This document shows, piece after piece, positions 1 to 64,000 of a stretch of 64,000 nucleotides of DNA. Under the pieces are notes generated by a model. It saw nothing but the letters and a program-made list of their open reading frames with translations, was not told the DNA's origin and ran no database searches. Each line of letters opens with the position of its first letter. The first letter of the stretch is position 1. Where the stretch lies: sequence record LC680885.1, one strand, 5' to 3'. The translations under genes were made by a program, and so were the position numbers.

Positions 1-62
1 ATTTTTAGAAATTTGCAATAACGAGAATTTATAATATTTAAAAGTAAAGGATGAAATAGATA

Positions 63-3000
63 ATGGCAGAAGTTTTTAATAAAGATTTAAAAGAAATAGT
101 TCACGATAATATGATGATATATTTTAATGAAATTAACACTAACCGTCAAATACCAGATATTAGAGATGGTTTGAAACCTATTCAAAGAAAAATACTTTAT
201 ATTATGTATAAAAATGGTTATAGATCTGATAAGAAATTTGCTAAATCAGCTAGAATAGCTGGTGACACTACTATATTACACCCACATAGTAATGATGGTA
301 TTTATGATTCTGCAGTTAATATGGTTACACCGTTTTCTATGAACCAACCATTAATTGAAGGACATGGTGCATTTGGTTCTATTACAGGAGCTTCAGCAGC
401 CGCTTCACGTTATTGTTTAACTGGAGAACATATAGTTGATATGAGTAATGGAGAACTTGTAAGAATTAAAGATATAGTACCTCATAGTGAATTAGACAGT
501 GATAATAAAATTGATAAAGTTGTCATGGACTTTAGACGTAAACCAGTTAAAGCAATTAAATTCTTTAATTCAGGTAAACATAATGTAATGGAATTAAACA
601 CTAATGCAGGCAAAACTATTAAAGCCACACCAAATCATCCTTTATTAACTGTAATCAAACACCCAACAAAAGGATTAGATTTCAAATGGAAAACAATGGA
701 TGAAATTAAAGAAGGAGATTATTTAATCAACAGAACTATGATTAAAAATGATCTCAAAGATTTTAGAAGTAAAAATCTTAATGAAAATGAAAAAGAAAGC
801 TTTAAAAAATGGGGAGAAATTCTTTCTAATAAATATTTTAATAGAACTTTAGATCCTGAATATGGAGTATTAATGAGAAGTATTGAAACTGAAAAGAGTC
901 TTCCTAATAAAGTATTAGAAGCTTGTTTAGGTTATAAAAGAGAATTCTTATTAGAGTTATTTAAACAAGATGGATTTATTGTAGATAATATTGGTTTAGT
1001 TATCGAAAGTCATAGTAAAAGATTCTTGCAAGAAATAGCTACTTTATTATCTCAATTTGGTATTTATTCTGTGATATCATTATTCAGTGATAGTGATTAT
1101 AGATTACAAATTCAAGATATTCACTCACTTAAGAATTTATCTAAACACTTAATTAAAGATGATGATTTATTTAAAGATAAAATTGATGAAATTATTGATA
1201 TGTATAGAAATTTAGAAAGTAATAATCCATATCAAGTTATTCCTTATTTAGATGAAGTATTAGATGAGAGAAAAATGACTTCTTATCTATATCCAGAGTT
1301 ATTTAATACTAGAAAGAATTTCTTAAATAACTTTAATTTACTTGAAGAAGAATACGGTATTGAAATTGAAGAAAGAGATCATTTAATGTTATTTATCTCT
1401 AAATACTTAGATAACTATACTTATTTTGAACAAGTAGAAAGTATTGAAGAGTTGGAAGAAGAGGAAGTAGTTTATTCTATTAAAGTTGATACAGATGATC
1501 ATTCATTTATGTCTGAAGGATTTATTCATCATAATACAGAAATGAGATTAAATAAATTCTCAGAAAGAAATTTATTAGATAATATCAATGATAATGCAGT
1601 TAATATGGTTAAGAACTTTGATGGATCAATGTTAGAACCTTTAGTGTTACCTTCTAAATTACCTTATGTATTAGTTAATGGTTCATTTGGTATTGGTGGT
1701 GGAGGACATAGATCTGATTTGCCACCACATTCTACTGAAGATGTAATTAATATTACTATTGACAGAATTAAAAATCCTAATAAGAAATTAAAAACACTTA
1801 TTAAAGATAATAAATTTAAACCACAATTTCCTTATGGTGGAGAAGCATTTTGTGATGATTTAGAGAAATGTTATCGTACAGGTAAAGGTTCTATGTTATT
1901 AAGATCTGTAGTTGAAAAAGATGAAAGTAAAATGACTCTTACAATTAAAGAAATTCCTTATAACGTTACTTTGACTAGGGTTAAAGAAGCTATCAGAGAA
2001 GCACATAAAGAGGAACAATTAGATGGTCTTAAAAATATTAGTGACGGAACTCAAAACGGAGATGTTCGTTTAATTCTTCAATATACAAAATCTTCTGACT
2101 TAGATTTAGCATTAAATCAATTGTATAAAGTTAAGACAATTACTTCTAGAGTTAACTTTGATGTTAAATTAGTAGATAATAATAAGCTAGTGGAAACTAA
2201 TTTATTAGGTATTATTGATAGATGGATTGAATTTAGACAATCAACTGTGAAACGTTTTAAATCATTTAAAATTAAAGATTTAAGAAGTCGTATTCATATT
2301 ATTGAAGGTCTATTAGTTGTATTAGATTCTAAGAATATCGATGAATTAATTAAAATAGTTAAATCTGGTAAAGGTAAAGAAGATATTATTGATGTAGTTA
2401 GTAAGAAATTTGGTATATCTCATGCACAAGCTTCTTATGTAGCTGAAATGAAACTATATACAATTAATAATCTTGAAATCAACAAATTGGTTGAAGAAAA
2501 GAAAGAAAAAGAAAAGATTGTTAATGAAGAAATGGTATACATGAAAGATGTAAGTAAACTGAATGATCTTATTATTAATGAAATGAAAGAAATTAAGAAA
2601 GATAAAAATACACTTAAACCATCTAGATTAACTAAGTACTCTGATATTGATTTTAAAAATGATAATAAAGAATTATTAATTAAAGATGAAGATTTCATGT
2701 GTATTATTACTAGACAAAATAAGATTAAGAAAGTTAAAGATGAAATTAGTAAACCTCAAAAGAGAAATGGTAAAGGTATCTCTATTGGTAAATTATCAGA
2801 TGGTGATATTCCATTAAACATCTTTAATGCTAATAGTAAAGATAACTTATTCTTAATTACTGATACAGGAAAAATATTCTATGATAAAGTTTATGAATTC
2901 CCTGAAATTAAATCATTGAATAACTTTGGTAAAGATATTAGTAGATTTGTTAAGAATGAAAAGATTATTAAAGCATTTACTTTAACTGATGAAGAATTTA

Positions 3001-3617
3001 AAGATCCAGATACAGCTTTTGTAGTAACAACAGCTTTGAATAAAACTAAAATGGTTATGGTTGAAGAAATTAAAAAATCTGGTGTAATTCTTATGAAATT
3101 AAATGAAGATGATAAAGTTATCAATGTTCATAATGTACATTCTAAGAAACCATTTAATTTAATAGCTATATCTGAAAAAGGTAATGCTATTAGATTCTCA
3201 AGTGAATTAATTCCAGTTCAAAATAGAAATACAATTGGTTCTTCTATATTCAGTAATACAACTATTAATAAAGATAATAAAGTTGCTTCAACTGTAGTTG
3301 ATTCTGGACAAGATAAGATGTTAATAGTAACTCATAAAGGTTTAGCTAAACAAATTATGACTGAAGACATTCCAGTTAAATCTAGAATGATTAAAGGTGT
3401 AATTGCAGCTAAATTTAAAAATGAAAAAGATTCTGTAATGTATATTAGTATGATAGATGATGAAGAAGATAATCTATTATTAGTTACTGAAAACAAAACT
3501 ATCAATGTACCTTTAAAAGAAATCAATACGTATAAAAGAACAACTTATGGTAATCCAGTAATGAAACTTAATGATAACGAATTCTGTATAGATTCTTCTA
3601 TCATTAAACATAATTAG
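63..3617 (+). CDS. gyrA: DNA gyrase subunit A precursor containing an intein
   Basis: DGLKPIQRKILY, HPHSNDGIY, GHGAFGS..AAASRY catalytic-Tyr region; C-terminal pinwheel repeats with GyrA-box-like QKRNGKG. Confidence 0.95.
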   Translation: MAEVFNKDLKEIVHDNMMIYFNEINTNRQIPDIRDGLKPIQRKILYIMYKNGYRSDKKFAKSARIAGDTTILHPHSNDGIYDSAVNMVTPFSMNQPLIEGHGAFGSITGASAAASRYCLTGEHIVDMSNGELVRIKDIVPHSELDSDNKIDKVVMDFRRKPVKAIKFFNSGKHNVMELNTNAGKTIKATPNHPLLTVIKHPTKGLDFKWKTMDEIKEGDYLINRTMIKNDLKDFRSKNLNENEKESFKKWGEILSNKYFNRTLDPEYGVLMRSIETEKSLPNKVLEACLGYKREFLLELFKQDGFIVDNIGLVIESHSKRFLQEIATLLSQFGIYSVISLFSDSDYRLQIQDIHSLKNLSKHLIKDDDLFKDKIDEIIDMYRNLESNNPYQVIPYLDEVLDERKMTSYLYPELFNTRKNFLNNFNLLEEEYGIEIEERDHLMLFISKYLDNYTYFEQVESIEELEEEEVVYSIKVDTDDHSFMSEGFIHHNTEMRLNKFSERNLLDNINDNAVNMVKNFDGSMLEPLVLPSKLPYVLVNGSFGIGGGGHRSDLPPHSTEDVINITIDRIKNPNKKLKTLIKDNKFKPQFPYGGEAFCDDLEKCYRTGKGSMLLRSVVEKDESKMTLTIKEIPYNVTLTRVKEAIREAHKEEQLDGLKNISDGTQNGDVRLILQYTKSSDLDLALNQLYKVKTITSRVNFDVKLVDNNKLVETNLLGIIDRWIEFRQSTVKRFKSFKIKDLRSRIHIIEGLLVVLDSKNIDELIKIVKSGKGKEDIIDVVSKKFGISHAQASYVAEMKLYTINNLEINKLVEEKKEKEKIVNEEMVYMKDVSKLNDLIINEMKEIKKDKNTLKPSRLTKYSDIDFKNDNKELLIKDEDFMCIITRQNKIKKVKDEISKPQKRNGKGISIGKLSDGDIPLNIFNANSKDNLFLITDTGKIFYDKVYEFPEIKSLNNFGKDISRFVKNEKIIKAFTLTDEEFKDPDTAFVVTTALNKTKMVMVEEIKKSGVILMKLNEDDKVINVHNVHSKKPFNLIAISEKGNAIRFSSELIPVQNRNTIGSSIFSNTTINKDNKVASTVVDSGQDKMLIVTHKGLAKQIMTEDIPVKSRMIKGVIAAKFKNEKDSVMYISMIDDEEDNLLLVTENKTINVPLKEINTYKRTTYGNPVMKLNDNEFCIDSSIIKHN
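414..1535 (+). mobile_element. Intein (374 aa) in GyrA with degenerate LAGLIDADG domain
   Basis: Starts CLTGEHIV right after SRY; block B IKATPNHPLL; ends VYSIKV..FIHHN then Thr; block E-like FLLELFKQDG and block H-like SKRFLQEIATLLSQFGI. Confidence 0.93.
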
Positions 3618-3628
3618 TTGAGAAAGAA

Positions 3629-3817
3629 GTGTATTATATGAAACCATGTAAATATATTATAAAAATAAGTAATGATTCTTATCTTTGCTATAAGTATGAT
3701 GAGCCTTTAGAAACAACAGATAAAAAGAAAGCAACTAGATTTAATGAGCTTGAATTAGCACAAGAAGAAGTGAAATTAATGGGAATTGGTGAAATTGAAA
3801 AAATTCCTTATAAATAA
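3629..3817 (+). CDS. hypothetical protein
   Basis: 62-aa ORF after gyrA, followed by a hairpin terminator. Confidence 0.5.
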   Translation: MYYMKPCKYIIKISNDSYLCYKYDEPLETTDKKKATRFNELELAQEEVKLMGIGEIEKIPYK

Positions 3818-3827
3818 AAATTAATCA

Positions 3828-3855
3828 GGGAGATGGCATTAATTTGCCATCTCCC
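3828..3855 (+). terminator. intrinsic terminator-like hairpin
   Basis: GGGAGATGGCA / TGCCATCTCCC 11-bp stem, T-rich downstream. Confidence 0.7.
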
Positions 3856-3888
3856 TCATATTATTAATTTTTTGGTAAATTCTCTTGA

Positions 3889-3900
3889 AACAACCAAATA
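3889..3900 (+). promoter_or_regulatory. putative late (non-virion RNAP) promoter AACA-N6-TA
   Basis: Matches the AR9 late-promoter consensus, 33 nt before the virion RNAP gene; short motif, chance match possible. Confidence 0.4.
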
Positions 3901-3933
3901 TTGTTAAATAAAAAGAATTGGATGTGAAATATA

Positions 3934-5614
3934 TTGGAAAAGAAATATATTAGATGTAATTCATGTAGTTCAGTACAAGAATATAGTGAAGATATTACAT
4001 CTTGTTCGGAATGTAGTTCTGAAAATATTTCAGTCATTAAATCTCCTGTTGATTTAGTTAATGAAGCTGAAGTATTAGTTACAGAATCTGAAATGGATTT
4101 CTTATTAGACTATAATGATTATCAAGAATACGATAAAAAAGGCAAATCTTGTTGGTTTGATATATATTTAATTAAGTATCCTAGAGATAATACTCAAATT
4201 AAACATATTGTATTACAGAATCAAAAAGGAAGAGAAGAAGATTTATTAATTGATTACGCTGGAGACGATAAAGGTGGTAATCCTATTGTAATAAATGATA
4301 CAGGAAGTATTAAGACTGTATTAAATGATGTTGATACTTTATCTGAAGTTGTTAAAGTTAGATTCTTAAGTAAAGAATCAACTAAGAGAAGAGGTAAAGA
4401 AGATTTTGGTTTAAATTCAGAAGAATACGTATCATTTAATAAAGATAAATATAATTTTTATAATGATGCTAAATTAAGAACTTTAGTTAAAGTTTTAGAA
4501 TCAATGGGCAACACATTATTCTTAGATAGCAAAAGTGATATTGTATGGAATAAAATATTCACTGAACACAATGTACTTAATTCACCTTTATTTACTTATC
4601 AAGAAGTAATGGATTACAATGAGACTAATCTTTATAAAGAATATGGAGATTATGAATTTGAAGAAAGATTAGAAGACGTTATATACGAATATCAATTAGA
4701 AAATGAAATTGGTGTATTTAATTTCTTATATAATAAAAATAAAGGTAATAAGCCTAAATTTACTGAAGATATGGAAGAAGTATATGCTACAGTAACTCCA
4801 TCTATGTTGTTATCTGATGATTTTAAAATGTCAGAAGATCACGGTAGAATTAATCCGAATGTATTGTCTTTATTATACTTTAAAATATTAGAAAAGAAAT
4901 TAGGTATTAGATCAATTGAATTAGTAACATATGTAAATTCTAATAGAGATGACATAATTCTATTCCCTGTTTCTTATAACGGTCAAGGATATGTATTAGC
5001 TGACTTTAAATTAGACAGTCCTATAGTTTTTAAAAATATGGATGATGTTAATAAATATTGTGCATACCAATTTGGATATGATCAAGAAAATGAAGAAAAT
5101 GAAAATATATTTAAATTCTCAGTTAAAGAAGTACCTGCTGAATTTAATTTCCAAAAAGCTATTTCAAGTAATATGGAAATAATTGAAAGATTCTTTATGA
5201 AATTCAATGAGAATACTTTAAATGAAACTGTATTAGAACCAGAATCAATTTTAAATGAAGCTGTTGGAGATAATAAAAAGAAACGTCAAGAAATACAAAA
5301 TAAAATATTAGACGTTATTTCTTCATTAGACAAAGATCAATCTAATATGAATAAATATAAAACATTCTTTGATGAAATGAATGATGAAGAATTCATGAGA
5401 TATATTAAGAGATTTGTTAATAGTAATGAAAACTTCTACATTGAAGTATTACCTAATAAATCTGAAGCTGGATTTAAAGAAGTTGAAGAAGCTTTAAACA
5501 AACTTGATGTACCTATGAATGAATTTGTTTATTATCGACATGATGGAAATAAAGATGATCCTTTAAGAACTAGATATAAAGTTCCAGTAGGGTATTTGCA
5601 TGTAAAACGTCTAC
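3934..5614 (+). CDS. rpoB: Virion RNA polymerase beta subunit C-terminal part, exon 1
   Basis: Ends VPVGYLHVKRL at the GTGTG 5' splice site; joins exon 2 in frame; N-terminal CxxC..CxxC extension. Confidence 0.82.
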
Positions 5615-5866
5615 GTGTGAAACGTTACACAAGAAAGACAATGAAGATTGTTGAGGATTGTGTGGCATAATAAATTATGCTAACTTTTTAGTTGAATAAG
5701 CAGTATCTACCTATAAAGATACGATATGCTATTAATAATACTCCCGCATGTATAAAAAGTGATTTTTATATGTGAAGCCGGGTGAAGACACTATATTTTA
5801 ATTATAGTGGTTAGGGAAATGTATATGGTTAGGAACACAAACTATTTATGAATGTCCTTTATATAT

Positions 5867-5892
5867 TAGTATTAAATGTAGACTTAATACTA
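5867..5892 (+). other. EBS1 hairpin of the group II intron
   Basis: 9-bp stem TAGTATTAA/TTAATACTA; loop ATGTAGAC pairs with exon 5609-5614 GTCTAC. Confidence 0.85.
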
Positions 5893-6096
5893 TGATTTAA
5901 TTGATAGGTTATTAAATCTCTTAACGGAATATAAAGGGAACAGATAGAACCTAAGTACATTTATTTACCTAGACTAAAAGGAACGTTTGATATCTCATAA
6001 TTTTTTATGAGAAGTAAGAGAGAATGTAGTACCATTGAAGCTATGATAATAAGTAGTGGAGGGAAAGTTCTTAGTCATAAAAAGCTCTAATCCTTT

Positions 6097-7446
6097 ATGA
6101 ACATTTCTTTATTCTTAGATAAAGGGATGATAACAATGAATAAAGGAAGAACAATACCAAAAGAAGTTTTTGTTGAAAGGTTAAATAATTTAGATGACAT
6201 TGATAAGTATGAATTCCTTATAGAAGATTATAAAGGAGTTACTAAGAAATATACTTTTAAACATACAGAATGTGATCATGAATTTCAAATGACCGGAAAA
6301 AACTTTTTAAATGGACAAAGATGTCCAAAATGTGCTCAAAATAAAAGAAACCAATCAAATGTCTTGGAAGATGAAAAAATAATCAATAGGGTTAAAGATT
6401 TAAATTTTGATATTATTAAATATAATGGTAAGACTCTTAAAAATGATTTTATGTGTAAAAAATGTAATTATGAATTTAATTGCACCTTTAAATTCCTTTT
6501 CTCACAAAAAGAGTGTCCTTACTGTGGACTAAAAAAGGTTGATAAAATCAATAAGAATATCGATAGCTTACAAAGAAAGCTAGATGAAAAAGGATATACT
6601 TTAGATATTATACCAGAGTATTTTAATTATACTAAAAAATCTAAATTCAAATGTAGAAATTGTAATGAGTACCTATTAGAATATTATAATAATATTAAAA
6701 ATTTAAATAAACCTCAGAATTGTAAATGTTTCGTAAAGAAACGATTAAACATGCTTCCAAGTTATAAGAAGAAATTAGAAAAATATGATAGTGATTACAA
6801 AATCTTTGATGAGACTTATATAAACTCTAAAACGCCATGTAAATTTAAACATTTAACTTGTGGTACTGAATTCCAAAAAAGACCGGCTGACTTCTTTTCA
6901 AATAGTCAAAAATGTCCTAAATGCGTTATGATTAATAAGAATAAGTATACAGATAAACAAGTTGAGAATATATTGTCTGATACTATGTTTGAAATTACCG
7001 GAGAATATTTTGGAAGTAAAGAAAAAACTGAGTTTAAATGTATGAATTGTGGACATGATTTCACATCAACTCTGATGTCTATATTAAATGGGAAAAAATG
7101 CGGTAAATGTGATTCTAGAGAAAGTTTAGGAGAATCTAGAATCAACAAATTCCTAGTTGACAACAATATAGATTTTGAAAGAGAAAAGTCATTTGATGGT
7201 TTAGAGTATAAATCTAAATTGAGATTTGATTTCTATGTAAAAGACAAAAACCTTCTTATAGAATTTGATGGAGCACAACATTTTGGTCCTATTGAAATAT
7301 TTGGTGGGGAAGATAGATTTAACGAAGATCAAATAAGAGACAATTTAAAAAATAAATACTGCCAAGATAATAACATTGATCTCCTTAGAATCCCTTATAC
7401 AGATATAAGAAATATTGATAAAATATTAGAGCAGAAATTTTTATGA
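6097..7446 (+). CDS. Intron-encoded putative homing endonuclease: five Zn-ribbon repeats plus a Vsr/DUF559-like PD-(D/E)xK domain (probable start 6136)
   Basis: HTECDHEF..CPKC-type repeats; C-terminal RFDFY..LLIEFDGAQHF..RDNLKNKYC..LLRI; no RT/YADD motif. Confidence 0.85.
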   Translation: MNISLFLDKGMITMNKGRTIPKEVFVERLNNLDDIDKYEFLIEDYKGVTKKYTFKHTECDHEFQMTGKNFLNGQRCPKCAQNKRNQSNVLEDEKIINRVKDLNFDIIKYNGKTLKNDFMCKKCNYEFNCTFKFLFSQKECPYCGLKKVDKINKNIDSLQRKLDEKGYTLDIIPEYFNYTKKSKFKCRNCNEYLLEYYNNIKNLNKPQNCKCFVKKRLNMLPSYKKKLEKYDSDYKIFDETYINSKTPCKFKHLTCGTEFQKRPADFFSNSQKCPKCVMINKNKYTDKQVENILSDTMFEITGEYFGSKEKTEFKCMNCGHDFTSTLMSILNGKKCGKCDSRESLGESRINKFLVDNNIDFEREKSFDGLEYKSKLRFDFYVKDKNLLIEFDGAQHFGPIEIFGGEDRFNEDQIRDNLKNKYCQDNNIDLLRIPYTDIRNIDKILEQKFL

Positions 7447-7450
7447 TGGA

Positions 7451-7484
7451 AAGCCGTATGAGGCGAAAGTCTCACGTACGGTTT
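7451..7484 (+). ncRNA. Group II intron domain V (catalytic)
   Basis: AAGCCGTATGAGGC-GAAA-GTCTC-AC-GTACGGTTT: AGC triad, GNRA loop, AC bulge, 9+5 bp. Confidence 0.95.
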
Positions 7485-7532
7485 GGTGCAGGGGAAAAGA
7501 GGTACGTTTAGTATACTCTTACCTATTGCAAT

Positions 7533-7894
7533 AACAATTACTTTCGAAGAAGAATGCATACAGTTTAGATGCTTCAACTAGATCAATGAAGACAGGTCAA
7601 TTAACTTCATCTGACAAAGTGGCAAGTGTATCAAATATGGAAGCTTCTGCATTGAAAGCTATTGGAGCTCAAGATATCTTAAGAGAATTGATGGGTCCAC
7701 GTTCAGACTCTATGAATGCTAAGCAAGAATTAAATAAAAACATCTCTATGTATGGATATTCTCGTTTAGAGGATTTACCAGATGATCTTTCTGATAAGAC
7801 TACATTAAATACTACTTTCTATTATTTACTTGGTGCTGGTATAGAATCTGATTTACTTAAAGACACTAGACCTGATTATGATCAAGAAGAATAA
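7533..7894 (+). CDS. rpoB: Virion RNA polymerase beta subunit C-terminal part, exon 2
   Basis: Spliced: KRL-QQLLSKKNAYSLDASTRSMKTGQ..VSNMEASALKAIGAQDILRELMGPRSD, like the bacterial beta GEMEVWALEAYGA..LQEMLT.KSD region; spliced product 680 aa. Confidence 0.85.
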
Positions 7895-7900
7895 TAAATA

Positions 7901-7915
7901 TATATTATAAAAATG
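7901..7915 (+). promoter_or_regulatory. putative early (virion RNAP) promoter TATATTAT-N5-TG
   Basis: One of 14 intergenic copies with fixed spacing; hairpin begins at the final G. Confidence 0.75.
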
Positions 7916-7950
7916 AGGTAATGACATTAGCTTGTCATTACCTCTAATAT
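7915..7950 (+). repeat. GAGGTAATG..CATTACCTC-TAATAT hairpin repeat, copy 1
   Basis: 12-bp inverted repeat; five intergenic copies. Confidence 0.85.
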
Positions 7951-7972
7951 ATTTAAATAATAGGAGAGTGTT

Positions 7973-8407
7973 TTGGATATGGAAAAAGTTATAGAAAATA
8001 CGGTAAAAGAATTAAGAGAATTGGCAGTAAAAGAAATAGAGTTTTTTGGTGAACCTGAAATAAACGTATTTCATATTAATGGATATACACTTATAAGCTT
8101 AAGTAGAGATTTTTATCTTTTCACATCAGTTAAAGATGATAATAAAGAGATTTTAAACGCATTATTAAAAGATGATTTATTTAATTATTTTGATGAATAT
8201 GATAATAAATTTGGATTTTTCGTATATTATGAAACTGTTGTAGATAAAAAGACAAATAAAAAAGGAGAATGGAAGAATCTCAAACACTTAATAGATACTT
8301 TTGAATGGGAAAATGGAGACCTTTTAGAATTTGTAAAGGAAGAAAATTTATCAGTGAATGAGTCGTTAAAGAAAAAAGAATTAAGAGAATCTACAGAAGA
8401 ATTATAA
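7973..8407 (+). CDS. hypothetical protein
   Basis: ORF with AGGAG RBS after an early promoter (likely start 7979). Confidence 0.65.
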   Translation: MDMEKVIENTVKELRELAVKEIEFFGEPEINVFHINGYTLISLSRDFYLFTSVKDDNKEILNALLKDDLFNYFDEYDNKFGFFVYYETVVDKKTNKKGEWKNLKHLIDTFEWENGDLLEFVKEENLSVNESLKKKELRESTEEL

Positions 8408-8475
8408 AATTGAGTAGAACATATAAGTATCCTTAAGTTCATACAATTTATATGAATTTAGAAAGGAGTAACTAT

Positions 8476-8625
8476 ATGATTACTTGGTTAATAGCTATAC
8501 TAGTAGTTTTATTAATACTAGGTATTATATTCCGTGGACTGTTAGCAGTAATACCACCTATGGGATGGTCTGGAATTGTAGTTGCAATCTTAGTTATATT
8601 AGTAGTATTTTACCTATTCAGGTAG
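8476..8625 (+). CDS. small two-TM membrane protein (49 aa; not in ORF track)
   Basis: AAGGAG RBS; MITWLIAILVVLLILGIIFRGLLAVIPPMGWSGIVVAILVILVVFYLFR. Confidence 0.7.
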   Translation: MITWLIAILVVLLILGIIFRGLLAVIPPMGWSGIVVAILVILVVFYLFR

Positions 8626-8630
8626 ATAAA

Positions 8631-8667
8631 GAGGTAATGGCATATTATATGTCATTACCTCTAATAT
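8631..8667 (+). repeat. GAGGTAATG hairpin repeat, copy 2
   Basis: 14-bp stem with a G-U pair, followed by TAATAT. Confidence 0.8.
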
Positions 8668-8692
8668 ATCGCAATTAAAGTATTTTCAAGCA

Positions 8693-8707
8693 TATATTAT
8701 TTAAATG
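8693..8707 (+). promoter_or_regulatory. putative early promoter TATATTAT-N5-TG
   Basis: Consensus match; hairpin AGATAATGATT/AATCATTATCT follows. Confidence 0.7.
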
Positions 8708-8761
8708 AGATAATGATTATACCAATCATTATCTTTTAATAAAAAACGGGAGGTATAAGGT

Positions 8762-9052
8762 ATGAAAGAATTAACAAGTTCAGTAGAAAAAGCAGCAGGT
8801 ACAAGTTGGAGTGCGTTAGTAACACATCAAGTTTTTATAGGGTTAGGTTTAGTTTTATTAAGTTTAATCGTATTTGCTATTTTGTATTATGCATTTAAAA
8901 AATTAAATGTCATGAATAACTTATCACCTATCATTGTATTGGTAGTTATTTTAGTTATTGGAATTGATTTGGCTTTATTCGGATACGGTTTAATGCATAT
9001 ATTTAATCCAGGATATTATGCATTACAAGAAATTAAAGAAGTCATTAAATAA
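8762..9052 (+). CDS. membrane protein, two TM helices
   Basis: GGAGG RBS; two hydrophobic segments. Confidence 0.7.
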   Translation: MKELTSSVEKAAGTSWSALVTHQVFIGLGLVLLSLIVFAILYYAFKKLNVMNNLSPIIVLVVILVIGIDLALFGYGLMHIFNPGYYALQEIKEVIK

Positions 9053-9140
9053 ATGATTTCAATGAATCAATACAATAATAGATAATAATTAAAAAAGTTA
9101 TTATCTATTATTATTTTTAAACTAGGAGAGTGAAATTGAT

Positions 9141-9488
9141 ATGAATAAAGATTATGAAAAAGTAAAGCTAAATTCTATAAATGAAATATTGGGAGGAGTG
9201 GATATTGAATCTTCTTTATATAGATTTTGGGAAATATATAGCAAGAAATATGATGAATATGTTTATTTAGTTTTTGAAGACATAGATTATGAAAATAATT
9301 ATAACAATACAGTTAATATTAAAGGGATATTTAGAATTGACACTTCTGATAAATCTTTATTATTTGAAGATGAATTTACATTCAATAATGTATTGGTAAC
9401 GGATTCAGCTGAGGATTTTGGTATTAGAGTAGATAACTATGCATATGATGATCTAATAAAACATCTAGAGGAAAATAAAATTATTTAA
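9141..9488 (+). CDS. hypothetical protein
   Basis: ORF with RBS. Confidence 0.65.
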   Translation: MNKDYEKVKLNSINEILGGVDIESSLYRFWEIYSKKYDEYVYLVFEDIDYENNYNNTVNIKGIFRIDTSDKSLLFEDEFTFNNVLVTDSAEDFGIRVDNYAYDDLIKHLEENKII

Positions 9489-9509
9489 AATTATAGGAGA
9501 TGAATAGAT

Positions 9510-9797
9510 ATGAGAAAAGAATTAAGTGATTATATTAATAAGGAAAAATTGGATGCATTAAGTATATCTTTACAAGGAGATGATTTTGATTCTTTAGAAC
9601 CAAAAGCTAAAGAAGAAGTATTTGAAAAATACTTAAAATTAGAAAAATTACATGTAGAATTTAGATATGAAGAATCATTAAGTAAAATTGCAGAATCTTT
9701 GAAAGATATTTCACGTAAAGAAAATAATTCAGATTCAAGTAATGTAGATAAAGACGCTATTTTATCAGCTTTAAAGAATTTTGCACGTAAAATTTAA
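9510..9797 (+). CDS. hypothetical protein, paralogue of 9817-10074
   Basis: Shared Y[IV]xxEKLxA[LI]SxxLxxxDF[DE]S..EV[FL]ExY. Confidence 0.65.
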   Translation: MRKELSDYINKEKLDALSISLQGDDFDSLEPKAKEEVFEKYLKLEKLHVEFRYEESLSKIAESLKDISRKENNSDSSNVDKDAILSALKNFARKI

Positions 9798-9816
9798 ATA
9801 GAGAGTAGGTAAAACA

Positions 9817-10074
9817 TTGGATGAAATAAGACAAATAGAAAAATATGTAGATGTAGAAAAATTAAATGCAATAAGTAATTATCTCTTTAGAAGCGATTTT
9901 GAAAGTTCTAGATTAGGAGAAGTTCAAAGAAAAGAAGTTTTAGAAGTTTATATGGTAATGGATAAAAATGACATTCAACATTATTTAGCTAAGAAAATTG
10001 AAGAAAATGGAGATAAACTTTGTAATTCTCTAAGTGAATTTGAAGAATTAATAAAAAGGATAAAGGGGATGTAA
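9817..10074 (+). CDS. hypothetical protein, paralogue of 9510-9797
   Basis: Shared N-terminal motif. Confidence 0.6.
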   Translation: MDEIRQIEKYVDVEKLNAISNYLFRSDFESSRLGEVQRKEVLEVYMVMDKNDIQHYLAKKIEENGDKLCNSLSEFEELIKRIKGM

Positions 10075-10080
10075 ATTAAA

Positions 10081-10455
10081 ATGAAAAAATTAATGATTTT
10101 AGGTCTAACAATATTTTTAACAGTTATTTTAGCAGCATGTAGTGGTGAAGAAAAGAACCCTAGTGAAGAAACAGCAAAAGGAGATAGTTATAAATTAATA
10201 TATTACGAAATTTTAAATAATGGAGATAGTGATTATCCTAGAGTGGAAATTGCTTATGAAAATAGAATTAAAGAAGTTCAATCCGAATCTATTGATATCG
10301 ATAATTTAATTGAGCATGTCTCAAAAGATCCAAAAGAAAAACCTAAATTAGTTATTGACGGTGATGAGTATCATGTATATAGACAACCTTACATGACTTA
10401 TAATCAAGAAGATATTGAAGGTGAAGTAGAAAGTAAAGAGGAAGTGAAAAAATAA
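10081..10455 (+). CDS. lipoprotein
   Basis: MKK-hydrophobic signal with lipobox LAAC. Confidence 0.75.
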   Translation: MKKLMILGLTIFLTVILAACSGEEKNPSEETAKGDSYKLIYYEILNNGDSDYPRVEIAYENRIKEVQSESIDIDNLIEHVSKDPKEKPKLVIDGDEYHVYRQPYMTYNQEDIEGEVESKEEVKK

Positions 10456-11051
10456 TGAAAAAGTTTTCTATGATCCTAGTATCAATAATTACATTATTAG
10501 CATTCGTTAGTCAAGATGCATTAGCTATTGGAAGTTCAACTTCCAGTAGTTCTTCATCTTCTTCATCAGTCAGCTCATCTGCATCGAGATCATCAACTTC
10601 ATCAAGTATGAGTTCTTCATCATCAGCAAGTAGATCAGCTATGCAAAGTAGTATGAATGCTCAAAATAATGCTAACAGTGCAAGTAGAAATAGTTCATTG
10701 AACAGTAGTATGAGTAGAAATAATTCATCATTTTCATTAACTAACCCAAATAGTATGTATAATAGAAATAATCAAATGAATTCATATAATTCACAGCTTA
10801 GACAAAGTAATTATATGAATAATATGTTGATGTACTATTTATTATTTAATGGTATTAATAATCAAAATAACTTAAAGAAACAGAAATCAATTTTAATGAA
10901 TCAAATGAATAAAGATCAAAAGTTATATACAGTGACAATTAAAACTAAAGATAATAAAAAGCAATTGTTAACTGTCACTAAAAAGGATTATGATAAAATT
11001 AAAGAAGGAGATACTGTTAAATATTCTAATAATAAATTAGAAATAAAATAA
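10455..11051 (+). CDS. exported Ser/Asn-rich low-complexity protein
   Basis: Signal peptide ending ALA; long Ser run; small beta-rich C-terminal domain; start overlaps the previous stop. Confidence 0.7.
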   Translation: MKKFSMILVSIITLLAFVSQDALAIGSSTSSSSSSSSSVSSSASRSSTSSSMSSSSSASRSAMQSSMNAQNNANSASRNSSLNSSMSRNNSSFSLTNPNSMYNRNNQMNSYNSQLRQSNYMNNMLMYYLLFNGINNQNNLKKQKSILMNQMNKDQKLYTVTIKTKDNKKQLLTVTKKDYDKIKEGDTVKYSNNKLEIK

Positions 11052-11069
11052 TAAAAGGGAGATTATATT

Positions 11070-11441
11070 ATGAAAAAATTTGGAGAAGTATTTAGCAAAA
11101 AAGAAGCAGCAAAATTATTAATTGAATTAAATAAAAATGCATGGTATCCATCAGAGCCAGGTAGTGCGTTTAGTAGTCTTCTTGTTGATGGGAAAACACT
11201 ATCAAGATACAATTTAGATTTTGAAAAAGAATTCCATGATATGTTCTATTATGATACAGAATCTAATGCTATGGAAGAGGATGAAGACTATATCACTATC
11301 CCTGAAGTTAGTGATGATGTTATTGATTTTAATGCGGTATATGACATCTTGAAAGATCAGGATTTAATAAGCGGAGTAATTAATTTAAATTCGATTATTG
11401 GCAAAAGAATTAATGAATCATTTTGGAGAGTACATGGATAG
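11070..11441 (+). CDS. hypothetical protein
   Basis: ORF with RBS. Confidence 0.6.
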   Translation: MKKFGEVFSKKEAAKLLIELNKNAWYPSEPGSAFSSLLVDGKTLSRYNLDFEKEFHDMFYYDTESNAMEEDEDYITIPEVSDDVIDFNAVYDILKDQDLISGVINLNSIIGKRINESFWRVHG

Positions 11442-12250
11442 AAATAAAAATAATAATAGGAGATGAATTGGAAATGGCAGAAAAAATTCTAAATTTAAAA
11501 ATAGTAGTAAGTAATGATTTAAAAGATGTATATGATACAAAATTATCTGGAGGAGGTTATAAAAATAATGAAATAATGGTATCAGAAAATGATATTTTAA
11601 AAATAAAATTAGATATTAAAGATGAACAAGGCAAAGAATTAAAATTAGAAGACATAAATCACTTAATAAGAGTTGGATCTAATGTTAAAAATATTAAAAG
11701 ACTTTTTGATAGAGTTTATAAAATAGATGAATTTTTTGAAAAAGATGGGAAATACTATTTATATAAAATAAAAGAAAATATGGACACTCAATGTTTAATG
11801 TTTAGCGTATACAATTTGGATTCAGAAATTGATGAAGACGTTTTAATGGACATCTTTATTTATAATGATAGTTTTCATAAGTCAGTATTAGGTGTAGTTA
11901 ACAGATATATTGAAAATAAAAAAGATGAAGATATAGTTAAAAAATTTGTATCTGATATCAGAAGTGATTTTGATGAAAAAGAAATTGAATATACAATAGA
12001 AAATATTGACGATTTACTTTTTAGTAGCAATGTTTTTGATTTATTAAATTACGTACATGAAAATAGTCATACTGACGAAGTTATTGATTGTTTTTCAAGC
12101 GAAATTCAAAAATCTTTAAGTGAATCAGTAAATGCTGAAAGTCGTGATGAAGATTATACTTTTGCTGAAGGCATAAATAATATTTTTGGAATTGCAGGGT
12201 TTTCTCTAACAAATGGTAAAGTTTTTAAATTTAATTACTTAAGTGTATAA
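11423..12250 (+). CDS. hypothetical protein (true start probably slightly downstream)
   Basis: Long ORF with phage-like composition. Confidence 0.6.
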   Translation: MESTWIEIKIIIGDELEMAEKILNLKIVVSNDLKDVYDTKLSGGGYKNNEIMVSENDILKIKLDIKDEQGKELKLEDINHLIRVGSNVKNIKRLFDRVYKIDEFFEKDGKYYLYKIKENMDTQCLMFSVYNLDSEIDEDVLMDIFIYNDSFHKSVLGVVNRYIENKKDEDIVKKFVSDIRSDFDEKEIEYTIENIDDLLFSSNVFDLLNYVHENSHTDEVIDCFSSEIQKSLSESVNAESRDEDYTFAEGINNIFGIAGFSLTNGKVFKFNYLSV

Positions 12251-12276
12251 TATTAATATTAGGAGATGAATTAGAT

Positions 12277-13371
12277 ATGGAAAATAACAAAAATGAATTA
12301 ATTAGCAGAGAGAATATTTCACCAGAAGTTTTTAAAAAGGTTGATGAAATTAATATACTTGATAAGAAATCTATTATTGAGTATGGACATGAAGTACAAG
12401 ATAAGTTATCTAAAGAATCAGATAAAGTATTAAAGAATATTAAAGAAAATGATTCTAATGAAAAGATTAATAAAGTATTAGATGATATGTTAGATGTATT
12501 TAACTCATATGATCCACAAAAGATTGATGAAAATATGAAACAAGAAGAAAAAGGTTTCATGGATAAAATTAAATCTATGTTTAATAAAGGTAAAGAAAAC
12601 TTAATCGGTAAAGAATTATCTAAAGTTGATTCAGCTTCAAATAATATGACTTTCATTGAAAGACAATTAAAAGAAAGTAGTTCTTCAGTTGATACTGCAA
12701 ATAAAAATTTAGATAATTTAATTCAATCTAATAAAGATTATTATGAGAACTTAAGTGAATATATTGAAGCAGCTAAATATAAGAAATTAGAGTTAACAGA
12801 TGAAATTCAAAAAGATACTGATGAAGTTAGAAATATTGAAGATGTTGGTGAAAAACAAAATCAAATTCAATTAGTATCTGATAAAGAACAAGGTTTAGAT
12901 AATCTTGATAAACGTATTTATGACTTAAGTACATCATTAGCTTTAGCAGAACAAAATGTATTTGAATTAGAAATGATTAAGAATATCAATTATAGTCTTA
13001 AAGAAAATATTAATAACTCTTTAGTAAATAGTATCCCTATCTGGAAATCTCAATTAACTAAAGCAGTAGTATTGATTCAACAACAACAATCAATTAAAAC
13101 TAATAAAGCTATTAGAGAAGCAACTTCTGATATTTTATTAAGTAACTCTAATATTCTTAAAGATAACGCAGTTCAGATGTATAATGAATCTAATAAATCA
13201 TTTATTGATATTGATGTTCTTAAACAAACTCAAAGTAATATGATTGAAATGACAGAAGATTTAAAACGTATGTCTGAAGAAGCTTATAATGAAAGATTAC
13301 GTGGATATGAAGAACTTAAAGAAATTAAGGAAGATAAAAAAGAATTAGAAAACAAGAAAATAGAAATGTAA
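12277..13371 (+). CDS. telA: TelA/KlaA-family toxic anion resistance protein
   Basis: SIIEYG.EVQ.KLS..S..VL start, helical coiled-coil, LKENINNSLVNSIPIWKSQL, ATSDILLSNS pattern; 364 aa. Confidence 0.8.
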   Translation: MENNKNELISRENISPEVFKKVDEINILDKKSIIEYGHEVQDKLSKESDKVLKNIKENDSNEKINKVLDDMLDVFNSYDPQKIDENMKQEEKGFMDKIKSMFNKGKENLIGKELSKVDSASNNMTFIERQLKESSSSVDTANKNLDNLIQSNKDYYENLSEYIEAAKYKKLELTDEIQKDTDEVRNIEDVGEKQNQIQLVSDKEQGLDNLDKRIYDLSTSLALAEQNVFELEMIKNINYSLKENINNSLVNSIPIWKSQLTKAVVLIQQQQSIKTNKAIREATSDILLSNSNILKDNAVQMYNESNKSFIDIDVLKQTQSNMIEMTEDLKRMSEEAYNERLRGYEELKEIKEDKKELENKKIEM

Positions 13372-13375
13372 GAAG

Positions 13376-14551
13376 GTGTATTATTACATGTTAGATATTT
13401 TAATCTATTCATTTTCTGGTTTCGCCATTGTAGGGGGCTCTGCAATGGCGATTTATAATGGAAATAAGTTAGTTAAAAAGAAAAAAAGAGTCTCACAAAA
13501 TGAATTAAAACTTAAAGATACAGAAGAATTAATTGATCTCAATGAAACTAAAATAATGGAAAAATTAAATGATTCTTATAAATTAGAAAATGCTTTTGAC
13601 TGTAAGGAAAGATACTACGCTTTACATTATCTATTGAGTCATCCAGAAATGGAATTCTATAAAGAAATAGCCACTCATGTTTATTCAGCTGTTTTAAATG
13701 AAAAAACTAATATTGGAGCTGAATATACTAAAGATTTATTTATTGAAGGGAAATCCTATGATAAAAGATTAGACTTATTGACATTCTCTTTAGTATACAA
13801 AAAAGATAGTAAATTTGAAATTAACAAAGAAAATGGAATTATGGAAGAGTTTAAAGATTTACTTGACACTAATATAGAAGATTTAGAGATGCTAGAAAGA
13901 GAAGGTTTTATATATACGAAAGATGACTCAGGCATATTTTATAAATATTTATTTTTCGGGACTAAAATACTAATCGGTTTAGTTAATTTACATGGTGATT
14001 ATTATATAACTATTATAGATGAAAAAGAAAACGTTTATATTAAAGATATGAAACTTGGTGAAGAGTTGGATGCTTTACAATATTTTGACGGAAGAAGGTT
14101 TTTGTATCATCCATTAGATTTCTTTATATTAGAAGATGGCGAATTACAACTATTAGATCCATATTCATATAATTTAGAACATGTTAACAATAAAAAAATA
14201 ATATTTGATCCTAAGTCTTATGATTCAGAACCTATAGGGAATAAGCGTATAAACTTATATCATGAAGACATAGAATTTAAAAAAGTTCCTTTTAACACTG
14301 AAGGATTATTAAATTATTTAAATAATGATGTTAAAATAGAAAATGATGATTTTATTTATCTTAAAGGAAACAAAGTGGAAAGAAATATAGATAAGAATCA
14401 TTGGTCGAATTTAATAGAAACTAATTATATGATGAATTATAGAGATAAAAAGAAATTCATGAAAAATATTCATAATAAATTAGTAGAAGAAAAAAGAATG
14501 AAAGATATTGAAGAATATAAAAGTTACTCTGAAATAGGGAGAAAGGAGTGA
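13376..14551 (+). CDS. membrane-anchored protein of the HWxNxIxTN family
   Basis: N-terminal TM; KERYYALHYLL and HWSNLIETN shared with 19383 and 53227. Confidence 0.65.
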   Translation: MYYYMLDILIYSFSGFAIVGGSAMAIYNGNKLVKKKKRVSQNELKLKDTEELIDLNETKIMEKLNDSYKLENAFDCKERYYALHYLLSHPEMEFYKEIATHVYSAVLNEKTNIGAEYTKDLFIEGKSYDKRLDLLTFSLVYKKDSKFEINKENGIMEEFKDLLDTNIEDLEMLEREGFIYTKDDSGIFYKYLFFGTKILIGLVNLHGDYYITIIDEKENVYIKDMKLGEELDALQYFDGRRFLYHPLDFFILEDGELQLLDPYSYNLEHVNNKKIIFDPKSYDSEPIGNKRINLYHEDIEFKKVPFNTEGLLNYLNNDVKIENDDFIYLKGNKVERNIDKNHWSNLIETNYMMNYRDKKKFMKNIHNKLVEEKRMKDIEEYKSYSEIGRKE

Positions 14552-14558
14552 AGATTCT

Positions 14559-15395
14559 TTGAGTAAAGATTTTTTCTCTCATAATAATGTAAATTATAAA
14601 AAAGATTTAGATAAACAACTTGATGATGATTTAGATAAAATTTACGGTCAACAATCTATGGATACCAATCCTTATGGTCATGTAGGGTTTGTTGATAAGG
14701 ATGTTAGGGAAGCTAAAGAGAAACTTGATAAGCTTAATGATGATTTGAGGCTTAAAGGAAACAGTGCAATGATTGATAGTGATTTAATTCTAAAGGGAAT
14801 TGATAAACGTAAAACTTTAGAAAGGGAAAAATTGAATAGTGTTTATGACAGTATATATGATCTTGGTTCCATAGTTCCTGTAAGTCATAGTTACTATAGA
14901 CAGCTGGATGAGATTAATAAACGTAATACTAATATAAAAAATAACTCTCGTAATTATATTAAAAAAGATTTAGATGAAGAAGCATTGAATAGAAGACAAT
15001 ATAGAAATATGTGGAATAAACCTGTAATGACTTATGAACAAAAATTAATGAATAGATTAGATGAAATAAGAAGTAAGAAAATAACTAATAAAAATAAAGA
15101 AAGATATACTGTTGAAGTTTCAGCTATAATGTATATAACAAGTTGTAAATTTATTCCTGAATTCACTAAAGATGATATAATGAATGCTTATTTTGATGTA
15201 AAAGAAATGATGAACAAAAAAGATAAAATCTTAGGAAATGGTGAAAGTGTAAAAAATTTCACTTTAATATTTGCTAAAGCTATATGGTTTTTAAGAGGAA
15301 ATATTAAAGAAAAGAGTATAATAACAAATCATTCAGCACATGCAATTAATACTAATTTTTTAATAAAAGATTTATATGATCTTAGAGTATTTTAA
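14559..15395 (+). CDS. hypothetical protein
   Basis: 278-aa ORF. Confidence 0.6.
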   Translation: MSKDFFSHNNVNYKKDLDKQLDDDLDKIYGQQSMDTNPYGHVGFVDKDVREAKEKLDKLNDDLRLKGNSAMIDSDLILKGIDKRKTLEREKLNSVYDSIYDLGSIVPVSHSYYRQLDEINKRNTNIKNNSRNYIKKDLDEEALNRRQYRNMWNKPVMTYEQKLMNRLDEIRSKKITNKNKERYTVEVSAIMYITSCKFIPEFTKDDIMNAYFDVKEMMNKKDKILGNGESVKNFTLIFAKAIWFLRGNIKEKSIITNHSAHAINTNFLIKDLYDLRVF

Positions 15396-15414
15396 TTAGG
15401 AGAGTGAAAAAGAT

Positions 15415-15804
15415 ATGGGAAGTTTAATAGGTTTAATTGTGCTAATAGTAAATTCACTATTAGCATCAATTTTTATTTTTAGTAACTTAGGAAAAATGGG
15501 TAAATTTAAAAACAGTTCATGGGTTCCAATTGAAAGAGAGATAAAAAATAGAATGAAATTCTTAATGGCTATTAATTTTATTCTATTTCTATCATCATTA
15601 ATATTATTATTTAAAAATATTATATCGGCTCAAGTATCATTATTATCAATAATTATATTTGGAGGGGTATTTATATTCTTTTTATTTAAATTGATGAGAG
15701 ACAATCAGTATTTTAGTAAGAGTAATAAATTTTATAATACAGTTTATATGATGAGTTTATTTTTATTAACAATAGATGTTTTATTATCATTTTATAATCT
15801 ATAA
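15415..15804 (+). CDS. membrane protein (about 4 TM)
   Basis: Four hydrophobic segments; RBS. Confidence 0.65.
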   Translation: MGSLIGLIVLIVNSLLASIFIFSNLGKMGKFKNSSWVPIEREIKNRMKFLMAINFILFLSSLILLFKNIISAQVSLLSIIIFGGVFIFFLFKLMRDNQYFSKSNKFYNTVYMMSLFLLTIDVLLSFYNL

Positions 15805-15837
15805 AAGATTAAAGAAATATATAAGTTAAATAAAGAT

Positions 15838-15874
15838 GAGGTAATGACAAATTATATGTCATTACCTCTAATAT
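15838..15874 (+). repeat. GAGGTAATG hairpin repeat, copy 3
   Basis: GAGGTAATGACA/TGTCATTACCTC plus TAATAT. Confidence 0.85.
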
Positions 15875-15893
15875 ACTATAAGGAGAGTTTAAA

Positions 15894-16985
15894 ATGAAAA
15901 AATCATTAATAACAGCATCATTATTAAGTACGGTACTACTGTTGGGAGCATGCGGAAACGAAGGATCATCATCAGAGAATAAAGGGTCAAACTTAAAACC
16001 AGAAAAGCAAGAAGAAATTTATTCTAAAGAAGCAAAATTATTAGGTAAAGCAATAAGTAATGAAGATGCTATGGATGATTCTACAAATAAAGTTTCAGAT
16101 GATTTTAAGAAATCTTTAGACAGATATGAAGATAAAACTAAAAATTTAGATAGCGTAGATACTCAAGTTGGTGATTTAACTTTAAGAGTTGGAAAATCTA
16201 TTGAAATCATGAGTGAACGCATGTATGAATTAGATAAGTTCAATAAAGATAATCCAGATAAAGAAATGGAATACAATCTAGCTCTTGTTGATGTTGGAAT
16301 TAATACCGCTCAATCTCTAGAAAGTATAAATGAAGATTATGAATCAATCGATGTATCATATAAAAATGAAATTATCGGTAAGAAAGCTAATGAAGAAGTA
16401 ACTGATGTTTTATCAACTTTCCCAGCATATGAACTTGATGAATTGATAGATGATTATGGAACTGGTATTGTTGGAAATGATGAAACAGATCTAACACAAG
16501 AACAACAAAAAGTATTATCAGACACTAAATATCGAGATGAACTTAAAAAAGAAGTAATGACTCAAGAAGAACCAGACGCTTCTAAAAATGAATATAATGA
16601 ATCTGTGAATATGTTTAATAAATTTGCACCAGAATTCCTTCATTATAAAGAAGTAGATGAAATGGTATCTTCAACAGAAAATAACAATATGATGGATATC
16701 AGAAATGCTGTTGTAAGTGCTAATACAGATGCCGGAGTAGATAGTTATGAAGATATGGAAGAAGATGCTGAATCATTAGAAGATGATACTGAGAGTATCG
16801 AAGATGAAGAAAGATCAGATGACGAAGGATATGATATTGATGGCTGGTCTGCAGAATCTTATAATGAATTAGTAGATGAATATAACACTCTTACTGATGG
16901 TGAAAAAATGGATCACGTAGATGAAGATGTATCTAATATTGAATATGAACAATTAGAAGAGAGAGTTGCAAAATTAGAAGAATAA
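15894..16985 (+). CDS. acidic lipoprotein with a duplicated C-terminal motif
   Basis: Lipobox LGAC; repeat YNExVxx[FY]N..H..VDExVSxxE twice. Confidence 0.75.
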   Translation: MKKSLITASLLSTVLLLGACGNEGSSSENKGSNLKPEKQEEIYSKEAKLLGKAISNEDAMDDSTNKVSDDFKKSLDRYEDKTKNLDSVDTQVGDLTLRVGKSIEIMSERMYELDKFNKDNPDKEMEYNLALVDVGINTAQSLESINEDYESIDVSYKNEIIGKKANEEVTDVLSTFPAYELDELIDDYGTGIVGNDETDLTQEQQKVLSDTKYRDELKKEVMTQEEPDASKNEYNESVNMFNKFAPEFLHYKEVDEMVSSTENNNMMDIRNAVVSANTDAGVDSYEDMEEDAESLEDDTESIEDEERSDDEGYDIDGWSAESYNELVDEYNTLTDGEKMDHVDEDVSNIEYEQLEERVAKLEE

Positions 16986-16998
16986 CGGAGGAAATTAA

Positions 16999-18405
16999 AT
17001 GAAGAGAATCTTTAAAAGTTTAACTCTTTATATATTTTTATTTATTTTAGCTTCTTTAACCTTATTTTTAGGATTTAAAGAAGCTATTAATTATATCATA
17101 TTGGGATTATTAACTTTCTTATTAATCCTTTCTTTTTACTTTTTATTAAGTTATGCATATAATTTAATTATATCATTATTTGGATATAAGAAATTAAAAA
17201 GAGATTATGATATTATAGCACCTAAAACTAGATTTTTAATAATGGTAGCTGCTCATAATGAAGAGACTGTTATTAGAGAAACTATTAAAAATCTTAAAAA
17301 GATTAATTATGACAAAAGCATGTTTGATATCTGTATAGTTTCAGATAATTCTACAGATAATACAACAAATATTGCTTTAGAAGAAAATGTTACTGTTGTG
17401 GATACGATTAAAGGAAGATTTAAAAGAGAAGGCGTTGGAAAACCAGCAGGATTACAATATGCATTAAGAGAATTAGGATTTGAAAGTATAAAAAATAAAT
17501 ACGATTTAGTAATGGTATTGGATGCAGATAATTTTGTTAGCCCTAATATATTAAGAGAAGTAAATTCTCAATATATCGCTAAAAATAAACCTGAAGCAAT
17601 TCAAGTCTATTTAGATAGTAAAAATTATGATAGTATGATGTCTTTAGCATATAGTGCAGTATTTTGGACTAATAATAAATTTATTCAAGCGGCTAAATAT
17701 AGATTAGGTTTACCGAATTCAATCGGAGGAACAGGTTTCTCAGTTAGATCAGATTATCTTATTGATAGTGGAGGATTTAACTATGAATCATTAACAGAGG
17801 ATTTAGAAATGGAAGTTGAAATAGTTAGCAATGGTGGAAGAGTTTTATGGAATGATTTTGCGTCTATTTATGATGAAAAACCAGAAGGATTGAAAGTTTC
17901 TATGGTCCAACGTTTGAGATGGGCTAAGGGTCATTTTTACGTAGGATATAAAAATTTCTTTCCATTATTAAAATTATTCGCAAAGACATTTAATATTAAA
18001 TATATAGATAAAATAGTTTTCCTTATGACAATGGGAAGAAGTTTACATTTAGCATTAATGTTATTAGTTATATCATTGCAAGGGTTATATTTATATTTAA
18101 ATAATAAAACAGAAATTATCATAAATAATTTCCATTATCCAACTGTATTACAATTATTAAATGATAATTTCTTATTTTTAGGAATTTTTAATGCTATTCT
18201 ATTAAGTTACAGTTTCTTATTTTTACCATTATATTCTATATATAATAAAATAAAGAGTAAAAATATAATTAAGAATGCAATATCATTTTTATATTATGTG
18301 GTAACTGATTTTATAGTTCAAACTCAAGCAATATTTGTTTGGAAAGAACAAAAGAACTGGGTAAGAACTCCTCATGATAAAAATAAAATAAAAACAGACA
18401 AATAA
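16999..18405 (+). CDS. processive family-2 glycosyltransferase (cellulose synthase/IcaA-like)
   Basis: AAHNEE, DNSTD, GKPAGL, LDAD, GTG, LTED, QRLRW (D,D,D,QxxRW); N- and C-terminal TM helices. Confidence 0.88.
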   Translation: MKRIFKSLTLYIFLFILASLTLFLGFKEAINYIILGLLTFLLILSFYFLLSYAYNLIISLFGYKKLKRDYDIIAPKTRFLIMVAAHNEETVIRETIKNLKKINYDKSMFDICIVSDNSTDNTTNIALEENVTVVDTIKGRFKREGVGKPAGLQYALRELGFESIKNKYDLVMVLDADNFVSPNILREVNSQYIAKNKPEAIQVYLDSKNYDSMMSLAYSAVFWTNNKFIQAAKYRLGLPNSIGGTGFSVRSDYLIDSGGFNYESLTEDLEMEVEIVSNGGRVLWNDFASIYDEKPEGLKVSMVQRLRWAKGHFYVGYKNFFPLLKLFAKTFNIKYIDKIVFLMTMGRSLHLALMLLVISLQGLYLYLNNKTEIIINNFHYPTVLQLLNDNFLFLGIFNAILLSYSFLFLPLYSIYNKIKSKNIIKNAISFLYYVVTDFIVQTQAIFVWKEQKNWVRTPHDKNKIKTDK

Positions 18406-18444
18406 TATTGAATGTGAATAAATAAATTAAAGGAGATATCTATT

Positions 18445-19053
18445 ATGCATATTAAAAAATTTAATGATTCACAATTACATTTTATATCTAAAATGATTGA
18501 CAAGGGTTACAATAATAAAACTATTCTTACACTATTCAAAAAAGAGTTCAATGTAGAAACAATATCTGCATATGTAACACAAGTTCGTAGAGGTCAACAA
18601 GGAAAGAATATTAGCCAAAACTATAAATTTGCTATTGATGGCAACTATCCAACTTATTATGAATGGGTAGAATATTTAATTGATAATGATATCTATTATG
18701 GAACTAAATTTGAAGAATTTGGAAATTATATTAAAACTAAAATTGAAGAAGACGATTTATTCTTAATTACTAAAAGTAATACATTTAAATTGATTGCGTA
18801 TTTACAAGAAACTGATAACGGATTTAAAATAGTAAAATCAATAGATGATAAAGTAATTGATGAAAAATTTACACATGATGTTGAAATTAAAGTTAATAAT
18901 ATGTATAAAGTAAATCTAGAAAATAAAAATTCTTATATACTTTTAAATATTGACATTTCAGATAAATATATGGTACTAATGTATATACTTTTATATTCAA
19001 TTAAAGGCATGGATTCTATAATAAATTATCATTTATATAACGACAAAAATTAA
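18445..19053 (+). CDS. putative DNA-binding protein (HTH-like N-domain shared with 41430-42068)
   Basis: QxHxIxxxIDKG..N..IL..F..IRRG..NYxFA..YPT motif. Confidence 0.55.
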   Translation: MHIKKFNDSQLHFISKMIDKGYNNKTILTLFKKEFNVETISAYVTQVRRGQQGKNISQNYKFAIDGNYPTYYEWVEYLIDNDIYYGTKFEEFGNYIKTKIEEDDLFLITKSNTFKLIAYLQETDNGFKIVKSIDDKVIDEKFTHDVEIKVNNMYKVNLENKNSYILLNIDISDKYMVLMYILLYSIKGMDSIINYHLYNDKN

Positions 19054-19068
19054 TTAAGGAGAGATTGA

Positions 19069-19386
19069 ATGTTTTCAATAACTATAATATTAATGATAGC
19101 ACTATTAGTAGTGCTATCATGTTATACTCATAAATTAAATAAAGAGAATAAAGATGTAGATTTAACCGAAAATATGCCTAGATATGCTATGGCAAACAGA
19201 AATGCTAAATTAATCTATATTAAAGCAGATTCTAAAAGTTATTTAAACTATCAGATTAACGAATTCAAAAATAATAAAAGATTCAAAGATTATGGTTACG
19301 AAATTGATAAAGTTGATTGGAATGGAAATATTGTTCATGAGAGTAGAGATAGTGACCTCAAATTGATTAAAGATCGGAGAAGATGA
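19069..19386 (+). CDS. membrane-anchored hypothetical protein
   Basis: N-terminal hydrophobic helix. Confidence 0.6.
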   Translation: MFSITIILMIALLVVLSCYTHKLNKENKDVDLTENMPRYAMANRNAKLIYIKADSKSYLNYQINEFKNNKRFKDYGYEIDKVDWNGNIVHESRDSDLKLIKDRRR

Positions 19387-19931
19387 TTATGGCCTTAATG
19401 GTAATCACATTGACGCTCATTATAATTGTGCTTATTGCAATTATTCTTTTTCAAGCTAGTCAAATAAAAAATATTAATAAAAATAATGATAGATATTTTG
19501 ACGAAAACGAGTTTTATAATAGTCAAGATATTTTTGGATTTAACAAAAAAGGAATTATGGGTTTTTTAAATATGTCTTTTGCATTGGTTTCAGAATATGA
19601 TAAAGAAGAAAGATTGTATGCGGGTCATTACTTGTTAAAAAATATGAATGCGAAATTCTTGATATTTGATTCTAATCATGTAATATATAAAGAAGTAACT
19701 TCAAAAGAACTACTGTTAGAAAAAGATAAAAGAGAATATCTTTTTTCAAAACAAATAGAAAGACCTAAATTTTATGATCATTGGTCTAATTTAATTCAAA
19801 CTAATAAAAAACTTAACGCTAAGAACTTGAAAAAATTAACGAATGAATACGACAATATTCTAAAACAAAAATTTGACCTAGAACAAATTAATGAATTTAA
19901 AGATTATATGGAAGGAAGAATTACTTTATGA
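19383..19931 (+). CDS. membrane-anchored protein of the HWxNxIxTN family
   Basis: EERLYAGHYLL, HWSNLIQTN. Confidence 0.65.
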   Translation: MIMALMVITLTLIIIVLIAIILFQASQIKNINKNNDRYFDENEFYNSQDIFGFNKKGIMGFLNMSFALVSEYDKEERLYAGHYLLKNMNAKFLIFDSNHVIYKEVTSKELLLEKDKREYLFSKQIERPKFYDHWSNLIQTNKKLNAKNLKKLTNEYDNILKQKFDLEQINEFKDYMEGRITL

Positions 19932-20068
19932 CAGTATTAATAATATTATCCATAATGACTTTTTTAGTTGTAGCATTTGGCATTATTGAGAAAGATGTTG
20001 ATATCCTTGCAACTGGAGCTTTAATTGCATGTTTGGCATTGTTTTACGTAGCTTTTGGGATAATCTAA
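19928..20068 (+). CDS. small two-TM protein (46 aa; not in ORF track)
   Basis: ATGA overlap with the previous stop; two hydrophobic helices. Confidence 0.55.
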   Translation: MTVLIILSIMTFLVVAFGIIEKDVDILATGALIACLALFYVAFGII

Positions 20069-20098
20069 AAAGAAAATAAAAAGATCGGAGAAATAATT

Positions 20099-20272
20099 AT
20101 GATTATAGCACCTATTTTATTGATAATATCTGTTTTTTTAATAATAGCTTCATTAATATCTTTTGTTATAACAGTTATAAATTTTAATGAAGGAATAGTC
20201 TCTTTAATAATTGCAGTTGCAGGAGGCATATTTTTCTTATTATCTTGTGCATTTGGAATAATGGGTTTATAA
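20099..20272 (+). CDS. small two-TM protein (57 aa; not in ORF track)
   Basis: GGAG RBS; two hydrophobic helices. Confidence 0.6.
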   Translation: MIIAPILLIISVFLIIASLISFVITVINFNEGIVSLIIAVAGGIFFLLSCAFGIMGL

Positions 20273-20296
20273 AATTAAAGATCGGAGAAAATAATT

Positions 20297-20488
20297 ATGG
20301 GTACATTTTTGGGAATATCACTCTTAGTGGCTTTTGGATTAACTTTAATCTTCTTTTTATTAACAGCTATATTTGATGATGTTGAAACATTATTAATGAT
20401 AGATATTATCTTAGGTATAATAACTGTAGTACTATTTATAGCCTTAGGTATATTTGCTATACTTGACCAAAGTCAATTTTACTATTAA
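20297..20488 (+). CDS. small two-TM protein
   Basis: Same AAAGATCGGAGA leader as 20099. Confidence 0.65.
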   Translation: MGTFLGISLLVAFGLTLIFFLLTAIFDDVETLLMIDIILGIITVVLFIALGIFAILDQSQFYY

Positions 20489-20517
20489 GAATAAATATTA
20501 AGAGAGGATGATTAGAT

Positions 20518-20787
20518 GTGAATTTATTTAATTTATTTAAAAAAGAAGATAAAAGATTAGCATTAATAAGAAATAAATTTGATGAAGAAAAAATTACTGC
20601 AGTAATCAGAAAAGAAGGTAATAAAATTGAAGTGGAATATTTATTATTTAATGATGAAAATTGCATGATGAGACCTTCTTATTATTCTGAAGAAGATCGT
20701 TTAGAAGTAGAAAACAAAATAAAAGCTGTTATGGCATATTATGGTTATTTAGACAATGACTTTATTATGTATGCAGATGTAATTTAA
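20518..20787 (+). CDS. hypothetical protein
   Basis: GAGG RBS. Confidence 0.6.
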   Translation: MNLFNLFKKEDKRLALIRNKFDEEKITAVIRKEGNKIEVEYLLFNDENCMMRPSYYSEEDRLEVENKIKAVMAYYGYLDNDFIMYADVI

Positions 20788-20812
20788 TTATATTAAAAGA
20801 GGTGTTTAAGTA

Positions 20813-20896
20813 ATGATAACGACATACATTATATTTTCAATTTTAGTACTAGGATTAGTTAATATTATTTCATACAAAAAATCAAAAGCAAAATAA
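20813..20896 (+). CDS. 27-aa membrane peptide (not in ORF track)
   Basis: GAGGTG RBS; hydrophobic helix with basic tail. Confidence 0.4.
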   Translation: MITTYIIFSILVLGLVNIISYKKSKAK

Positions 20897-20906
20897 ATTA
20901 AAAATT

Positions 20907-20939
20907 GGAACTAACCTTTCTATATGAGAGGTTAGTTCC
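20907..20939 (+). terminator. intrinsic terminator-like hairpin
   Basis: GGAACTAACCTTTC/GAGAGGTTAGTTCC with a T-run downstream. Confidence 0.65.
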
Positions 20940-21017
20940 TCATATTTGATTTTTTTTAGAAATAATTGCGTTATTTATTATTTCAATTAATTTATTTAGA
21001 AGGAGAGATACATTATA

Positions 21018-21191
21018 TTGATAATTAAAATACTGTTTTTGATATTTTTAGTATTGGGCAATATTTTATTTTTAAATTCATTATTTACAATTATCTTTAA
21101 TGAGTTTGATACATATAAGAGAGAATTAATAATGAATCTTATATCACTGCTATCAATTTTTACTGCATTATGGTTATACTCATTAATTTAA
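21018..21191 (+). CDS. small two-TM protein (57 aa, TTG start; not in ORF track)
   Basis: AGGAG RBS; two hydrophobic helices. Confidence 0.45.
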   Translation: MIIKILFLIFLVLGNILFLNSLFTIIFNEFDTYKRELIMNLISLLSIFTALWLYSLI

Positions 21192-21304
21192 ATCAACTAG
21201 AAAAATTTTAATGTTTTTAAGGAAAATTTCTAGCTTTTTTATAAAAAATTTGTTATAATAAATAACGTTATAGTATTAAATAATTTTTGGAGAGTGAATG
21301 TTAA

Positions 21305-22606
21305 ATGTCAAAATTAACTAGCAAAATTAATGATTTGATTAAATCAAACCCATCAGTGTACGGTAAAGAAGATAATTACACGCCTATGTATGAATCAGGA
21401 GTTGACTTATTGGACTATAGAAATGGTTTCTTAAATACTGTTACAGATGATGAACGTATTGGATTAATGGGCGGTAAAGTAACTACATTTATTGGTGGAT
21501 CAGGTTCAGGTAAAACAACACTTGCTATTCAAGCAGCAGCAAAAATTGTTGAAAAATATGAGAACTCAAGTGTTATTCATTATGACTTTGAAGATGCAAC
21601 TACTGATGAACGTATTTATCAAGTAACAGGTTGGTCTAAAGAAATGAAACAAGAAAAATACACTAAATTAAATAAAAAGATTAGTTTAGATTCAGTAGAT
21701 CAATTAATTCGTGGTATCCGTGATACTAAATTAGAAAATGAAGAAGAATTCACTATCCATACAGACAAAATTGATCCAGAAACTGGAGAAAAAGTTTCAT
21801 TCATGGCTCCAACAGTAGTTATCATTGACTCTGTTGCTACAATGGCTTCTAAAGAAATTGATGATAAAGATGGTGAAGGTGGACAAATGAATGCCACTAA
21901 ACAAGCTAAAGATAATACAACATTCATTAAACGTATTATTGGTTCATCTACATTAAATTCAGCTAATATTATGCTTATTTTAATTAATCATATTACAACT
22001 AAAATTGATATCAATCCATATGCAGCTACACCTAAAGAATTAAACTATCTTAAACAAGGTGAAGCATTACCAGGTGGTAAAGCAATCAACTATATGGCGA
22101 ATAACATGTTTAAGATTAGTCCATCACAGGCTTTAGATCCAGAAGGAAATTCTAATCAAGCTAAATATGGAATTAAAGGTTTTATCAATACAGTTGAAGT
22201 TATTAAATCACGTTCAAATGCAGCTGGTGCTAAATTTGATTTAATCTTTGAACAAAAGAATGGCTTTAATAATGCTTTATCAAATCTATTGTTCTTACAA
22301 AGTGAAAAAATGCTTAAAGGTAATCCAAGAGCTTATCGTATTGATGGTTATGATGATGTTAGCTTTACACTTAAAACATTTATGGATAAATATGAGAGTA
22401 ATAAAGATTTTAAAGAATACTTTGATAACTATGTTAAAGGTATCTATAAAGAAAAATTCTTAGCTAATATTGAACATGAATCTAGTTTAGATAATGAAGA
22501 ATTAGAATTAGTTGAATTAGTTAATAAAGATGAAGATATTTGGTTAGGTTCAGACGGTAATTATTATGATTCTGATAAAAATGCTATAGAAGTATCTAAA
22601 GATTAA
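21305..22606 (+). CDS. recA: RecA/UvsX-family recombinase
   Basis: Walker A GGSGSGKTT, YDFEDA, Walker B VVIIDSVA, LINHI, PGGKAINY, IKSRS. Confidence 0.9.
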   Translation: MSKLTSKINDLIKSNPSVYGKEDNYTPMYESGVDLLDYRNGFLNTVTDDERIGLMGGKVTTFIGGSGSGKTTLAIQAAAKIVEKYENSSVIHYDFEDATTDERIYQVTGWSKEMKQEKYTKLNKKISLDSVDQLIRGIRDTKLENEEEFTIHTDKIDPETGEKVSFMAPTVVIIDSVATMASKEIDDKDGEGGQMNATKQAKDNTTFIKRIIGSSTLNSANIMLILINHITTKIDINPYAATPKELNYLKQGEALPGGKAINYMANNMFKISPSQALDPEGNSNQAKYGIKGFINTVEVIKSRSNAAGAKFDLIFEQKNGFNNALSNLLFLQSEKMLKGNPRAYRIDGYDDVSFTLKTFMDKYESNKDFKEYFDNYVKGIYKEKFLANIEHESSLDNEELELVELVNKDEDIWLGSDGNYYDSDKNAIEVSKD

Positions 22607-22680
22607 TTTTTAAAAGGGATAATTCCAATGAAGATAATATACTTCATTGGAACCCTTTAATTCAAATTTTGGTTCAAATA

Positions 22681-22695
22681 TATATTATAAGATTG
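22681..22695 (+). promoter_or_regulatory. putative early promoter TATATTAT-N5-TG
   Basis: Consensus; hairpin GTAGAATAT/ATATTCTAC starts at the final G. Confidence 0.75.
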
Positions 22696-22758
22696 TAGAA
22701 TATTAAGAGCATGATATTCTACAAATATATTCATTATTATAGGAGAGTGTATTAAGAT

Positions 22759-24900
22759 ATGACAAAAGACAAAACACAAAGAATGGTAGAAATTGAAGAT
22801 AAGCGAAGTCATGAGTTTTTATCAGAACCTCTATTAATGCCTAACGTTAATAGAACTAATGGTAACAGATCACAAATGTTTACATCTCACATTGGTCAAT
22901 GTATTCAATTAACTGGAGCTGAACCACCTTTAATTCAAACTGGTTTTGAAAATCAAGTAGGTAAATATTCAACTGGATACAAGAAAGCTAATAGAGATTT
23001 TGAAGTTATTTATAAATTTGAAAAGAATAAGTACGTTAATTACTATTTAATTAAGTACAAAGATAATGATGAATATGATGTAATTATTAGAGAAGAAGCT
23101 AATCACTTAGCTGAGAAGTTCGGAAATAAATATAATAATGATGAAATTGATAAACTAAAAGTTGGAGATACTGTTAGTAAAGAAACTGTATTATTTAAAG
23201 ATCAAAACTATGATGAAGATAATAATTTCCAATATGGTGCTAATGCAACTTCTGTATTCTTACCATTCAAAGGTATGACGAATGAGGACGGAATTGTAGT
23301 ATCAGAATCATTAGCAGAGAAAATGTCAAGTTATTTTGTAAATGTAATCAATATCACTATCAATACAAACGATATTCCTTTAAATTTATATGGAAATGAA
23401 GATGAGTATAAATCATTTCCAGATGTAGGTGAAGAAGTTCAAAATGGAGTATTGTGTGCAACTCGTAGATTGAATTACGATGAGATTATTCATAAATTTA
23501 AAAATGAAATGCTTACTAAAACATTAGAAGATGATAATGCTTATAAAGTTCACGGTAAAGTTATTGATATTGATGTACTTAATAATGAAGATATTGAAAA
23601 ATTAGAAAATCAAAAATATTCAGAGCAATTTGTCAAGTATATTAAAGAATTAAGACACTTTTATAAAACATTTGTAACTGTTACAGATGATATTGTACGT
23701 AAAAAGAAATTTAGTAATGACTTAATTAGAATTCATAATAAATTTAAAGGTTATATTGATGATAACGCTAAATTAGTTTATGACAATAATCAATTTGATA
23801 AAATTATCTTTAGAGTTAAAGTTTTAGAAAAGAAACCTTTAGTTCATGGATCGAAAATCACCACACGCTATGGGGGTAAAGGAGTCGTAGCTGAAATTGT
23901 ACCTGATGATCAAATGCCAATGATCACAGAGTTCGATGGAGAAGACTTCACTAAAGATTCTACTAAAACACCAATTAGTAAACGAGTAGATTTAATCCAT
24001 AATAATATGGGTATCATTAACCGTGGAAATCCATCAGCTTTAATTGAGTTAGAATTAAATCATGTATCAAATGTAATAAGACATCGTATAAGTAAATTAG
24101 ATGATGTTAATCAACAGAAAGAATATCTATTAGGATATATTAAAGATGTAGATAAAATTTCATACGATAATTATGTTAAATTATTTAATCAATTAGATTT
24201 ATCTGAAACTAAAGAAGCTATTAATGAAATTATTAAAGAAGGTATTGTATTACATCAAGCACCATTCTTTGGCAATATTGATTCAGAACAATTAAGATAC
24301 GTATTTAATAAATATAATATTAAGAAAAATAGATTAAATATAAGTAATAGAACATTCATGGTTGGAGATTTATATCACTTAAAACTTAAACATGAACCGT
24401 CTGGTAAATTAAGTGCAAAATCTCTTGACTTTAACAATTACAGTGGAATTCCTACTAGAACTCCAGATAGTAAAAAGTATCTATCAAGAATTAATAATAA
24501 TCCACTTAGAATTGGCGAGATGGAAACATCTAATATGATGATCGGTGGATCTATTAAAGCAATCAATCAATTAACGAATATGTATTCAAATAACCCAGAT
24601 ATGCGTAAACGTTTATTAGTTGAATTGTATACAGGTAATCCATTTAAGATCAATACAGAGAGTATACAAAAACGAACTCAAAATAATAATACTAAAGTAC
24701 TTAATGCTTACTTTAGTCCATTGAATGTTAGTATGACATTTGATGAACCTGAAGAAGATGAATTACTAGATATCATGGATTTAAATGAAGACCAATTAGA
24801 ATTCTTAATGGAAAAATACGAAAATTTAGATGATATCAATGATTTAACACCTCAAGAAATAAATGGTTTAGTTAAAGAAATTATTGAAGAAAGTAAATAA
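22759..24900 (+). CDS. rpoB: Non-virion RNA polymerase beta subunit, C-terminal half
   Basis: NRSQMFTSHIGQ, NEDGIVVS, GSKITTRYGGKGVV, NRGNP, KLKH, LRIGEME; preceded by an early promoter. Confidence 0.9.
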   Translation: MTKDKTQRMVEIEDKRSHEFLSEPLLMPNVNRTNGNRSQMFTSHIGQCIQLTGAEPPLIQTGFENQVGKYSTGYKKANRDFEVIYKFEKNKYVNYYLIKYKDNDEYDVIIREEANHLAEKFGNKYNNDEIDKLKVGDTVSKETVLFKDQNYDEDNNFQYGANATSVFLPFKGMTNEDGIVVSESLAEKMSSYFVNVINITINTNDIPLNLYGNEDEYKSFPDVGEEVQNGVLCATRRLNYDEIIHKFKNEMLTKTLEDDNAYKVHGKVIDIDVLNNEDIEKLENQKYSEQFVKYIKELRHFYKTFVTVTDDIVRKKKFSNDLIRIHNKFKGYIDDNAKLVYDNNQFDKIIFRVKVLEKKPLVHGSKITTRYGGKGVVAEIVPDDQMPMITEFDGEDFTKDSTKTPISKRVDLIHNNMGIINRGNPSALIELELNHVSNVIRHRISKLDDVNQQKEYLLGYIKDVDKISYDNYVKLFNQLDLSETKEAINEIIKEGIVLHQAPFFGNIDSEQLRYVFNKYNIKKNRLNISNRTFMVGDLYHLKLKHEPSGKLSAKSLDFNNYSGIPTRTPDSKKYLSRINNNPLRIGEMETSNMMIGGSIKAINQLTNMYSNNPDMRKRLLVELYTGNPFKINTESIQKRTQNNNTKVLNAYFSPLNVSMTFDEPEEDELLDIMDLNEDQLEFLMEKYENLDDINDLTPQEINGLVKEIIEESK

Positions 24901-24907
24901 ATAAATG

Positions 24908-24939
24908 GGAGTAATGATCATTATTTTGATCATTACTCC
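24908..24939 (+). terminator. intergenic hairpin (variant of the TAATG/CATTA family)
   Basis: GGAGTAATGATCA/TGATCATTACTCC, 13 bp. Confidence 0.6.
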
Positions 24940-24953
24940 TATATTTAAAGGAT

Positions 24954-25508
24954 GTGTTTAAAATTTATCCTGATTACGATGAATTTTTAAAGAAAGAGTT
25001 AGATCGCTTTGGAATTGATACAGATAGCATAGCTTATCATTCTGATCTTAATTACAATTATTGTAAAGAGAAATTAGAATCAATTGAAAAGGAAGATAAA
25101 GAAATGGAATTTAATTATTTGAATTTAGAAGATATATCTTTAAATAAAGAAGAGACAAGTGGAGTTATGACTATAAGAGAATTAGTAAATACTATTGATC
25201 ACTTGATATATACAGAAAATGAAGTTACACCTCTATACTACTTCTTTATGGATAAAATCGATTCACTTCCTATGATTAATATGATTACTTATAAAAAGGC
25301 AGCTAACACATTCTATGAAGAGTATAAAAGATATAACACTGGAAATCATTCAGCTTATATAAATATTAAAGGAGAATGGAAACAGTTATCATTTAATCAA
25401 TTTAAAGAATCTTTAAAAGAAGTTTTATTATCTTCACATAAAGAAAGCAATGTTGATAAATTATTTAAAGAGTTAAATAATTTAACTGTAAAAGATAATT
25501 TTTCATAA
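24954..25508 (+). CDS. hypothetical protein, partial C-terminal tag
   Basis: Ends LTVKDNFS. Confidence 0.6.
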   Translation: MFKIYPDYDEFLKKELDRFGIDTDSIAYHSDLNYNYCKEKLESIEKEDKEMEFNYLNLEDISLNKEETSGVMTIRELVNTIDHLIYTENEVTPLYYFFMDKIDSLPMINMITYKKAANTFYEEYKRYNTGNHSAYINIKGEWKQLSFNQFKESLKEVLLSSHKESNVDKLFKELNNLTVKDNFS

Positions 25509-25538
25509 TTATTCTTAGATCAAAATTAGTAATAAGTA

Positions 25539-25553
25539 TATATTATAAATATG
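25539..25553 (+). promoter_or_regulatory. putative early promoter TATATTAT-N5-TG
   Basis: Consensus; hairpin GAGACAATG/CATTGTCTC at the final G. Confidence 0.75.
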
Positions 25554-25617
25554 AGACAATGTTCATTAACTTGATCATTGTCTCATATATTGTTTTATTT
25601 TTTATAAAAATAAGGAG

Positions 25618-27507
25618 ATGAATTGGATAATGGAAAATAATACATTAAATTCGTATATAAAGGATAATTTTAAATATTTTAAAGATGATAAATTAGAAAT
25701 TGATAAAATATTTAAATTTAAAGATGATAAGACTAAAGAAAAATTTGAAATGTTTTTTAATGGAGTTATATATACATTGAAAAATTTAAGTTATAGTGAA
25801 GTATCTAAAATGTATAATGAAACAATTAAAGAGAAAAGTAATGTTCAAGGTAAAGCTGAAAGTTATATAAATTATTTAAATAATGAATTGAAAAATAGAG
25901 GACTAGATGAAGAAACTAAAAAACTTTATAAAGATTTATTAATGACTTTAAAAGCTGATTTGAAAAGATATAATGCTAATTTAGATGACAGCATTATAAA
26001 TAAATTATTCAAAAATAAGAATATATCAATATCTTATTATAGTTTAATAGTACCTTATAATATTGCTAACGAAATTGAATTTAATAAAAACTATTATAGT
26101 TTTCTTGGATTAGATGATTTCACTAAATTCATAATCTTTCCATATTATCAACTTCTATATTTATCTAAAGGTAATCTAAAAAATATTCATATAAAGAATA
26201 CAGACATAAATCTTCATAGTTACTTTATTGATATAATAAAGAAGTATATTAGAAATTTAATAGATAATAAAGATTTAGATACATTAAAAGAATTATTAGA
26301 CGTATTAACAAATGAGCACGAATATTTAAGATCTCTAAGACATACCGACTATAGAAAAGGTAATGGAAAAAATTTATTAGAGTTACTAATAGAAATGAAT
26401 TTTAATGAATTTAAGGAAATATTATATGAAATGATATATATTATAATGAATAATAACTTGAAAAAAGAATTAAAATCAGAAATGAATTATGATATATACA
26501 AGCATAGTATACTTTTAGTAAGTTTAATGAATAATGAGGTAGAAGAACATAGACAAACTAAATTTAATAGTAAATTTTTAATAGAGAGTAATAATACAAT
26601 TAGAGCAACTGCTATTTCAGATTCATACGGTAAAAATGAGTACTACCAAAATAACTTATTAGGTCACTATATTAATGATCTATATGTAGATAAAAATAAA
26701 ATAAATAAATTTAAAAGAGTTAATAAAGTTAGAAGTTTTAAATCTTTTATTTATTTAACTAACCAAAGATGTATTATCGGTGGTGAGAAATATTATAAAT
26801 ACTTGTATAAATATTTATTTGATCCAAGTAATTTAACTAGAGAAGAGTTTGAAGTATCTACATTATTAATTAAATTAATAACTTGTAAATCTAGTAATCA
26901 ATTAAAGAAAGTTATGGAAAATGCTAAAACTGACTCTGTATTAAATAATATTTTATTTGAAAATGAAATTAGTGATATAATTAAAATTGGTATACAGATG
27001 AATATTAATACTATATTCAATAAAAAAGGTTTAAGTAAAATTAATACAGTTGATTTAACTGTAGGAAATATTGTAAATCCTTTGTTATATAATAAAGCAA
27101 ATGATTATGAAGAACAAACAGAAATCATTGATTCAGTATTTAAAAATTTTACTTATGATATAGATATCAATTTTGATAAATATTATTATAAAGATTTAAA
27201 TGAATATTTTGAAAATAAATTAAATTTAGGTCTTCTAAAAGAATCAAATATAGATATTAGTATTAATATTAATTATAATAAAATTGCAAAAACTATTGTA
27301 AATAATATTAAAGATAAGCTTAGAGGAAAATATCATTTTGAAAGGAATGAATTTATTATTACTTACGATAAGATGAATATTACTCGTTTAACCACTACAG
27401 AATTTTGTAATGGTTTATGTGAATATTTAAGTAAATACTTCCCAGAAGAAGCTAAAAAGTTAAATAAGAGTTTTAGAGCTGAAATTGTAAATACAATGTT
27501 TAGATAA
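25618..27507 (+). CDS. large hypothetical protein
   Basis: 629-aa ORF, no recognisable motif (start probably the second Met). Confidence 0.65.
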   Translation: MNWIMENNTLNSYIKDNFKYFKDDKLEIDKIFKFKDDKTKEKFEMFFNGVIYTLKNLSYSEVSKMYNETIKEKSNVQGKAESYINYLNNELKNRGLDEETKKLYKDLLMTLKADLKRYNANLDDSIINKLFKNKNISISYYSLIVPYNIANEIEFNKNYYSFLGLDDFTKFIIFPYYQLLYLSKGNLKNIHIKNTDINLHSYFIDIIKKYIRNLIDNKDLDTLKELLDVLTNEHEYLRSLRHTDYRKGNGKNLLELLIEMNFNEFKEILYEMIYIIMNNNLKKELKSEMNYDIYKHSILLVSLMNNEVEEHRQTKFNSKFLIESNNTIRATAISDSYGKNEYYQNNLLGHYINDLYVDKNKINKFKRVNKVRSFKSFIYLTNQRCIIGGEKYYKYLYKYLFDPSNLTREEFEVSTLLIKLITCKSSNQLKKVMENAKTDSVLNNILFENEISDIIKIGIQMNINTIFNKKGLSKINTVDLTVGNIVNPLLYNKANDYEEQTEIIDSVFKNFTYDIDINFDKYYYKDLNEYFENKLNLGLLKESNIDISININYNKIAKTIVNNIKDKLRGKYHFERNEFIITYDKMNITRLTTTEFCNGLCEYLSKYFPEEAKKLNKSFRAEIVNTMFR

Positions 27508-27523
27508 AAAGGAGAAATTAAAG

Positions 27524-28078
27524 ATGGATGTTAAAAAAACGTTTAATGCAGATATTATGGAGACAGATAGAAGAATTTTCTATAACATTATTAACGTAGA
27601 AATGTCTCTTAGTGATAAAAGAAAAATGTATAATAAAGTCAATGATGAAAATGAGGTTTTAACATATGTATTTGATAGTTACACAGATTACGTATTGATG
27701 GAAAATGAAGGTATAATGACTATGGCAAAAGATTTAAATGATTTCATTAAACATTCTATTTTCGATTACCATTTTTCCTCTTTAATAAAACAATTTTTAC
27801 CTTCGACCAACTTCCGGAATTTTGGAGATTTTGTCCTTATGTTAGAAAGAGAATTATTTGCACCTAATCAAGAAACTTTAAGTCAATTCTCTTCAAAAGA
27901 TGATATAATTTATGTGTACTATAATACTACTCTAAATAAAATAATTATTGTTGATCACATTATGTACTTAAAAGCACTAATGGAGTACGTTAAAGAAGAA
28001 AAAGATTTCTATGAAGATTTATATATAGAATTTGAAAAAGAAGTTAAAAAATATTTAGTTGAAAATAACTTTAAATAG
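27524..28078 (+). CDS. hypothetical protein, partial C-terminal tag
   Basis: Ends KKYLVENNFK. Confidence 0.65.
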   Translation: MDVKKTFNADIMETDRRIFYNIINVEMSLSDKRKMYNKVNDENEVLTYVFDSYTDYVLMENEGIMTMAKDLNDFIKHSIFDYHFSSLIKQFLPSTNFRNFGDFVLMLERELFAPNQETLSQFSSKDDIIYVYYNTTLNKIIIVDHIMYLKALMEYVKEEKDFYEDLYIEFEKEVKKYLVENNFK

Positions 28079-28095
28079 AGGAGAGATAATATTTA

Positions 28096-28836
28096 ATGAA
28101 TGAATATGGTAAAATTAATAAAAAAGTTTTTAATATAGATCGTAGCAACTTTGAAGTAGTTTTAATGGACTACATGGATACTAAACAGATGAAAAATAAT
28201 TACAATAGAAATATAACCGATCAAGAAAAAATTGATCGGTTAATACCTTTAATTAAACAACAAGAAAATGAACAAGATGAGGGTAGAATATTTGAAAATG
28301 CTAGAAGATATGAACTTCTTTTAGCTAAAACATTTGAATACTCTCTTAATGGAAAATTAGAATTATACAAATTAAAAGAAGTATTAAATTATTACGAAGA
28401 AAAAAATCTTTTTAATATAGTATATCCAAATTTTAAATACACTTTTAATGTAGTTTCACCCAGTAAAGAGTATTCCTTATTGTCTTTAAAAACTAAAATA
28501 TTTTTAATTATAGAAACTATTATAGACTTTATTAAAAATGATTATGTAGAAGATAATCTTTCTATTAAGTTAATTTTAAATTCAGAAGAAATAATGATTG
28601 ATACACTTGATTTAAACGAAAAATCATTGTATAATATCTTTAATCTATCAAGTAAATATACAAATGAATTATTATCTTATAATGGAGATTATTTGTTCTC
28701 ACATGATCAAATAAAACGTATAGAAAATATAAATAATATTTTATTTAACGATATATACAAAGATAAAGATAAAGAAATTTTAGAATTTTTATCTAAGAAA
28801 GTAAAAAATAAATACATTTCAAAATATTTTAAATAA
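28096..28836 (+). CDS. hypothetical protein
   Basis: ORF with RBS. Confidence 0.65.
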   Translation: MNEYGKINKKVFNIDRSNFEVVLMDYMDTKQMKNNYNRNITDQEKIDRLIPLIKQQENEQDEGRIFENARRYELLLAKTFEYSLNGKLELYKLKEVLNYYEEKNLFNIVYPNFKYTFNVVSPSKEYSLLSLKTKIFLIIETIIDFIKNDYVEDNLSIKLILNSEEIMIDTLDLNEKSLYNIFNLSSKYTNELLSYNGDYLFSHDQIKRIENINNILFNDIYKDKDKEILEFLSKKVKNKYISKYFK

Positions 28837-28853
28837 ACAGGAGTGAATAGGAT

Positions 28854-30023
28854 ATGTCAAATTTAACTATGCAAGAAAAAGACTTAATTATGATTGAAAA
28901 TAAGTATAATAGATTTTTAGATAAAAAGGAAAAGATAATGAATAAAGAAACAGACTTTATTAAAATTGCATTTGAAGAATTAATGGACTTCATTGTACAT
29001 TTTGGTCATAATAAATTCTTTAAATCAGACACAATATTTTATAGATATTATGATGGAATGTTAGAGAATTATAAAATAGAATTAAATAAAATATCTAAAG
29101 TGGAAGATGATTTAGTACTAACGTATTTAAATAAAATTATTAATGATACTGATAAAGTTGAATTCTATAATAACATGAAGAAAATTTCAGAAAGTTATAG
29201 TAAAGAAAAATTAATCGTATCTATATCATATATAAAAGCTTTGGACTTCTATATACACATGATGCGAAATGAAGAATTAATGAGTGATATGGGATCTCTT
29301 ACAGTTCATCCTTACGATTTTAATAAACGATTAATAAGTGAATATAAAAAAGATAATATATTTTGGAAAAAACTAAGTGATGAAGAAAAGTCAAATGCAA
29401 TTCAAATGTCTAATATATATTTTGAAGGTATTGAAAATAAAGAAATTGGTAGATTTACCACTGAACATATAAACAGTGAAAAAGAAGGAACTGCATTTAA
29501 TTTTAATATAAATACATTTCATAAATTCTTTGATCAATTTGTATCTTTGGATATAGCTTATACGGATGGTTTAATATTTAATTTAATGATGAATAGTAAT
29601 ATCAATAAATATTATGAGAGATACTATAAAGAAATAGATCATGATATCTTCAATGCTAGTTATATTTCTGATAAATATGAATATGAAAACTTAGAAAAAG
29701 ATAAATTTTTAAAAACTTTAAATCGTATAGATATGTTTTATGATATAAATGTACCTTTATATATTTATAATAGTGAAGAACCATCAAATAAAAAATACTA
29801 TAATTATCTAACTGCTATGAAGTCTTTTGCTTTAAATGATTTGGTTAATCGTTATTATGATTCTTATGAATATATAGAATATTTTAGCGAAGTTAATGTC
29901 AATGATTCTTTCACGTTAGATATGTTAAGTGACGATGATGAAAGTGAATCAAATTATTTTGAAGAATTGTTTAAAAAAATAAAGAAAGAAAATGAAGAAA
30001 GACAATGGTTACAAGCTTTTTAA
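28854..30023 (+). CDS. hypothetical protein
   Basis: 389-aa ORF with RBS. Confidence 0.65.
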   Translation: MSNLTMQEKDLIMIENKYNRFLDKKEKIMNKETDFIKIAFEELMDFIVHFGHNKFFKSDTIFYRYYDGMLENYKIELNKISKVEDDLVLTYLNKIINDTDKVEFYNNMKKISESYSKEKLIVSISYIKALDFYIHMMRNEELMSDMGSLTVHPYDFNKRLISEYKKDNIFWKKLSDEEKSNAIQMSNIYFEGIENKEIGRFTTEHINSEKEGTAFNFNINTFHKFFDQFVSLDIAYTDGLIFNLMMNSNINKYYERYYKEIDHDIFNASYISDKYEYENLEKDKFLKTLNRIDMFYDINVPLYIYNSEEPSNKKYYNYLTAMKSFALNDLVNRYYDSYEYIEYFSEVNVNDSFTLDMLSDDDESESNYFEELFKKIKKENEERQWLQAF

Positions 30024-30056
30024 AAATGAATTAAAAAGATAGAGAGGAGAAAATTT

Positions 30057-30242
30057 ATGACATTTTTAATTGGTATCTTAACTATTATTTTAATTTGTTT
30101 AGTGATAATAGGAGTGTTTTTATTTGTATCAGGTCTGATAAGTTTGTTACTTTCAACAAGTAATTTTGAAGAAGATATAATAACAACGAGTATATCAGGT
30201 TTATTTGCCATCATATTCTTTCTTATACTGTCATCGTTCTAA
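30057..30242 (+). CDS. small two-TM protein
   Basis: Hydrophobic; RBS; similar to 30277. Confidence 0.6.
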   Translation: MTFLIGILTIILICLVIIGVFLFVSGLISLLLSTSNFEEDIITTSISGLFAIIFFLILSSF

Positions 30243-30276
30243 CAAAAATATTTTTTAATAAAAAGGAGAGAAAATT

Positions 30277-30504
30277 ATGTTTGCTTTATTAGGAATATTA
30301 GCAATAATATTTTTATTATTAATATTTATAGGTTTACCTTTATTTGTCATGGGAGTAGCTTGCATATTTATGTCACTTTATGAAATCTTTGTGGAAAAAG
30401 AAAAAGATATTGATATGCTACTGACATCAACTTATATAACTCTCGGTTCATCAATGGCATTAGGTTTAGCTATCTTTATATCATTTTGTGTTGAAAACAT
30501 GTAA
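30277..30504 (+). CDS. small two-TM protein
   Basis: Hydrophobic; RBS. Confidence 0.6.
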   Translation: MFALLGILAIIFLLLIFIGLPLFVMGVACIFMSLYEIFVEKEKDIDMLLTSTYITLGSSMALGLAIFISFCVENM

Positions 30505-30531
30505 TCATTTAAAATAAAAAGGAGAAATATT

Positions 30532-32523
30532 ATGTTAAAATTTAATGAAATTAATGAAAGTAATTTAGATGACGTACAAAAATATTTAGAGGAGCAATCT
30601 TATGTATATTATAATACATCAGATCAACCAGAATTAACTGATGAAGAATTTGACAAACTATTAAGAGAATACGAAAAGTTCCGTCCATTTAATGGCGGAG
30701 CTTTACCTTCTAAAGGTAAAAAATTAGTAGATGTTTCACATGAATATCCTGAATTAGTAGGAACAGTTTCTAAGGTTAATTCAGTTGAAGAATTAGCTGA
30801 ATGGATTGAAGAAAAAGGACTAATTAATAGAGAATTATTAATTACACAGAAATATGATGGTAATTCAGTATTAGTTATTTTAACTACTAAAGGAGATTAT
30901 TTAGTAACTAAATCAGCATTAACTAGAGGTAAAGATGGTAAAGGTGCTGACTTAACTGACTTCTTCAGTCATATTAAAATTAAAAAATCAGATGTCGATA
31001 TTAATGCAGTTGATTTATCTGAAGACGATATTGATATCGCTATTAAGTGTGAAGCAGTAATGAGTTATAGTAACTTTAATAAGATTGATGAAGAGTATGC
31101 TAACCCTAGATCAATCGTTGCAGGATTATTAAACTCAGATGATGGATATAAGAAACGTAAGTTAATTAATTTATTACCATTGAGAATTAATATTAGTAAT
31201 AAAGAATTAACTCGACAAGAAGAATTAAATTTAATTTCAGCAATTACTAGTCATAGTACTGTATTTGATCAGCTTGATCCACAGTATAATTTTGTTATGG
31301 AAGATGAACACGATTATAAAGACTTTAATGAATTATATCATCAGATAGCTGATGAAAGAGAGTATTATGAATACATGATTGATGGATTAGTTATTGAAGC
31401 TCTTGATGAAGATGATAGAAATCGTTTAGGTAGATTAAATGATCGTAATAAGTTTGATGTAGCATTGAAATTCCCATATATGACTAAAAAGACTAATGTT
31501 ATTGATATTGAATTTGATGTATCTGAAAATGGTACAGGTAGATATACACCTGTAGTTAGATTTGAACCTATTTATTTTAATGGTGCTAAATGTGAAAGAG
31601 TTTCTATTTCTAACTATAAACGTTTTAAAGAACTTCAATTAGTTAAAGGACAAGAAGTTATTATTGAATATCGTAATGATGTTTTGAGTTATTTAACTCC
31701 ATCTCCTACTAACGAAATTACTGGAGAACCTATACCGTTCATTAAAGAGTGTGTATACTGTGGTGAAGAACTTGAAGTTAATGAAAATGAAACATTTGTA
31801 TCATGTATTAATAACGATTGTGAATGTAGAGTATTAGGTATTATTAACAACTATGTAGATAAAATGAGTATTAAAGGAATTGAATATTCTACTATTAATA
31901 AGCTTTATAAAGGTAACAAACTACCTAACGGAATCCAAAGTTTATATGAAATTGATAAAAACGATATTATGCAAGTAGATACTTTTAAAGAAAAATCAGC
32001 TCAGAATATTATTAATACAATTCATAAAAATAAAGAATATTATGACTATGATGTATTAGGTTCATTAGGATTAAATGGAGTTGGAAGAACTACATTTAAA
32101 TTAGTTACTAAAGTCTATGATCCACAAGAAATAGATTATACAGATTTAAGTATTAAAGATTTAACTTCTATTAAAGGAATCGCTGATATTACTGCTGAGA
32201 TTATTATTAATGGTTATAAACAGAATAAAGATTTAATTGAATTCTTATTTAATGAATTGGATGTTAAATCACTTAAAAAAGAAATGGAAGCTAATAAAGA
32301 TGATTCAGTTGAGCCAATGAATATTGTATTTAGTGGATTTAGAGATGCTGAATTTAAAGAACAGTTAGAACTTAAAGGTCATAAAGTAACTTCATCAGTT
32401 TCAGGTAAGACTGATTTATTAGTTACTCCAGATCCAAATTCAGGTTCATCTAAGATTAATAAAGCTAAAGAAAAAGGTATCAAGATCATTGATATTGAAA
32501 GTTCTAAAGGTGAGTTGTTATAA
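30532..32523 (+). CDS. ligA: NAD-dependent DNA ligase
   Basis: YYN..P.LTDEEFD, KYDG adenylation motif, DGLV, ALKFP, TGRYTPV, Cys4 Zn finger, HhH, BRCT (SVSGKTDLLV). Confidence 0.93.
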   Translation: MLKFNEINESNLDDVQKYLEEQSYVYYNTSDQPELTDEEFDKLLREYEKFRPFNGGALPSKGKKLVDVSHEYPELVGTVSKVNSVEELAEWIEEKGLINRELLITQKYDGNSVLVILTTKGDYLVTKSALTRGKDGKGADLTDFFSHIKIKKSDVDINAVDLSEDDIDIAIKCEAVMSYSNFNKIDEEYANPRSIVAGLLNSDDGYKKRKLINLLPLRINISNKELTRQEELNLISAITSHSTVFDQLDPQYNFVMEDEHDYKDFNELYHQIADEREYYEYMIDGLVIEALDEDDRNRLGRLNDRNKFDVALKFPYMTKKTNVIDIEFDVSENGTGRYTPVVRFEPIYFNGAKCERVSISNYKRFKELQLVKGQEVIIEYRNDVLSYLTPSPTNEITGEPIPFIKECVYCGEELEVNENETFVSCINNDCECRVLGIINNYVDKMSIKGIEYSTINKLYKGNKLPNGIQSLYEIDKNDIMQVDTFKEKSAQNIINTIHKNKEYYDYDVLGSLGLNGVGRTTFKLVTKVYDPQEIDYTDLSIKDLTSIKGIADITAEIIINGYKQNKDLIEFLFNELDVKSLKKEMEANKDDSVEPMNIVFSGFRDAEFKEQLELKGHKVTSSVSGKTDLLVTPDPNSGSSKINKAKEKGIKIIDIESSKGELL

Positions 32524-32970
32524 ATGAAATATTATAAGGTTAATTATAATGGTATATTGAAAATATTGAATCTAGATGATTTTGAAGATGATAGAATTAT
32601 TGAAACACTTAGTAATATTGAGTTATATTTAAAAGAAGATGAAGAAATTAGATTATTGGATTTATTTAAAAAGCCAACTATAGCAATGGACACTCGAATT
32701 ACAAAAGAAAGAGATAACCTTTATATGAATGGTCATCTCTTTTTAGAAGTTGAGAATGCATCATGTAAACTATGGAGTTACCATATTAATTTAAATGGTG
32801 ACGAAACATTAAATGAAATATATGAAAGGATATATAACGGATACGATAAAATTTTCTCTTTTAATAAAATGAGAGAAGATGGTCTATTATTTTTATATGA
32901 ATATGAACATTATACAGAAATATCTGAAAAAGAATATAAAGAAAATAAGGTTAAAGAAAATTTTAAATAA
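32524..32970 (+). CDS. C-terminal-tag family protein (MKYY..G subfamily)
   Basis: MKYYKV..GIL; ends EISEKEYKENKVKENFK. Confidence 0.75.
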   Translation: MKYYKVNYNGILKILNLDDFEDDRIIETLSNIELYLKEDEEIRLLDLFKKPTIAMDTRITKERDNLYMNGHLFLEVENASCKLWSYHINLNGDETLNEIYERIYNGYDKIFSFNKMREDGLLFLYEYEHYTEISEKEYKENKVKENFK

Positions 32971-32988
32971 AAAAGGAGATTTTAAATT

Positions 32989-33441
32989 ATGAAATATTAT
33001 ATTTTAACACAACAGGGGATTGCTGAAGTTTTAGGTATTGATAGTGAATCGGTTTATTGCTATAGAAATTTATTTAGAGATGATGAATTATATTTAAAAG
33101 AAGATGAAGAAATTAAATTTTCAGAAATTATTACTAATCAAACACCGGATATAGAATACAAAGTTGTTGGAACAAATAAAGATACCGTAACAGTGATAGC
33201 TTATATGGAAATAGATTTAGGTGAAGGAGATTATCATCAAATTGGATCTTGCAGAATGAAATTAGATAAAGATAGAACTCTAGAAGAAGTATACAATATT
33301 GTATATGAGAAAATGTCCAATAGAACTTTTTCATTCAATAAAGCTAAAGAAATGGGTATATCTTTATATGAAGAGAGTGATTATGAAGAAGTATCTAAAA
33401 AAGAATATAAAAAATACAAAGTAGAGAATAATTTTAAATAA
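32989..33441 (+). CDS. C-terminal-tag family protein
   Basis: Ends EVSKKEYKKYKVENNFK. Confidence 0.75.
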   Translation: MKYYILTQQGIAEVLGIDSESVYCYRNLFRDDELYLKEDEEIKFSEIITNQTPDIEYKVVGTNKDTVTVIAYMEIDLGEGDYHQIGSCRMKLDKDRTLEEVYNIVYEKMSNRTFSFNKAKEMGISLYEESDYEEVSKKEYKKYKVENNFK

Positions 33442-33461
33442 TGGAATGAGTTGTTATTGTT

Positions 33462-33941
33462 ATGGAAAAATATTATAGATTAACTTTAGAGGGTGTTAGT
33501 TTTATTTTAAATGATTGTGAAGAAAACGATATAGTTAAATCAACTTATAATGAAGATGAAAATTATGTACATTTAGAATCTTTATTAAATGTAGGAATGC
33601 CTTATGAAACTATATATTTTAAAGATAGACATAAAATAGTATTTAAAGAAAATGAAAATATATTCAAGACATTGATAAATTCAATTAAAAATAAATATTA
33701 TGACTTTGATGATAAAAATATGGAATTTCAAGTAGGCATTGGTGATGATGAAATAAAGGTCAAATCACCGATGCCAGTATTTTCTAAAGTGAATATATTT
33801 AATTTTAAAGTTAATAAAGAAATGGACATTATTGATTTTATGGACAATTATAAAATTAATGTATTAATTAAAGATAAGCATTACATTGAAATTACTGAAA
33901 AAGAATATAAAAATATTATAATTAAAAATACATTTAAATAA
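33462..33941 (+). CDS. C-terminal-tag family protein
   Basis: Ends EITEKEYKNIIIKNTFK. Confidence 0.75.
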   Translation: MEKYYRLTLEGVSFILNDCEENDIVKSTYNEDENYVHLESLLNVGMPYETIYFKDRHKIVFKENENIFKTLINSIKNKYYDFDDKNMEFQVGIGDDEIKVKSPMPVFSKVNIFNFKVNKEMDIIDFMDNYKINVLIKDKHYIEITEKEYKNIIIKNTFK

Positions 33942-33969
33942 TAAGGAGATTTTATAATTGAAATATTAT
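33933..33969 (+). repeat. 37-bp gene-junction direct repeat (identical copy at 34878-34914)
   Basis: TTTAAATAATAAGGAGATTTTATAATTGAAATATTAT. Confidence 0.85.
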
Positions 33970-34416
33970 GAATTTAATAAAAAAGGAATTATTAAAATAT
34001 TAGGATTAGATACAGCTTATTTAAGAGAAGATGAAGATATTTTTAGAGAAGGAAATCTTTATTTAAAAGAAAATGAATCAATAAAAATAAAAGATATTAT
34101 AACAAATAAAAAAGATATGAAATTTAATTGCAGTCTTTATGAAGGATCTGAAGATAGCTCATTAATGAAAGCTAATTTAACTTTCAGACATGGGTCAGGG
34201 CAACTTTTATTGAATATTGAATATATTGATTTAAAAGAAATAAAAGATCACACTGTTGAAGAAGTTTACAAATACGCTAAAGATTTAGTTTTAAATAAAA
34301 CATTTTCTTTTAATAAAGCTGAAGAGCTTGGTATATGTTTATATGAAGGAAAAGAATATGAAGAAATTACTGAGGAAGAATATAAAAAATACAAAGTAGA
34401 AAATACTTTTAAATAA
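33958..34416 (+). CDS. C-terminal-tag family protein
   Basis: Ends EITEEEYKKYKVENTFK. Confidence 0.75.
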   Translation: MKYYEFNKKGIIKILGLDTAYLREDEDIFREGNLYLKENESIKIKDIITNKKDMKFNCSLYEGSEDSSLMKANLTFRHGSGQLLLNIEYIDLKEIKDHTVEEVYKYAKDLVLNKTFSFNKAEELGICLYEGKEYEEITEEEYKKYKVENTFK

Positions 34417-34436
34417 TGAAATGAGGTGTTATTGTT

Positions 34437-34886
34437 ATGGACAAATATTATAAATTAACAGCGGAAGGTATATTTGATGTTTTCAAATTAGATAAAAAAC
34501 ACATTATATTCCCAGAAGATAAAAATACAATAATAGATTTCAGATCAAAGGAAGAACGTATAGAGAAAATTAATGAACTTATATACTTTAAAGATAATCA
34601 AGAAATAACAATAAACTCATTATCTAATTTAACAGACAATATCGTAATAGATAAATCAGGTTCTAAATATACATTTAACCATTTAATAGAAATATCATTC
34701 ACTACTTTTAGTCATAAAAAAAGATATAACAAAACAATCAATGTACCGAATGTATTTAAAGGAACTGTAAGAGAAAATAGTAGTAGAAGTGCCTTAGATA
34801 TACCGATAGATATCAACAATATTGATAAAATAGAATTAACATTTAAAGAATATAAAGATCTAGTAATAAAAGAAACTTTTAAATAA
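34437..34886 (+). CDS. C-terminal-tag family protein
   Basis: Ends ELTFKEYKDLVIKETFK. Confidence 0.75.
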   Translation: MDKYYKLTAEGIFDVFKLDKKHIIFPEDKNTIIDFRSKEERIEKINELIYFKDNQEITINSLSNLTDNIVIDKSGSKYTFNHLIEISFTTFSHKKRYNKTINVPNVFKGTVRENSSRSALDIPIDINNIDKIELTFKEYKDLVIKETFK

Positions 34887-34902
34887 TAAGGAGATTTTAT
34901 AA

Positions 34903-35352
34903 TTGAAATATTATAAATTAAATAAGGATGGTTATATTAAATTTTTAGGGTTAGATGTTTTGCCTGGACTTAAAACCTCAATTGTTGAAAAAGAAATAAA
35001 AAATAAAAACTTCATTGTCAAATATTGCAATGGAGCAGATTTTTGTTTTACATTAGATGAAATTAATAAAATGAAAAACAAAGATATTTACCCTAAACTT
35101 GGATTTGAAAGTCTAACTGAAAAAGTTAATCATGAAATAGAAAATAATCCAATAGTATTTGTTAATAGAAAATATGAAGATGCTAAAGCTTTAATTCATG
35201 TAGATTTAATTATTAATAATGAAGAAACTACATTAATGACTATGCCAAGATTTAATATTAATTTTTTAAATCATAATTTGTATATGGAACACTTTGATGA
35301 AATAACAGAGAAACAGTATAAAAATATTATGGTAAAAGATTCATTTAAGTAA
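34903..35352 (+). CDS. C-terminal-tag family protein
   Basis: Ends EITEKQYKNIMVKDSFK. Confidence 0.75.
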   Translation: MKYYKLNKDGYIKFLGLDVLPGLKTSIVEKEIKNKNFIVKYCNGADFCFTLDEINKMKNKDIYPKLGFESLTEKVNHEIENNPIVFVNRKYEDAKALIHVDLIINNEETTLMTMPRFNINFLNHNLYMEHFDEITEKQYKNIMVKDSFK

Positions 35353-35367
35353 AACTCAATTTAAATA

Positions 35368-35382
35368 TATATTATAAAATTG
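35368..35382 (+). promoter_or_regulatory. putative early promoter TATATTAT-N5-TG
   Basis: Consensus; hairpin GAAAGATGTAT/ATACATCTTTC follows. Confidence 0.75.
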
Positions 35383-35434
35383 TGAAAGATGTATGATACT
35401 TATACATCTTTCTAAAATATTTATTTAAAGAGAG

Positions 35435-35863
35435 GTGAAAAAGATAATGAGTTCTAATTTTGATTATTATATATTGCAATCGAGTATTTCAGAAGCTAGA
35501 AAAAGGATTAAGAATAATCTAGATGTAAATGGATATATGGTTATAAGACAAATATTTTTCAGTCATTTAGATTATAAAGATTATTATAATATGTATCATA
35601 AAGTAAATAATGTAGAAGATTATTACAATGATATTATATTAGAAAGTATTAAGGATATTATATTTGATGAAGAAGGTAAACTTAATGAAGAAGTAGCATT
35701 TAGTTTAATTAGAGGTTCTAATTCGAATATATGTGCTTTAATTAAAGATAATAAAGGCAATTACAAAATTTATAAAAAAGATAAATATGTAATTAAAGCT
35801 ATAGAAGATTTATTATCTGAGAAAGATTATAAAAGAATATTGGTTAAAAATACTTTTAAATAA
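35435..35863 (+). CDS. C-terminal-tag family protein
   Basis: Ends LLSEKDYKRILVKNTFK. Confidence 0.7.
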   Translation: MKKIMSSNFDYYILQSSISEARKRIKNNLDVNGYMVIRQIFFSHLDYKDYYNMYHKVNNVEDYYNDIILESIKDIIFDEEGKLNEEVAFSLIRGSNSNICALIKDNKGNYKIYKKDKYVIKAIEDLLSEKDYKRILVKNTFK

Positions 35864-35908
35864 TTTGAAAGTGAATGCAACTTACTTTTATTATATTACA
35901 AGTGAGAG

Positions 35909-36574
35909 TTGGTGATTTTATTGATAAAAATGCATTTAATAAACTTTCAAAAAAGGTCTATGAATAGTTATAAGAAGAATTTAAACACAATTGTACTTTT
36001 CATAGATTATGATAAAAATATTTTCAACCAAATTAATAATCAATTAGTTATAGATGTATTAGGTAATGATACTATAAGATTAAATAATGCTAATTATTCA
36101 TTAATGTTAGATGAGAAGATTTTTAGTTCTGAAAGGACAACAATTGATTTCTATAATAAAATAGTAAATAATGATATATTAAATATTATTAAAGAAAATA
36201 TATCTAATGTAGATAATTATTCTAAATTAAAAGAAATCAATAATATGACTGATAGTGAATTTAATGATATTATTAATAAAGATAATTTATTTAAATGTCA
36301 AAATAAATACTTCAGTATGAATAAAATACCTTATATAGAAAAAGAAATACCTGAAAGTTTTTATCTAGATCATTTTAAAGAGATTAATTTAGATTTTATA
36401 TTTGAGAAGCTTTTTGAAGAGAATAGAGAAGATGAAGAAAAATTAAAGTACGTTTATACTTTAGCTGAATTATTTCTAACACTCAAACAAGGTAAGAATA
36501 TATTTTATAATTATAATAAAGAGGTAGATAAGAAATATTATAGATCTATATTTATAAATTCTTTATTTAATTAA
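35909..36574 (+). CDS. hypothetical protein with a divergent C-terminal tag
   Basis: Ends EVDKKYYRSIFINSLFN; start uncertain. Confidence 0.6.
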   Translation: MVILLIKMHLINFQKRSMNSYKKNLNTIVLFIDYDKNIFNQINNQLVIDVLGNDTIRLNNANYSLMLDEKIFSSERTTIDFYNKIVNNDILNIIKENISNVDNYSKLKEINNMTDSEFNDIINKDNLFKCQNKYFSMNKIPYIEKEIPESFYLDHFKEINLDFIFEKLFEENREDEEKLKYVYTLAELFLTLKQGKNIFYNYNKEVDKKYYRSIFINSLFN

Positions 36575-36575
36575 T

Positions 36576-36893
36576 ATGATAAGAAAGGAGAGAAATAATA
36601 TGAAGAAAATATACGGATTTAAAATAAAATATAATAAAAAAGTGGTAGATACTTTCACTTTTGAAAGTTTTGAAGAAGCTATGAATAAACTAGAATTATC
36701 ATTATTAGAAATTTATGACTCAGAAGATTTTACAACTATGCAATTAATTTTAAACACATATGACATTGAAGAAATTAATGAAGATAGTTTTAAAGATAAA
36801 TTAAGACTAAATCATCTTAATCACATTAAGAATTTTAGTATTGAATTGTTTTCTAAATATATTAACAATAATAAGGAAGAAGGAATTGCGTAA
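36576..36893 (+). CDS. hypothetical protein (likely start at the second Met)
   Basis: AAGGAG RBS lies inside the called N-terminus. Confidence 0.6.
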   Translation: MIRKERNNMKKIYGFKIKYNKKVVDTFTFESFEEAMNKLELSLLEIYDSEDFTTMQLILNTYDIEEINEDSFKDKLRLNHLNHIKNFSIELFSKYINNNKEEGIA

Positions 36894-37108
36894 TGTTCGA
36901 GGAAAGTAAAGTACCATTTTCATTTATTTATAAAGAAACTAAATACTTCTTACACAGAAGAAATATTAAGAATTTCCCTAATGGAGATTCTGAATTCTTA
37001 TTGTATGGAGATGAAAATGGGAAGTCATTCATAATAGAAGAAAGTAAATTAGAAAACTTAATTGAACAACATGAAGTTGAAGTATCTTACGAAGAAGATA
37101 TTATTTAA
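36893..37108 (+). CDS. hypothetical protein
   Basis: Start overlaps the previous stop. Confidence 0.55.
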   Translation: MFEESKVPFSFIYKETKYFLHRRNIKNFPNGDSEFLLYGDENGKSFIIEESKLENLIEQHEVEVSYEEDII

Positions 37109-37111
37109 ATA

Positions 37112-37126
37112 TATATTATTAAATTG
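37112..37126 (+). promoter_or_regulatory. putative early promoter TATATTAT-N5-TG
   Basis: Consensus; GAGGTAATG hairpin starts at the final G. Confidence 0.75.
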
Positions 37127-37162
37127 AGGTAATGACATACAATTTGTCATTACCTCTAATAT
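37126..37162 (+). repeat. GAGGTAATG hairpin repeat, copy 4
   Basis: 12-bp stem plus TAATAT. Confidence 0.85.
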
Positions 37163-37189
37163 ATTAAACAATCAAAGGAGAAAACGATC

Positions 37190-37573
37190 ATGAAGAAATT
37201 TTTAGTATTACCATTATTATTCGTTTTATTATTAACAGGGTGCTCTCAAGCTGATAAAGTTAGTCAGAATATGTCTGAAGAGTCAGATAATTTTAATGTA
37301 GTTAGAAAAGTAACTGTCATTAATGCAATTAAAAATGACATAATATTCCAAATGTCTGGACGTATGTCTATTAAAGCAGATAATGAGGATAACCAATTAG
37401 AAATAGTTGTAGAAAATGAAGATGGCAAATATCAGAAACATATCATTGGTTTATCTGATAATGTTTCATATACTGTTGAAGATGTTACAACTAAAAATGT
37501 AAGTAAATATCAATATGAAATTAATTATAATCCTAAAATGTGGATCCCTGCAAAACCAGATTATAAAGATTAA
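37190..37573 (+). CDS. phage lipoprotein
   Basis: Lipobox LTGC; beta-rich body of a type common in Firmicutes phages. Confidence 0.8.
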   Translation: MKKFLVLPLLFVLLLTGCSQADKVSQNMSEESDNFNVVRKVTVINAIKNDIIFQMSGRMSIKADNEDNQLEIVVENEDGKYQKHIIGLSDNVSYTVEDVTTKNVSKYQYEINYNPKMWIPAKPDYKD

Positions 37574-37598
37574 TATAATAGAATGGAGAGTATGATTT

Positions 37599-37895
37599 AT
37601 GTCTAAGAAAAAGAAATTAGAAAAAAGACTTAATGTAAGAATTAATCAAGAACAAAAGAAAGCTATTTTAAAACGTGAAGATATCGATAGAATGGATTTT
37701 GAGTTCATTACATTAGATAAAGAGAAACATGATGAAGAAGAAAAATTTGATATCAAAGTAAAATCTAACGATAAGTTTTCTCTAATTATCATTATTAAAT
37801 TCTTTTCTAAATTGTTGAATTTTAGTATTAAAAGAGATAAGAAAAAAGAAGATATAAAAGACGGTAATGAAGATTCTAATTTAGATAAAGAATAA
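37599..37895 (+). CDS. basic hypothetical protein
   Basis: GGAG RBS. Confidence 0.55.
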   Translation: MSKKKKLEKRLNVRINQEQKKAILKREDIDRMDFEFITLDKEKHDEEEKFDIKVKSNDKFSLIIIIKFFSKLLNFSIKRDKKKEDIKDGNEDSNLDKE

Positions 37896-37901
37896 TAAAA
37901 A

Positions 37902-37934
37902 TGCCATAATACACTTAAATTGTGTATTATGGCA
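37902..37934. terminator. bidirectional terminator between convergent genes
   Basis: TGCCATAATACAC/GTGTATTATGGCA, 13 bp. Confidence 0.75.
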
Positions 37935-37940
37935 AATTAT

Positions 37941-38243
37941 TTATTTTTCAGGTTTAAAACGGTCTTTAAGTCTAGGATATAGACGTAGATGCGCTTTACG
38001 AGTAGGATCTGTAACAACAATTTGATTTGTTCTAGGATTTCTACGTTTACGCATATCTTCAGGTTTAACTTCAAGGACACCAATTTCAGGGATAATAGTT
38101 TTAGTTTGATCAGCATCATTTGCAGATTCAACAATTATTTCTATCATCTCATTATAAGCATCAACTAGTTCTCTTTGTGTTAATCCAGTACGTCTAGACC
38201 ATTCTCTAAAGAAGTGTTTTTGATCTTGAATTTGATTTAGCAT
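37941..38243 (-). CDS. hup: HU/IHF-family DNA-binding protein
   Basis: 100 aa; TGLTQ helix, IPEIGVLEV, RKRRNPRT arm, RLKD. Confidence 0.82.
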   Translation of the reverse strand: MLNQIQDQKHFFREWSRRTGLTQRELVDAYNEMIEIIVESANDADQTKTIIPEIGVLEVKPEDMRKRRNPRTNQIVVTDPTRKAHLRLYPRLKDRFKPEK

Positions 38244-38283
38244 TTTATTAGTTCCTTTCCATATAATATATTTTTAATTTTTT

Positions 38284-38295
38284 TAGAAAATTGTT
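38284..38295 (-). promoter_or_regulatory. putative late promoter AACA-N6-TA upstream of hup
   Basis: AACA-ATTTTC-TA on the minus strand; short motif. Confidence 0.35.
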
Positions 38296-38434
38296 AATAT
38301 TTTACTAGCTTTTTTCTAAATTTTATGATATAATATTGTTATGGAATTTCATAGTTGTAAAAAAATAATTTTTTGCAATAACTTAAATTTTTATATGGTT
38401 TCGAATTTTTAATTATAAGGAGAGTCAGATATCG

Positions 38435-40057
38435 TTGGGTAATTATTTAAGAAAAATTACGAAGAATATACAAGATGAGGTCAGTACAAAAGAGTCATTT
38501 AATGAGGATGTAATATACTTTAGGGAGAATGAAAACCTAGAAGATATTATATCTGATATTTACAAATCAGTAGAATTTATTAAAGGCGTAAAATTCATTG
38601 ATTGTAAAGTTGTTCCTCCAAGTGAAGTTTATGAGTACAATCAAATGACAGACAAACAATTTAAAGCAAGAGATTTTAGAAAAATCAACGTAGAAGAATC
38701 AAAACTATTAGAAGTTCAAATTACTGTAGAATTTGAATCAGCTGAAGGGGAAAAAGAATTATACACACATAAATTAGATTTCCCTGAACTTATAGAAGGT
38801 CAGTATTATTATATTAATGATAATAAGTTCTTCCCTATCTTACAATTAGCTGATACTGAATTCTATAAACCTAAAGCAAGTACAGTAGTAATGAAAAACT
38901 TATTACAACCATTATCAGTAAATGGTTCTAAAAAAGATGAACTTATTGATGATGATAAGAAAATGCCTAAGAAGTTAAGAGGTAGAACATTATACTTAGA
39001 AGTATTTAATAAAAATAAACCTGTTCCAGCATTTTTATTCTTTATTGCTAAAATGGGTCTAGATGAAACATTTGAATTCTTAGATATTAAAGAATATTGT
39101 GAATTAGTAGATACCAACGATGAAAAAGATGATGAACACTACTATTTTAGAATTAATAATAAAATAACTATTCAAGTTGATAAAGAATGGTTAGATCAAG
39201 ACGATAGATATAGAACTTCTATGGTCTTATGTATTAAAGATTTATTTAAAGGTATGAGAGCAGGATTAGATAAAGTATATGATAAAGAATTCTGGCTTAA
39301 GAATTTAGGATCTGTATTTAGTGGTTCTACTAACGTTGACACTAAAATTGAAAAATCTAATTCTATGATTTTATCATTTGATAGAATTTTAGATAGTCGT
39401 ACTAAAAATATTTCTAGATTAGATCCAGAAGATAAAGAATCAACTTATCATGTAGTTAAATACATGTTTAAAAACTTTGATAATCTTAATTTATTAGATA
39501 ATACAGATTTAGCTAATAAACGTTTAAGAGTATTAGAATACTTAACTTATCCACTGAATAGAAAGAACTCTGATACATCTTATCGTATGATTAATTTCAC
39601 AGATAAGAAACGTACAATTAAAAATCTTAAAGGATTATTCTCAGGTGTACCTCGTGATTTCTTATTAAAAACTATAGGAACATCTGAAGGAATTAGATAT
39701 TCCAATGCAGTTAATACAATTGACTTATTTACTAGAATTCTTAAAATGACTAAAGCAGGTCCACAAACTGCTGTTGATACTAGTAAACCATCTATTAGAA
39801 CTATTAATATCAATAATACTTATTTCGGTAGAATTGATTTAATAGCAACATCTTCAAACAATCCAGGTATTACACGTACATTAACACCATTCTGTGAGGT
39901 TAAAGATCCTGGTGAGAATGGTTCATTCTATTTTGAAAATAAACCTAACATCAGAGAAAATATTGACACAGATAATTTAGATAAACTAGAGAAAGAATCT
40001 GAAGACAATGAAGTTGTATTAGATATTAAAGAAATTGTAGAAGAGGATGACGAATAA
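38435..40057 (+). CDS. rpoB: Non-virion RNA polymerase beta subunit, N-terminal half
   Basis: LDFPELIEGQYYYIN..FPILQL, DLANKRLR, YFGRIDLIATSSNNPGITRTL (beta GRVCPIETPEG.N.GL region); size fits phiKZ gp123/AR9 gp105-type subunits. Confidence 0.8.
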   Translation: MGNYLRKITKNIQDEVSTKESFNEDVIYFRENENLEDIISDIYKSVEFIKGVKFIDCKVVPPSEVYEYNQMTDKQFKARDFRKINVEESKLLEVQITVEFESAEGEKELYTHKLDFPELIEGQYYYINDNKFFPILQLADTEFYKPKASTVVMKNLLQPLSVNGSKKDELIDDDKKMPKKLRGRTLYLEVFNKNKPVPAFLFFIAKMGLDETFEFLDIKEYCELVDTNDEKDDEHYYFRINNKITIQVDKEWLDQDDRYRTSMVLCIKDLFKGMRAGLDKVYDKEFWLKNLGSVFSGSTNVDTKIEKSNSMILSFDRILDSRTKNISRLDPEDKESTYHVVKYMFKNFDNLNLLDNTDLANKRLRVLEYLTYPLNRKNSDTSYRMINFTDKKRTIKNLKGLFSGVPRDFLLKTIGTSEGIRYSNAVNTIDLFTRILKMTKAGPQTAVDTSKPSIRTININNTYFGRIDLIATSSNNPGITRTLTPFCEVKDPGENGSFYFENKPNIRENIDTDNLDKLEKESEDNEVVLDIKEIVEEDDE

Positions 40058-41367
40058 TGGCTAGATTTTTACTTAAGAATAAAGACTTATCAAAATTACC
40101 AGTAGTAACAAATCATGAATCAATTGATAAGAAAGGTGATTTCACTGAAGACGGTATCTTCAGTGAGAAAATCTTTGGACCTGATTCAGATGTAGATAAT
40201 ATTACAAATGAAGCTATAGTTTATTTAGGTAATAACTATATTATTACACCTTTAGGATATGACAGAATTAAAAAATTAATAGGTAGAAAAAGATTTGCTG
40301 AAATTATTAGTTCTGAAAAACCTATTGATGAAAATGGTAATGTAATTGAACCAGAAGATGACCATAATTCATATATTGGTTTAGTTGAATTTAGAAAGAA
40401 CTTCTTAAAGATTCTTAAAGAAGAAGTTAAACGTGATAAACGTAAAACTAAAGATTACAATAGAGTTGTTCAATGGTATTTAAATGGAACATTATTCCAA
40501 AATTATGTAACTGTATTTAGTCCTAAATTAAGACCGGCTACAGTTAATAAAGCAACTAAGACATTTAGACATTCAGAAATTAATAAAGAATTTAATTTAT
40601 TAATTGCTCATAGTAATAGTCTTAAAGAATTAGATGAACATTATACAGATGATTCAGTTGAACTACAAAAGTTAAACCTACTTAATAAAATTCAAGATGA
40701 CAACATGAATATCTATGATCGTATTATCAATGAAAACATTAAAGGTAAAATGGGTACTATTCGTAAATTAATTATGGGTAGTCGTGTAGGATATTCAGCT
40801 CGTTCAGTAATTGTTCCAGCTCCTGATTTAAAATTAAATGAAATTAGAATGAATTATACAATCTTCTTAGAAATATACAAACCACTATTAGCTAATTTAA
40901 TGTATGTAACGGAAAATATTCCATTACCTAAAGCAGAAGAAATATTAGGTAGAGCTTTAGATAACTTTAATCCTAAAGTATATAAATATATGAAAGAATT
41001 AGTTAACAAAACTGAAGGTGGAATGAGAGTAATTTTGAACCGAAATCCATCTATCTCAGAATCATCAGTTCAAATATTAAAAATTAAAGATATCATTAGT
41101 GATATTGACTCAGCTGTAGTAGGTATTAGTAATAATATACTTGCAGGTATGGGTGCTGACTATGATGGAGACACATTGAATATTATAGCTCTCTTCTCAG
41201 AAGAGCAATATGATATGTTAAAAGTACAAGATCCAGTCAATCAATTAATATCATATAATGATGGTCTATTTAATAGAACTTATTCACTTAATAAAGACTC
41301 ACAGATTGCAGTTTATTTATTAAATAATCCTAAATCAAAAGATGTAAGTATAAAAGCTAGTAAATAG
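40057..41367 (+). CDS. rpoC: Non-virion RNA polymerase beta' subunit, N-terminal part with catalytic motif
   Basis: DGIFSEKIFGP, KLRP, GKMGTIRKLIMGSRVGYSARSVI, LNRNPSI, GMGADYDGD. Confidence 0.9.
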   Translation: MARFLLKNKDLSKLPVVTNHESIDKKGDFTEDGIFSEKIFGPDSDVDNITNEAIVYLGNNYIITPLGYDRIKKLIGRKRFAEIISSEKPIDENGNVIEPEDDHNSYIGLVEFRKNFLKILKEEVKRDKRKTKDYNRVVQWYLNGTLFQNYVTVFSPKLRPATVNKATKTFRHSEINKEFNLLIAHSNSLKELDEHYTDDSVELQKLNLLNKIQDDNMNIYDRIINENIKGKMGTIRKLIMGSRVGYSARSVIVPAPDLKLNEIRMNYTIFLEIYKPLLANLMYVTENIPLPKAEEILGRALDNFNPKVYKYMKELVNKTEGGMRVILNRNPSISESSVQILKIKDIISDIDSAVVGISNNILAGMGADYDGDTLNIIALFSEEQYDMLKVQDPVNQLISYNDGLFNRTYSLNKDSQIAVYLLNNPKSKDVSIKASK

Positions 41368-41429
41368 ATTTTTTAGAATAACGGTCTTATCAGATCGTTA
41401 TTCTTATTAAATAAATATGACTGGAGACA

Positions 41430-42068
41430 TTGACCATGAACAAAAGACAAAGAAAGAAATTAGAGAAGAAAAAATTAGAAGAACAAAGTAACGAAAAAAT
41501 TATAGATTTGCCAAAATTAAAAGAAGAAAAGGATGAAGTTAAAATGAATAAAGAAGTTAAAAGAGAAGGATCTTACAAGAAATTAACTAAGGAACAAGTA
41601 CATTATATTGCAGAATTAATTGACAAAGGACACGGAAACACTTATATTTTAAAAGAACTTAAAGCTAAGTTTGGTATTGACCGTAAATCACATTCAATCA
41701 CACATATTAGACGTGGTGAACATCCTACATTTAAAGCACTTACAGATGACAATTATCACTTTGCTGAAGTGGGATATCCTACATTTAATGAATACAAAAA
41801 GATTTTACGTGGAGAAGTTAAACCTAAAAGTAAAACACGTGTAAAAGCTGAAGAAAAGGTTAATAAAGTAAAAGAATCACCAGTAGTAGAAAAAGTATCT
41901 AATGTTACAGAAGAAAAAGTAGAACAAGTAAAAGAAAAAATGAGTAATATTCAAAAAGATAAAGAAACTGGTAAAGAATATCGTGATAAAGAAAGTATTC
42001 ATAAAGCAGGTAAACCTCAAGAAACTATCTTTGATAAGATTATCAAACGTGTTTTAAATATTTTATAA
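41430..42068 (+). CDS. putative DNA-binding protein (paralogous domain to 18445-19053)
   Basis: QVHYIAELIDKG..ITHIRRG..NYHFA..YPT. Confidence 0.55.
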   Translation: MTMNKRQRKKLEKKKLEEQSNEKIIDLPKLKEEKDEVKMNKEVKREGSYKKLTKEQVHYIAELIDKGHGNTYILKELKAKFGIDRKSHSITHIRRGEHPTFKALTDDNYHFAEVGYPTFNEYKKILRGEVKPKSKTRVKAEEKVNKVKESPVVEKVSNVTEEKVEQVKEKMSNIQKDKETGKEYRDKESIHKAGKPQETIFDKIIKRVLNIL

Positions 42069-42086
42069 TAGAAAAGATGATAAGAA

Positions 42087-43139
42087 ATGTCCAAATATGA
42101 TTTAACTTTATATCATCATTTAAAACAAGAAGTAAAACCATGTAGATTAACAACTTCACAGGATGAGACAATGATACGTTGTCCTTTCTGTGGAGATTCT
42201 AAAAAGTCTAAAAGTTCAACACATTTATATATACAAAATAGAACTCCATTTAAATATTTCTGTCAAAGATGTAATGCTTCTGGAGTTATGAGTAATAAAG
42301 TTTTAGCTATGTTAAATAGTGGTAATGTAGAAATAAATAGTTATATTAACAATCAATATAATGAATATATTTCTAATATGAATAAAAAATATGGCAAATC
42401 TTTTATCAATAGAAATACAAAAGAATTAAAATACTACCCAAATAAATATACCGATTTAGAAATAAGCAAGATTAATTATATTAATGAAAGATTGGGTATT
42501 AACATAGATGAGAAGGATATTGAATTATATAAGATTATTTTAAATATAGAAGATTTTTATAAGAATAATGAATTTGATATAGATAATCAATATCAAATAA
42601 ATAATCTTAATAATAATTATTTTAGTTATATGTTGAACGATAAGAACACTATTAATTGTAGATTAATGAATAGTGACACATTTGGGGCTAATGGGAAGAA
42701 ACATTTTAAACAAAAAATATTTAAGAATTTAGCTGATGAAAGTACTAGATTTTATTCAATTAAGAATGAATTAAGATTGGATAGAAGAGTATATAATATT
42801 CATATAGCTGAAGGATTCTTTGATATATTGGGGATATTTAATCATGTGTATAATAAAGAAATAAATGACAATGATATATTTATAGCTAATAACGGAAAAG
42901 GTTATAAATTTGTATTAAATTATCTAAATAGTTTAGGTATACTTAATATGAATATAAATATTTATTCCGATAGAGATGTTAAAATTACTGATTATCGCAG
43001 TAAGAGAATGCTCGGTAATTCGCTACCAGTAATTTTAAATGATGCTAATATATATTATAATGAATTTGAAGATGAGAAAGATTTTGGGGTAACAAAAGAT
43101 AAAATAAAATTATCAGAACCAATTAAGTTTAATCAATAA
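42087..43139 (+). CDS. DNA primase (T4 gp61/DnaG-like)
   Basis: RCPFCGDS..H..CQRC Zn finger; TOPRIM IAEGFFD and YSDRD. Confidence 0.82.
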   Translation: MSKYDLTLYHHLKQEVKPCRLTTSQDETMIRCPFCGDSKKSKSSTHLYIQNRTPFKYFCQRCNASGVMSNKVLAMLNSGNVEINSYINNQYNEYISNMNKKYGKSFINRNTKELKYYPNKYTDLEISKINYINERLGINIDEKDIELYKIILNIEDFYKNNEFDIDNQYQINNLNNNYFSYMLNDKNTINCRLMNSDTFGANGKKHFKQKIFKNLADESTRFYSIKNELRLDRRVYNIHIAEGFFDILGIFNHVYNKEINDNDIFIANNGKGYKFVLNYLNSLGILNMNINIYSDRDVKITDYRSKRMLGNSLPVILNDANIYYNEFEDEKDFGVTKDKIKLSEPIKFNQ

Positions 43140-43146
43140 ATAAATT

Positions 43147-43161
43147 TATATTATAAAAGTG
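43147..43161 (+). promoter_or_regulatory. putative early promoter TATATTAT-N5-TG
   Basis: Consensus; GAGGTAATG hairpin at the final G. Confidence 0.72.
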
Positions 43162-43195
43162 AGGTAATGGATATTATATTCATTACCTCTAATAT
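43161..43195 (+). repeat. GAGGTAATG hairpin repeat, copy 5
   Basis: 13-bp stem with G-U plus TAATAT. Confidence 0.8.
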
Positions 43196-43216
43196 TATTT
43201 ACACTAGGAGAGTGAA

Positions 43217-43723
43217 TTGGATATGGCAAAAGAAATTTTTAGTTCAGAAGATATTTTTAAGGATTTAACAGATTTTCACACAGAAAGTAGATTAGAGGAA
43301 TTTAGTCACAAGAATATTTTAACATCTTTATTAGAAAATGCAGATAGTAAAAATAATTTAGAAAAAATAATATTGATTCTATCTATAAATATTAATTCAT
43401 CTTTAAAAAATTTAAATTCTATTGAAGATGAAATGATAGATGTTTTTAGTAAAGAAATAGATATTAAGAAAGATAAAGATAATATTGATTTGCTATTAAA
43501 AAATCTTAGAAATGTTAAAGATAATTCAAGTATGGAAGACATTAAAGAATATTTAGTATTAGAAGTATCTTTAGATGAGGTTATTGATAAAATTAATGAA
43601 GATGATTTTTATAATGAAGAAGTAAAAGATTTATATCTTAAATTCTATAATAATCTTTCTATTTTAATTATATCTTTTAAATTGTTAACATTCTATAATG
43701 GTTTTAATAATGTAGTATCTTAA
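43217..43723 (+). CDS. hypothetical protein
   Basis: ORF with RBS. Confidence 0.65.
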   Translation: MDMAKEIFSSEDIFKDLTDFHTESRLEEFSHKNILTSLLENADSKNNLEKIILILSININSSLKNLNSIEDEMIDVFSKEIDIKKDKDNIDLLLKNLRNVKDNSSMEDIKEYLVLEVSLDEVIDKINEDDFYNEEVKDLYLKFYNNLSILIISFKLLTFYNGFNNVVS

Positions 43724-43743
43724 TTAAATTTAATATAAGGAGA

Positions 43744-44373
43744 ATGATTAGAATGAGAGATAAATTTTTATTATTTGAAAATGATGATAATAGCATATAT
43801 ATGCTATTATCAAATTTTAAATTCAATAAAGAAATTAAAATAGATTATACACATGATATAAAAAATATCGATGATGTTCCTAAGTATTTTAATAAAGGAA
43901 TAAAGAGATTTAAAATGAGATATGACTTTCATTCAGGCCATATTATTAGACAAGATGAATTTTACAACTACATGGATAATTTAGATGCTGATTTTAAAAA
44001 TTCAAATGCTAAAGCTTTAGAGAAAATAACTTTCTCTAATCTTATTAGTGATGATAAAATCAATATAGTATATACAGGTAAGAAAGATGATAATAATAAA
44101 ATTGTAAAAACTAATATTTACTTTATTGTCCCTGTTAGTATTGCTTCTGAAGAAATAAATTCAAATCTAATATCTTTAGATATTACAGCTATGAATAAAA
44201 GATTAAATGATGTTTATAAATCTGAAACAACTAATCAGAAACTATTAGGAATAAAACCTAGTGTTACAAATATCAATATTATTGATAGACAAAATAAAAT
44301 TATTAATGAATACTTTAGAGATATAGGAGTAGATTATAACTTTATTAATGATTTTAGTAAATCAGAAGAATAA
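43744..44373 (+). CDS. hypothetical protein
   Basis: ORF with RBS. Confidence 0.65.
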   Translation: MIRMRDKFLLFENDDNSIYMLLSNFKFNKEIKIDYTHDIKNIDDVPKYFNKGIKRFKMRYDFHSGHIIRQDEFYNYMDNLDADFKNSNAKALEKITFSNLISDDKINIVYTGKKDDNNKIVKTNIYFIVPVSIASEEINSNLISLDITAMNKRLNDVYKSETTNQKLLGIKPSVTNINIIDRQNKIINEYFRDIGVDYNFINDFSKSEE

Positions 44374-44387
44374 AGGAGGATATATTT

Positions 44388-45119
44388 ATGATTGAAGAAG
44401 CTTTTAAATTGAATTTCATAAGTCTAATATTAAATATACCTTACTTTTTAATATCAATTTACTTATTTTATTATTTTTATACTTACAAGAAAATTAAAAA
44501 TAATAAAGATGATATATACGATGTAGCACCAGTAGCTTTTACAAGTTATTTGAGTATAATAATTATAATTATACTCAAATTATCTACTAATAGTTTATCT
44601 CAATATGGTAATTTGATATATCATCCTTTTAAAATATTTACTTTAATTATAGTAGGTTTGATGATGTATGTTGTACTGGATGCTTCATTATTTATATTTG
44701 ATAAGATGAAAAGCTCATTAAAGATATTCATTGTATTGAATATCTTTTTAATTGCATTATTAATATCTGATTCATTATTGTTTAATATGATTATTATGAT
44801 AGTTATATCAATTCTATTAATTTTGACTTCATTATACTTTACAGTTGATCATTTAGATAGTAAAGATAAATATGTAAAAATAACTTTTTGCACATTCTTT
44901 ACTTTATTCCCTCTATTTTTATCACTGTTAGTTATAAATATGGATGTAATTAAATTTAACTTAATAGATGTTAATACTAATAATAAAATTGATAATATGC
45001 ATTTAGTTATAATTGTGCAAATAATTTTACTAATATGGAACTTAGTAGTAATGATATTCAAAATATTTAATATCAATATATACACCGTTATATCAGAAGT
45101 ATTTAAAAGAAATAAATGA
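44388..45119 (+). CDS. polytopic membrane protein (about 7 TM)
   Basis: Multiple hydrophobic helices; GGAGG RBS. Confidence 0.7.
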   Translation: MIEEAFKLNFISLILNIPYFLISIYLFYYFYTYKKIKNNKDDIYDVAPVAFTSYLSIIIIIILKLSTNSLSQYGNLIYHPFKIFTLIIVGLMMYVVLDASLFIFDKMKSSLKIFIVLNIFLIALLISDSLLFNMIIMIVISILLILTSLYFTVDHLDSKDKYVKITFCTFFTLFPLFLSLLVINMDVIKFNLIDVNTNNKIDNMHLVIIVQIILLIWNLVVMIFKIFNINIYTVISEVFKRNK

Positions 45120-45120
45120 A

Positions 45121-45160
45121 TATTAGGATAATGATCAAATTAATGGTCATTATCCTAATA
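45121..45160 (+). terminator. intergenic hairpin (variant of the TAATG/CATTA family)
   Basis: TATTAGGATAATGATC/GGTCATTATCCTAATA, T-rich downstream. Confidence 0.65.
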
Positions 45161-45198
45161 TTATTTTCTTTTTTTTGTAACTACTATTATTTTAGATA

Positions 45199-45213
45199 TA
45201 TATTATAATTATG
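45199..45213 (+). promoter_or_regulatory. putative early promoter TATATTAT-N5-TG
   Basis: Consensus; RBS follows directly with no hairpin. Confidence 0.7.
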
Positions 45214-45230
45214 AAGGGAGGAATATAATA

Positions 45231-45476
45231 ATGATATTTAATATTCTAATAGCAATTGCATATGAGATGCTTGTTTCTTTAGGTTTAGGTGTTTCAGCTT
45301 TTTATATATCTTTATTTTTATTAAGATATATAAAAAATAATATTATCAAGAAAGAAATTAAAAATGAAAATAGAAAGTTATTTTATTTTTCATTATTAAT
45401 AGTTATAATATTTATGTCAATAAAATCATACGTTGATATAAAATTAAGTATTATAGAACAAATATTGAAAATGTAA
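45231..45476 (+). CDS. small two-TM protein
   Basis: Hydrophobic helices; GGAGG RBS. Confidence 0.6.
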   Translation: MIFNILIAIAYEMLVSLGLGVSAFYISLFLLRYIKNNIIKKEIKNENRKLFYFSLLIVIIFMSIKSYVDIKLSIIEQILKM

Positions 45477-45503
45477 AAAGCGTAACATAAGATATTTTAA
45501 TTA

Positions 45504-45518
45504 TATATTATAATTATG
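45504..45518 (+). promoter_or_regulatory. putative early promoter with upstream AAAAAGCGTAAC element
   Basis: Consensus; upstream box 45475-45486. Confidence 0.75.
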
Positions 45519-45570
45519 AAGATATAATAATATTAATTATATCTTTAATAAAAATAAAGGAGAAATTAAA

Positions 45571-45849
45571 ATGACAGAATTTGAAAATGAAATTAAAGTA
45601 TCAAAAGAGGAGAAGAAGATTAAAAGATTTATTGATCAAGGTATTGATAATTTATCTGATACTGTGGGAGAGAATATTGAAGGTATTCCATTATCTTTAA
45701 CTGATTATTTTCCTAAAATAAAGAAATTAATTATTAAATTAATTGATCGAGAAGAAAGTGATGAAATTAAAATGACAAATGAATTAGGTGAAGTATTTAA
45801 ATTTAATAGAACTTCACACGATATTTATTTAACATCAACTAAATTTTAA
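45571..45849 (+). CDS. hypothetical protein
   Basis: AAGGAG RBS. Confidence 0.65.
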   Translation: MTEFENEIKVSKEEKKIKRFIDQGIDNLSDTVGENIEGIPLSLTDYFPKIKKLIIKLIDREESDEIKMTNELGEVFKFNRTSHDIYLTSTKF

Positions 45850-45886
45850 TGAAAACTTTCTATGATCCAACAATAAAATTAAAGGT

Positions 45887-46519
45887 GTGGTATGTATGAT
45901 TAAAGTCAATGAGCTATTAACAGAAGTTAAGGAAATAAAAACAAATGACAGTTATACGAAATTAATAAATGAGTATAGGGATATTATTAATGAAGAATAT
46001 ATATCTTATAAACCGTTAAAAGATTATTACAATTTTATTATATATTATCTAGAGAAATCTAGAAATCAAGCATTGGAATCTAACAACTTTAATGAATCCA
46101 ATTTAAATATCAAATTATTAATAGAAGATCTAATGATATTAAAAGATATTGTTAAATCTAATATTTTTGATACTAAAGAAGTAATCAGATCTACTGGGTT
46201 TAAATTAACAAATGGTAGTACATTTGATAGAGTTATCAAATACATTAAAGATAAACTAGATGAATTAATTATAGAAATAAATTCAAATAATTATAAATAT
46301 CAAAATATCTATTTCTATCTACCTGAACTAAATAATCTATTGCATAATACAATTCATATAGAACGTGTTTTAGATAAATATAAGAATAATGTAGATATTA
46401 TTAATATAAATAAATATAATTTATTTGAAATGATGCCTTGTAATGATATTATGGATAAAGATGAATTTTATATAATGGTTAATCATTTATATGATTTAGG
46501 TGTTTTAGAAAAAGCGTAA
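45887..46519 (+). CDS. hypothetical protein
   Basis: 210-aa ORF. Confidence 0.6.
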   Translation: MVCMIKVNELLTEVKEIKTNDSYTKLINEYRDIINEEYISYKPLKDYYNFIIYYLEKSRNQALESNNFNESNLNIKLLIEDLMILKDIVKSNIFDTKEVIRSTGFKLTNGSTFDRVIKYIKDKLDELIIEINSNNYKYQNIYFYLPELNNLLHNTIHIERVLDKYKNNVDIININKYNLFEMMPCNDIMDKDEFYIMVNHLYDLGVLEKA

Positions 46520-46537
46520 CATGTAATAAAATAAGTA

Positions 46538-46552
46538 TATATTATAATTATG
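46538..46552 (+). promoter_or_regulatory. putative early promoter with upstream AAAAAGCGTAAC element
   Basis: Consensus; upstream box 46509-46520. Confidence 0.75.
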
Positions 46553-46606
46553 AAGAAAGATAAAGTATTAATATCTTTCTAAATAAATCAAATGGAGGAA
46601 TTTAAA

Positions 46607-46777
46607 ATGAAAAAGAATTTATTATTAAAATCAGCAGTGGGATTTGGGTTAGGTATTGTATTAGGTGTAGTAAGTAATAAAATTGATGAAATGGTTATGC
46701 AAAAGGAAATGGAAAAGCAAATCTTTAAAAGAGCTTCAGAAATAACTTTTGAACATCCATTCAATAATCTAAAATAA
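46607..46777 (+). CDS. small membrane peptide (GFGLG family), copy 1
   Basis: MKKNLLLKSAVGFGLGIVLGVV..; GGAGG RBS just upstream. Confidence 0.65.
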   Translation: MKKNLLLKSAVGFGLGIVLGVVSNKIDEMVMQKEMEKQIFKRASEITFEHPFNNLK

Positions 46778-46858
46778 AGGAGGAAAGAGGATAATTGTTT
46801 TAAAGACCTAATGGACAAGGATCAAGTTCATTAGGTCTATAATTTTCTATGATCCAAA
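46770..46858 (+). repeat. 89-bp direct repeat copy 1 with potential H-type pseudoknot
   Basis: Identical to 47402-47490. Confidence 0.9.
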
Positions 46859-46880
46859 AAATAAAAAGGAGCTAAAATCA

Positions 46881-47195
46881 ATGAATAACAAAACTAAATT
46901 AGCAGAATTAAGAAAAGAATTAAAAATCGTATATTCGGATATACAATTGAGCAAAACAAGTACTATAGAAGAAAGACTTCACAAGAAAAAGGAAAGACTA
47001 ATTAAAGAAATTAATGAAATATTAGAAAAAGATCAAAATGTTTTCGATAGAGAAAAACATATAGCAAGAGTTAAAGATCAGAATAACGATAACATTCACA
47101 AGGGATCAGATGAATTTTCTAAGGCAGGTAGACTCCATAGAAAATATCAGAAGCAAGATAAACACAACATTTTCAATAATCCAGTACAAGATTAA
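46881..47195 (+). CDS. basic protein, KAGRLH family copy 1
   Basis: Paralogous to 47704-48009. Confidence 0.65.
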   Translation: MNNKTKLAELRKELKIVYSDIQLSKTSTIEERLHKKKERLIKEINEILEKDQNVFDREKHIARVKDQNNDNIHKGSDEFSKAGRLHRKYQKQDKHNIFNNPVQD

Positions 47196-47237
47196 AAAGT
47201 TGAATTTGAAAAAGCGTAACGTAAGATATTTTAATTA

Positions 47238-47252
47238 TATATTATAATAATG
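47238..47252 (+). promoter_or_regulatory. putative early promoter with upstream AAAAAGCGTAAC element
   Basis: Consensus; upstream box 47209-47220. Confidence 0.75.
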
Positions 47253-47304
47253 AAGAAAGAGATTATCATTAACTCTTTCTAATAAATTAAAAGGAGAAAT
47301 TATT

Positions 47305-47409
47305 ATGAAAAACTTAGTATTGAAATTAGTAGCAGGATTTGGATTAGGAATTGTGATGGCAGTTGTTTTAGACAAGATTGAAGAAATGACGTTCTCTAAT
47401 TTAAAATAA
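47305..47409 (+). CDS. small membrane peptide (GFGLG family), copy 2 (34 aa; not in ORF track)
   Basis: MKNLVLKLVAGFGLGIVMAVVLDKIEEMTFSNLK; AAGGAG RBS. Confidence 0.65.
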   Translation: MKNLVLKLVAGFGLGIVMAVVLDKIEEMTFSNLK

Positions 47410-47490
47410 AGGAGGAAAGAGGATAATTGTTTTAAAGACCTAATGGACAAGGATCAAGTTCATTAGGTCTATAATTTTCTATGATCCAAA
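47402..47490 (+). repeat. 89-bp direct repeat copy 2
   Basis: Identical to 46770-46858. Confidence 0.9.
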
Positions 47491-47521
47491 CTAAAACTAA
47501 AAATAAAAAGGAGAAATTAAA

Positions 47522-47698
47522 ATGTTAGAATTAAATGGAATTGAATTTGTAAATGAAAAGGAAATTAAAGAAGAGGAATTATTATTTAATTATTCAGATG
47601 AAGCAAGATATCCATCTGAACAGGCTTATAGAGAAGTAGATTTAATCATTGAGAGCTTCGACAATACAGCTTTCGGATTAAGAAAATGGGGAGTGTAA
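47522..47698 (+). CDS. hypothetical protein (58 aa; not in ORF track)
   Basis: AAGGAG RBS; MLELNGIEFVNEKEI..GLRKWGV. Confidence 0.55.
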   Translation: MLELNGIEFVNEKEIKEEELLFNYSDEARYPSEQAYREVDLIIESFDNTAFGLRKWGV

Positions 47699-47703
47699 TT
47701 AAA

Positions 47704-48009
47704 ATGGTCAGAGAAGAAAAAATCAAACAAATGAAACAAGAATTACAAGCAATTTTAGACAAAGAAATTAGGTTTAATGGTAAACCAATTTCAAATAAAC
47801 AATTTGAGAGAAAATTAGAACTAATGAAACAAATAGAAAAGTTAAAATTTGACATTAGATCAGAAAGATATCTGAGAAATGTCAAAAAGAATAAAATCAC
47901 TGAGTTTAAGGGTAAAAGTGATTATGCGAAAGCAGGAAGACTACATCAATCTTTCCAAAGTAAAGAAGAGCATAAAATATGGAAAGAAGATTTATTAGTA
48001 ATTCAATAA
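47704..48009 (+). CDS. basic protein, KAGRLH family copy 2
   Basis: GGGAG RBS; SDYAKAGRLH. Confidence 0.6.
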   Translation: MVREEKIKQMKQELQAILDKEIRFNGKPISNKQFERKLELMKQIEKLKFDIRSERYLRNVKKNKITEFKGKSDYAKAGRLHQSFQSKEEHKIWKEDLLVIQ

Positions 48010-48032
48010 TATATTAAATGGAGGAATTTAAA

Positions 48033-48227
48033 ATGAAAAAGATTATTAAATTAAAAACTGAGTATGCATTAATTTTAGGAATGTTAGTTGGGCTATTATT
48101 AGGATTATTAACTATGAATTTCTTTTTAGCGTTAGATATTATGTTCATGACAACTTTAGCATTTGTAGGTATGAATCATTATATCGGTGAAAAAAGAATG
48201 AATAATAGAAAAGGGGAAGTAAATTAA
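48033..48227 (+). CDS. small two-TM protein
   Basis: GGAGG RBS; similar to 48229. Confidence 0.6.
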   Translation: MKKIIKLKTEYALILGMLVGLLLGLLTMNFFLALDIMFMTTLAFVGMNHYIGEKRMNNRKGEVN

Positions 48228-48228
48228 T

Positions 48229-48423
48229 ATGCAGAATAAAATTAAGATAAAACCATGGATAGTATTTTGGACCGTATTTATTATTGGATTTATAGTTGGA
48301 GAAATTCTAGGTTATGTAGAAGGTAAATCATTGTTTGTAGGTATCGTATCAGCATTTATTTGTTTAGGAATTAATTATATGGTTGGAGAAATTAGAAGAG
48401 ATATTATTAGAAATAGAAAATAA
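48229..48423 (+). CDS. small two-TM protein
   Basis: Shares G[ML]NY.[IV]GE.R with 48033. Confidence 0.6.
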   Translation: MQNKIKIKPWIVFWTVFIIGFIVGEILGYVEGKSLFVGIVSAFICLGINYMVGEIRRDIIRNRK

Positions 48424-48456
48424 AAATTAATTAAATTATAAGGAGTTGAATTGGAT

Positions 48457-48564
48457 ATGTTATTAGAAAACTTCATTACAATTATCGTGTTACTTGGCTT
48501 AATGAAATTTACAGGTTGTTTCAAATTTATGAAAGAAATCTGGTCTAACAAAGGTAACAAATAG
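48457..48564 (+). CDS. 35-aa hydrophobic peptide with basic tail (not in ORF track)
   Basis: AGGAG RBS; MLLENFITIIVLLGLMKFTGCFKFMKEIWSNKGNK. Confidence 0.5.
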   Translation: MLLENFITIIVLLGLMKFTGCFKFMKEIWSNKGNK

Positions 48565-48641
48565 CAATAAAAGAGTGGATTATTTTCTATGATCCACTCT
48601 ACATATTTAAATTAAAAAAAAAACGAAAAGAGGAAATTAAA

Positions 48642-49148
48642 ATGAAAAAATTATTAATGACATTAGCATCAATCGCTTTAATCGCAGTTATCGGAGCAGC
48701 AGGGATATTTGGTTATAGTAGTTTTAAAAGCTTAACAGTCAATAAAGAAGATAGTAAGACTGAAGAAGTATCTAAAAAGAAAGAAGACAAAAAAGAAAAG
48801 AAAGAACAAGAAGAATCAGATAATGTAGAAGTAAATCAACAACAAGATCAAACTCAAGAAGTAAATAATAATGAACGACAAAATCAAACTACAGAAGATA
48901 ATAATACAAATGTACAACAAAATCAACAACAAGAACCAGTAGTTGAAGAGAAAACTCAAGTAACAGATAATGAAGGTAATAATATAGATGATATGGATTC
49001 AGAAGAATTTATTTCTAAATATACGGAAGGAATGGATGAAGAAGAAGCTCAAACAGTAAAAGACATGGCTGAAGAAGATTCAGGATATGAAGATTTCTTA
49101 CGTGGACAAGTAGAAGCTAGACAAAACGGACAAGGCGGAAATTACTAA
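48642..49148 (+). CDS. membrane-anchored Q/E/N-rich protein, triplet member 1
   Basis: MKKLL..IALIAVIGAAGIFGYS. Confidence 0.7.
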   Translation: MKKLLMTLASIALIAVIGAAGIFGYSSFKSLTVNKEDSKTEEVSKKKEDKKEKKEQEESDNVEVNQQQDQTQEVNNNERQNQTTEDNNTNVQQNQQQEPVVEEKTQVTDNEGNNIDDMDSEEFISKYTEGMDEEEAQTVKDMAEEDSGYEDFLRGQVEARQNGQGGNY

Positions 49149-49171
49149 TAAGAAGAAAAGAGTGAAATGAA

Positions 49172-49639
49172 ATGAAAAAAATCTTAAGTATTTTAACAGC
49201 GATAGCTTTAATCACAGTTATCGGAGCAGCAGGAGTATTCGGCTATAGTAGTTTTAAAGAATTAAATAATAGTAAAGATAGTCATAAAGTTGAAACAAGT
49301 AAAAAACAAAAAGAATCAGATGATAAAAATAACACTCAACAACAAGAACAAAATACATCAAAAGAAAACAACAATATCCAACAACAATCAAATGAAGATA
49401 GCCTAACAGAAAATATGGATGAAGAATATAAAAAACAACAGGAAATGTATGAAAGGCAATCAAAAGATGAAGCTCCAGAACCGGATTCTATAATTGGCAA
49501 CCCACCAAAAAATTATGAAACTCCAGAAAAAGATAAAATAACTATAAGTGAGTTAAGAGAAGTTTTAGGCGATGATATTGATGAAAGTAAAATTGATGAA
49601 GCAAAAGCGTCTGGCGAATATATTAATGATGAAGAATAA
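49172..49639 (+). CDS. membrane-anchored Q/E/N-rich protein, triplet member 2
   Basis: MKKIL..IALITVIGAAGVFGYS. Confidence 0.7.
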   Translation: MKKILSILTAIALITVIGAAGVFGYSSFKELNNSKDSHKVETSKKQKESDDKNNTQQQEQNTSKENNNIQQQSNEDSLTENMDEEYKKQQEMYERQSKDEAPEPDSIIGNPPKNYETPEKDKITISELREVLGDDIDESKIDEAKASGEYINDEE

Positions 49640-49670
49640 AAAATAAATAAAAAGAATAGAGGAAAATAAA

Positions 49671-50147
49671 ATGAAAAAATTATTAGTATCATTATCAATC
49701 TTAGCAGTAATTGTAGTATTAGTAGCGGCAGGTGTGTTTGGATATTCAAAATATAAAGAAGTAGAAATGAAACAACAGAATTTAGAAACACAATTAGAAG
49801 AAAAAAATTCCAATGAGCAAACTAATGAAAACGATCAACAACAAGAACAAGCAAATACAAATGAATCTCAAAATCAAGAAAATAGTTCAACAAAAAACAA
49901 TAACGACAATAAACAAAAAGTATCTAGAGACAATGTATTTGACTATGCTTTAGCTGCAGTAAATGAAGTAGGTGACGCTGATTTAATGAAATTCCAAGAA
50001 CCTTCTTACAGTGATGGTGTATGGACAATTGACACTAATAATAAATCTGGTTCAGGATCTAATACTATAAAAGTATACGATGATGGCTGGGTACAGATAT
50101 ATGATGGATCTGGTGAAATAGCTCATGAAACAAAAATAGAACTATAA
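49671..50147 (+). CDS. membrane-anchored Q/E/N-rich protein, triplet member 3
   Basis: MKKLL..LVAAGVFGYS; small folded C-terminal domain. Confidence 0.7.
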   Translation: MKKLLVSLSILAVIVVLVAAGVFGYSKYKEVEMKQQNLETQLEEKNSNEQTNENDQQQEQANTNESQNQENSSTKNNNDNKQKVSRDNVFDYALAAVNEVGDADLMKFQEPSYSDGVWTIDTNNKSGSGSNTIKVYDDGWVQIYDGSGEIAHETKIEL

Positions 50148-50167
50148 TTATTAAGGAGTGTTGATGA

Positions 50168-50413
50168 ATGATTAAAACAGAAACAAAAAATGAACATTTA
50201 TTTTTCAAATTTATTTCAGAATTAGGACTAACTAACGTGTATGATAACTTTATTGTAAGTGTTCCTTCAGGTCCTAAATTCATCAGATTAAATGAATTTG
50301 ATGAGGTAGAAGTGTATGAAAAATGCAATGAAAACCTAATCAAAGTAGTCAATATAGATACTAAATTTGATGATGTATTTTCGTTATTTTTCAAAATAAC
50401 GAAAGGAATTTAA
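50168..50413 (+). CDS. hypothetical protein
   Basis: AAGGAG RBS. Confidence 0.6.
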   Translation: MIKTETKNEHLFFKFISELGLTNVYDNFIVSVPSGPKFIRLNEFDEVEVYEKCNENLIKVVNIDTKFDDVFSLFFKITKGI

Positions 50414-50491
50414 AATATTATAGTCATGAATCTATTCAAGTAGATTCATGACTATTAATTATATATTTTTTTATAAATATAAGAAAGAGAG

Positions 50492-51193
50492 ATGACATTA
50501 ATTGTGTATGAAATTTCAGTAGCTCTAATGTTTTTAATCATAATATATTTTTCATTCAATACAATATATAAAACATTAGTAAGTGCGTATAACGAAAAAT
50601 TAAAAGGAAAATTCTTTTCCACAACGTTTTTGATATCTAGTTTATTATTTCCAATAATGATTATTGTATTTTACAATATAGATGGAATAGATATTGAAAT
50701 AGAATATGTTTTATTTTATTTTATACTATTAATAATTAACTTTGTATTAAATAAATTTCTTAAAGTTCATGATATTATAGTATATACGTCATTATTCTAT
50801 TCTTTATTTATAATGAATTATCATTATGAAATAGCTAACGACTTATATTTTGCTATATTTATTATAATAATAAATTTAACAATTCCATTAATTAAAATTT
50901 ATTTTCAATTAATGGAAATTGTAATTCAAACTGATGGAGAATATAAAGATATAGATATTAAAAAGAATATATTAAGACAGAATTTAAAAATAGTTAATTT
51001 AAATGATAACAATGCAAAATTTTCATTAGATGATTTTCTTGAAAGTAAATTTAATAATGATGAAGAATCAATAAGTGAATTCTTAGATAAAATGATTGAA
51101 AAAATATATTCTGAAAAAATAAATATAAAGTTGTATTGTTATCATATATTAATGGCATTATTAACTATATACTTTTTATTATCTCAAATTTAA
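50492..51193 (+). CDS. polytopic membrane protein
   Basis: Five to six hydrophobic helices. Confidence 0.65.
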   Translation: MTLIVYEISVALMFLIIIYFSFNTIYKTLVSAYNEKLKGKFFSTTFLISSLLFPIMIIVFYNIDGIDIEIEYVLFYFILLIINFVLNKFLKVHDIIVYTSLFYSLFIMNYHYEIANDLYFAIFIIIINLTIPLIKIYFQLMEIVIQTDGEYKDIDIKKNILRQNLKIVNLNDNNAKFSLDDFLESKFNNDEESISEFLDKMIEKIYSEKINIKLYCYHILMALLTIYFLLSQI

Positions 51194-51196
51194 ATA

Positions 51197-51211
51197 TATA
51201 TTATAAAAATG
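51197..51211 (+). promoter_or_regulatory. putative early promoter TATATTAT-N5-TG
   Basis: Consensus; hairpin GAGATTAATAA/TTATTAATCTC at the final G. Confidence 0.75.
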
Positions 51212-51251
51212 AGATTAATAATTTATTATTAATCTCAAATAAAAATTAAAG

Positions 51252-51782
51252 GTGGAAATAATTATGACACAAGAATTTTATGCAATCGTACAGTTTCAAA
51301 CTAATAGAAAATTTCAAGGAAAAGAGTATATTTATAAAGTACCTAAAAGACTTATTAAAAATGAAGATGAATTAGGATTAGAAAAATTTGCAATTGTATC
51401 TAATTTCAATCATAAAGATAGTAATTCAGTTCTAAGTCTTGCAGAAGATATTGCTAACGCTATTAGACCGGTAAAAATTAATAAAATCATGAATGAAGAT
51501 GAATTTATTGAATCAGAATATGTTGAAGATGCAGATGATTTAAATTATAGAAAAACCGATCAAGATGAAAGAGTTGAGTACAAATACTTATTATCTTTTA
51601 TCAAAGATGATGTTTATGATTATATTGAAGATATTGAGAAAGAAAAGGAAAAAGAAAAAATTGAAAAATTAATGAGACTAAGATTACAGAAGTTAGAAAA
51701 GAAAAAATCGTTTGACAATATTGTTGCGAGTTATGATGATAAAGAATTAAATGAATTATTTAATCGTTTTAAAGAATTATAA
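51252..51782 (+). CDS. hypothetical protein
   Basis: ORF after an early promoter (likely start at MTQEF). Confidence 0.65.
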   Translation: MEIIMTQEFYAIVQFQTNRKFQGKEYIYKVPKRLIKNEDELGLEKFAIVSNFNHKDSNSVLSLAEDIANAIRPVKINKIMNEDEFIESEYVEDADDLNYRKTDQDERVEYKYLLSFIKDDVYDYIEDIEKEKEKEKIEKLMRLRLQKLEKKKSFDNIVASYDDKELNELFNRFKEL

Positions 51783-51790
51783 ATATAATA

Positions 51791-51820
51791 TCCCAATGAG
51801 ATGAATTATTCTCATTGGGA
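51791..51820 (+). terminator. terminator-like hairpin
   Basis: TCCCAATGAGA/TCTCATTGGGA. Confidence 0.6.
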
Positions 51821-51854
51821 TTATTTAATTACTTAATTAGGAGATGAAAAGGAT

Positions 51855-52685
51855 ATGTATAACAATAAAAATTTTATGTCAAGTTTAAATTTAAACGAAA
51901 CAAAGTTGAGTGAATTTATAGATAAAGAAGATATAAATTCTGATGTGTCTAAGAAAGTGTATTATGAGAAAGTTATTGATTTGTACATGGATCAAATATT
52001 TAATGTAGATAATGAATTCTTAAAAAGTCTAATTGACTTTGATGATTTAAAATATACTAAAGATGAATTAGATTATATAATATATGAAGAAATGGGAGTA
52101 AATAGAAATAATAAAAAAGACTTATCTTTAATTCTTAATAGAGTATATGAATCTTATAAAGAATCTAAATCAGATAAAAATTATTATTTAATGAAATATT
52201 TATTACCGTTTACTCTATATAATGATAGAATTTTTAATAAAAACTTTTATTTACATTTTGGAGCTAATAGATTTTTTAAAAATGAATTTATAGATGCAAT
52301 TACTGATACTTTTATGTATATTAGAGATAATAATATAGAATGTGAAGTTATAGAATTATTATTTAACGATATACTCACTAAATTATATGTGCACAGTAAT
52401 GAAGTAGTATCTAGAATTTTAGTTAGAATAGCTAAAAAAGACGCTAGTTTATTATTTACCGATGATACTATATTTAATATACTATATTCTTTATATTCAC
52501 ATCAAACTATTAAGAAAATAAAAAGAAATATAAGTATAGAAAGTATCGAAAAAATTATTAAAATGAATAGATATACTTATATTGAAAGAATTGAAAAAGC
52601 TATAGGAAGACAATTATCTTTTTATGATAATCCAAACGGTAAAGAAATAAAGAATATGATAAAAGAATTTAAAAATAATAAATAG
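51855..52685 (+). CDS. hypothetical protein
   Basis: ORF with RBS. Confidence 0.65.
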   Translation: MYNNKNFMSSLNLNETKLSEFIDKEDINSDVSKKVYYEKVIDLYMDQIFNVDNEFLKSLIDFDDLKYTKDELDYIIYEEMGVNRNNKKDLSLILNRVYESYKESKSDKNYYLMKYLLPFTLYNDRIFNKNFYLHFGANRFFKNEFIDAITDTFMYIRDNNIECEVIELLFNDILTKLYVHSNEVVSRILVRIAKKDASLLFTDDTIFNILYSLYSHQTIKKIKRNISIESIEKIIKMNRYTYIERIEKAIGRQLSFYDNPNGKEIKNMIKEFKNNK

Positions 52686-52700
52686 GGAGTTGAAACGGAT

Positions 52701-53201
52701 ATGTTAAAAAATAAAAATATTGAAATTAACCAAGATATTATTAATCAAGAATTAATGAAAACAAAATATATGGAAGAGGCGATGTTAAAAGTGTTAAATC
52801 AAGACCTAGTAATCAATTTAAGATTTTTAAAAGATAATCTACTAACTGGATGGGAATTTGAAAATAATACAGCTGAATTTAAAGAAATAGAAAAATTCTA
52901 TGATCCGTCACTAAAAATAAGATTAATTTTTAAAGTTAATAATGAAAAAGAAATCAAGTATACAATTAATGAAGATGTTCAAGATATTTTAGAAAACTTT
53001 ATGATTAAAAAATCAAATGACGAAAGAGCTTGTGAAATTATTAAATCTGTTATTGAGTATGAATTCTTTAAGAAAGAAAATAAAAAGGGTCATGAACTTG
53101 ATATGAATACAATAGATTTATTAATGGGTAAAGTTAATGAATTAAAAATTAAGTACAATATCAGTAATAAACAAGCTAAGAAATTATATATAGCATTTTA
53201 A
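52701..53201 (+). CDS. hypothetical protein
   Basis: ORF with RBS. Confidence 0.65.
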   Translation: MLKNKNIEINQDIINQELMKTKYMEEAMLKVLNQDLVINLRFLKDNLLTGWEFENNTAEFKEIEKFYDPSLKIRLIFKVNNEKEIKYTINEDVQDILENFMIKKSNDERACEIIKSVIEYEFFKKENKKGHELDMNTIDLLMGKVNELKIKYNISNKQAKKLYIAF

Positions 53202-53226
53202 AATATAACTAAAGAGAGGTAATTTC

Positions 53227-53853
53227 ATGAGAAAAACAGTAAATCTATTTGATTGGTATATCTATAAAAATGGAGAATATACATTGATTCCTTACTTCTT
53301 CAGATTAGCTTCAGGATTATTAATATTAATTGTATTCTCATCTTTAACTGTAATTAATATTAAATTATCTTTTATATCATTAATGGTAACAATTCCAACA
53401 TTTTTGATAATTAATCTATTAATTTATTTATATTTTAATAAAAATTGTCTTAGAGAATATGGAGAAATAAATAAATCTTTTAAAGTGAAAGATAAATATT
53501 ATTCTTTTTGGTATATTGAATTAAATGAAGATAATGAGGTTTTTAAAGAAGCTTTTAATAATTTTAAAAATGAACACGAATGGATTATAGAAGAAGAAAA
53601 TATAAAAAATCTATCAGAAATACTGTCACAAAAATTTTTTATAAAAGACACTAAAATAGTAGAGACTGTAGCGAGAGAAAAAAGAAAACATTGGAAGAAC
53701 AATATTGACACTAATAGACTGATAACTTATAGAGAGTTTCTTAAATATAGAAAGAATAAAAAGAAATTTGAAGAGTCTAAGAAGTTAGAAAAGGAAATAA
53801 AAGAGTTTCAAGATTATTACAATTTAAACACTAAAGGAGAAATTAAAAAATGA
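53227..53853 (+). CDS. membrane protein of the HWxNxIxTN family
   Basis: Two TM helices; HWKNNIDTN..IKEFQDYY. Confidence 0.65.
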   Translation: MRKTVNLFDWYIYKNGEYTLIPYFFRLASGLLILIVFSSLTVINIKLSFISLMVTIPTFLIINLLIYLYFNKNCLREYGEINKSFKVKDKYYSFWYIELNEDNEVFKEAFNNFKNEHEWIIEEENIKNLSEILSQKFFIKDTKIVETVAREKRKHWKNNIDTNRLITYREFLKYRKNKKKFEESKKLEKEIKEFQDYYNLNTKGEIKK

Positions 53854-54314
53854 ATACTAAAATAATCGCAGCATTTCCGGGTACAGGTAAATCTTACATC
53901 AAAAATAATATCTCATTCTTAAAAACATCTGATTCAGATTCAACTAGTTTTTCATGGATAATTAAAGATGGAGAAAAAGTTAGAAATCCTAAATTTCCAA
54001 CGAATTATATTAGTTATATTAAGGATCTCTATTATAAAAATGTAATGGATTATATTTTCGTATCAACTCATAAAGAAGTTATCCAAGAGTTGATTGATAA
54101 TAATTTAGAATTTGTAGTAGCTTATCCAAAACGTTCAGATAAAGAATTATATTTAAAGAGATACAAAGAAAGAGGTTCAGATAGTAAATTTATTGAGCTT
54201 CTTGATAATATGTTTGATAGTTTTATAGATGATATAGAGAATAGAGTTCCTGAAGAAAACAGAATTGAACTTAATCATAATGAATATTTAGCTAACGTAT
54301 TAGATAAAATTTAA
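53850..54314 (+). CDS. small P-loop NTPase / kinase-like protein
   Basis: IIAAFPGTGKS Walker A; YLKRYKERG lid-like segment. Confidence 0.7.
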   Translation: MNTKIIAAFPGTGKSYIKNNISFLKTSDSDSTSFSWIIKDGEKVRNPKFPTNYISYIKDLYYKNVMDYIFVSTHKEVIQELIDNNLEFVVAYPKRSDKELYLKRYKERGSDSKFIELLDNMFDSFIDDIENRVPEENRIELNHNEYLANVLDKI

Positions 54315-54331
54315 ATAAGGAGAAATTAAAA

Positions 54332-54790
54332 ATGAGATACTTTAAAGGTATAGTAGCAGGAAAAGACTTTTTCTTAAAAGCAGATAATGAAGAAAATGCC
54401 ATTAAGGAATTAGCATCAAAAGAAATTAATTCTATAGGATCTTTTACAATGTTAAGTAATGAAAAACAGAAATACCTAATAATTTTCTTTAATGAAGATG
54501 AAGATAAATTTGTTGTTGGAAATGGATTAGAATCATATATATCATTAGACAGTCTTAAATCTGAATTAGAATCTAAAGATTTAGAATGTTATTATTTAGA
54601 TTTAGGTAATACAGATAATATCGAGATAAACGGTATTATAAAAAATCAAGAATACACATTAACAGAAATAATAATGGAAAGTATTAAATTAACTATGAAT
54701 GATTTTTATCAACAAGTTATAAATTCTGTATTAACTGAATTAACTGAAAAAGAATACAAAAATTCAATAGTTGTTAAAAATTTTAAATAA
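54332..54790 (+). CDS. C-terminal-tag family protein
   Basis: MRYF..; ends ELTEKEYKNSIVVKNFK. Confidence 0.72.
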   Translation: MRYFKGIVAGKDFFLKADNEENAIKELASKEINSIGSFTMLSNEKQKYLIIFFNEDEDKFVVGNGLESYISLDSLKSELESKDLECYYLDLGNTDNIEINGIIKNQEYTLTEIIMESIKLTMNDFYQQVINSVLTELTEKEYKNSIVVKNFK

Positions 54791-54809
54791 CTAGGAAGGA
54801 ATAAAAATA

Positions 54810-55280
54810 GTGAGAAATAAAAAAAGAAGCATAGATAGTTTGATAAATAATAATCTAGAATTACCAATTGAGATTACTGAAAATTATATAAATAATTTTA
54901 TATACAAATCATTAACTGCTATAAATAAGAAAAAAGAAATAAAACCAAATCAAACTTATATAATTAATCATAAGAATGAATTATTTAATAAAGCAGATAA
55001 TTTCATAAATTGTATTTTAGAATTATTAAAAGGTGATGTGGGTACTTTAATAGATAAAAAAGATTTAAAGTTAAAAAGAAATGTAAAGAAAGACAATATA
55101 AGTAATTGTCTTACAATATATACTATTGTAGAAACTTTAACTTACAATAATTCTATAACAATGATGATGGTAAAAAATGTAAATAATACCAATAAGGAAG
55201 TAACTGGTGAACTAATATTTGATATTAATATAAGTGATAAATTAGGTAAAGATAATTACAATGAAAATATTTATATTTAA
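54810..55280 (+). CDS. hypothetical protein
   Basis: GTG-start ORF. Confidence 0.55.
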   Translation: MRNKKRSIDSLINNNLELPIEITENYINNFIYKSLTAINKKKEIKPNQTYIINHKNELFNKADNFINCILELLKGDVGTLIDKKDLKLKRNVKKDNISNCLTIYTIVETLTYNNSITMMMVKNVNNTNKEVTGELIFDINISDKLGKDNYNENIYI

Positions 55281-55294
55281 TTACTATTTAAATA

Positions 55295-55309
55295 TATATT
55301 ATATAAATG
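55295..55309 (+). promoter_or_regulatory. putative early promoter TATATTAT-N5-TG
   Basis: Consensus; no clear hairpin. Confidence 0.7.
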
Positions 55310-55335
55310 AAGTTAATTAAAATACAGGAGATGAA

Positions 55336-55683
55336 TTGGATATGTTAAACGATACTAAAAAGATTTTAGACAGAATATACGACAAAATAAATGGTGATTT
55401 AATTGTTATTTCAGAGTGTAAAGATCTATTTGATAAGGAATTAAATTACACTTTAACTGAAGGTAATGAAGAAACAACAAATCTTGATTATTTGGCAGAT
55501 TCTTTAATTGTAGTTGCTTCAGATATATTTACTTTAAAAGAAGTACTTAATATTGACGAAGAAACTATTAATAATGAACTATTAGCAGAATTTAAACTAA
55601 GCTATAGAATGATACAAAATTTTCATATGAAATTAGAATTAAATAGTTATAAATTAAAAAAGATTAAAACCTCGGTTGAATAA
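55336..55683 (+). CDS. hypothetical protein
   Basis: ORF with RBS. Confidence 0.6.
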   Translation: MDMLNDTKKILDRIYDKINGDLIVISECKDLFDKELNYTLTEGNEETTNLDYLADSLIVVASDIFTLKEVLNIDEETINNELLAEFKLSYRMIQNFHMKLELNSYKLKKIKTSVE

Positions 55684-55702
55684 ATATAGGAGATGATTAG
55701 GA

Positions 55703-56188
55703 ATGAATTATTTAAAGAATGAAAAAGGGGAGGTCTTTCCAGTCAATGAAGAAGGAATGGAGAATATTATATTCTTTCTTCTAGACTACTCACAGAAAAA
55801 TGATTATAACACAATGAATTTGATTAAAGAGATAAATGATCACGTGATGAAAGGCGAAAATATAAGTAATAAATTTATTAATGAAAAGACAAAAGAAACG
55901 ATATTAACATTAGGTAAAGTAAAAGGTAATTTAACTAATGAATTAGCTAGAAGTGGTTATATAGTTAATTTCTCTAGAAATAAAATATCACTATCGATAT
56001 ATGTAAAAAATAATAGTTTTAAATTAGTAAGAATTTCAGATCATAATATTAATAAAAAAATAAATAAAAAAGGTGTAATCAGTAATAGATTTGACGGACA
56101 ATTAGTATGTAAAAATAATCTAGTTAAATCTTCTGATTTGAAAAAGCATGGAATTGATATTAATGAAGGAATATATTATTTAGAATAG
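55703..56188 (+). CDS. hypothetical protein (RISDH motif)
   Basis: ORF with RBS. Confidence 0.6.
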   Translation: MNYLKNEKGEVFPVNEEGMENIIFFLLDYSQKNDYNTMNLIKEINDHVMKGENISNKFINEKTKETILTLGKVKGNLTNELARSGYIVNFSRNKISLSIYVKNNSFKLVRISDHNINKKINKKGVISNRFDGQLVCKNNLVKSSDLKKHGIDINEGIYYLE

Positions 56189-56189
56189 G

Positions 56190-56483
56190 ATGAAACTATA
56201 TATGAAAAAGATAATAATGTTTTTAGGTATTTTGTTACTAACAACGGTATTGGTCGGTTGTGGAGAAAGTGTTGATTCAAAAGATAAAAAAGATTCAATC
56301 AAAACAGTAACTATTTATAGTAAAGACGGTAAAGTATTACATCAATATGAAGGAAAAGTTAGTGCTGAGAGAGTAACGGATAACAAATTTACTAAAATTG
56401 ATATAGACGGTAAGAAATTAAGAGTTGTAAATGCAGATGTAGTTATTGAAGAGAAAGGTATTGAGAAATTTGAAACAAAATAA
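56190..56483 (+). CDS. lipoprotein
   Basis: MKKIIMFLGILLLTTVLVGC lipobox. Confidence 0.72.
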   Translation: MKLYMKKIIMFLGILLLTTVLVGCGESVDSKDKKDSIKTVTIYSKDGKVLHQYEGKVSAERVTDNKFTKIDIDGKKLRVVNADVVIEEKGIEKFETK

Positions 56484-56493
56484 AGATTAAGTA

Positions 56494-56508
56494 TATATTA
56501 TAATTATG
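56494..56508 (+). promoter_or_regulatory. putative early promoter TATATTAT-N5-TG
   Basis: Consensus; hairpin AGAAAGATAT/ATATCTTTCT follows. Confidence 0.75.
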
Positions 56509-56560
56509 AAGAAAGATATTATCATATATCTTTCTAATAAAATTAATGGAGGAATTTGTT

Positions 56561-56857
56561 ATGGCAAAATTAAATGAAGAAGTATTAAGAGACTTTCAAG
56601 TAAAAACTGAAATTGATGGAGAATTTGAAGTAATGGAATCTGATGAGCTTGGTGTTGATGAAGCTTATGAAATTGAATTAATTAAAGAATTGGGATTAGA
56701 TGTCGATTCAAGTGTATTCTCTTATGCAATATCAGAAAAAGATGATGAAGAAAATACGTATACTTTAGAATATAGTCATGAAGGCGTTCTATTAACTATT
56801 CATGATATCGATTTTGAAAATGGTATTCATGATACTATTTATAAAAATGTAATTTAA
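56561..56857 (+). CDS. acidic hypothetical protein
   Basis: GGAGG RBS just upstream. Confidence 0.6.
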   Translation: MAKLNEEVLRDFQVKTEIDGEFEVMESDELGVDEAYEIELIKELGLDVDSSVFSYAISEKDDEENTYTLEYSHEGVLLTIHDIDFENGIHDTIYKNVI

Positions 56858-56866
56858 TGATTTAAG

Positions 56867-56899
56867 TATAGCTGATATCTTTAACGGATATCAGCTATA
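56867..56899 (+). terminator. intrinsic terminator-like hairpin
   Basis: TATAGCTGATATC/GATATCAGCTATA plus T-run. Confidence 0.7.
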
Positions 56900-56940
56900 T
56901 TATTTTTATTTTTTTACTTAAAGGAGATGAAAAGGATAAT

Positions 56941-57552
56941 ATGAATTATTTTGAATTGGAATATACAGGTTTAATTAATAATAATAAATTAGATAATCTA
57001 GTTCTACACAAACAAGAAAATGAAGAAATTGAATCGGGTGTTTTAAATATGGTTTTATTTAAATTGTATCTAAAAGAATTCTATAATGATAATATGGATG
57101 ATAATGATTTATGTAAGAAACTAAAAATGGAAATAAGAAGTATTCATAGTTATAATAATTCAGAAATTTATATTAATGAAGACTTTGCTGAAATATATGA
57201 TGGTATTAATCCGAATAATAATATTAAATCAGGAAAAATAAATAAAGATTATGAATATTTATTTAAATTTATTAAAGATAATATAAATGAAAAAGATTTA
57301 AATAATATACATGTGATTAAATTTACAACATTTGAAATAGAGAAATATAAACCTGTTGTGATTTTTATAAACTCAGATAAACTTAGAATTAAGACCAATA
57401 AATCAATTAGTAGATATACATCAACAAATGAATTTGTATTCTATAATATTTCAAGCGAAAGTTTATATACATTAATGAAAAATACAAATAGAATAAGAAA
57501 TATAACGGAAAAAGAATATAAAAAAGAATTAGTTAAAAGGAGTTTTTTATAA
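56941..57552 (+). CDS. C-terminal-tag family protein
   Basis: Ends NITEKEYKKELVKRSFL. Confidence 0.72.
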   Translation: MNYFELEYTGLINNNKLDNLVLHKQENEEIESGVLNMVLFKLYLKEFYNDNMDDNDLCKKLKMEIRSIHSYNNSEIYINEDFAEIYDGINPNNNIKSGKINKDYEYLFKFIKDNINEKDLNNIHVIKFTTFEIEKYKPVVIFINSDKLRIKTNKSISRYTSTNEFVFYNISSESLYTLMKNTNRIRNITEKEYKKELVKRSFL

Positions 57553-58100
57553 TGTATGAAGTTAATAAAAAATTTAAATATGCTAAAAGAGATAAAGAAT
57601 TCACATTATTCCACCATAAATCAAAAGAAAAAATAACTGATTCATTTATAATTAATAATTATATTTCATATGTATTATATCAATGCTACGAAAGAACACC
57701 AGGAAATGCAGAAGTTTGGTTGGAAATTAATGATATAAATAATATAAAAGGTGATTTCTTATTTAAATTTATGTTTGACAACAGACCTTCTTTTGGTTCT
57801 AATTATTTTCCTAAGTGTAAATTAAATATACAAGATAACAGTGATAATAATATTGTAACTATTGAATTTAGTGATAAATATAAAAGACATAATTTTATTC
57901 TAGAAGAAATATCTAAATTTAATAATGTTCATATTAATTTTTATGAAGAAGTATTATTTACTAATGAAGATGAAGAATTCAAGTTATTAAAGAATGTATT
58001 TAAAACTGATAACATTAAATATTACCAAAATAAAGATTTAATTAGTTATATTTCAGACAAAGAAGCTAGAAAAATTTTAGTAAAAGAAAACTTTAAATAG
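57552..58100 (+). CDS. C-terminal-tag family protein
   Basis: Ends YISDKEARKILVKENFK. Confidence 0.72.
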   Translation: MYEVNKKFKYAKRDKEFTLFHHKSKEKITDSFIINNYISYVLYQCYERTPGNAEVWLEINDINNIKGDFLFKFMFDNRPSFGSNYFPKCKLNIQDNSDNNIVTIEFSDKYKRHNFILEEISKFNNVHINFYEEVLFTNEDEEFKLLKNVFKTDNIKYYQNKDLISYISDKEARKILVKENFK

Positions 58101-58116
58101 AATAGGGGCAAATAAA

Positions 58117-58650
58117 TTGAATAAATATTTTAAATTTAAATTAAATAATAAAAGTGATTACGATGTATTTAAATTTTCAGGAAATGAAGAAGAAATAAGC
58201 GATTCTAAAATTATAGAGTCTTATTTTGATTATATGTTTAATTATTATATAAATGAAGCAATACCTGACTCCAGTATGATTAATATTGCTGTATTTACTG
58301 AAGGTAAAAGAAAAAGATTATTGAGATTTACTATAGATAAACCACCAATTTATATAAAAGAGCCAGTTAGTACTTTATTTATGAATGAAAATGATGAAGA
58401 TAAACAAATTAATTTTAAAGAATTTAACGAAATTAAAAAATTTATACACGAAAAGATTATGGAATTGAATAAAGGTGAATTTTATATTTATATTGATTAT
58501 AATTTTGATTATTCTTATAGAATAGATTACGATGATGTATTTGATAAAATATTATTTAATAAAAATAATCTAAATCTTTATTCATCATTTATTAAAGAAA
58601 CAGATGAAAATGAATATAAAAATTATCTAGTAAGAGAGAATTTTAAATAA
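58117..58650 (+). CDS. C-terminal-tag family protein
   Basis: Ends ETDENEYKNYLVRENFK. Confidence 0.72.
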   Translation: MNKYFKFKLNNKSDYDVFKFSGNEEEISDSKIIESYFDYMFNYYINEAIPDSSMINIAVFTEGKRKRLLRFTIDKPPIYIKEPVSTLFMNENDEDKQINFKEFNEIKKFIHEKIMELNKGEFYIYIDYNFDYSYRIDYDDVFDKILFNKNNLNLYSSFIKETDENEYKNYLVRENFK

Positions 58651-58667
58651 GGAAGTGAGACAGATAA

Positions 58668-59444
58668 ATGGAATATGTTATGATAAATAAATTATTAACA
58701 AAAAATGATTCATCTGAATTAAAAATAAACATGGTTAAACTATATAAAGAGGAAGAAGACTTTTTCAATTTCTTTTTAAACTTTATTATAGAATATAATT
58801 CATATTATATAGGAAATTATAAATACTTTTATAGTATAGATTCATTATCAGATTATAATTCAGATTATCAAATAAATGGAAATCCTTATGTGCCATTTGA
58901 GGAAGGGATAAAGGTAAATGAAGTCATTCATATTTATAAAAATAAATTATTTAGGAATATAAGTAAAGATATTGAAAATAGAATAACCGTACTTTATGTA
59001 GAAGACAAAGAAGACGATATTTCCTATTATATATTAATATCTAATTACTTTAATAAAAAATTTAAAAAAGAATATAAAGAAGAACTTCCCGATAAAGAAA
59101 AATTGTTAGCTAGACTTATAGTAAGATCCTTTCTAAATGAAAAAATTTTATTAGATTCACATTCAGAATTTTTAGTTATTAAAGATAAAGAAAAATTGAA
59201 TAATTTAATTAATAATTTAATGAAAAATCAAAAATACAAAATTTTAAATTTTGATTTCTTAAGTAATAGGGAATTAAAATATAATGGAGTAATATTTAAT
59301 ACAAATTTATATGATAATAAACTAATCCTGAAGTATTTAAAAGGAATAGACTACAAAGATATTATTAATAAAGATAAAGAAAAAATTACGTTTATAAATG
59401 AAAAAGGATATAAAAAACTAGCATTGAAAGAATCATTTAAATAA
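58668..59444 (+). CDS. C-terminal-tag family protein
   Basis: Ends FINEKGYKKLALKESFK. Confidence 0.72.
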   Translation: MEYVMINKLLTKNDSSELKINMVKLYKEEEDFFNFFLNFIIEYNSYYIGNYKYFYSIDSLSDYNSDYQINGNPYVPFEEGIKVNEVIHIYKNKLFRNISKDIENRITVLYVEDKEDDISYYILISNYFNKKFKKEYKEELPDKEKLLARLIVRSFLNEKILLDSHSEFLVIKDKEKLNNLINNLMKNQKYKILNFDFLSNRELKYNGVIFNTNLYDNKLILKYLKGIDYKDIINKDKEKITFINEKGYKKLALKESFK

Positions 59445-59522
59445 ATAATAAATATTCTCATCCATTCATTATATAATAACTTTTAATTATATAATAATTT
59501 TTAGAATGGATGAGATGCTTTT

Positions 59523-60182
59523 ATGAGTAATTATTTATATCGTTTTAACAAAGAGAATGTAAATATCTTCTATCATAAAAGGACTAATAATGGTCATAAA
59601 ATGTTATTTAATAATAGTAATGATAAAGATAGATCTATATACTTAATAAATACTGATGAAGAAATCAATAATATGGAACTAGTATCTAAATATATTGCTG
59701 GAAAAGTATTTGAAATACTAAACCAAGAAAATATGAAAATAGTACATATGGATTTCTTTAATAGTAAATTAGAATTCTTTATAAGTAGATCATCCAAGAA
59801 TAAATATATAATGAATATGTATTTTAGTTTAAAAAGTTATAATGATCTAATAGAAAATGAAAAAGAATTTATAGATAGTGTTAATGAGCTTAATTTAGAC
59901 TTTTTAAAATCAGTTTCTTTAGATCAAGACAATAATCATGTATTAGATATGACATTAATATTTTTAATAGATAAAAATAAAATAGATGAATTTATTAAAA
60001 ATCTATTTTACATTAATTATGTAAAGATAATAGAATTTATAATAGATACTATATCAGTATATGCAGATGATTACAAGAAATTTAATGAAGAAATAAATAT
60101 TCTTTTGGATCATAGAAATTTTGTAGAGGAAATAACATATAAAGAATATAAAAAGATAATGACAAAAGAGATGTTTATTTAA
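59523..60182 (+). CDS. C-terminal-tag family protein
   Basis: Ends EITYKEYKKIMTKEMFI. Confidence 0.72.
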   Translation: MSNYLYRFNKENVNIFYHKRTNNGHKMLFNNSNDKDRSIYLINTDEEINNMELVSKYIAGKVFEILNQENMKIVHMDFFNSKLEFFISRSSKNKYIMNMYFSLKSYNDLIENEKEFIDSVNELNLDFLKSVSLDQDNNHVLDMTLIFLIDKNKIDEFIKNLFYINYVKIIEFIIDTISVYADDYKKFNEEINILLDHRNFVEEITYKEYKKIMTKEMFI

Positions 60183-60195
60183 GGAGTAATTAACT

Positions 60196-60906
60196 ATGAA
60201 GATTTCAGCCAATAAAGAATTATTAGGAAAGAAAGTTATACCTTTAGGTTTTAAACAACTTAATAACTTATATAAAGATCATGATTATGTATATTTAAGA
60301 ATTCCTGAAATATTTAATGTATTTGATAAGTATCAATTTAAAGATGATAAATTTGTATATCTTAAAACAGAAATAAAACCCAGTACTATTGTAGATTTAA
60401 TAGATTCTTTATCAAGTGGTTTTAATTGGTTAATAAATGAATATATTTCTAATGATATACTAAATATACATTATATAAAGAAAAATTTATTAGACATTTC
60501 CAATAGTGAATATAAAACTCTAGAAGAAACAAGATCTCAGTTAGATTTAGAATTAGAATTCATAAGTAGTAATGAAAAACAAAGAAAGCAATCTAATATT
60601 TTAATAAAGGATATTCATAAAGAAATAAATTATATAAGGAATGAATACACAAAAGTATTCACTCTTAAGAAAAGTAAAACCAGAAATAATAAACCAATAA
60701 AAATAAAAATTAGAAATTTATATGATGAAGATCCAATATCTATATTAAAAATAATATTAGACTTAGGAGAAGAATATTGTATGAATAGTACTATATTTAA
60801 CGCATTTACTTATTCATTAATGTTAACAAATAATTTAGATTTCATAGACGAAAAAGAATTTCAGGATATAGTTAAGAAAGAGAAAGTGAAAAATACTTTC
60901 ATTTAA
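60196..60906 (+). CDS. C-terminal-tag family protein (4-aa insertion in tag)
   Basis: Ends FIDEKEFQDIVKKEKVKNTFI. Confidence 0.7.
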   Translation: MKISANKELLGKKVIPLGFKQLNNLYKDHDYVYLRIPEIFNVFDKYQFKDDKFVYLKTEIKPSTIVDLIDSLSSGFNWLINEYISNDILNIHYIKKNLLDISNSEYKTLEETRSQLDLELEFISSNEKQRKQSNILIKDIHKEINYIRNEYTKVFTLKKSKTRNNKPIKIKIRNLYDEDPISILKIILDLGEEYCMNSTIFNAFTYSLMLTNNLDFIDEKEFQDIVKKEKVKNTFI

Positions 60907-60912
60907 AACATT

Positions 60913-60953
60913 ATTCATATAGTTTGAGGAAATTTTCCTCAAACTATATGAAT
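60913..60953 (+). terminator. strong intrinsic terminator
   Basis: 19-bp stem ATTCATATAGTTTGAGGAA/TTCCTCAAACTATATGAAT followed by a long T-run. Confidence 0.8.
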
Positions 60954-61103
60954 TATTTTATTTTTTTTTCTAAAAATATAAACTAATTTATATTAATAAT
61001 TTTTATAATGTATCATTCACTTAGTCGCAAATATTTATTTATTTTAAGAACATAAATTTTATATCAAATAATATAGAATTTTTAAAAAGGAGAATTTAAT
61101 TTT

Positions 61104-61667
61104 ATGGAAAAATATGATAAATTAACTGAAGAATTAGAAGCTTTATATGAGCAATCTCAAGAAGAAGCTCTAGAAGAACAGTTCGAAAGCATTATCGAAT
61201 CAACTGATGAAGATAAAGCAGAAGAAGTTGAAGATAAAGATTCTAAAGAAGATTCAGACGAAGAAGAAACATCTGTTGAAGAACAATTTAACAGTATCTT
61301 AGAATCAGAAGATGAAGAATCTGATGAGGAAGAAGATGACGAAGATTCAGAAGAAGAACCGGTTGAAGAATCTGATGAGGAAGATTCAGAAGACGATTCA
61401 GAAGATGATGAAGATTCTTTAGAAGAAGAATTAAATCGTTTATTTGAAGAAAATGAAGACCCAGAAATGGATGTCGAAAAGCAAACTACAAAAGCTAATG
61501 ACATGAACTCAAAAAAATCATCTGACTCTACTGAACATCCTGAAGAAGATGTGAAAAAAATCACTTCAGAAGATGAAGACGAAGAAGAAGATGCTGAAGA
61601 TGACGAAGAAGAATCTACTAATGAAGATGAATCATTAGAAGAATCATTAGATCGTATCTTTGGTTAA
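61104..61667 (+). CDS. extremely acidic low-complexity protein (possible head scaffold/internal protein)
   Basis: D/E-rich; four xLEExFxSI[IL]E-like repeats; AAGGAG RBS. Confidence 0.7.
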   Translation: MEKYDKLTEELEALYEQSQEEALEEQFESIIESTDEDKAEEVEDKDSKEDSDEEETSVEEQFNSILESEDEESDEEEDDEDSEEEPVEESDEEDSEDDSEDDEDSLEEELNRLFEENEDPEMDVEKQTTKANDMNSKKSSDSTEHPEEDVKKITSEDEDEEEDAEDDEEESTNEDESLEESLDRIFG

Positions 61668-61688
61668 TTATTAATTAATCTTTAAAAT

Positions 61689-61722
61689 ATCCCCTAACCT
61701 TATTAATTTAAGGTTAGGGGAT
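61689..61722. terminator. bidirectional terminator between convergent gene blocks
   Basis: ATCCCCTAACCTTA/TAAGGTTAGGGGAT, 14 bp. Confidence 0.8.
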
Positions 61723-61736
61723 TAATATTGTATTTT

Positions 61737-62195
61737 TTATCTGAAATAATTAGTATTATCAGTCATTTTTCTTCCAAAAGCATCTAGTCCATCTAATGGA
61801 TTAACTTTATCTCCAGTTGTTTTAAAATCATCTCCACCATAAGTGCCGCTAAAATTTGTATCTACGCCTTTAGATAATTCTTCACTCATTTTATTTAAGT
61901 GTCTTACTCTTTCAACTTTTCTCTGATAATAGTCTTCTGCTTCTTGTTGAGATTTTAATCTATTTTCATCAATAGTTTCGTTATCTTTTAATTTAGTTAC
62001 TGGAGTAAAACCATCCATAACTACATAAAATTTATCAATTTGATCCTGATAAATAAAAGGTATTTTAGTTTTTAAATGTAAAGTAGTTGGTTCATCTTCA
62101 TACTGTAATGTCTCATATTCAAGTATATTACCTTCTTTATCGACAGTGACAGATATATCCATCATAATTTCTTCTTTTTTCTTTTCTTCTGACAA
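61737..62195 (-). CDS. hypothetical protein downstream of the tail fibre gene
   Basis: 152-aa ORF, same strand as the fibre gene. Confidence 0.6.
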   Translation of the reverse strand: MSEEKKKEEIMMDISVTVDKEGNILEYETLQYEDEPTTLHLKTKIPFIYQDQIDKFYVVMDGFTPVTKLKDNETIDENRLKSQQEAEDYYQRKVERVRHLNKMSEELSKGVDTNFSGTYGGDDFKTTGDKVNPLDGLDAFGRKMTDNTNYFR

Positions 62196-62219
62196 GTCTT
62201 TTCATCTCTCTTTCATATT

Positions 62220-64000
62220 TTAGTTTCTTCCATAAATATAAGAGTTTAGGAACCAAGCATTTCCTTTTTGACCTGGTTTAACACGAGCTCGTATAGCTAC
62301 TGAAGCTATAGATTGTTGTGGTATTCCTAAATCAACAATAATCTCTTTAAATTTAGTTTTAGTAACACTAGTAGAAGTGTCTTTAGGTATTGATACAGTT
62401 TTATCAAAAATTACACCATTCTGTTCGTTAAAAGAGTCTACTTTAATATCTATACCACATTGTGGAGTAGCATACCATATACCAATGTGTAACCATCTAG
62501 TTTCATGTTGACCGTATAATGTCATAGCACGTCTAAAGTAGCTACCTGTAGTCTTATCACTAAACATAAATGCATTACCGACATTTTTAAATCTAGGAGT
62601 ACCATTAGACATTAAATCTTGCACACCAGGTTCTGAACGTACATAAGCTGTAGTGAATCGTGGCATACCATTGTATACTAAATAACCACCATCAGGGCGT
62701 TTGATAGTGATACCGCCTTTAACTTCTCCCATAGCGTCTAACATAGTTTGAACAACTATATTTTTAGACATTAAATTAGTAATAGCAGCTTCTTTAATAG
62801 TAGCTCTACCATTAGAAATTATTACATCACCATCATTAATATCAACCATCTTAGATTTTAATTTAATACTATTAGGATCAATATCAAAAGAAGACAATTT
62901 ATCATTAGAAGAAGATGACATAGTAATACCATCAGCTAATAAAGATAATGCAGAACCCATTTTTTCTATTTTAGTTTTATCAGCATTGTAAGTTTCTTTA
63001 GTAACACTTAAAGCGATATTATTTTCTGTTTGACTAATTCTACTTTCCATATTAGTAATTCTAGCATTACTATCTTTAATAGATGGTTGCCAAGCAGTAG
63101 ATTTATTACCTTCTTCAACTTTTAATCCTTCAATATCAACAGACATTGGGAAAGTTCCATTTTTATTAATAATCATATTAATTAATGTGTCAACTGTAAA
63201 TGAATCATTAGGAATAAATACTACTTCTATTAATGTTAAAGCAGAAGTATCATCAAACGTAATATTACGTGAATCTTGACCTTTAGCAACACCATTAACA
63301 AAAGTATTAGTTATAGTTGAATTAGGTATACTAATATCAACATTAGTTAATGTACCAGTTTTCTTTTCTAAGTTAAAGCTTAATATGTGTTCACGTCTAT
63401 TTCTAACTTTATCTAATTTAAATTTAATACCTTGACCGTTAGCAGTTAAAGCTGCATTAAGTTCTCCGTATTCTAAATAATTAGTTTTAGTTAAAGTTAC
63501 AGAACCAATTGGTGTAATATTAGCAATGCTAATTAAGTTCATACCGCCAACTGTAATTTTACCGGCTTCTGTAACAGCATAACCATTAGAAATACTGTCA
63601 ATAGCTTTTTGAATAGCATCTTTAATATTCGATTGAGCTTCATTATATCTCAAGTAGTTAGTATTAAATTGAGCTATTTCTTCTTGAGTAGCTACACCGT
63701 CACTAATAGTATTAGTGATATCTTGTATTAGTATATTATATTTCTCATTAAATAAATCATATTTATTTTTTAAATCTGTTTTTACTGAATTAGCCATCAT
63801 TTTATTAGGATAAAGTGTATTAAAGATTTTATCTATTTCAGCTTTATCTTTATCAATAACATTTTTCTGTTTATCAATAGCAATTCTTTCAGCATTAGAT
63901 ATAATACCATCTTTGAAAGCTTCAGTAACTGTATCACCTAAACCTACAGCATTCTTTTCGATATTAGTTATTTTACCATTAATGGTTTTATTATAGTTTT
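62220..64000 (-). CDS. tail fibre / receptor-binding structural protein, 5'-truncated by the window edge
   Basis: Frame stays open from 63800 to the window end; DGIISNAE/DGVATQEE repeats; CBM-like GLKVEEGNKSTAWQPS; SRISQTENNIALSV. Confidence 0.7.
   Translation of the reverse strand, partial: NYNKTINGKITNIEKNAVGLGDTVTEAFKDGIISNAERIAIDKQKNVIDKDKAEIDKIFNTLYPNKMMANSVKTDLKNKYDLFNEKYNILIQDITNTISDGVATQEEIAQFNTNYLRYNEAQSNIKDAIQKAIDSISNGYAVTEAGKITVGGMNLISIANITPIGSVTLTKTNYLEYGELNAALTANGQGIKFKLDKVRNRREHILSFNLEKKTGTLTNVDISIPNSTITNTFVNGVAKGQDSRNITFDDTSALTLIEVVFIPNDSFTVDTLINMIINKNGTFPMSVDIEGLKVEEGNKSTAWQPSIKDSNARITNMESRISQTENNIALSVTKETYNADKTKIEKMGSALSLLADGITMSSSSNDKLSSFDIDPNSIKLKSKMVDINDGDVIISNGRATIKEAAITNLMSKNIVVQTMLDAMGEVKGGITIKRPDGGYLVYNGMPRFTTAYVRSEPGVQDLMSNGTPRFKNVGNAFMFSDKTTGSYFRRAMTLYGQHETRWLHIGIWYATPQCGIDIKVDSFNEQNGVIFDKTVSIPKDTSTSVTKTKFKEIIVDLGIPQQSIASVAIRARVKPGQKGNAWFLNSYIYGRN

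What the first reader, a model, noticed from the sequence alone, without database searches (positions are those of the whole stretch)
32524..60906. At least 14 dissimilar early proteins carry one C-terminal tag: candidate modular adaptor/effector system
Seen: seven ORFs at 32524-35863, one at 54332 and six at 56941-60906 end in [IL][TS]xKEYKxxx[VI]KxxF[KIL]-stop, with register Y at -11, V/I at -6 and F at -2 (60196 has a 4-aa insertion in the tag); weaker versions end 24954, 27524 and 35909. Many also begin M(x)[KRN]Y[YF]. The 120-240 aa in between are largely unalignable outside the first cluster. A motif pinned to the free C-terminus across unrelated bodies suggests a docking or targeting signal. 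Inference: a constant amphipathic helix binds one hub (protease/chaperone adaptor, phage replication compartment or membrane scaffold) while the variable cores engage different host targets such as defence proteins, loosely like poxvirus ankyrin-PRANC adaptors. Alternatively the N- and C-terminal motifs fold into a small shared domain with a hypervariable insert.
Basis: partly seen in the sequence, partly recalled or inferred. Interest (0 to 1): 0.85.

Follow-up and report, generated by a model that had tools for sequence, protein, structure and literature searches.

The report
Phage gene family sharing one tail
A giant Staphylococcus phage devotes about one gene in six to an undescribed family of proteins that look unrelated to each other except for the same 20-residue ending, which probably lets them all dock to one common partner.

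Summary
The window is Staphylococcus phage S6, a uracil-DNA jumbo phage. The tail also ends at least 43 S6 genes, about 16% of the genome, of 68-629 aa, mostly in tandem arrays. It never occurs internally: 41 of 228 genes carry it against 0.74 expected.

Codon use shows selection on the protein, not the DNA. With the tail removed, 42 proteins fall into 35 unlinked groups. Pfam, PHROGs, NCBIfam and PDB give no hit. The tail is found only in ten Staphylococcus jumbo phages.

In the one good model, the tail is a strand plus helix built into the fold. About half the members also share an N-terminal aromatic strand. Arrays are remodelled by recombination inside these conserved ends.

My reading is a fast-diverging paralogue superfamily. 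Its terminal module is a constant handle, most likely for one shared interaction. No partner or function is shown.

The parts
24954..25508 (+). W1, 184 aa, weak tail (V -6, K -5, F -2)
   Evidence: SA1 orthologue keeps a weak tail
25618..27507 (+). W4, 625-629 aa, the largest member, with a minimal tail. An early-promoter 8-mer lies at 25539-25546.
   Evidence: orthologues only in the ten Staphylococcus jumbo phages; SA1 orthologue keeps the tail pattern
27524..28078 (+). W2, 184 aa, clear tail with V at -11
   Evidence: matrix score 18.5
28096..28836 (+). W3, 246 aa, weak tail
32524..32970 (+). A1, 148 aa, starts directly after ligA. It has the N-terminal aromatic strand and a strong tail, and it is the modelled member.
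   Evidence: pLDDT 82; strand 130-133 and helix 135-146 are the tail
32989..33441 (+). A2, 150 aa, full-length homologue of A1 and A4
33462..33941 (+). A3, 159 aa, strong tail. The right-hand boundary of the segment that differs in phage DC4 lies in its tail-coding end.
33958..34416 (+). A4, 152 aa. Its junction with A5 is 90-93% identical in DNA to the A2-A3 junction.
34437..34886 (+). A5, 149 aa, 78% identical to its orthologue in SA1
34903..35352 (+). A6, 149 aa
35435..35863 (+). A7, 138-142 aa, preceded by the early-promoter 8-mer at 35368-35375
35909..36574 (+). A8w, 204-221 aa, degenerate tail (F at -2, N at -1)
54332..54790 (+). B1, 152 aa, a solitary member with the N-terminal motif and a strong tail
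56865..56901 (+). terminator-like hairpin just upstream of the C array
56941..57552 (+). C1, 203 aa; orthologues are 80-93% identical
   Evidence: model unusable
57552..58100 (+). C2, 182 aa, A at -11. It is a paralogue of C3, shown only through an SA1 intermediate.
58117..58650 (+). C3, 177 aa
58668..59444 (+). C4, 258 aa
59523..60182 (+). C5, 219 aa, the most conserved member (98% to MarsHill, 74% to SA1)
60196..60906 (+). C6, 236 aa, tail with a 4-residue (one helical turn) insertion that SA1 also keeps
60913..60953 (+). terminator-like hairpin closing the C array

Best explanation
These genes belong to one clade-specific superfamily of accessory proteins of the Staphylococcus uracil-DNA jumbo phages. 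S6 has at least 43 copies.

Shown:
- The family signature is a terminal module of about 20 residues that must end the polypeptide. It is a short strand, a capped helix of about ten residues, and a final aromatic residue plus a basic residue.
- About half of the members also start with an aromatic strand.
- The bodies between the two ends have diverged past recognition. Each is nevertheless kept by purifying selection.
- The arrays change by recombination inside the conserved ends.

Inferred:
- The terminal module is a constant handle built into each protein.
- It most likely makes one common contact, either with a single phage or host partner or with other family members.
- The diversified bodies supply different specificities, probably during the early, host-takeover phase.
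For: - Family size and strict end-anchoring.
- Selection on the protein: codon sharing at identical residues is only 1.09-1.10 times the codon-usage expectation.
- The tail is more conserved than the body in 19 S6-SA1 orthologue pairs, 0.62 against 0.48, p = 5e-4.
- dN/dS against MarsHill is 0.18 in tails and 0.29 in bodies, so the bodies are functional genes.
- Conserved charged positions (K at -13, -10, -5 and -1; E at -14 and -12) are not what folding alone would keep.
- The one-turn insertion in C6, conserved in SA1, keeps the helical phase.
- In the A1 model the tail is strand 130-133 plus helix 135-146. pLDDT is 94 at 131-140 and 64 for the last 8 residues.
- A natural 91-aa relative keeps both ends and lacks the middle sheet.
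- The N-terminal motif co-occurs with the tail, p = 8e-8.
- C2 and C3 are linked only through an SA1 intermediate.
- Recombination at the conserved ends: junctions are 90-93% identical against 40-55% in the bodies. The S6/DC4 replacement is bounded by the first codons of A1 and the tail of A3.
- The early-promoter 8-mer of the MarsHill preprint (10.1101/2020.12.14.422802) lies before W4, A7 and two arrays outside the window.
Against: - No partner has been identified, and nothing here shows binding.
- Only one body class has a usable model; C1 failed at pLDDT 34. That the module is integrated in the fold is therefore shown for A-type only.
- Common descent of all bodies is not shown: 42 proteins stay in 35 (S6 alone) or 34 (with SA1) groups once the tail is removed.
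- Tail positions tolerate many substitutions between orthologues. That would also fit a purely structural element.
- Early expression rests on a promoter motif, not on data, and the C array lacks that motif.
Confidence: 0.5

Rival explanations
1. These are ordinary divergent paralogues. All members descend from one gene and share one fold. The tail, and the N-terminal strand, are simply the elements needed for folding, so they are the last parts still recognisable. There is no common partner.
For: - The tail is integrated in the A1 model with high confidence.
- The N-terminal motif co-occurs with the tail.
- Sub-clusters are homologous over their full length, and C2-C3 are linked through an intermediate. 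This shows that bodies can diverge beyond direct detection.
- The genes lie in tandem arrays with unequal recombination.
- Tail positions vary between orthologues.
Against: - Lengths run from 68 to 629 aa.
- The A-type profile gives under 1% hhalign probability to every other body.
- The BFVD fold search with the A1 model finds only three A-type proteins and no other class.
- The conserved residues are mostly charged surface types.
- Not one of about 43 copies is extended or trimmed at the C-terminus. Terminal helices of ordinary families rarely show that.
Confidence: 0.28
2. The tail is a free docking or sorting tag on unrelated cores. It would be a linear signal read by one receptor, for example a C-terminal degradation signal for an AAA+ machine that clears early proteins together, or a compartment or scaffold address.
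For: - Strict anchoring to the free C-terminus and the invariant aromatic residue at -2.
- More than 30 body types that cannot be linked.
- Lower model confidence for the last 8 residues.
- A MoxR-type AAA and VWA pair lies next to one array. This is adjacency only.
Against: - The strand and the first helical turns are confidently packed in A1.
- The N-terminal motif co-occurs with the tail.
- There is no amphipathic signature.
- The last residue is basic in 28 of 33 tails, unlike the non-polar ends of the classical bacterial degradation tags (my own knowledge).
- No receptor candidate has been identified.
Confidence: 0.15
3. The tail is a virion-packaging signal like the capsid targeting sequence of T4 internal proteins. 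It would load diverse proteins into the head for injection into the next cell.
For: [quoted passage not shown] That is the closest phage precedent for one short terminal signal on diverse bodies.
Against: - The signal is at the opposite terminus.
- The genes sit among replication and transcription genes behind early-type promoter motifs.
- None of the 15 proteins detected in DC4 virions is a family member (PMC10638138). That proteome is shallow.
Confidence: 0.04
4. The conservation is in the nucleic acid, not the protein. The repeated 3' ends would be a promoter, a translational-coupling element or a recombination site that happens to be translated.
For: - The junction of tail, spacer and next start is 90-93% identical between the two A-array units.
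- A recombination boundary falls in it.
Against: - Across the family, synonymous codons differ freely: codon sharing is 1.09-1.10 times expectation.
- The register is fixed to the stop codon, not to the next gene.
- The tail is also present where no member follows (B1, A7, C6, W genes).
Confidence: 0.03

Closest known systems
T4-type internal proteins with the capsid targeting sequence (PMC3012670)
   Same: Many phage proteins with unrelated bodies share only one short terminal signal. They are encoded in a variable locus and are thought to meet different host defences.
   Different: That signal is N-terminal, is removed by the head protease, and sends proteins into the capsid. Here the element is C-terminal and is part of the fold in the one model. 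The genes look early, and no member is in the published DC4 virion proteome.
   Same: A large viral paralogue set with a constant C-terminal module and variable target-binding bodies.
   Different: PRANC is a recognisable domain with a known partner. No Pfam family of any kind matches the 41 members. The module here is only about 20 residues, and its partner is unknown.
Lineage-specific expansions in jumbo phages, for example about 35 copies of a zinc ribbon in Bacillus phage G (PMC7824862)
   Same: One small module is amplified to tens of copies in a single jumbo-phage lineage.
   Different: There the whole small domain is conserved. Here only the terminal about 20 residues (plus or minus an N-terminal strand) are kept, and the bodies span 68-629 aa.
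Parasite multigene families defined by conserved termini and hypervariable middles, for example Theileria Tpr (PMC10730637; title and abstract only)
   Same: Tandem arrays with a conserved C-terminal part and a hypervariable remainder.
   Different: Those are eukaryotic membrane proteins in an immune-evasion context, and the conserved part is a large domain.
Promoter/stem-loop cassettes that mediate gene shuffling in T4-type hyperplastic regions (my own knowledge, not checked here)
   Same: Repeated junction sequences between small early genes act as recombination points that reshuffle gene content.
   Different: Those repeats are non-coding regulatory DNA. Here the repeat is coding and conserved at the protein level.

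Membership tests
T4-type capsid-targeting-sequence internal proteins | Short conserved terminal signal on otherwise diverse proteins | tested here: met
   One tail sits on 34-35 body groups that cannot be linked
T4-type capsid-targeting-sequence internal proteins | Signal is N-terminal and removed by the prohead protease | tested here: not met
   The conserved element is at the extreme C-terminus. Cleavage cannot be tested here.
T4-type capsid-targeting-sequence internal proteins | Proteins present in virions | tested here: inconclusive
   None of the 15 proteins in the DC4 virion proteome is a member (PMC10638138), but coverage is shallow
Poxvirus ankyrin-PRANC adaptors | PRANC/F-box-like domain and ankyrin repeats recognisable by profile | tested here: not met
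   No Pfam family at E<=0.001 for any of 41 members
C-terminal degradation tags of AAA+ proteases | Exposed, unstructured C-terminal peptide ending in non-polar residues | tested here: not met
   The last residue is K or R in 28 of 33 tails. The strand and helix are packed in the A1 model. Binding is not testable here.
Membrane-targeting C-terminal amphipathic helices (MinD/FtsA type) | High helical hydrophobic moment at the extreme C-terminus | tested here: not met
   Moment 0.20-0.28 against a background mean of 0.26-0.29 and a 90th percentile of 0.45-0.50
Single-fold paralogous protein family | Homology detectable beyond the terminal motif | tested here: not met
   Met only inside small sub-clusters. 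After tail removal there are 35 groups of 42 proteins, the A-type profile gives under 1% hhalign probability to all other bodies, and one extra link (C2-C3) appears through SA1.
Single-fold paralogous protein family | Same three-dimensional fold in all members | tested here: inconclusive
   The A1 model is good (pLDDT 82) and the C1 model is unusable (pLDDT 34). BFVD returns only A-type matches.
Any described protein family or solved structure | Profile or fold match | tested here: not met
   Pfam, PHROGs and NCBIfam: no family matched at E<=0.001. PDB by sequence: E 0.36. PDB by fold: best E 0.29, TM 0.28 or less.
Non-coding recombination/regulatory cassettes (T4 hyperplastic-region type) | Repeat is non-coding DNA conserved at the nucleotide level | tested here: not met
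   The repeat is coding. Synonymous codons differ freely, 1.09-1.10 times expectation. Recombination at the repeat is seen.

The most novel reading that the evidence does not exclude
The tail is a true C-terminal address code. One receptor, phage- or host-encoded, would read the free end (aromatic at -2, basic at -1, on a capped helix). It would thereby collect, time or place more than 40 different early proteins. This would be a bacterial-virus counterpart of the short C-terminal sorting signals of eukaryotic organelles, or of the T4 capsid targeting sequence. It would make 16% of a jumbo-phage proteome a single regulated set.
Probability: 0.22. Interest if true: 0.85.

Novelty: new variant of a known kind. 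Interest (0 to 1): 0.62.

Why it matters
About 80% of the genes of these Staphylococcus jumbo phages have no assigned function. This result groups roughly one sixth of the genome into a single recognisable set with a simple membership test: the last 20 residues.

If the tail is a common handle, finding its one partner would give an entry point to some 40 unknown proteins at once. It would also show how a uracil-DNA phage takes over its host. That host-takeover question includes the still missing uracil-glycosylase inhibitor noted in PMC10303552, although no link to it is shown here.

The arrays also give a clear natural example of gene turnover by recombination within conserved coding ends.

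Tried and rejected
Searches that found nothing:
- Pfam, PHROGs and NCBIfam on 41 members: no family matched at E<=0.001.
- PDB by profile and by fold: nothing.
- The 5.8-billion-protein word search with A2 found only itself. A search on the last 40 residues of A3 found only itself and one orthologue.
- The exhaustive profile search of 1.84 billion representatives gave 17 hits. Those inspected are A-type proteins of 91-159 aa, and one weak hit (E 5.7e-06) to a 2599-aa protein was not examined.
- The IMG/VR pattern scan gave 0 matches.
- tblastn with two tails and with W4 found only the ten Staphylococcus jumbo phages.

Limits and failures:
- The second structure job (C1 with eight close orthologues) failed at pLDDT 34, so no second body class could be modelled. 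Model coordinates are not returned, so I could not check the N-strand/C-strand contact.

Readings rejected:
- Membrane-targeting amphipathic helix.
- DNA-level element.
- Strong positive selection on the C-array bodies: dN/dS is 0.06-0.52.
- Body isoelectric point does not differ from other phage proteins.

Technical: loci fetched in one parallel batch did not all reach the script machine and had to be fetched again.

Slips I must declare:
- They covered T4 capsid targeting, bacterial degradation tags, and clamp-, SSB- and membrane-binding tails.
- One search printed the fused DC4 ORF as it stands, with the position of its internal tail-like match.


Full report
**Origin.** The window is 100% identical to Staphylococcus phage S6 (LC680885.1, 267,055 bp), record coordinate minus 186000. 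S6 is a jumbo myovirus of the AR9/PBS1 type that uses uracil in its DNA. Close and distant relatives are DC4, PALS_2, MarsHill, Madawaska, LY01, AH12, PB50, Machias and SA1. G+C is 19-29% and nearly all genes are on the + strand. Every gene in the finding is annotated 'hypothetical protein'.

**The observation.**
- Over 33 strong S6 tails the column counts are: -2 F 32; -6 V 24, I 6; -10 K 30; -13 K 28; -12 E 26; -14 E 23; -11 Y 14, I 10, V 5; -5 K 22, R 6; -1 K 25. Together this is about 39 bits over 20 columns.
- Position -15 is D, T or S in 29 of 33, and -4/-3 are rich in N and G. That is the usual make-up of a helix N-cap and C-cap (inference from established helix-capping rules).
- Small departures: C2 has A at -11, C4 has L and C5 has T at -6, and C6 carries a 4-residue insertion.

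- A weight matrix built from the 13 window tails was run over S6 pieces fetched separately.
- Tandem ORFs with the same ending lie at record 58.3-63.4 kb (4 genes) and 66.3-77.9 kb (15 genes, 160-288 aa).
- Three small ORFs with weaker tails lie at 46-48 kb, and two 300-aa proteins at 179.4-181.3 kb.
- With the four W genes upstream of ligA in the window, S6 has at least 43 tail-bearing genes among 273 annotated.
- I read the rest of the genome from 145 to 179 kb and part of the late region (251.2-255.3 kb). Only one degenerate case turned up. The stretches at 255.3-267 kb were not read for tails.

**More than chance, and pinned to the end.**
- The best of 58,832 internal positions scores 13.5, while about 27 C-termini score 14 or more.
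- No copy is displaced by 1-3 residues.
- A minimal end pattern closes 41 of 228 genes against 0.74 expected.

**Protein, not DNA.**
- Synonymous codons vary freely in the tails.
- Where two tails have the same residue they share the codon only 1.09-1.10 times as often as codon usage predicts, also between arrays.
- The register is tied to the stop codon. The tail is also present where no family member follows.

**The bodies.**
- With the last 22 residues removed, BLASTP and phmmer link only A1/A2/A4 and a few other pairs.
- Iterative profile searches leave 42 proteins in 35 groups. Adding 23 SA1 members and six relatives leaves 34 groups that contain S6 members.
- An A-type profile gives under 1% hhalign probability to every other body. 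With full sequences only the last 17-46 residues align.
- Pfam, PHROGs and NCBIfam match none of the 41 members.
- The 1.84-billion-protein profile search returns 17 proteins; those inspected are A-type, and one weak 2599-aa hit was not examined.
- Tail and W4 searches find only the ten Staphylococcus jumbo phages. IMG/VR has no match to the tail pattern.

**Signs of common descent.**
- An aromatic pair in the first 14 residues occurs in 20 of 42 members against 18 of 188 other genes (p = 8e-8).
- C2 and C3 show no direct similarity. Both match one SA1 protein over their full length (E 1.6e-25 and 1.3e-06) and merge in the pooled clustering. Paralogue bodies in this family can therefore diverge beyond direct detection.

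**Structure.**
- The A1 model, built from eight aligned window paralogues, has mean pLDDT 82 and pTM 0.68.
- Its elements are strand 3-6, helix 8-14, helix 23-30, strand 34-37, a three-stranded meander at 51-90, helices 96-107 and 113-118, then strand 130-133 and helix 135-146, which are the tail.
- pLDDT is 94 for residues 131-140 and 64 for the last eight.
- It matches no PDB fold (best E 0.29). In BFVD it matches only three A-type proteins of 148-156 aa.
- A natural 91-aa relative keeps the N-terminal part and the last third but lacks the meander. This fits ends that form a unit around a replaceable insert.
- The C1 model failed (pLDDT 34), so other classes remain unseen.
- The tail's helical hydrophobic moment is not above background.

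**Selection.**
- Against MarsHill, dN/dS is 0.29 for family bodies, 0.18 for tails and 0.20 for neighbouring genes. The bodies are maintained genes, not decaying ones.
- Against SA1, 19 orthologue pairs average 48% identity in bodies and 62% in tails (p = 5e-4).
- The one-turn insertion of C6 is kept in SA1.

**Array dynamics.**
- The A2-A3 and A4-A5 units are 90-93% identical in DNA across tail, spacer and next start, but 40-55% in the bodies.
- S6 and DC4 are 93-97% identical on both sides of a replaced segment. Its limits fall in the first codons of A1 and in the tail-coding end of A3.
- In that segment S6 has three genes and DC4 has two units read as one ORF. I count this as one fusion, and the first unit's tail is incomplete.
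- SA1 keeps five A-type genes, the W genes, five C genes and about ten D genes.

**Context and timing.**
- The neighbours are gyrA (with an intein), a RecA-like protein, NAD ligase, non-virion RNA polymerase subunits, an HU-like protein, a glycosyltransferase and TelA.
- The 8-mer reported as the early promoter of MarsHill (10.1101/2020.12.14.422802) lies in gaps before W4 and A7, and before two arrays outside the window.
- The C array instead sits between two terminator-like hairpins, with no such motif directly upstream.
- The published DC4 virion proteome (15 proteins) holds no member.
- I found no paper that describes the family.

**Interpretation.**
- The descriptive core is secure. This is one clade-specific superfamily marked by a C-terminal module, expanded to about 16% of the genes and remodelled by recombination in its conserved ends.
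- That the module is a shared interaction handle is inferred from three things. The register to the free end is unbroken in about 43 copies. Charged surface-type residues are conserved. The helical phase is preserved across an insertion.
- Against a free tag on unrelated cores stand its packing in the A1 model, the paired N-terminal motif and the hidden homology of C2 and C3.
- No partner is known.

Noticed in passing
window 25618-25632 and 51-65; L009 ORFs starting at 34443, 35358, 22545, 26979, 30293 and 5520 (- strand): A recurrent 15-nt leader ends on the annotated start codon of several genes, so the mechanical ORFs begin M-[K/N]-W-I-M. There are 3 matches in the window against 0.26 expected. 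It may be a start-region or promoter-class element. Three of the genes carrying it are weak-tail members.
   Followed up: partly
window 63-3617: The gyrase A gene is interrupted by an intein with a LAGLIDADG endonuclease domain.
   Followed up: no
L009 24061-24885 (S6_1470), next to the reverse-transcriptase-like ORF L009 22545-24059: This ORF ends with a degenerate tail in the right register (Y -11, K -10, Y -8, L -7) but has L instead of F at -2.
   Followed up: no
L007 3625-7168 (S6_0430 and S6_0440): A MoxR-type AAA ATPase and a VWA-like (DUF2201) protein are encoded a few genes upstream of the first array outside the window. This is adjacency only.
   Followed up: partly
window 56865-56901 and 60913-60953: Two long terminator-like hairpins bracket the C array exactly (3 found against 0.4 expected). 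The array's promoter is not evident.
   Followed up: partly
window gaps at 7901, 8693, 22681, 25539, 35368, 37112, 43147, 45199, 45504, 51197, 55295 and 56494: The published early-promoter 8-mer sits 30-80 nt ahead of + strand starts with strongly similar flanks. The overall count of the bare 8-mer is not above chance (40 against 42), so the flanks carry the signal.
   Followed up: partly
L012 4001-4894 (DC4 UFVDC4_00167): Two A-type units are read as a single 297-aa ORF in DC4. Whether this is a real fusion or a sequencing artefact is unknown.
   Followed up: partly
L007 21977-22582 (S6_0620): This member carries a second, internal tail-like stretch, the best internal matrix score in the genome at 13.5. 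It could be a relic of an older fusion of two units.
   Followed up: no
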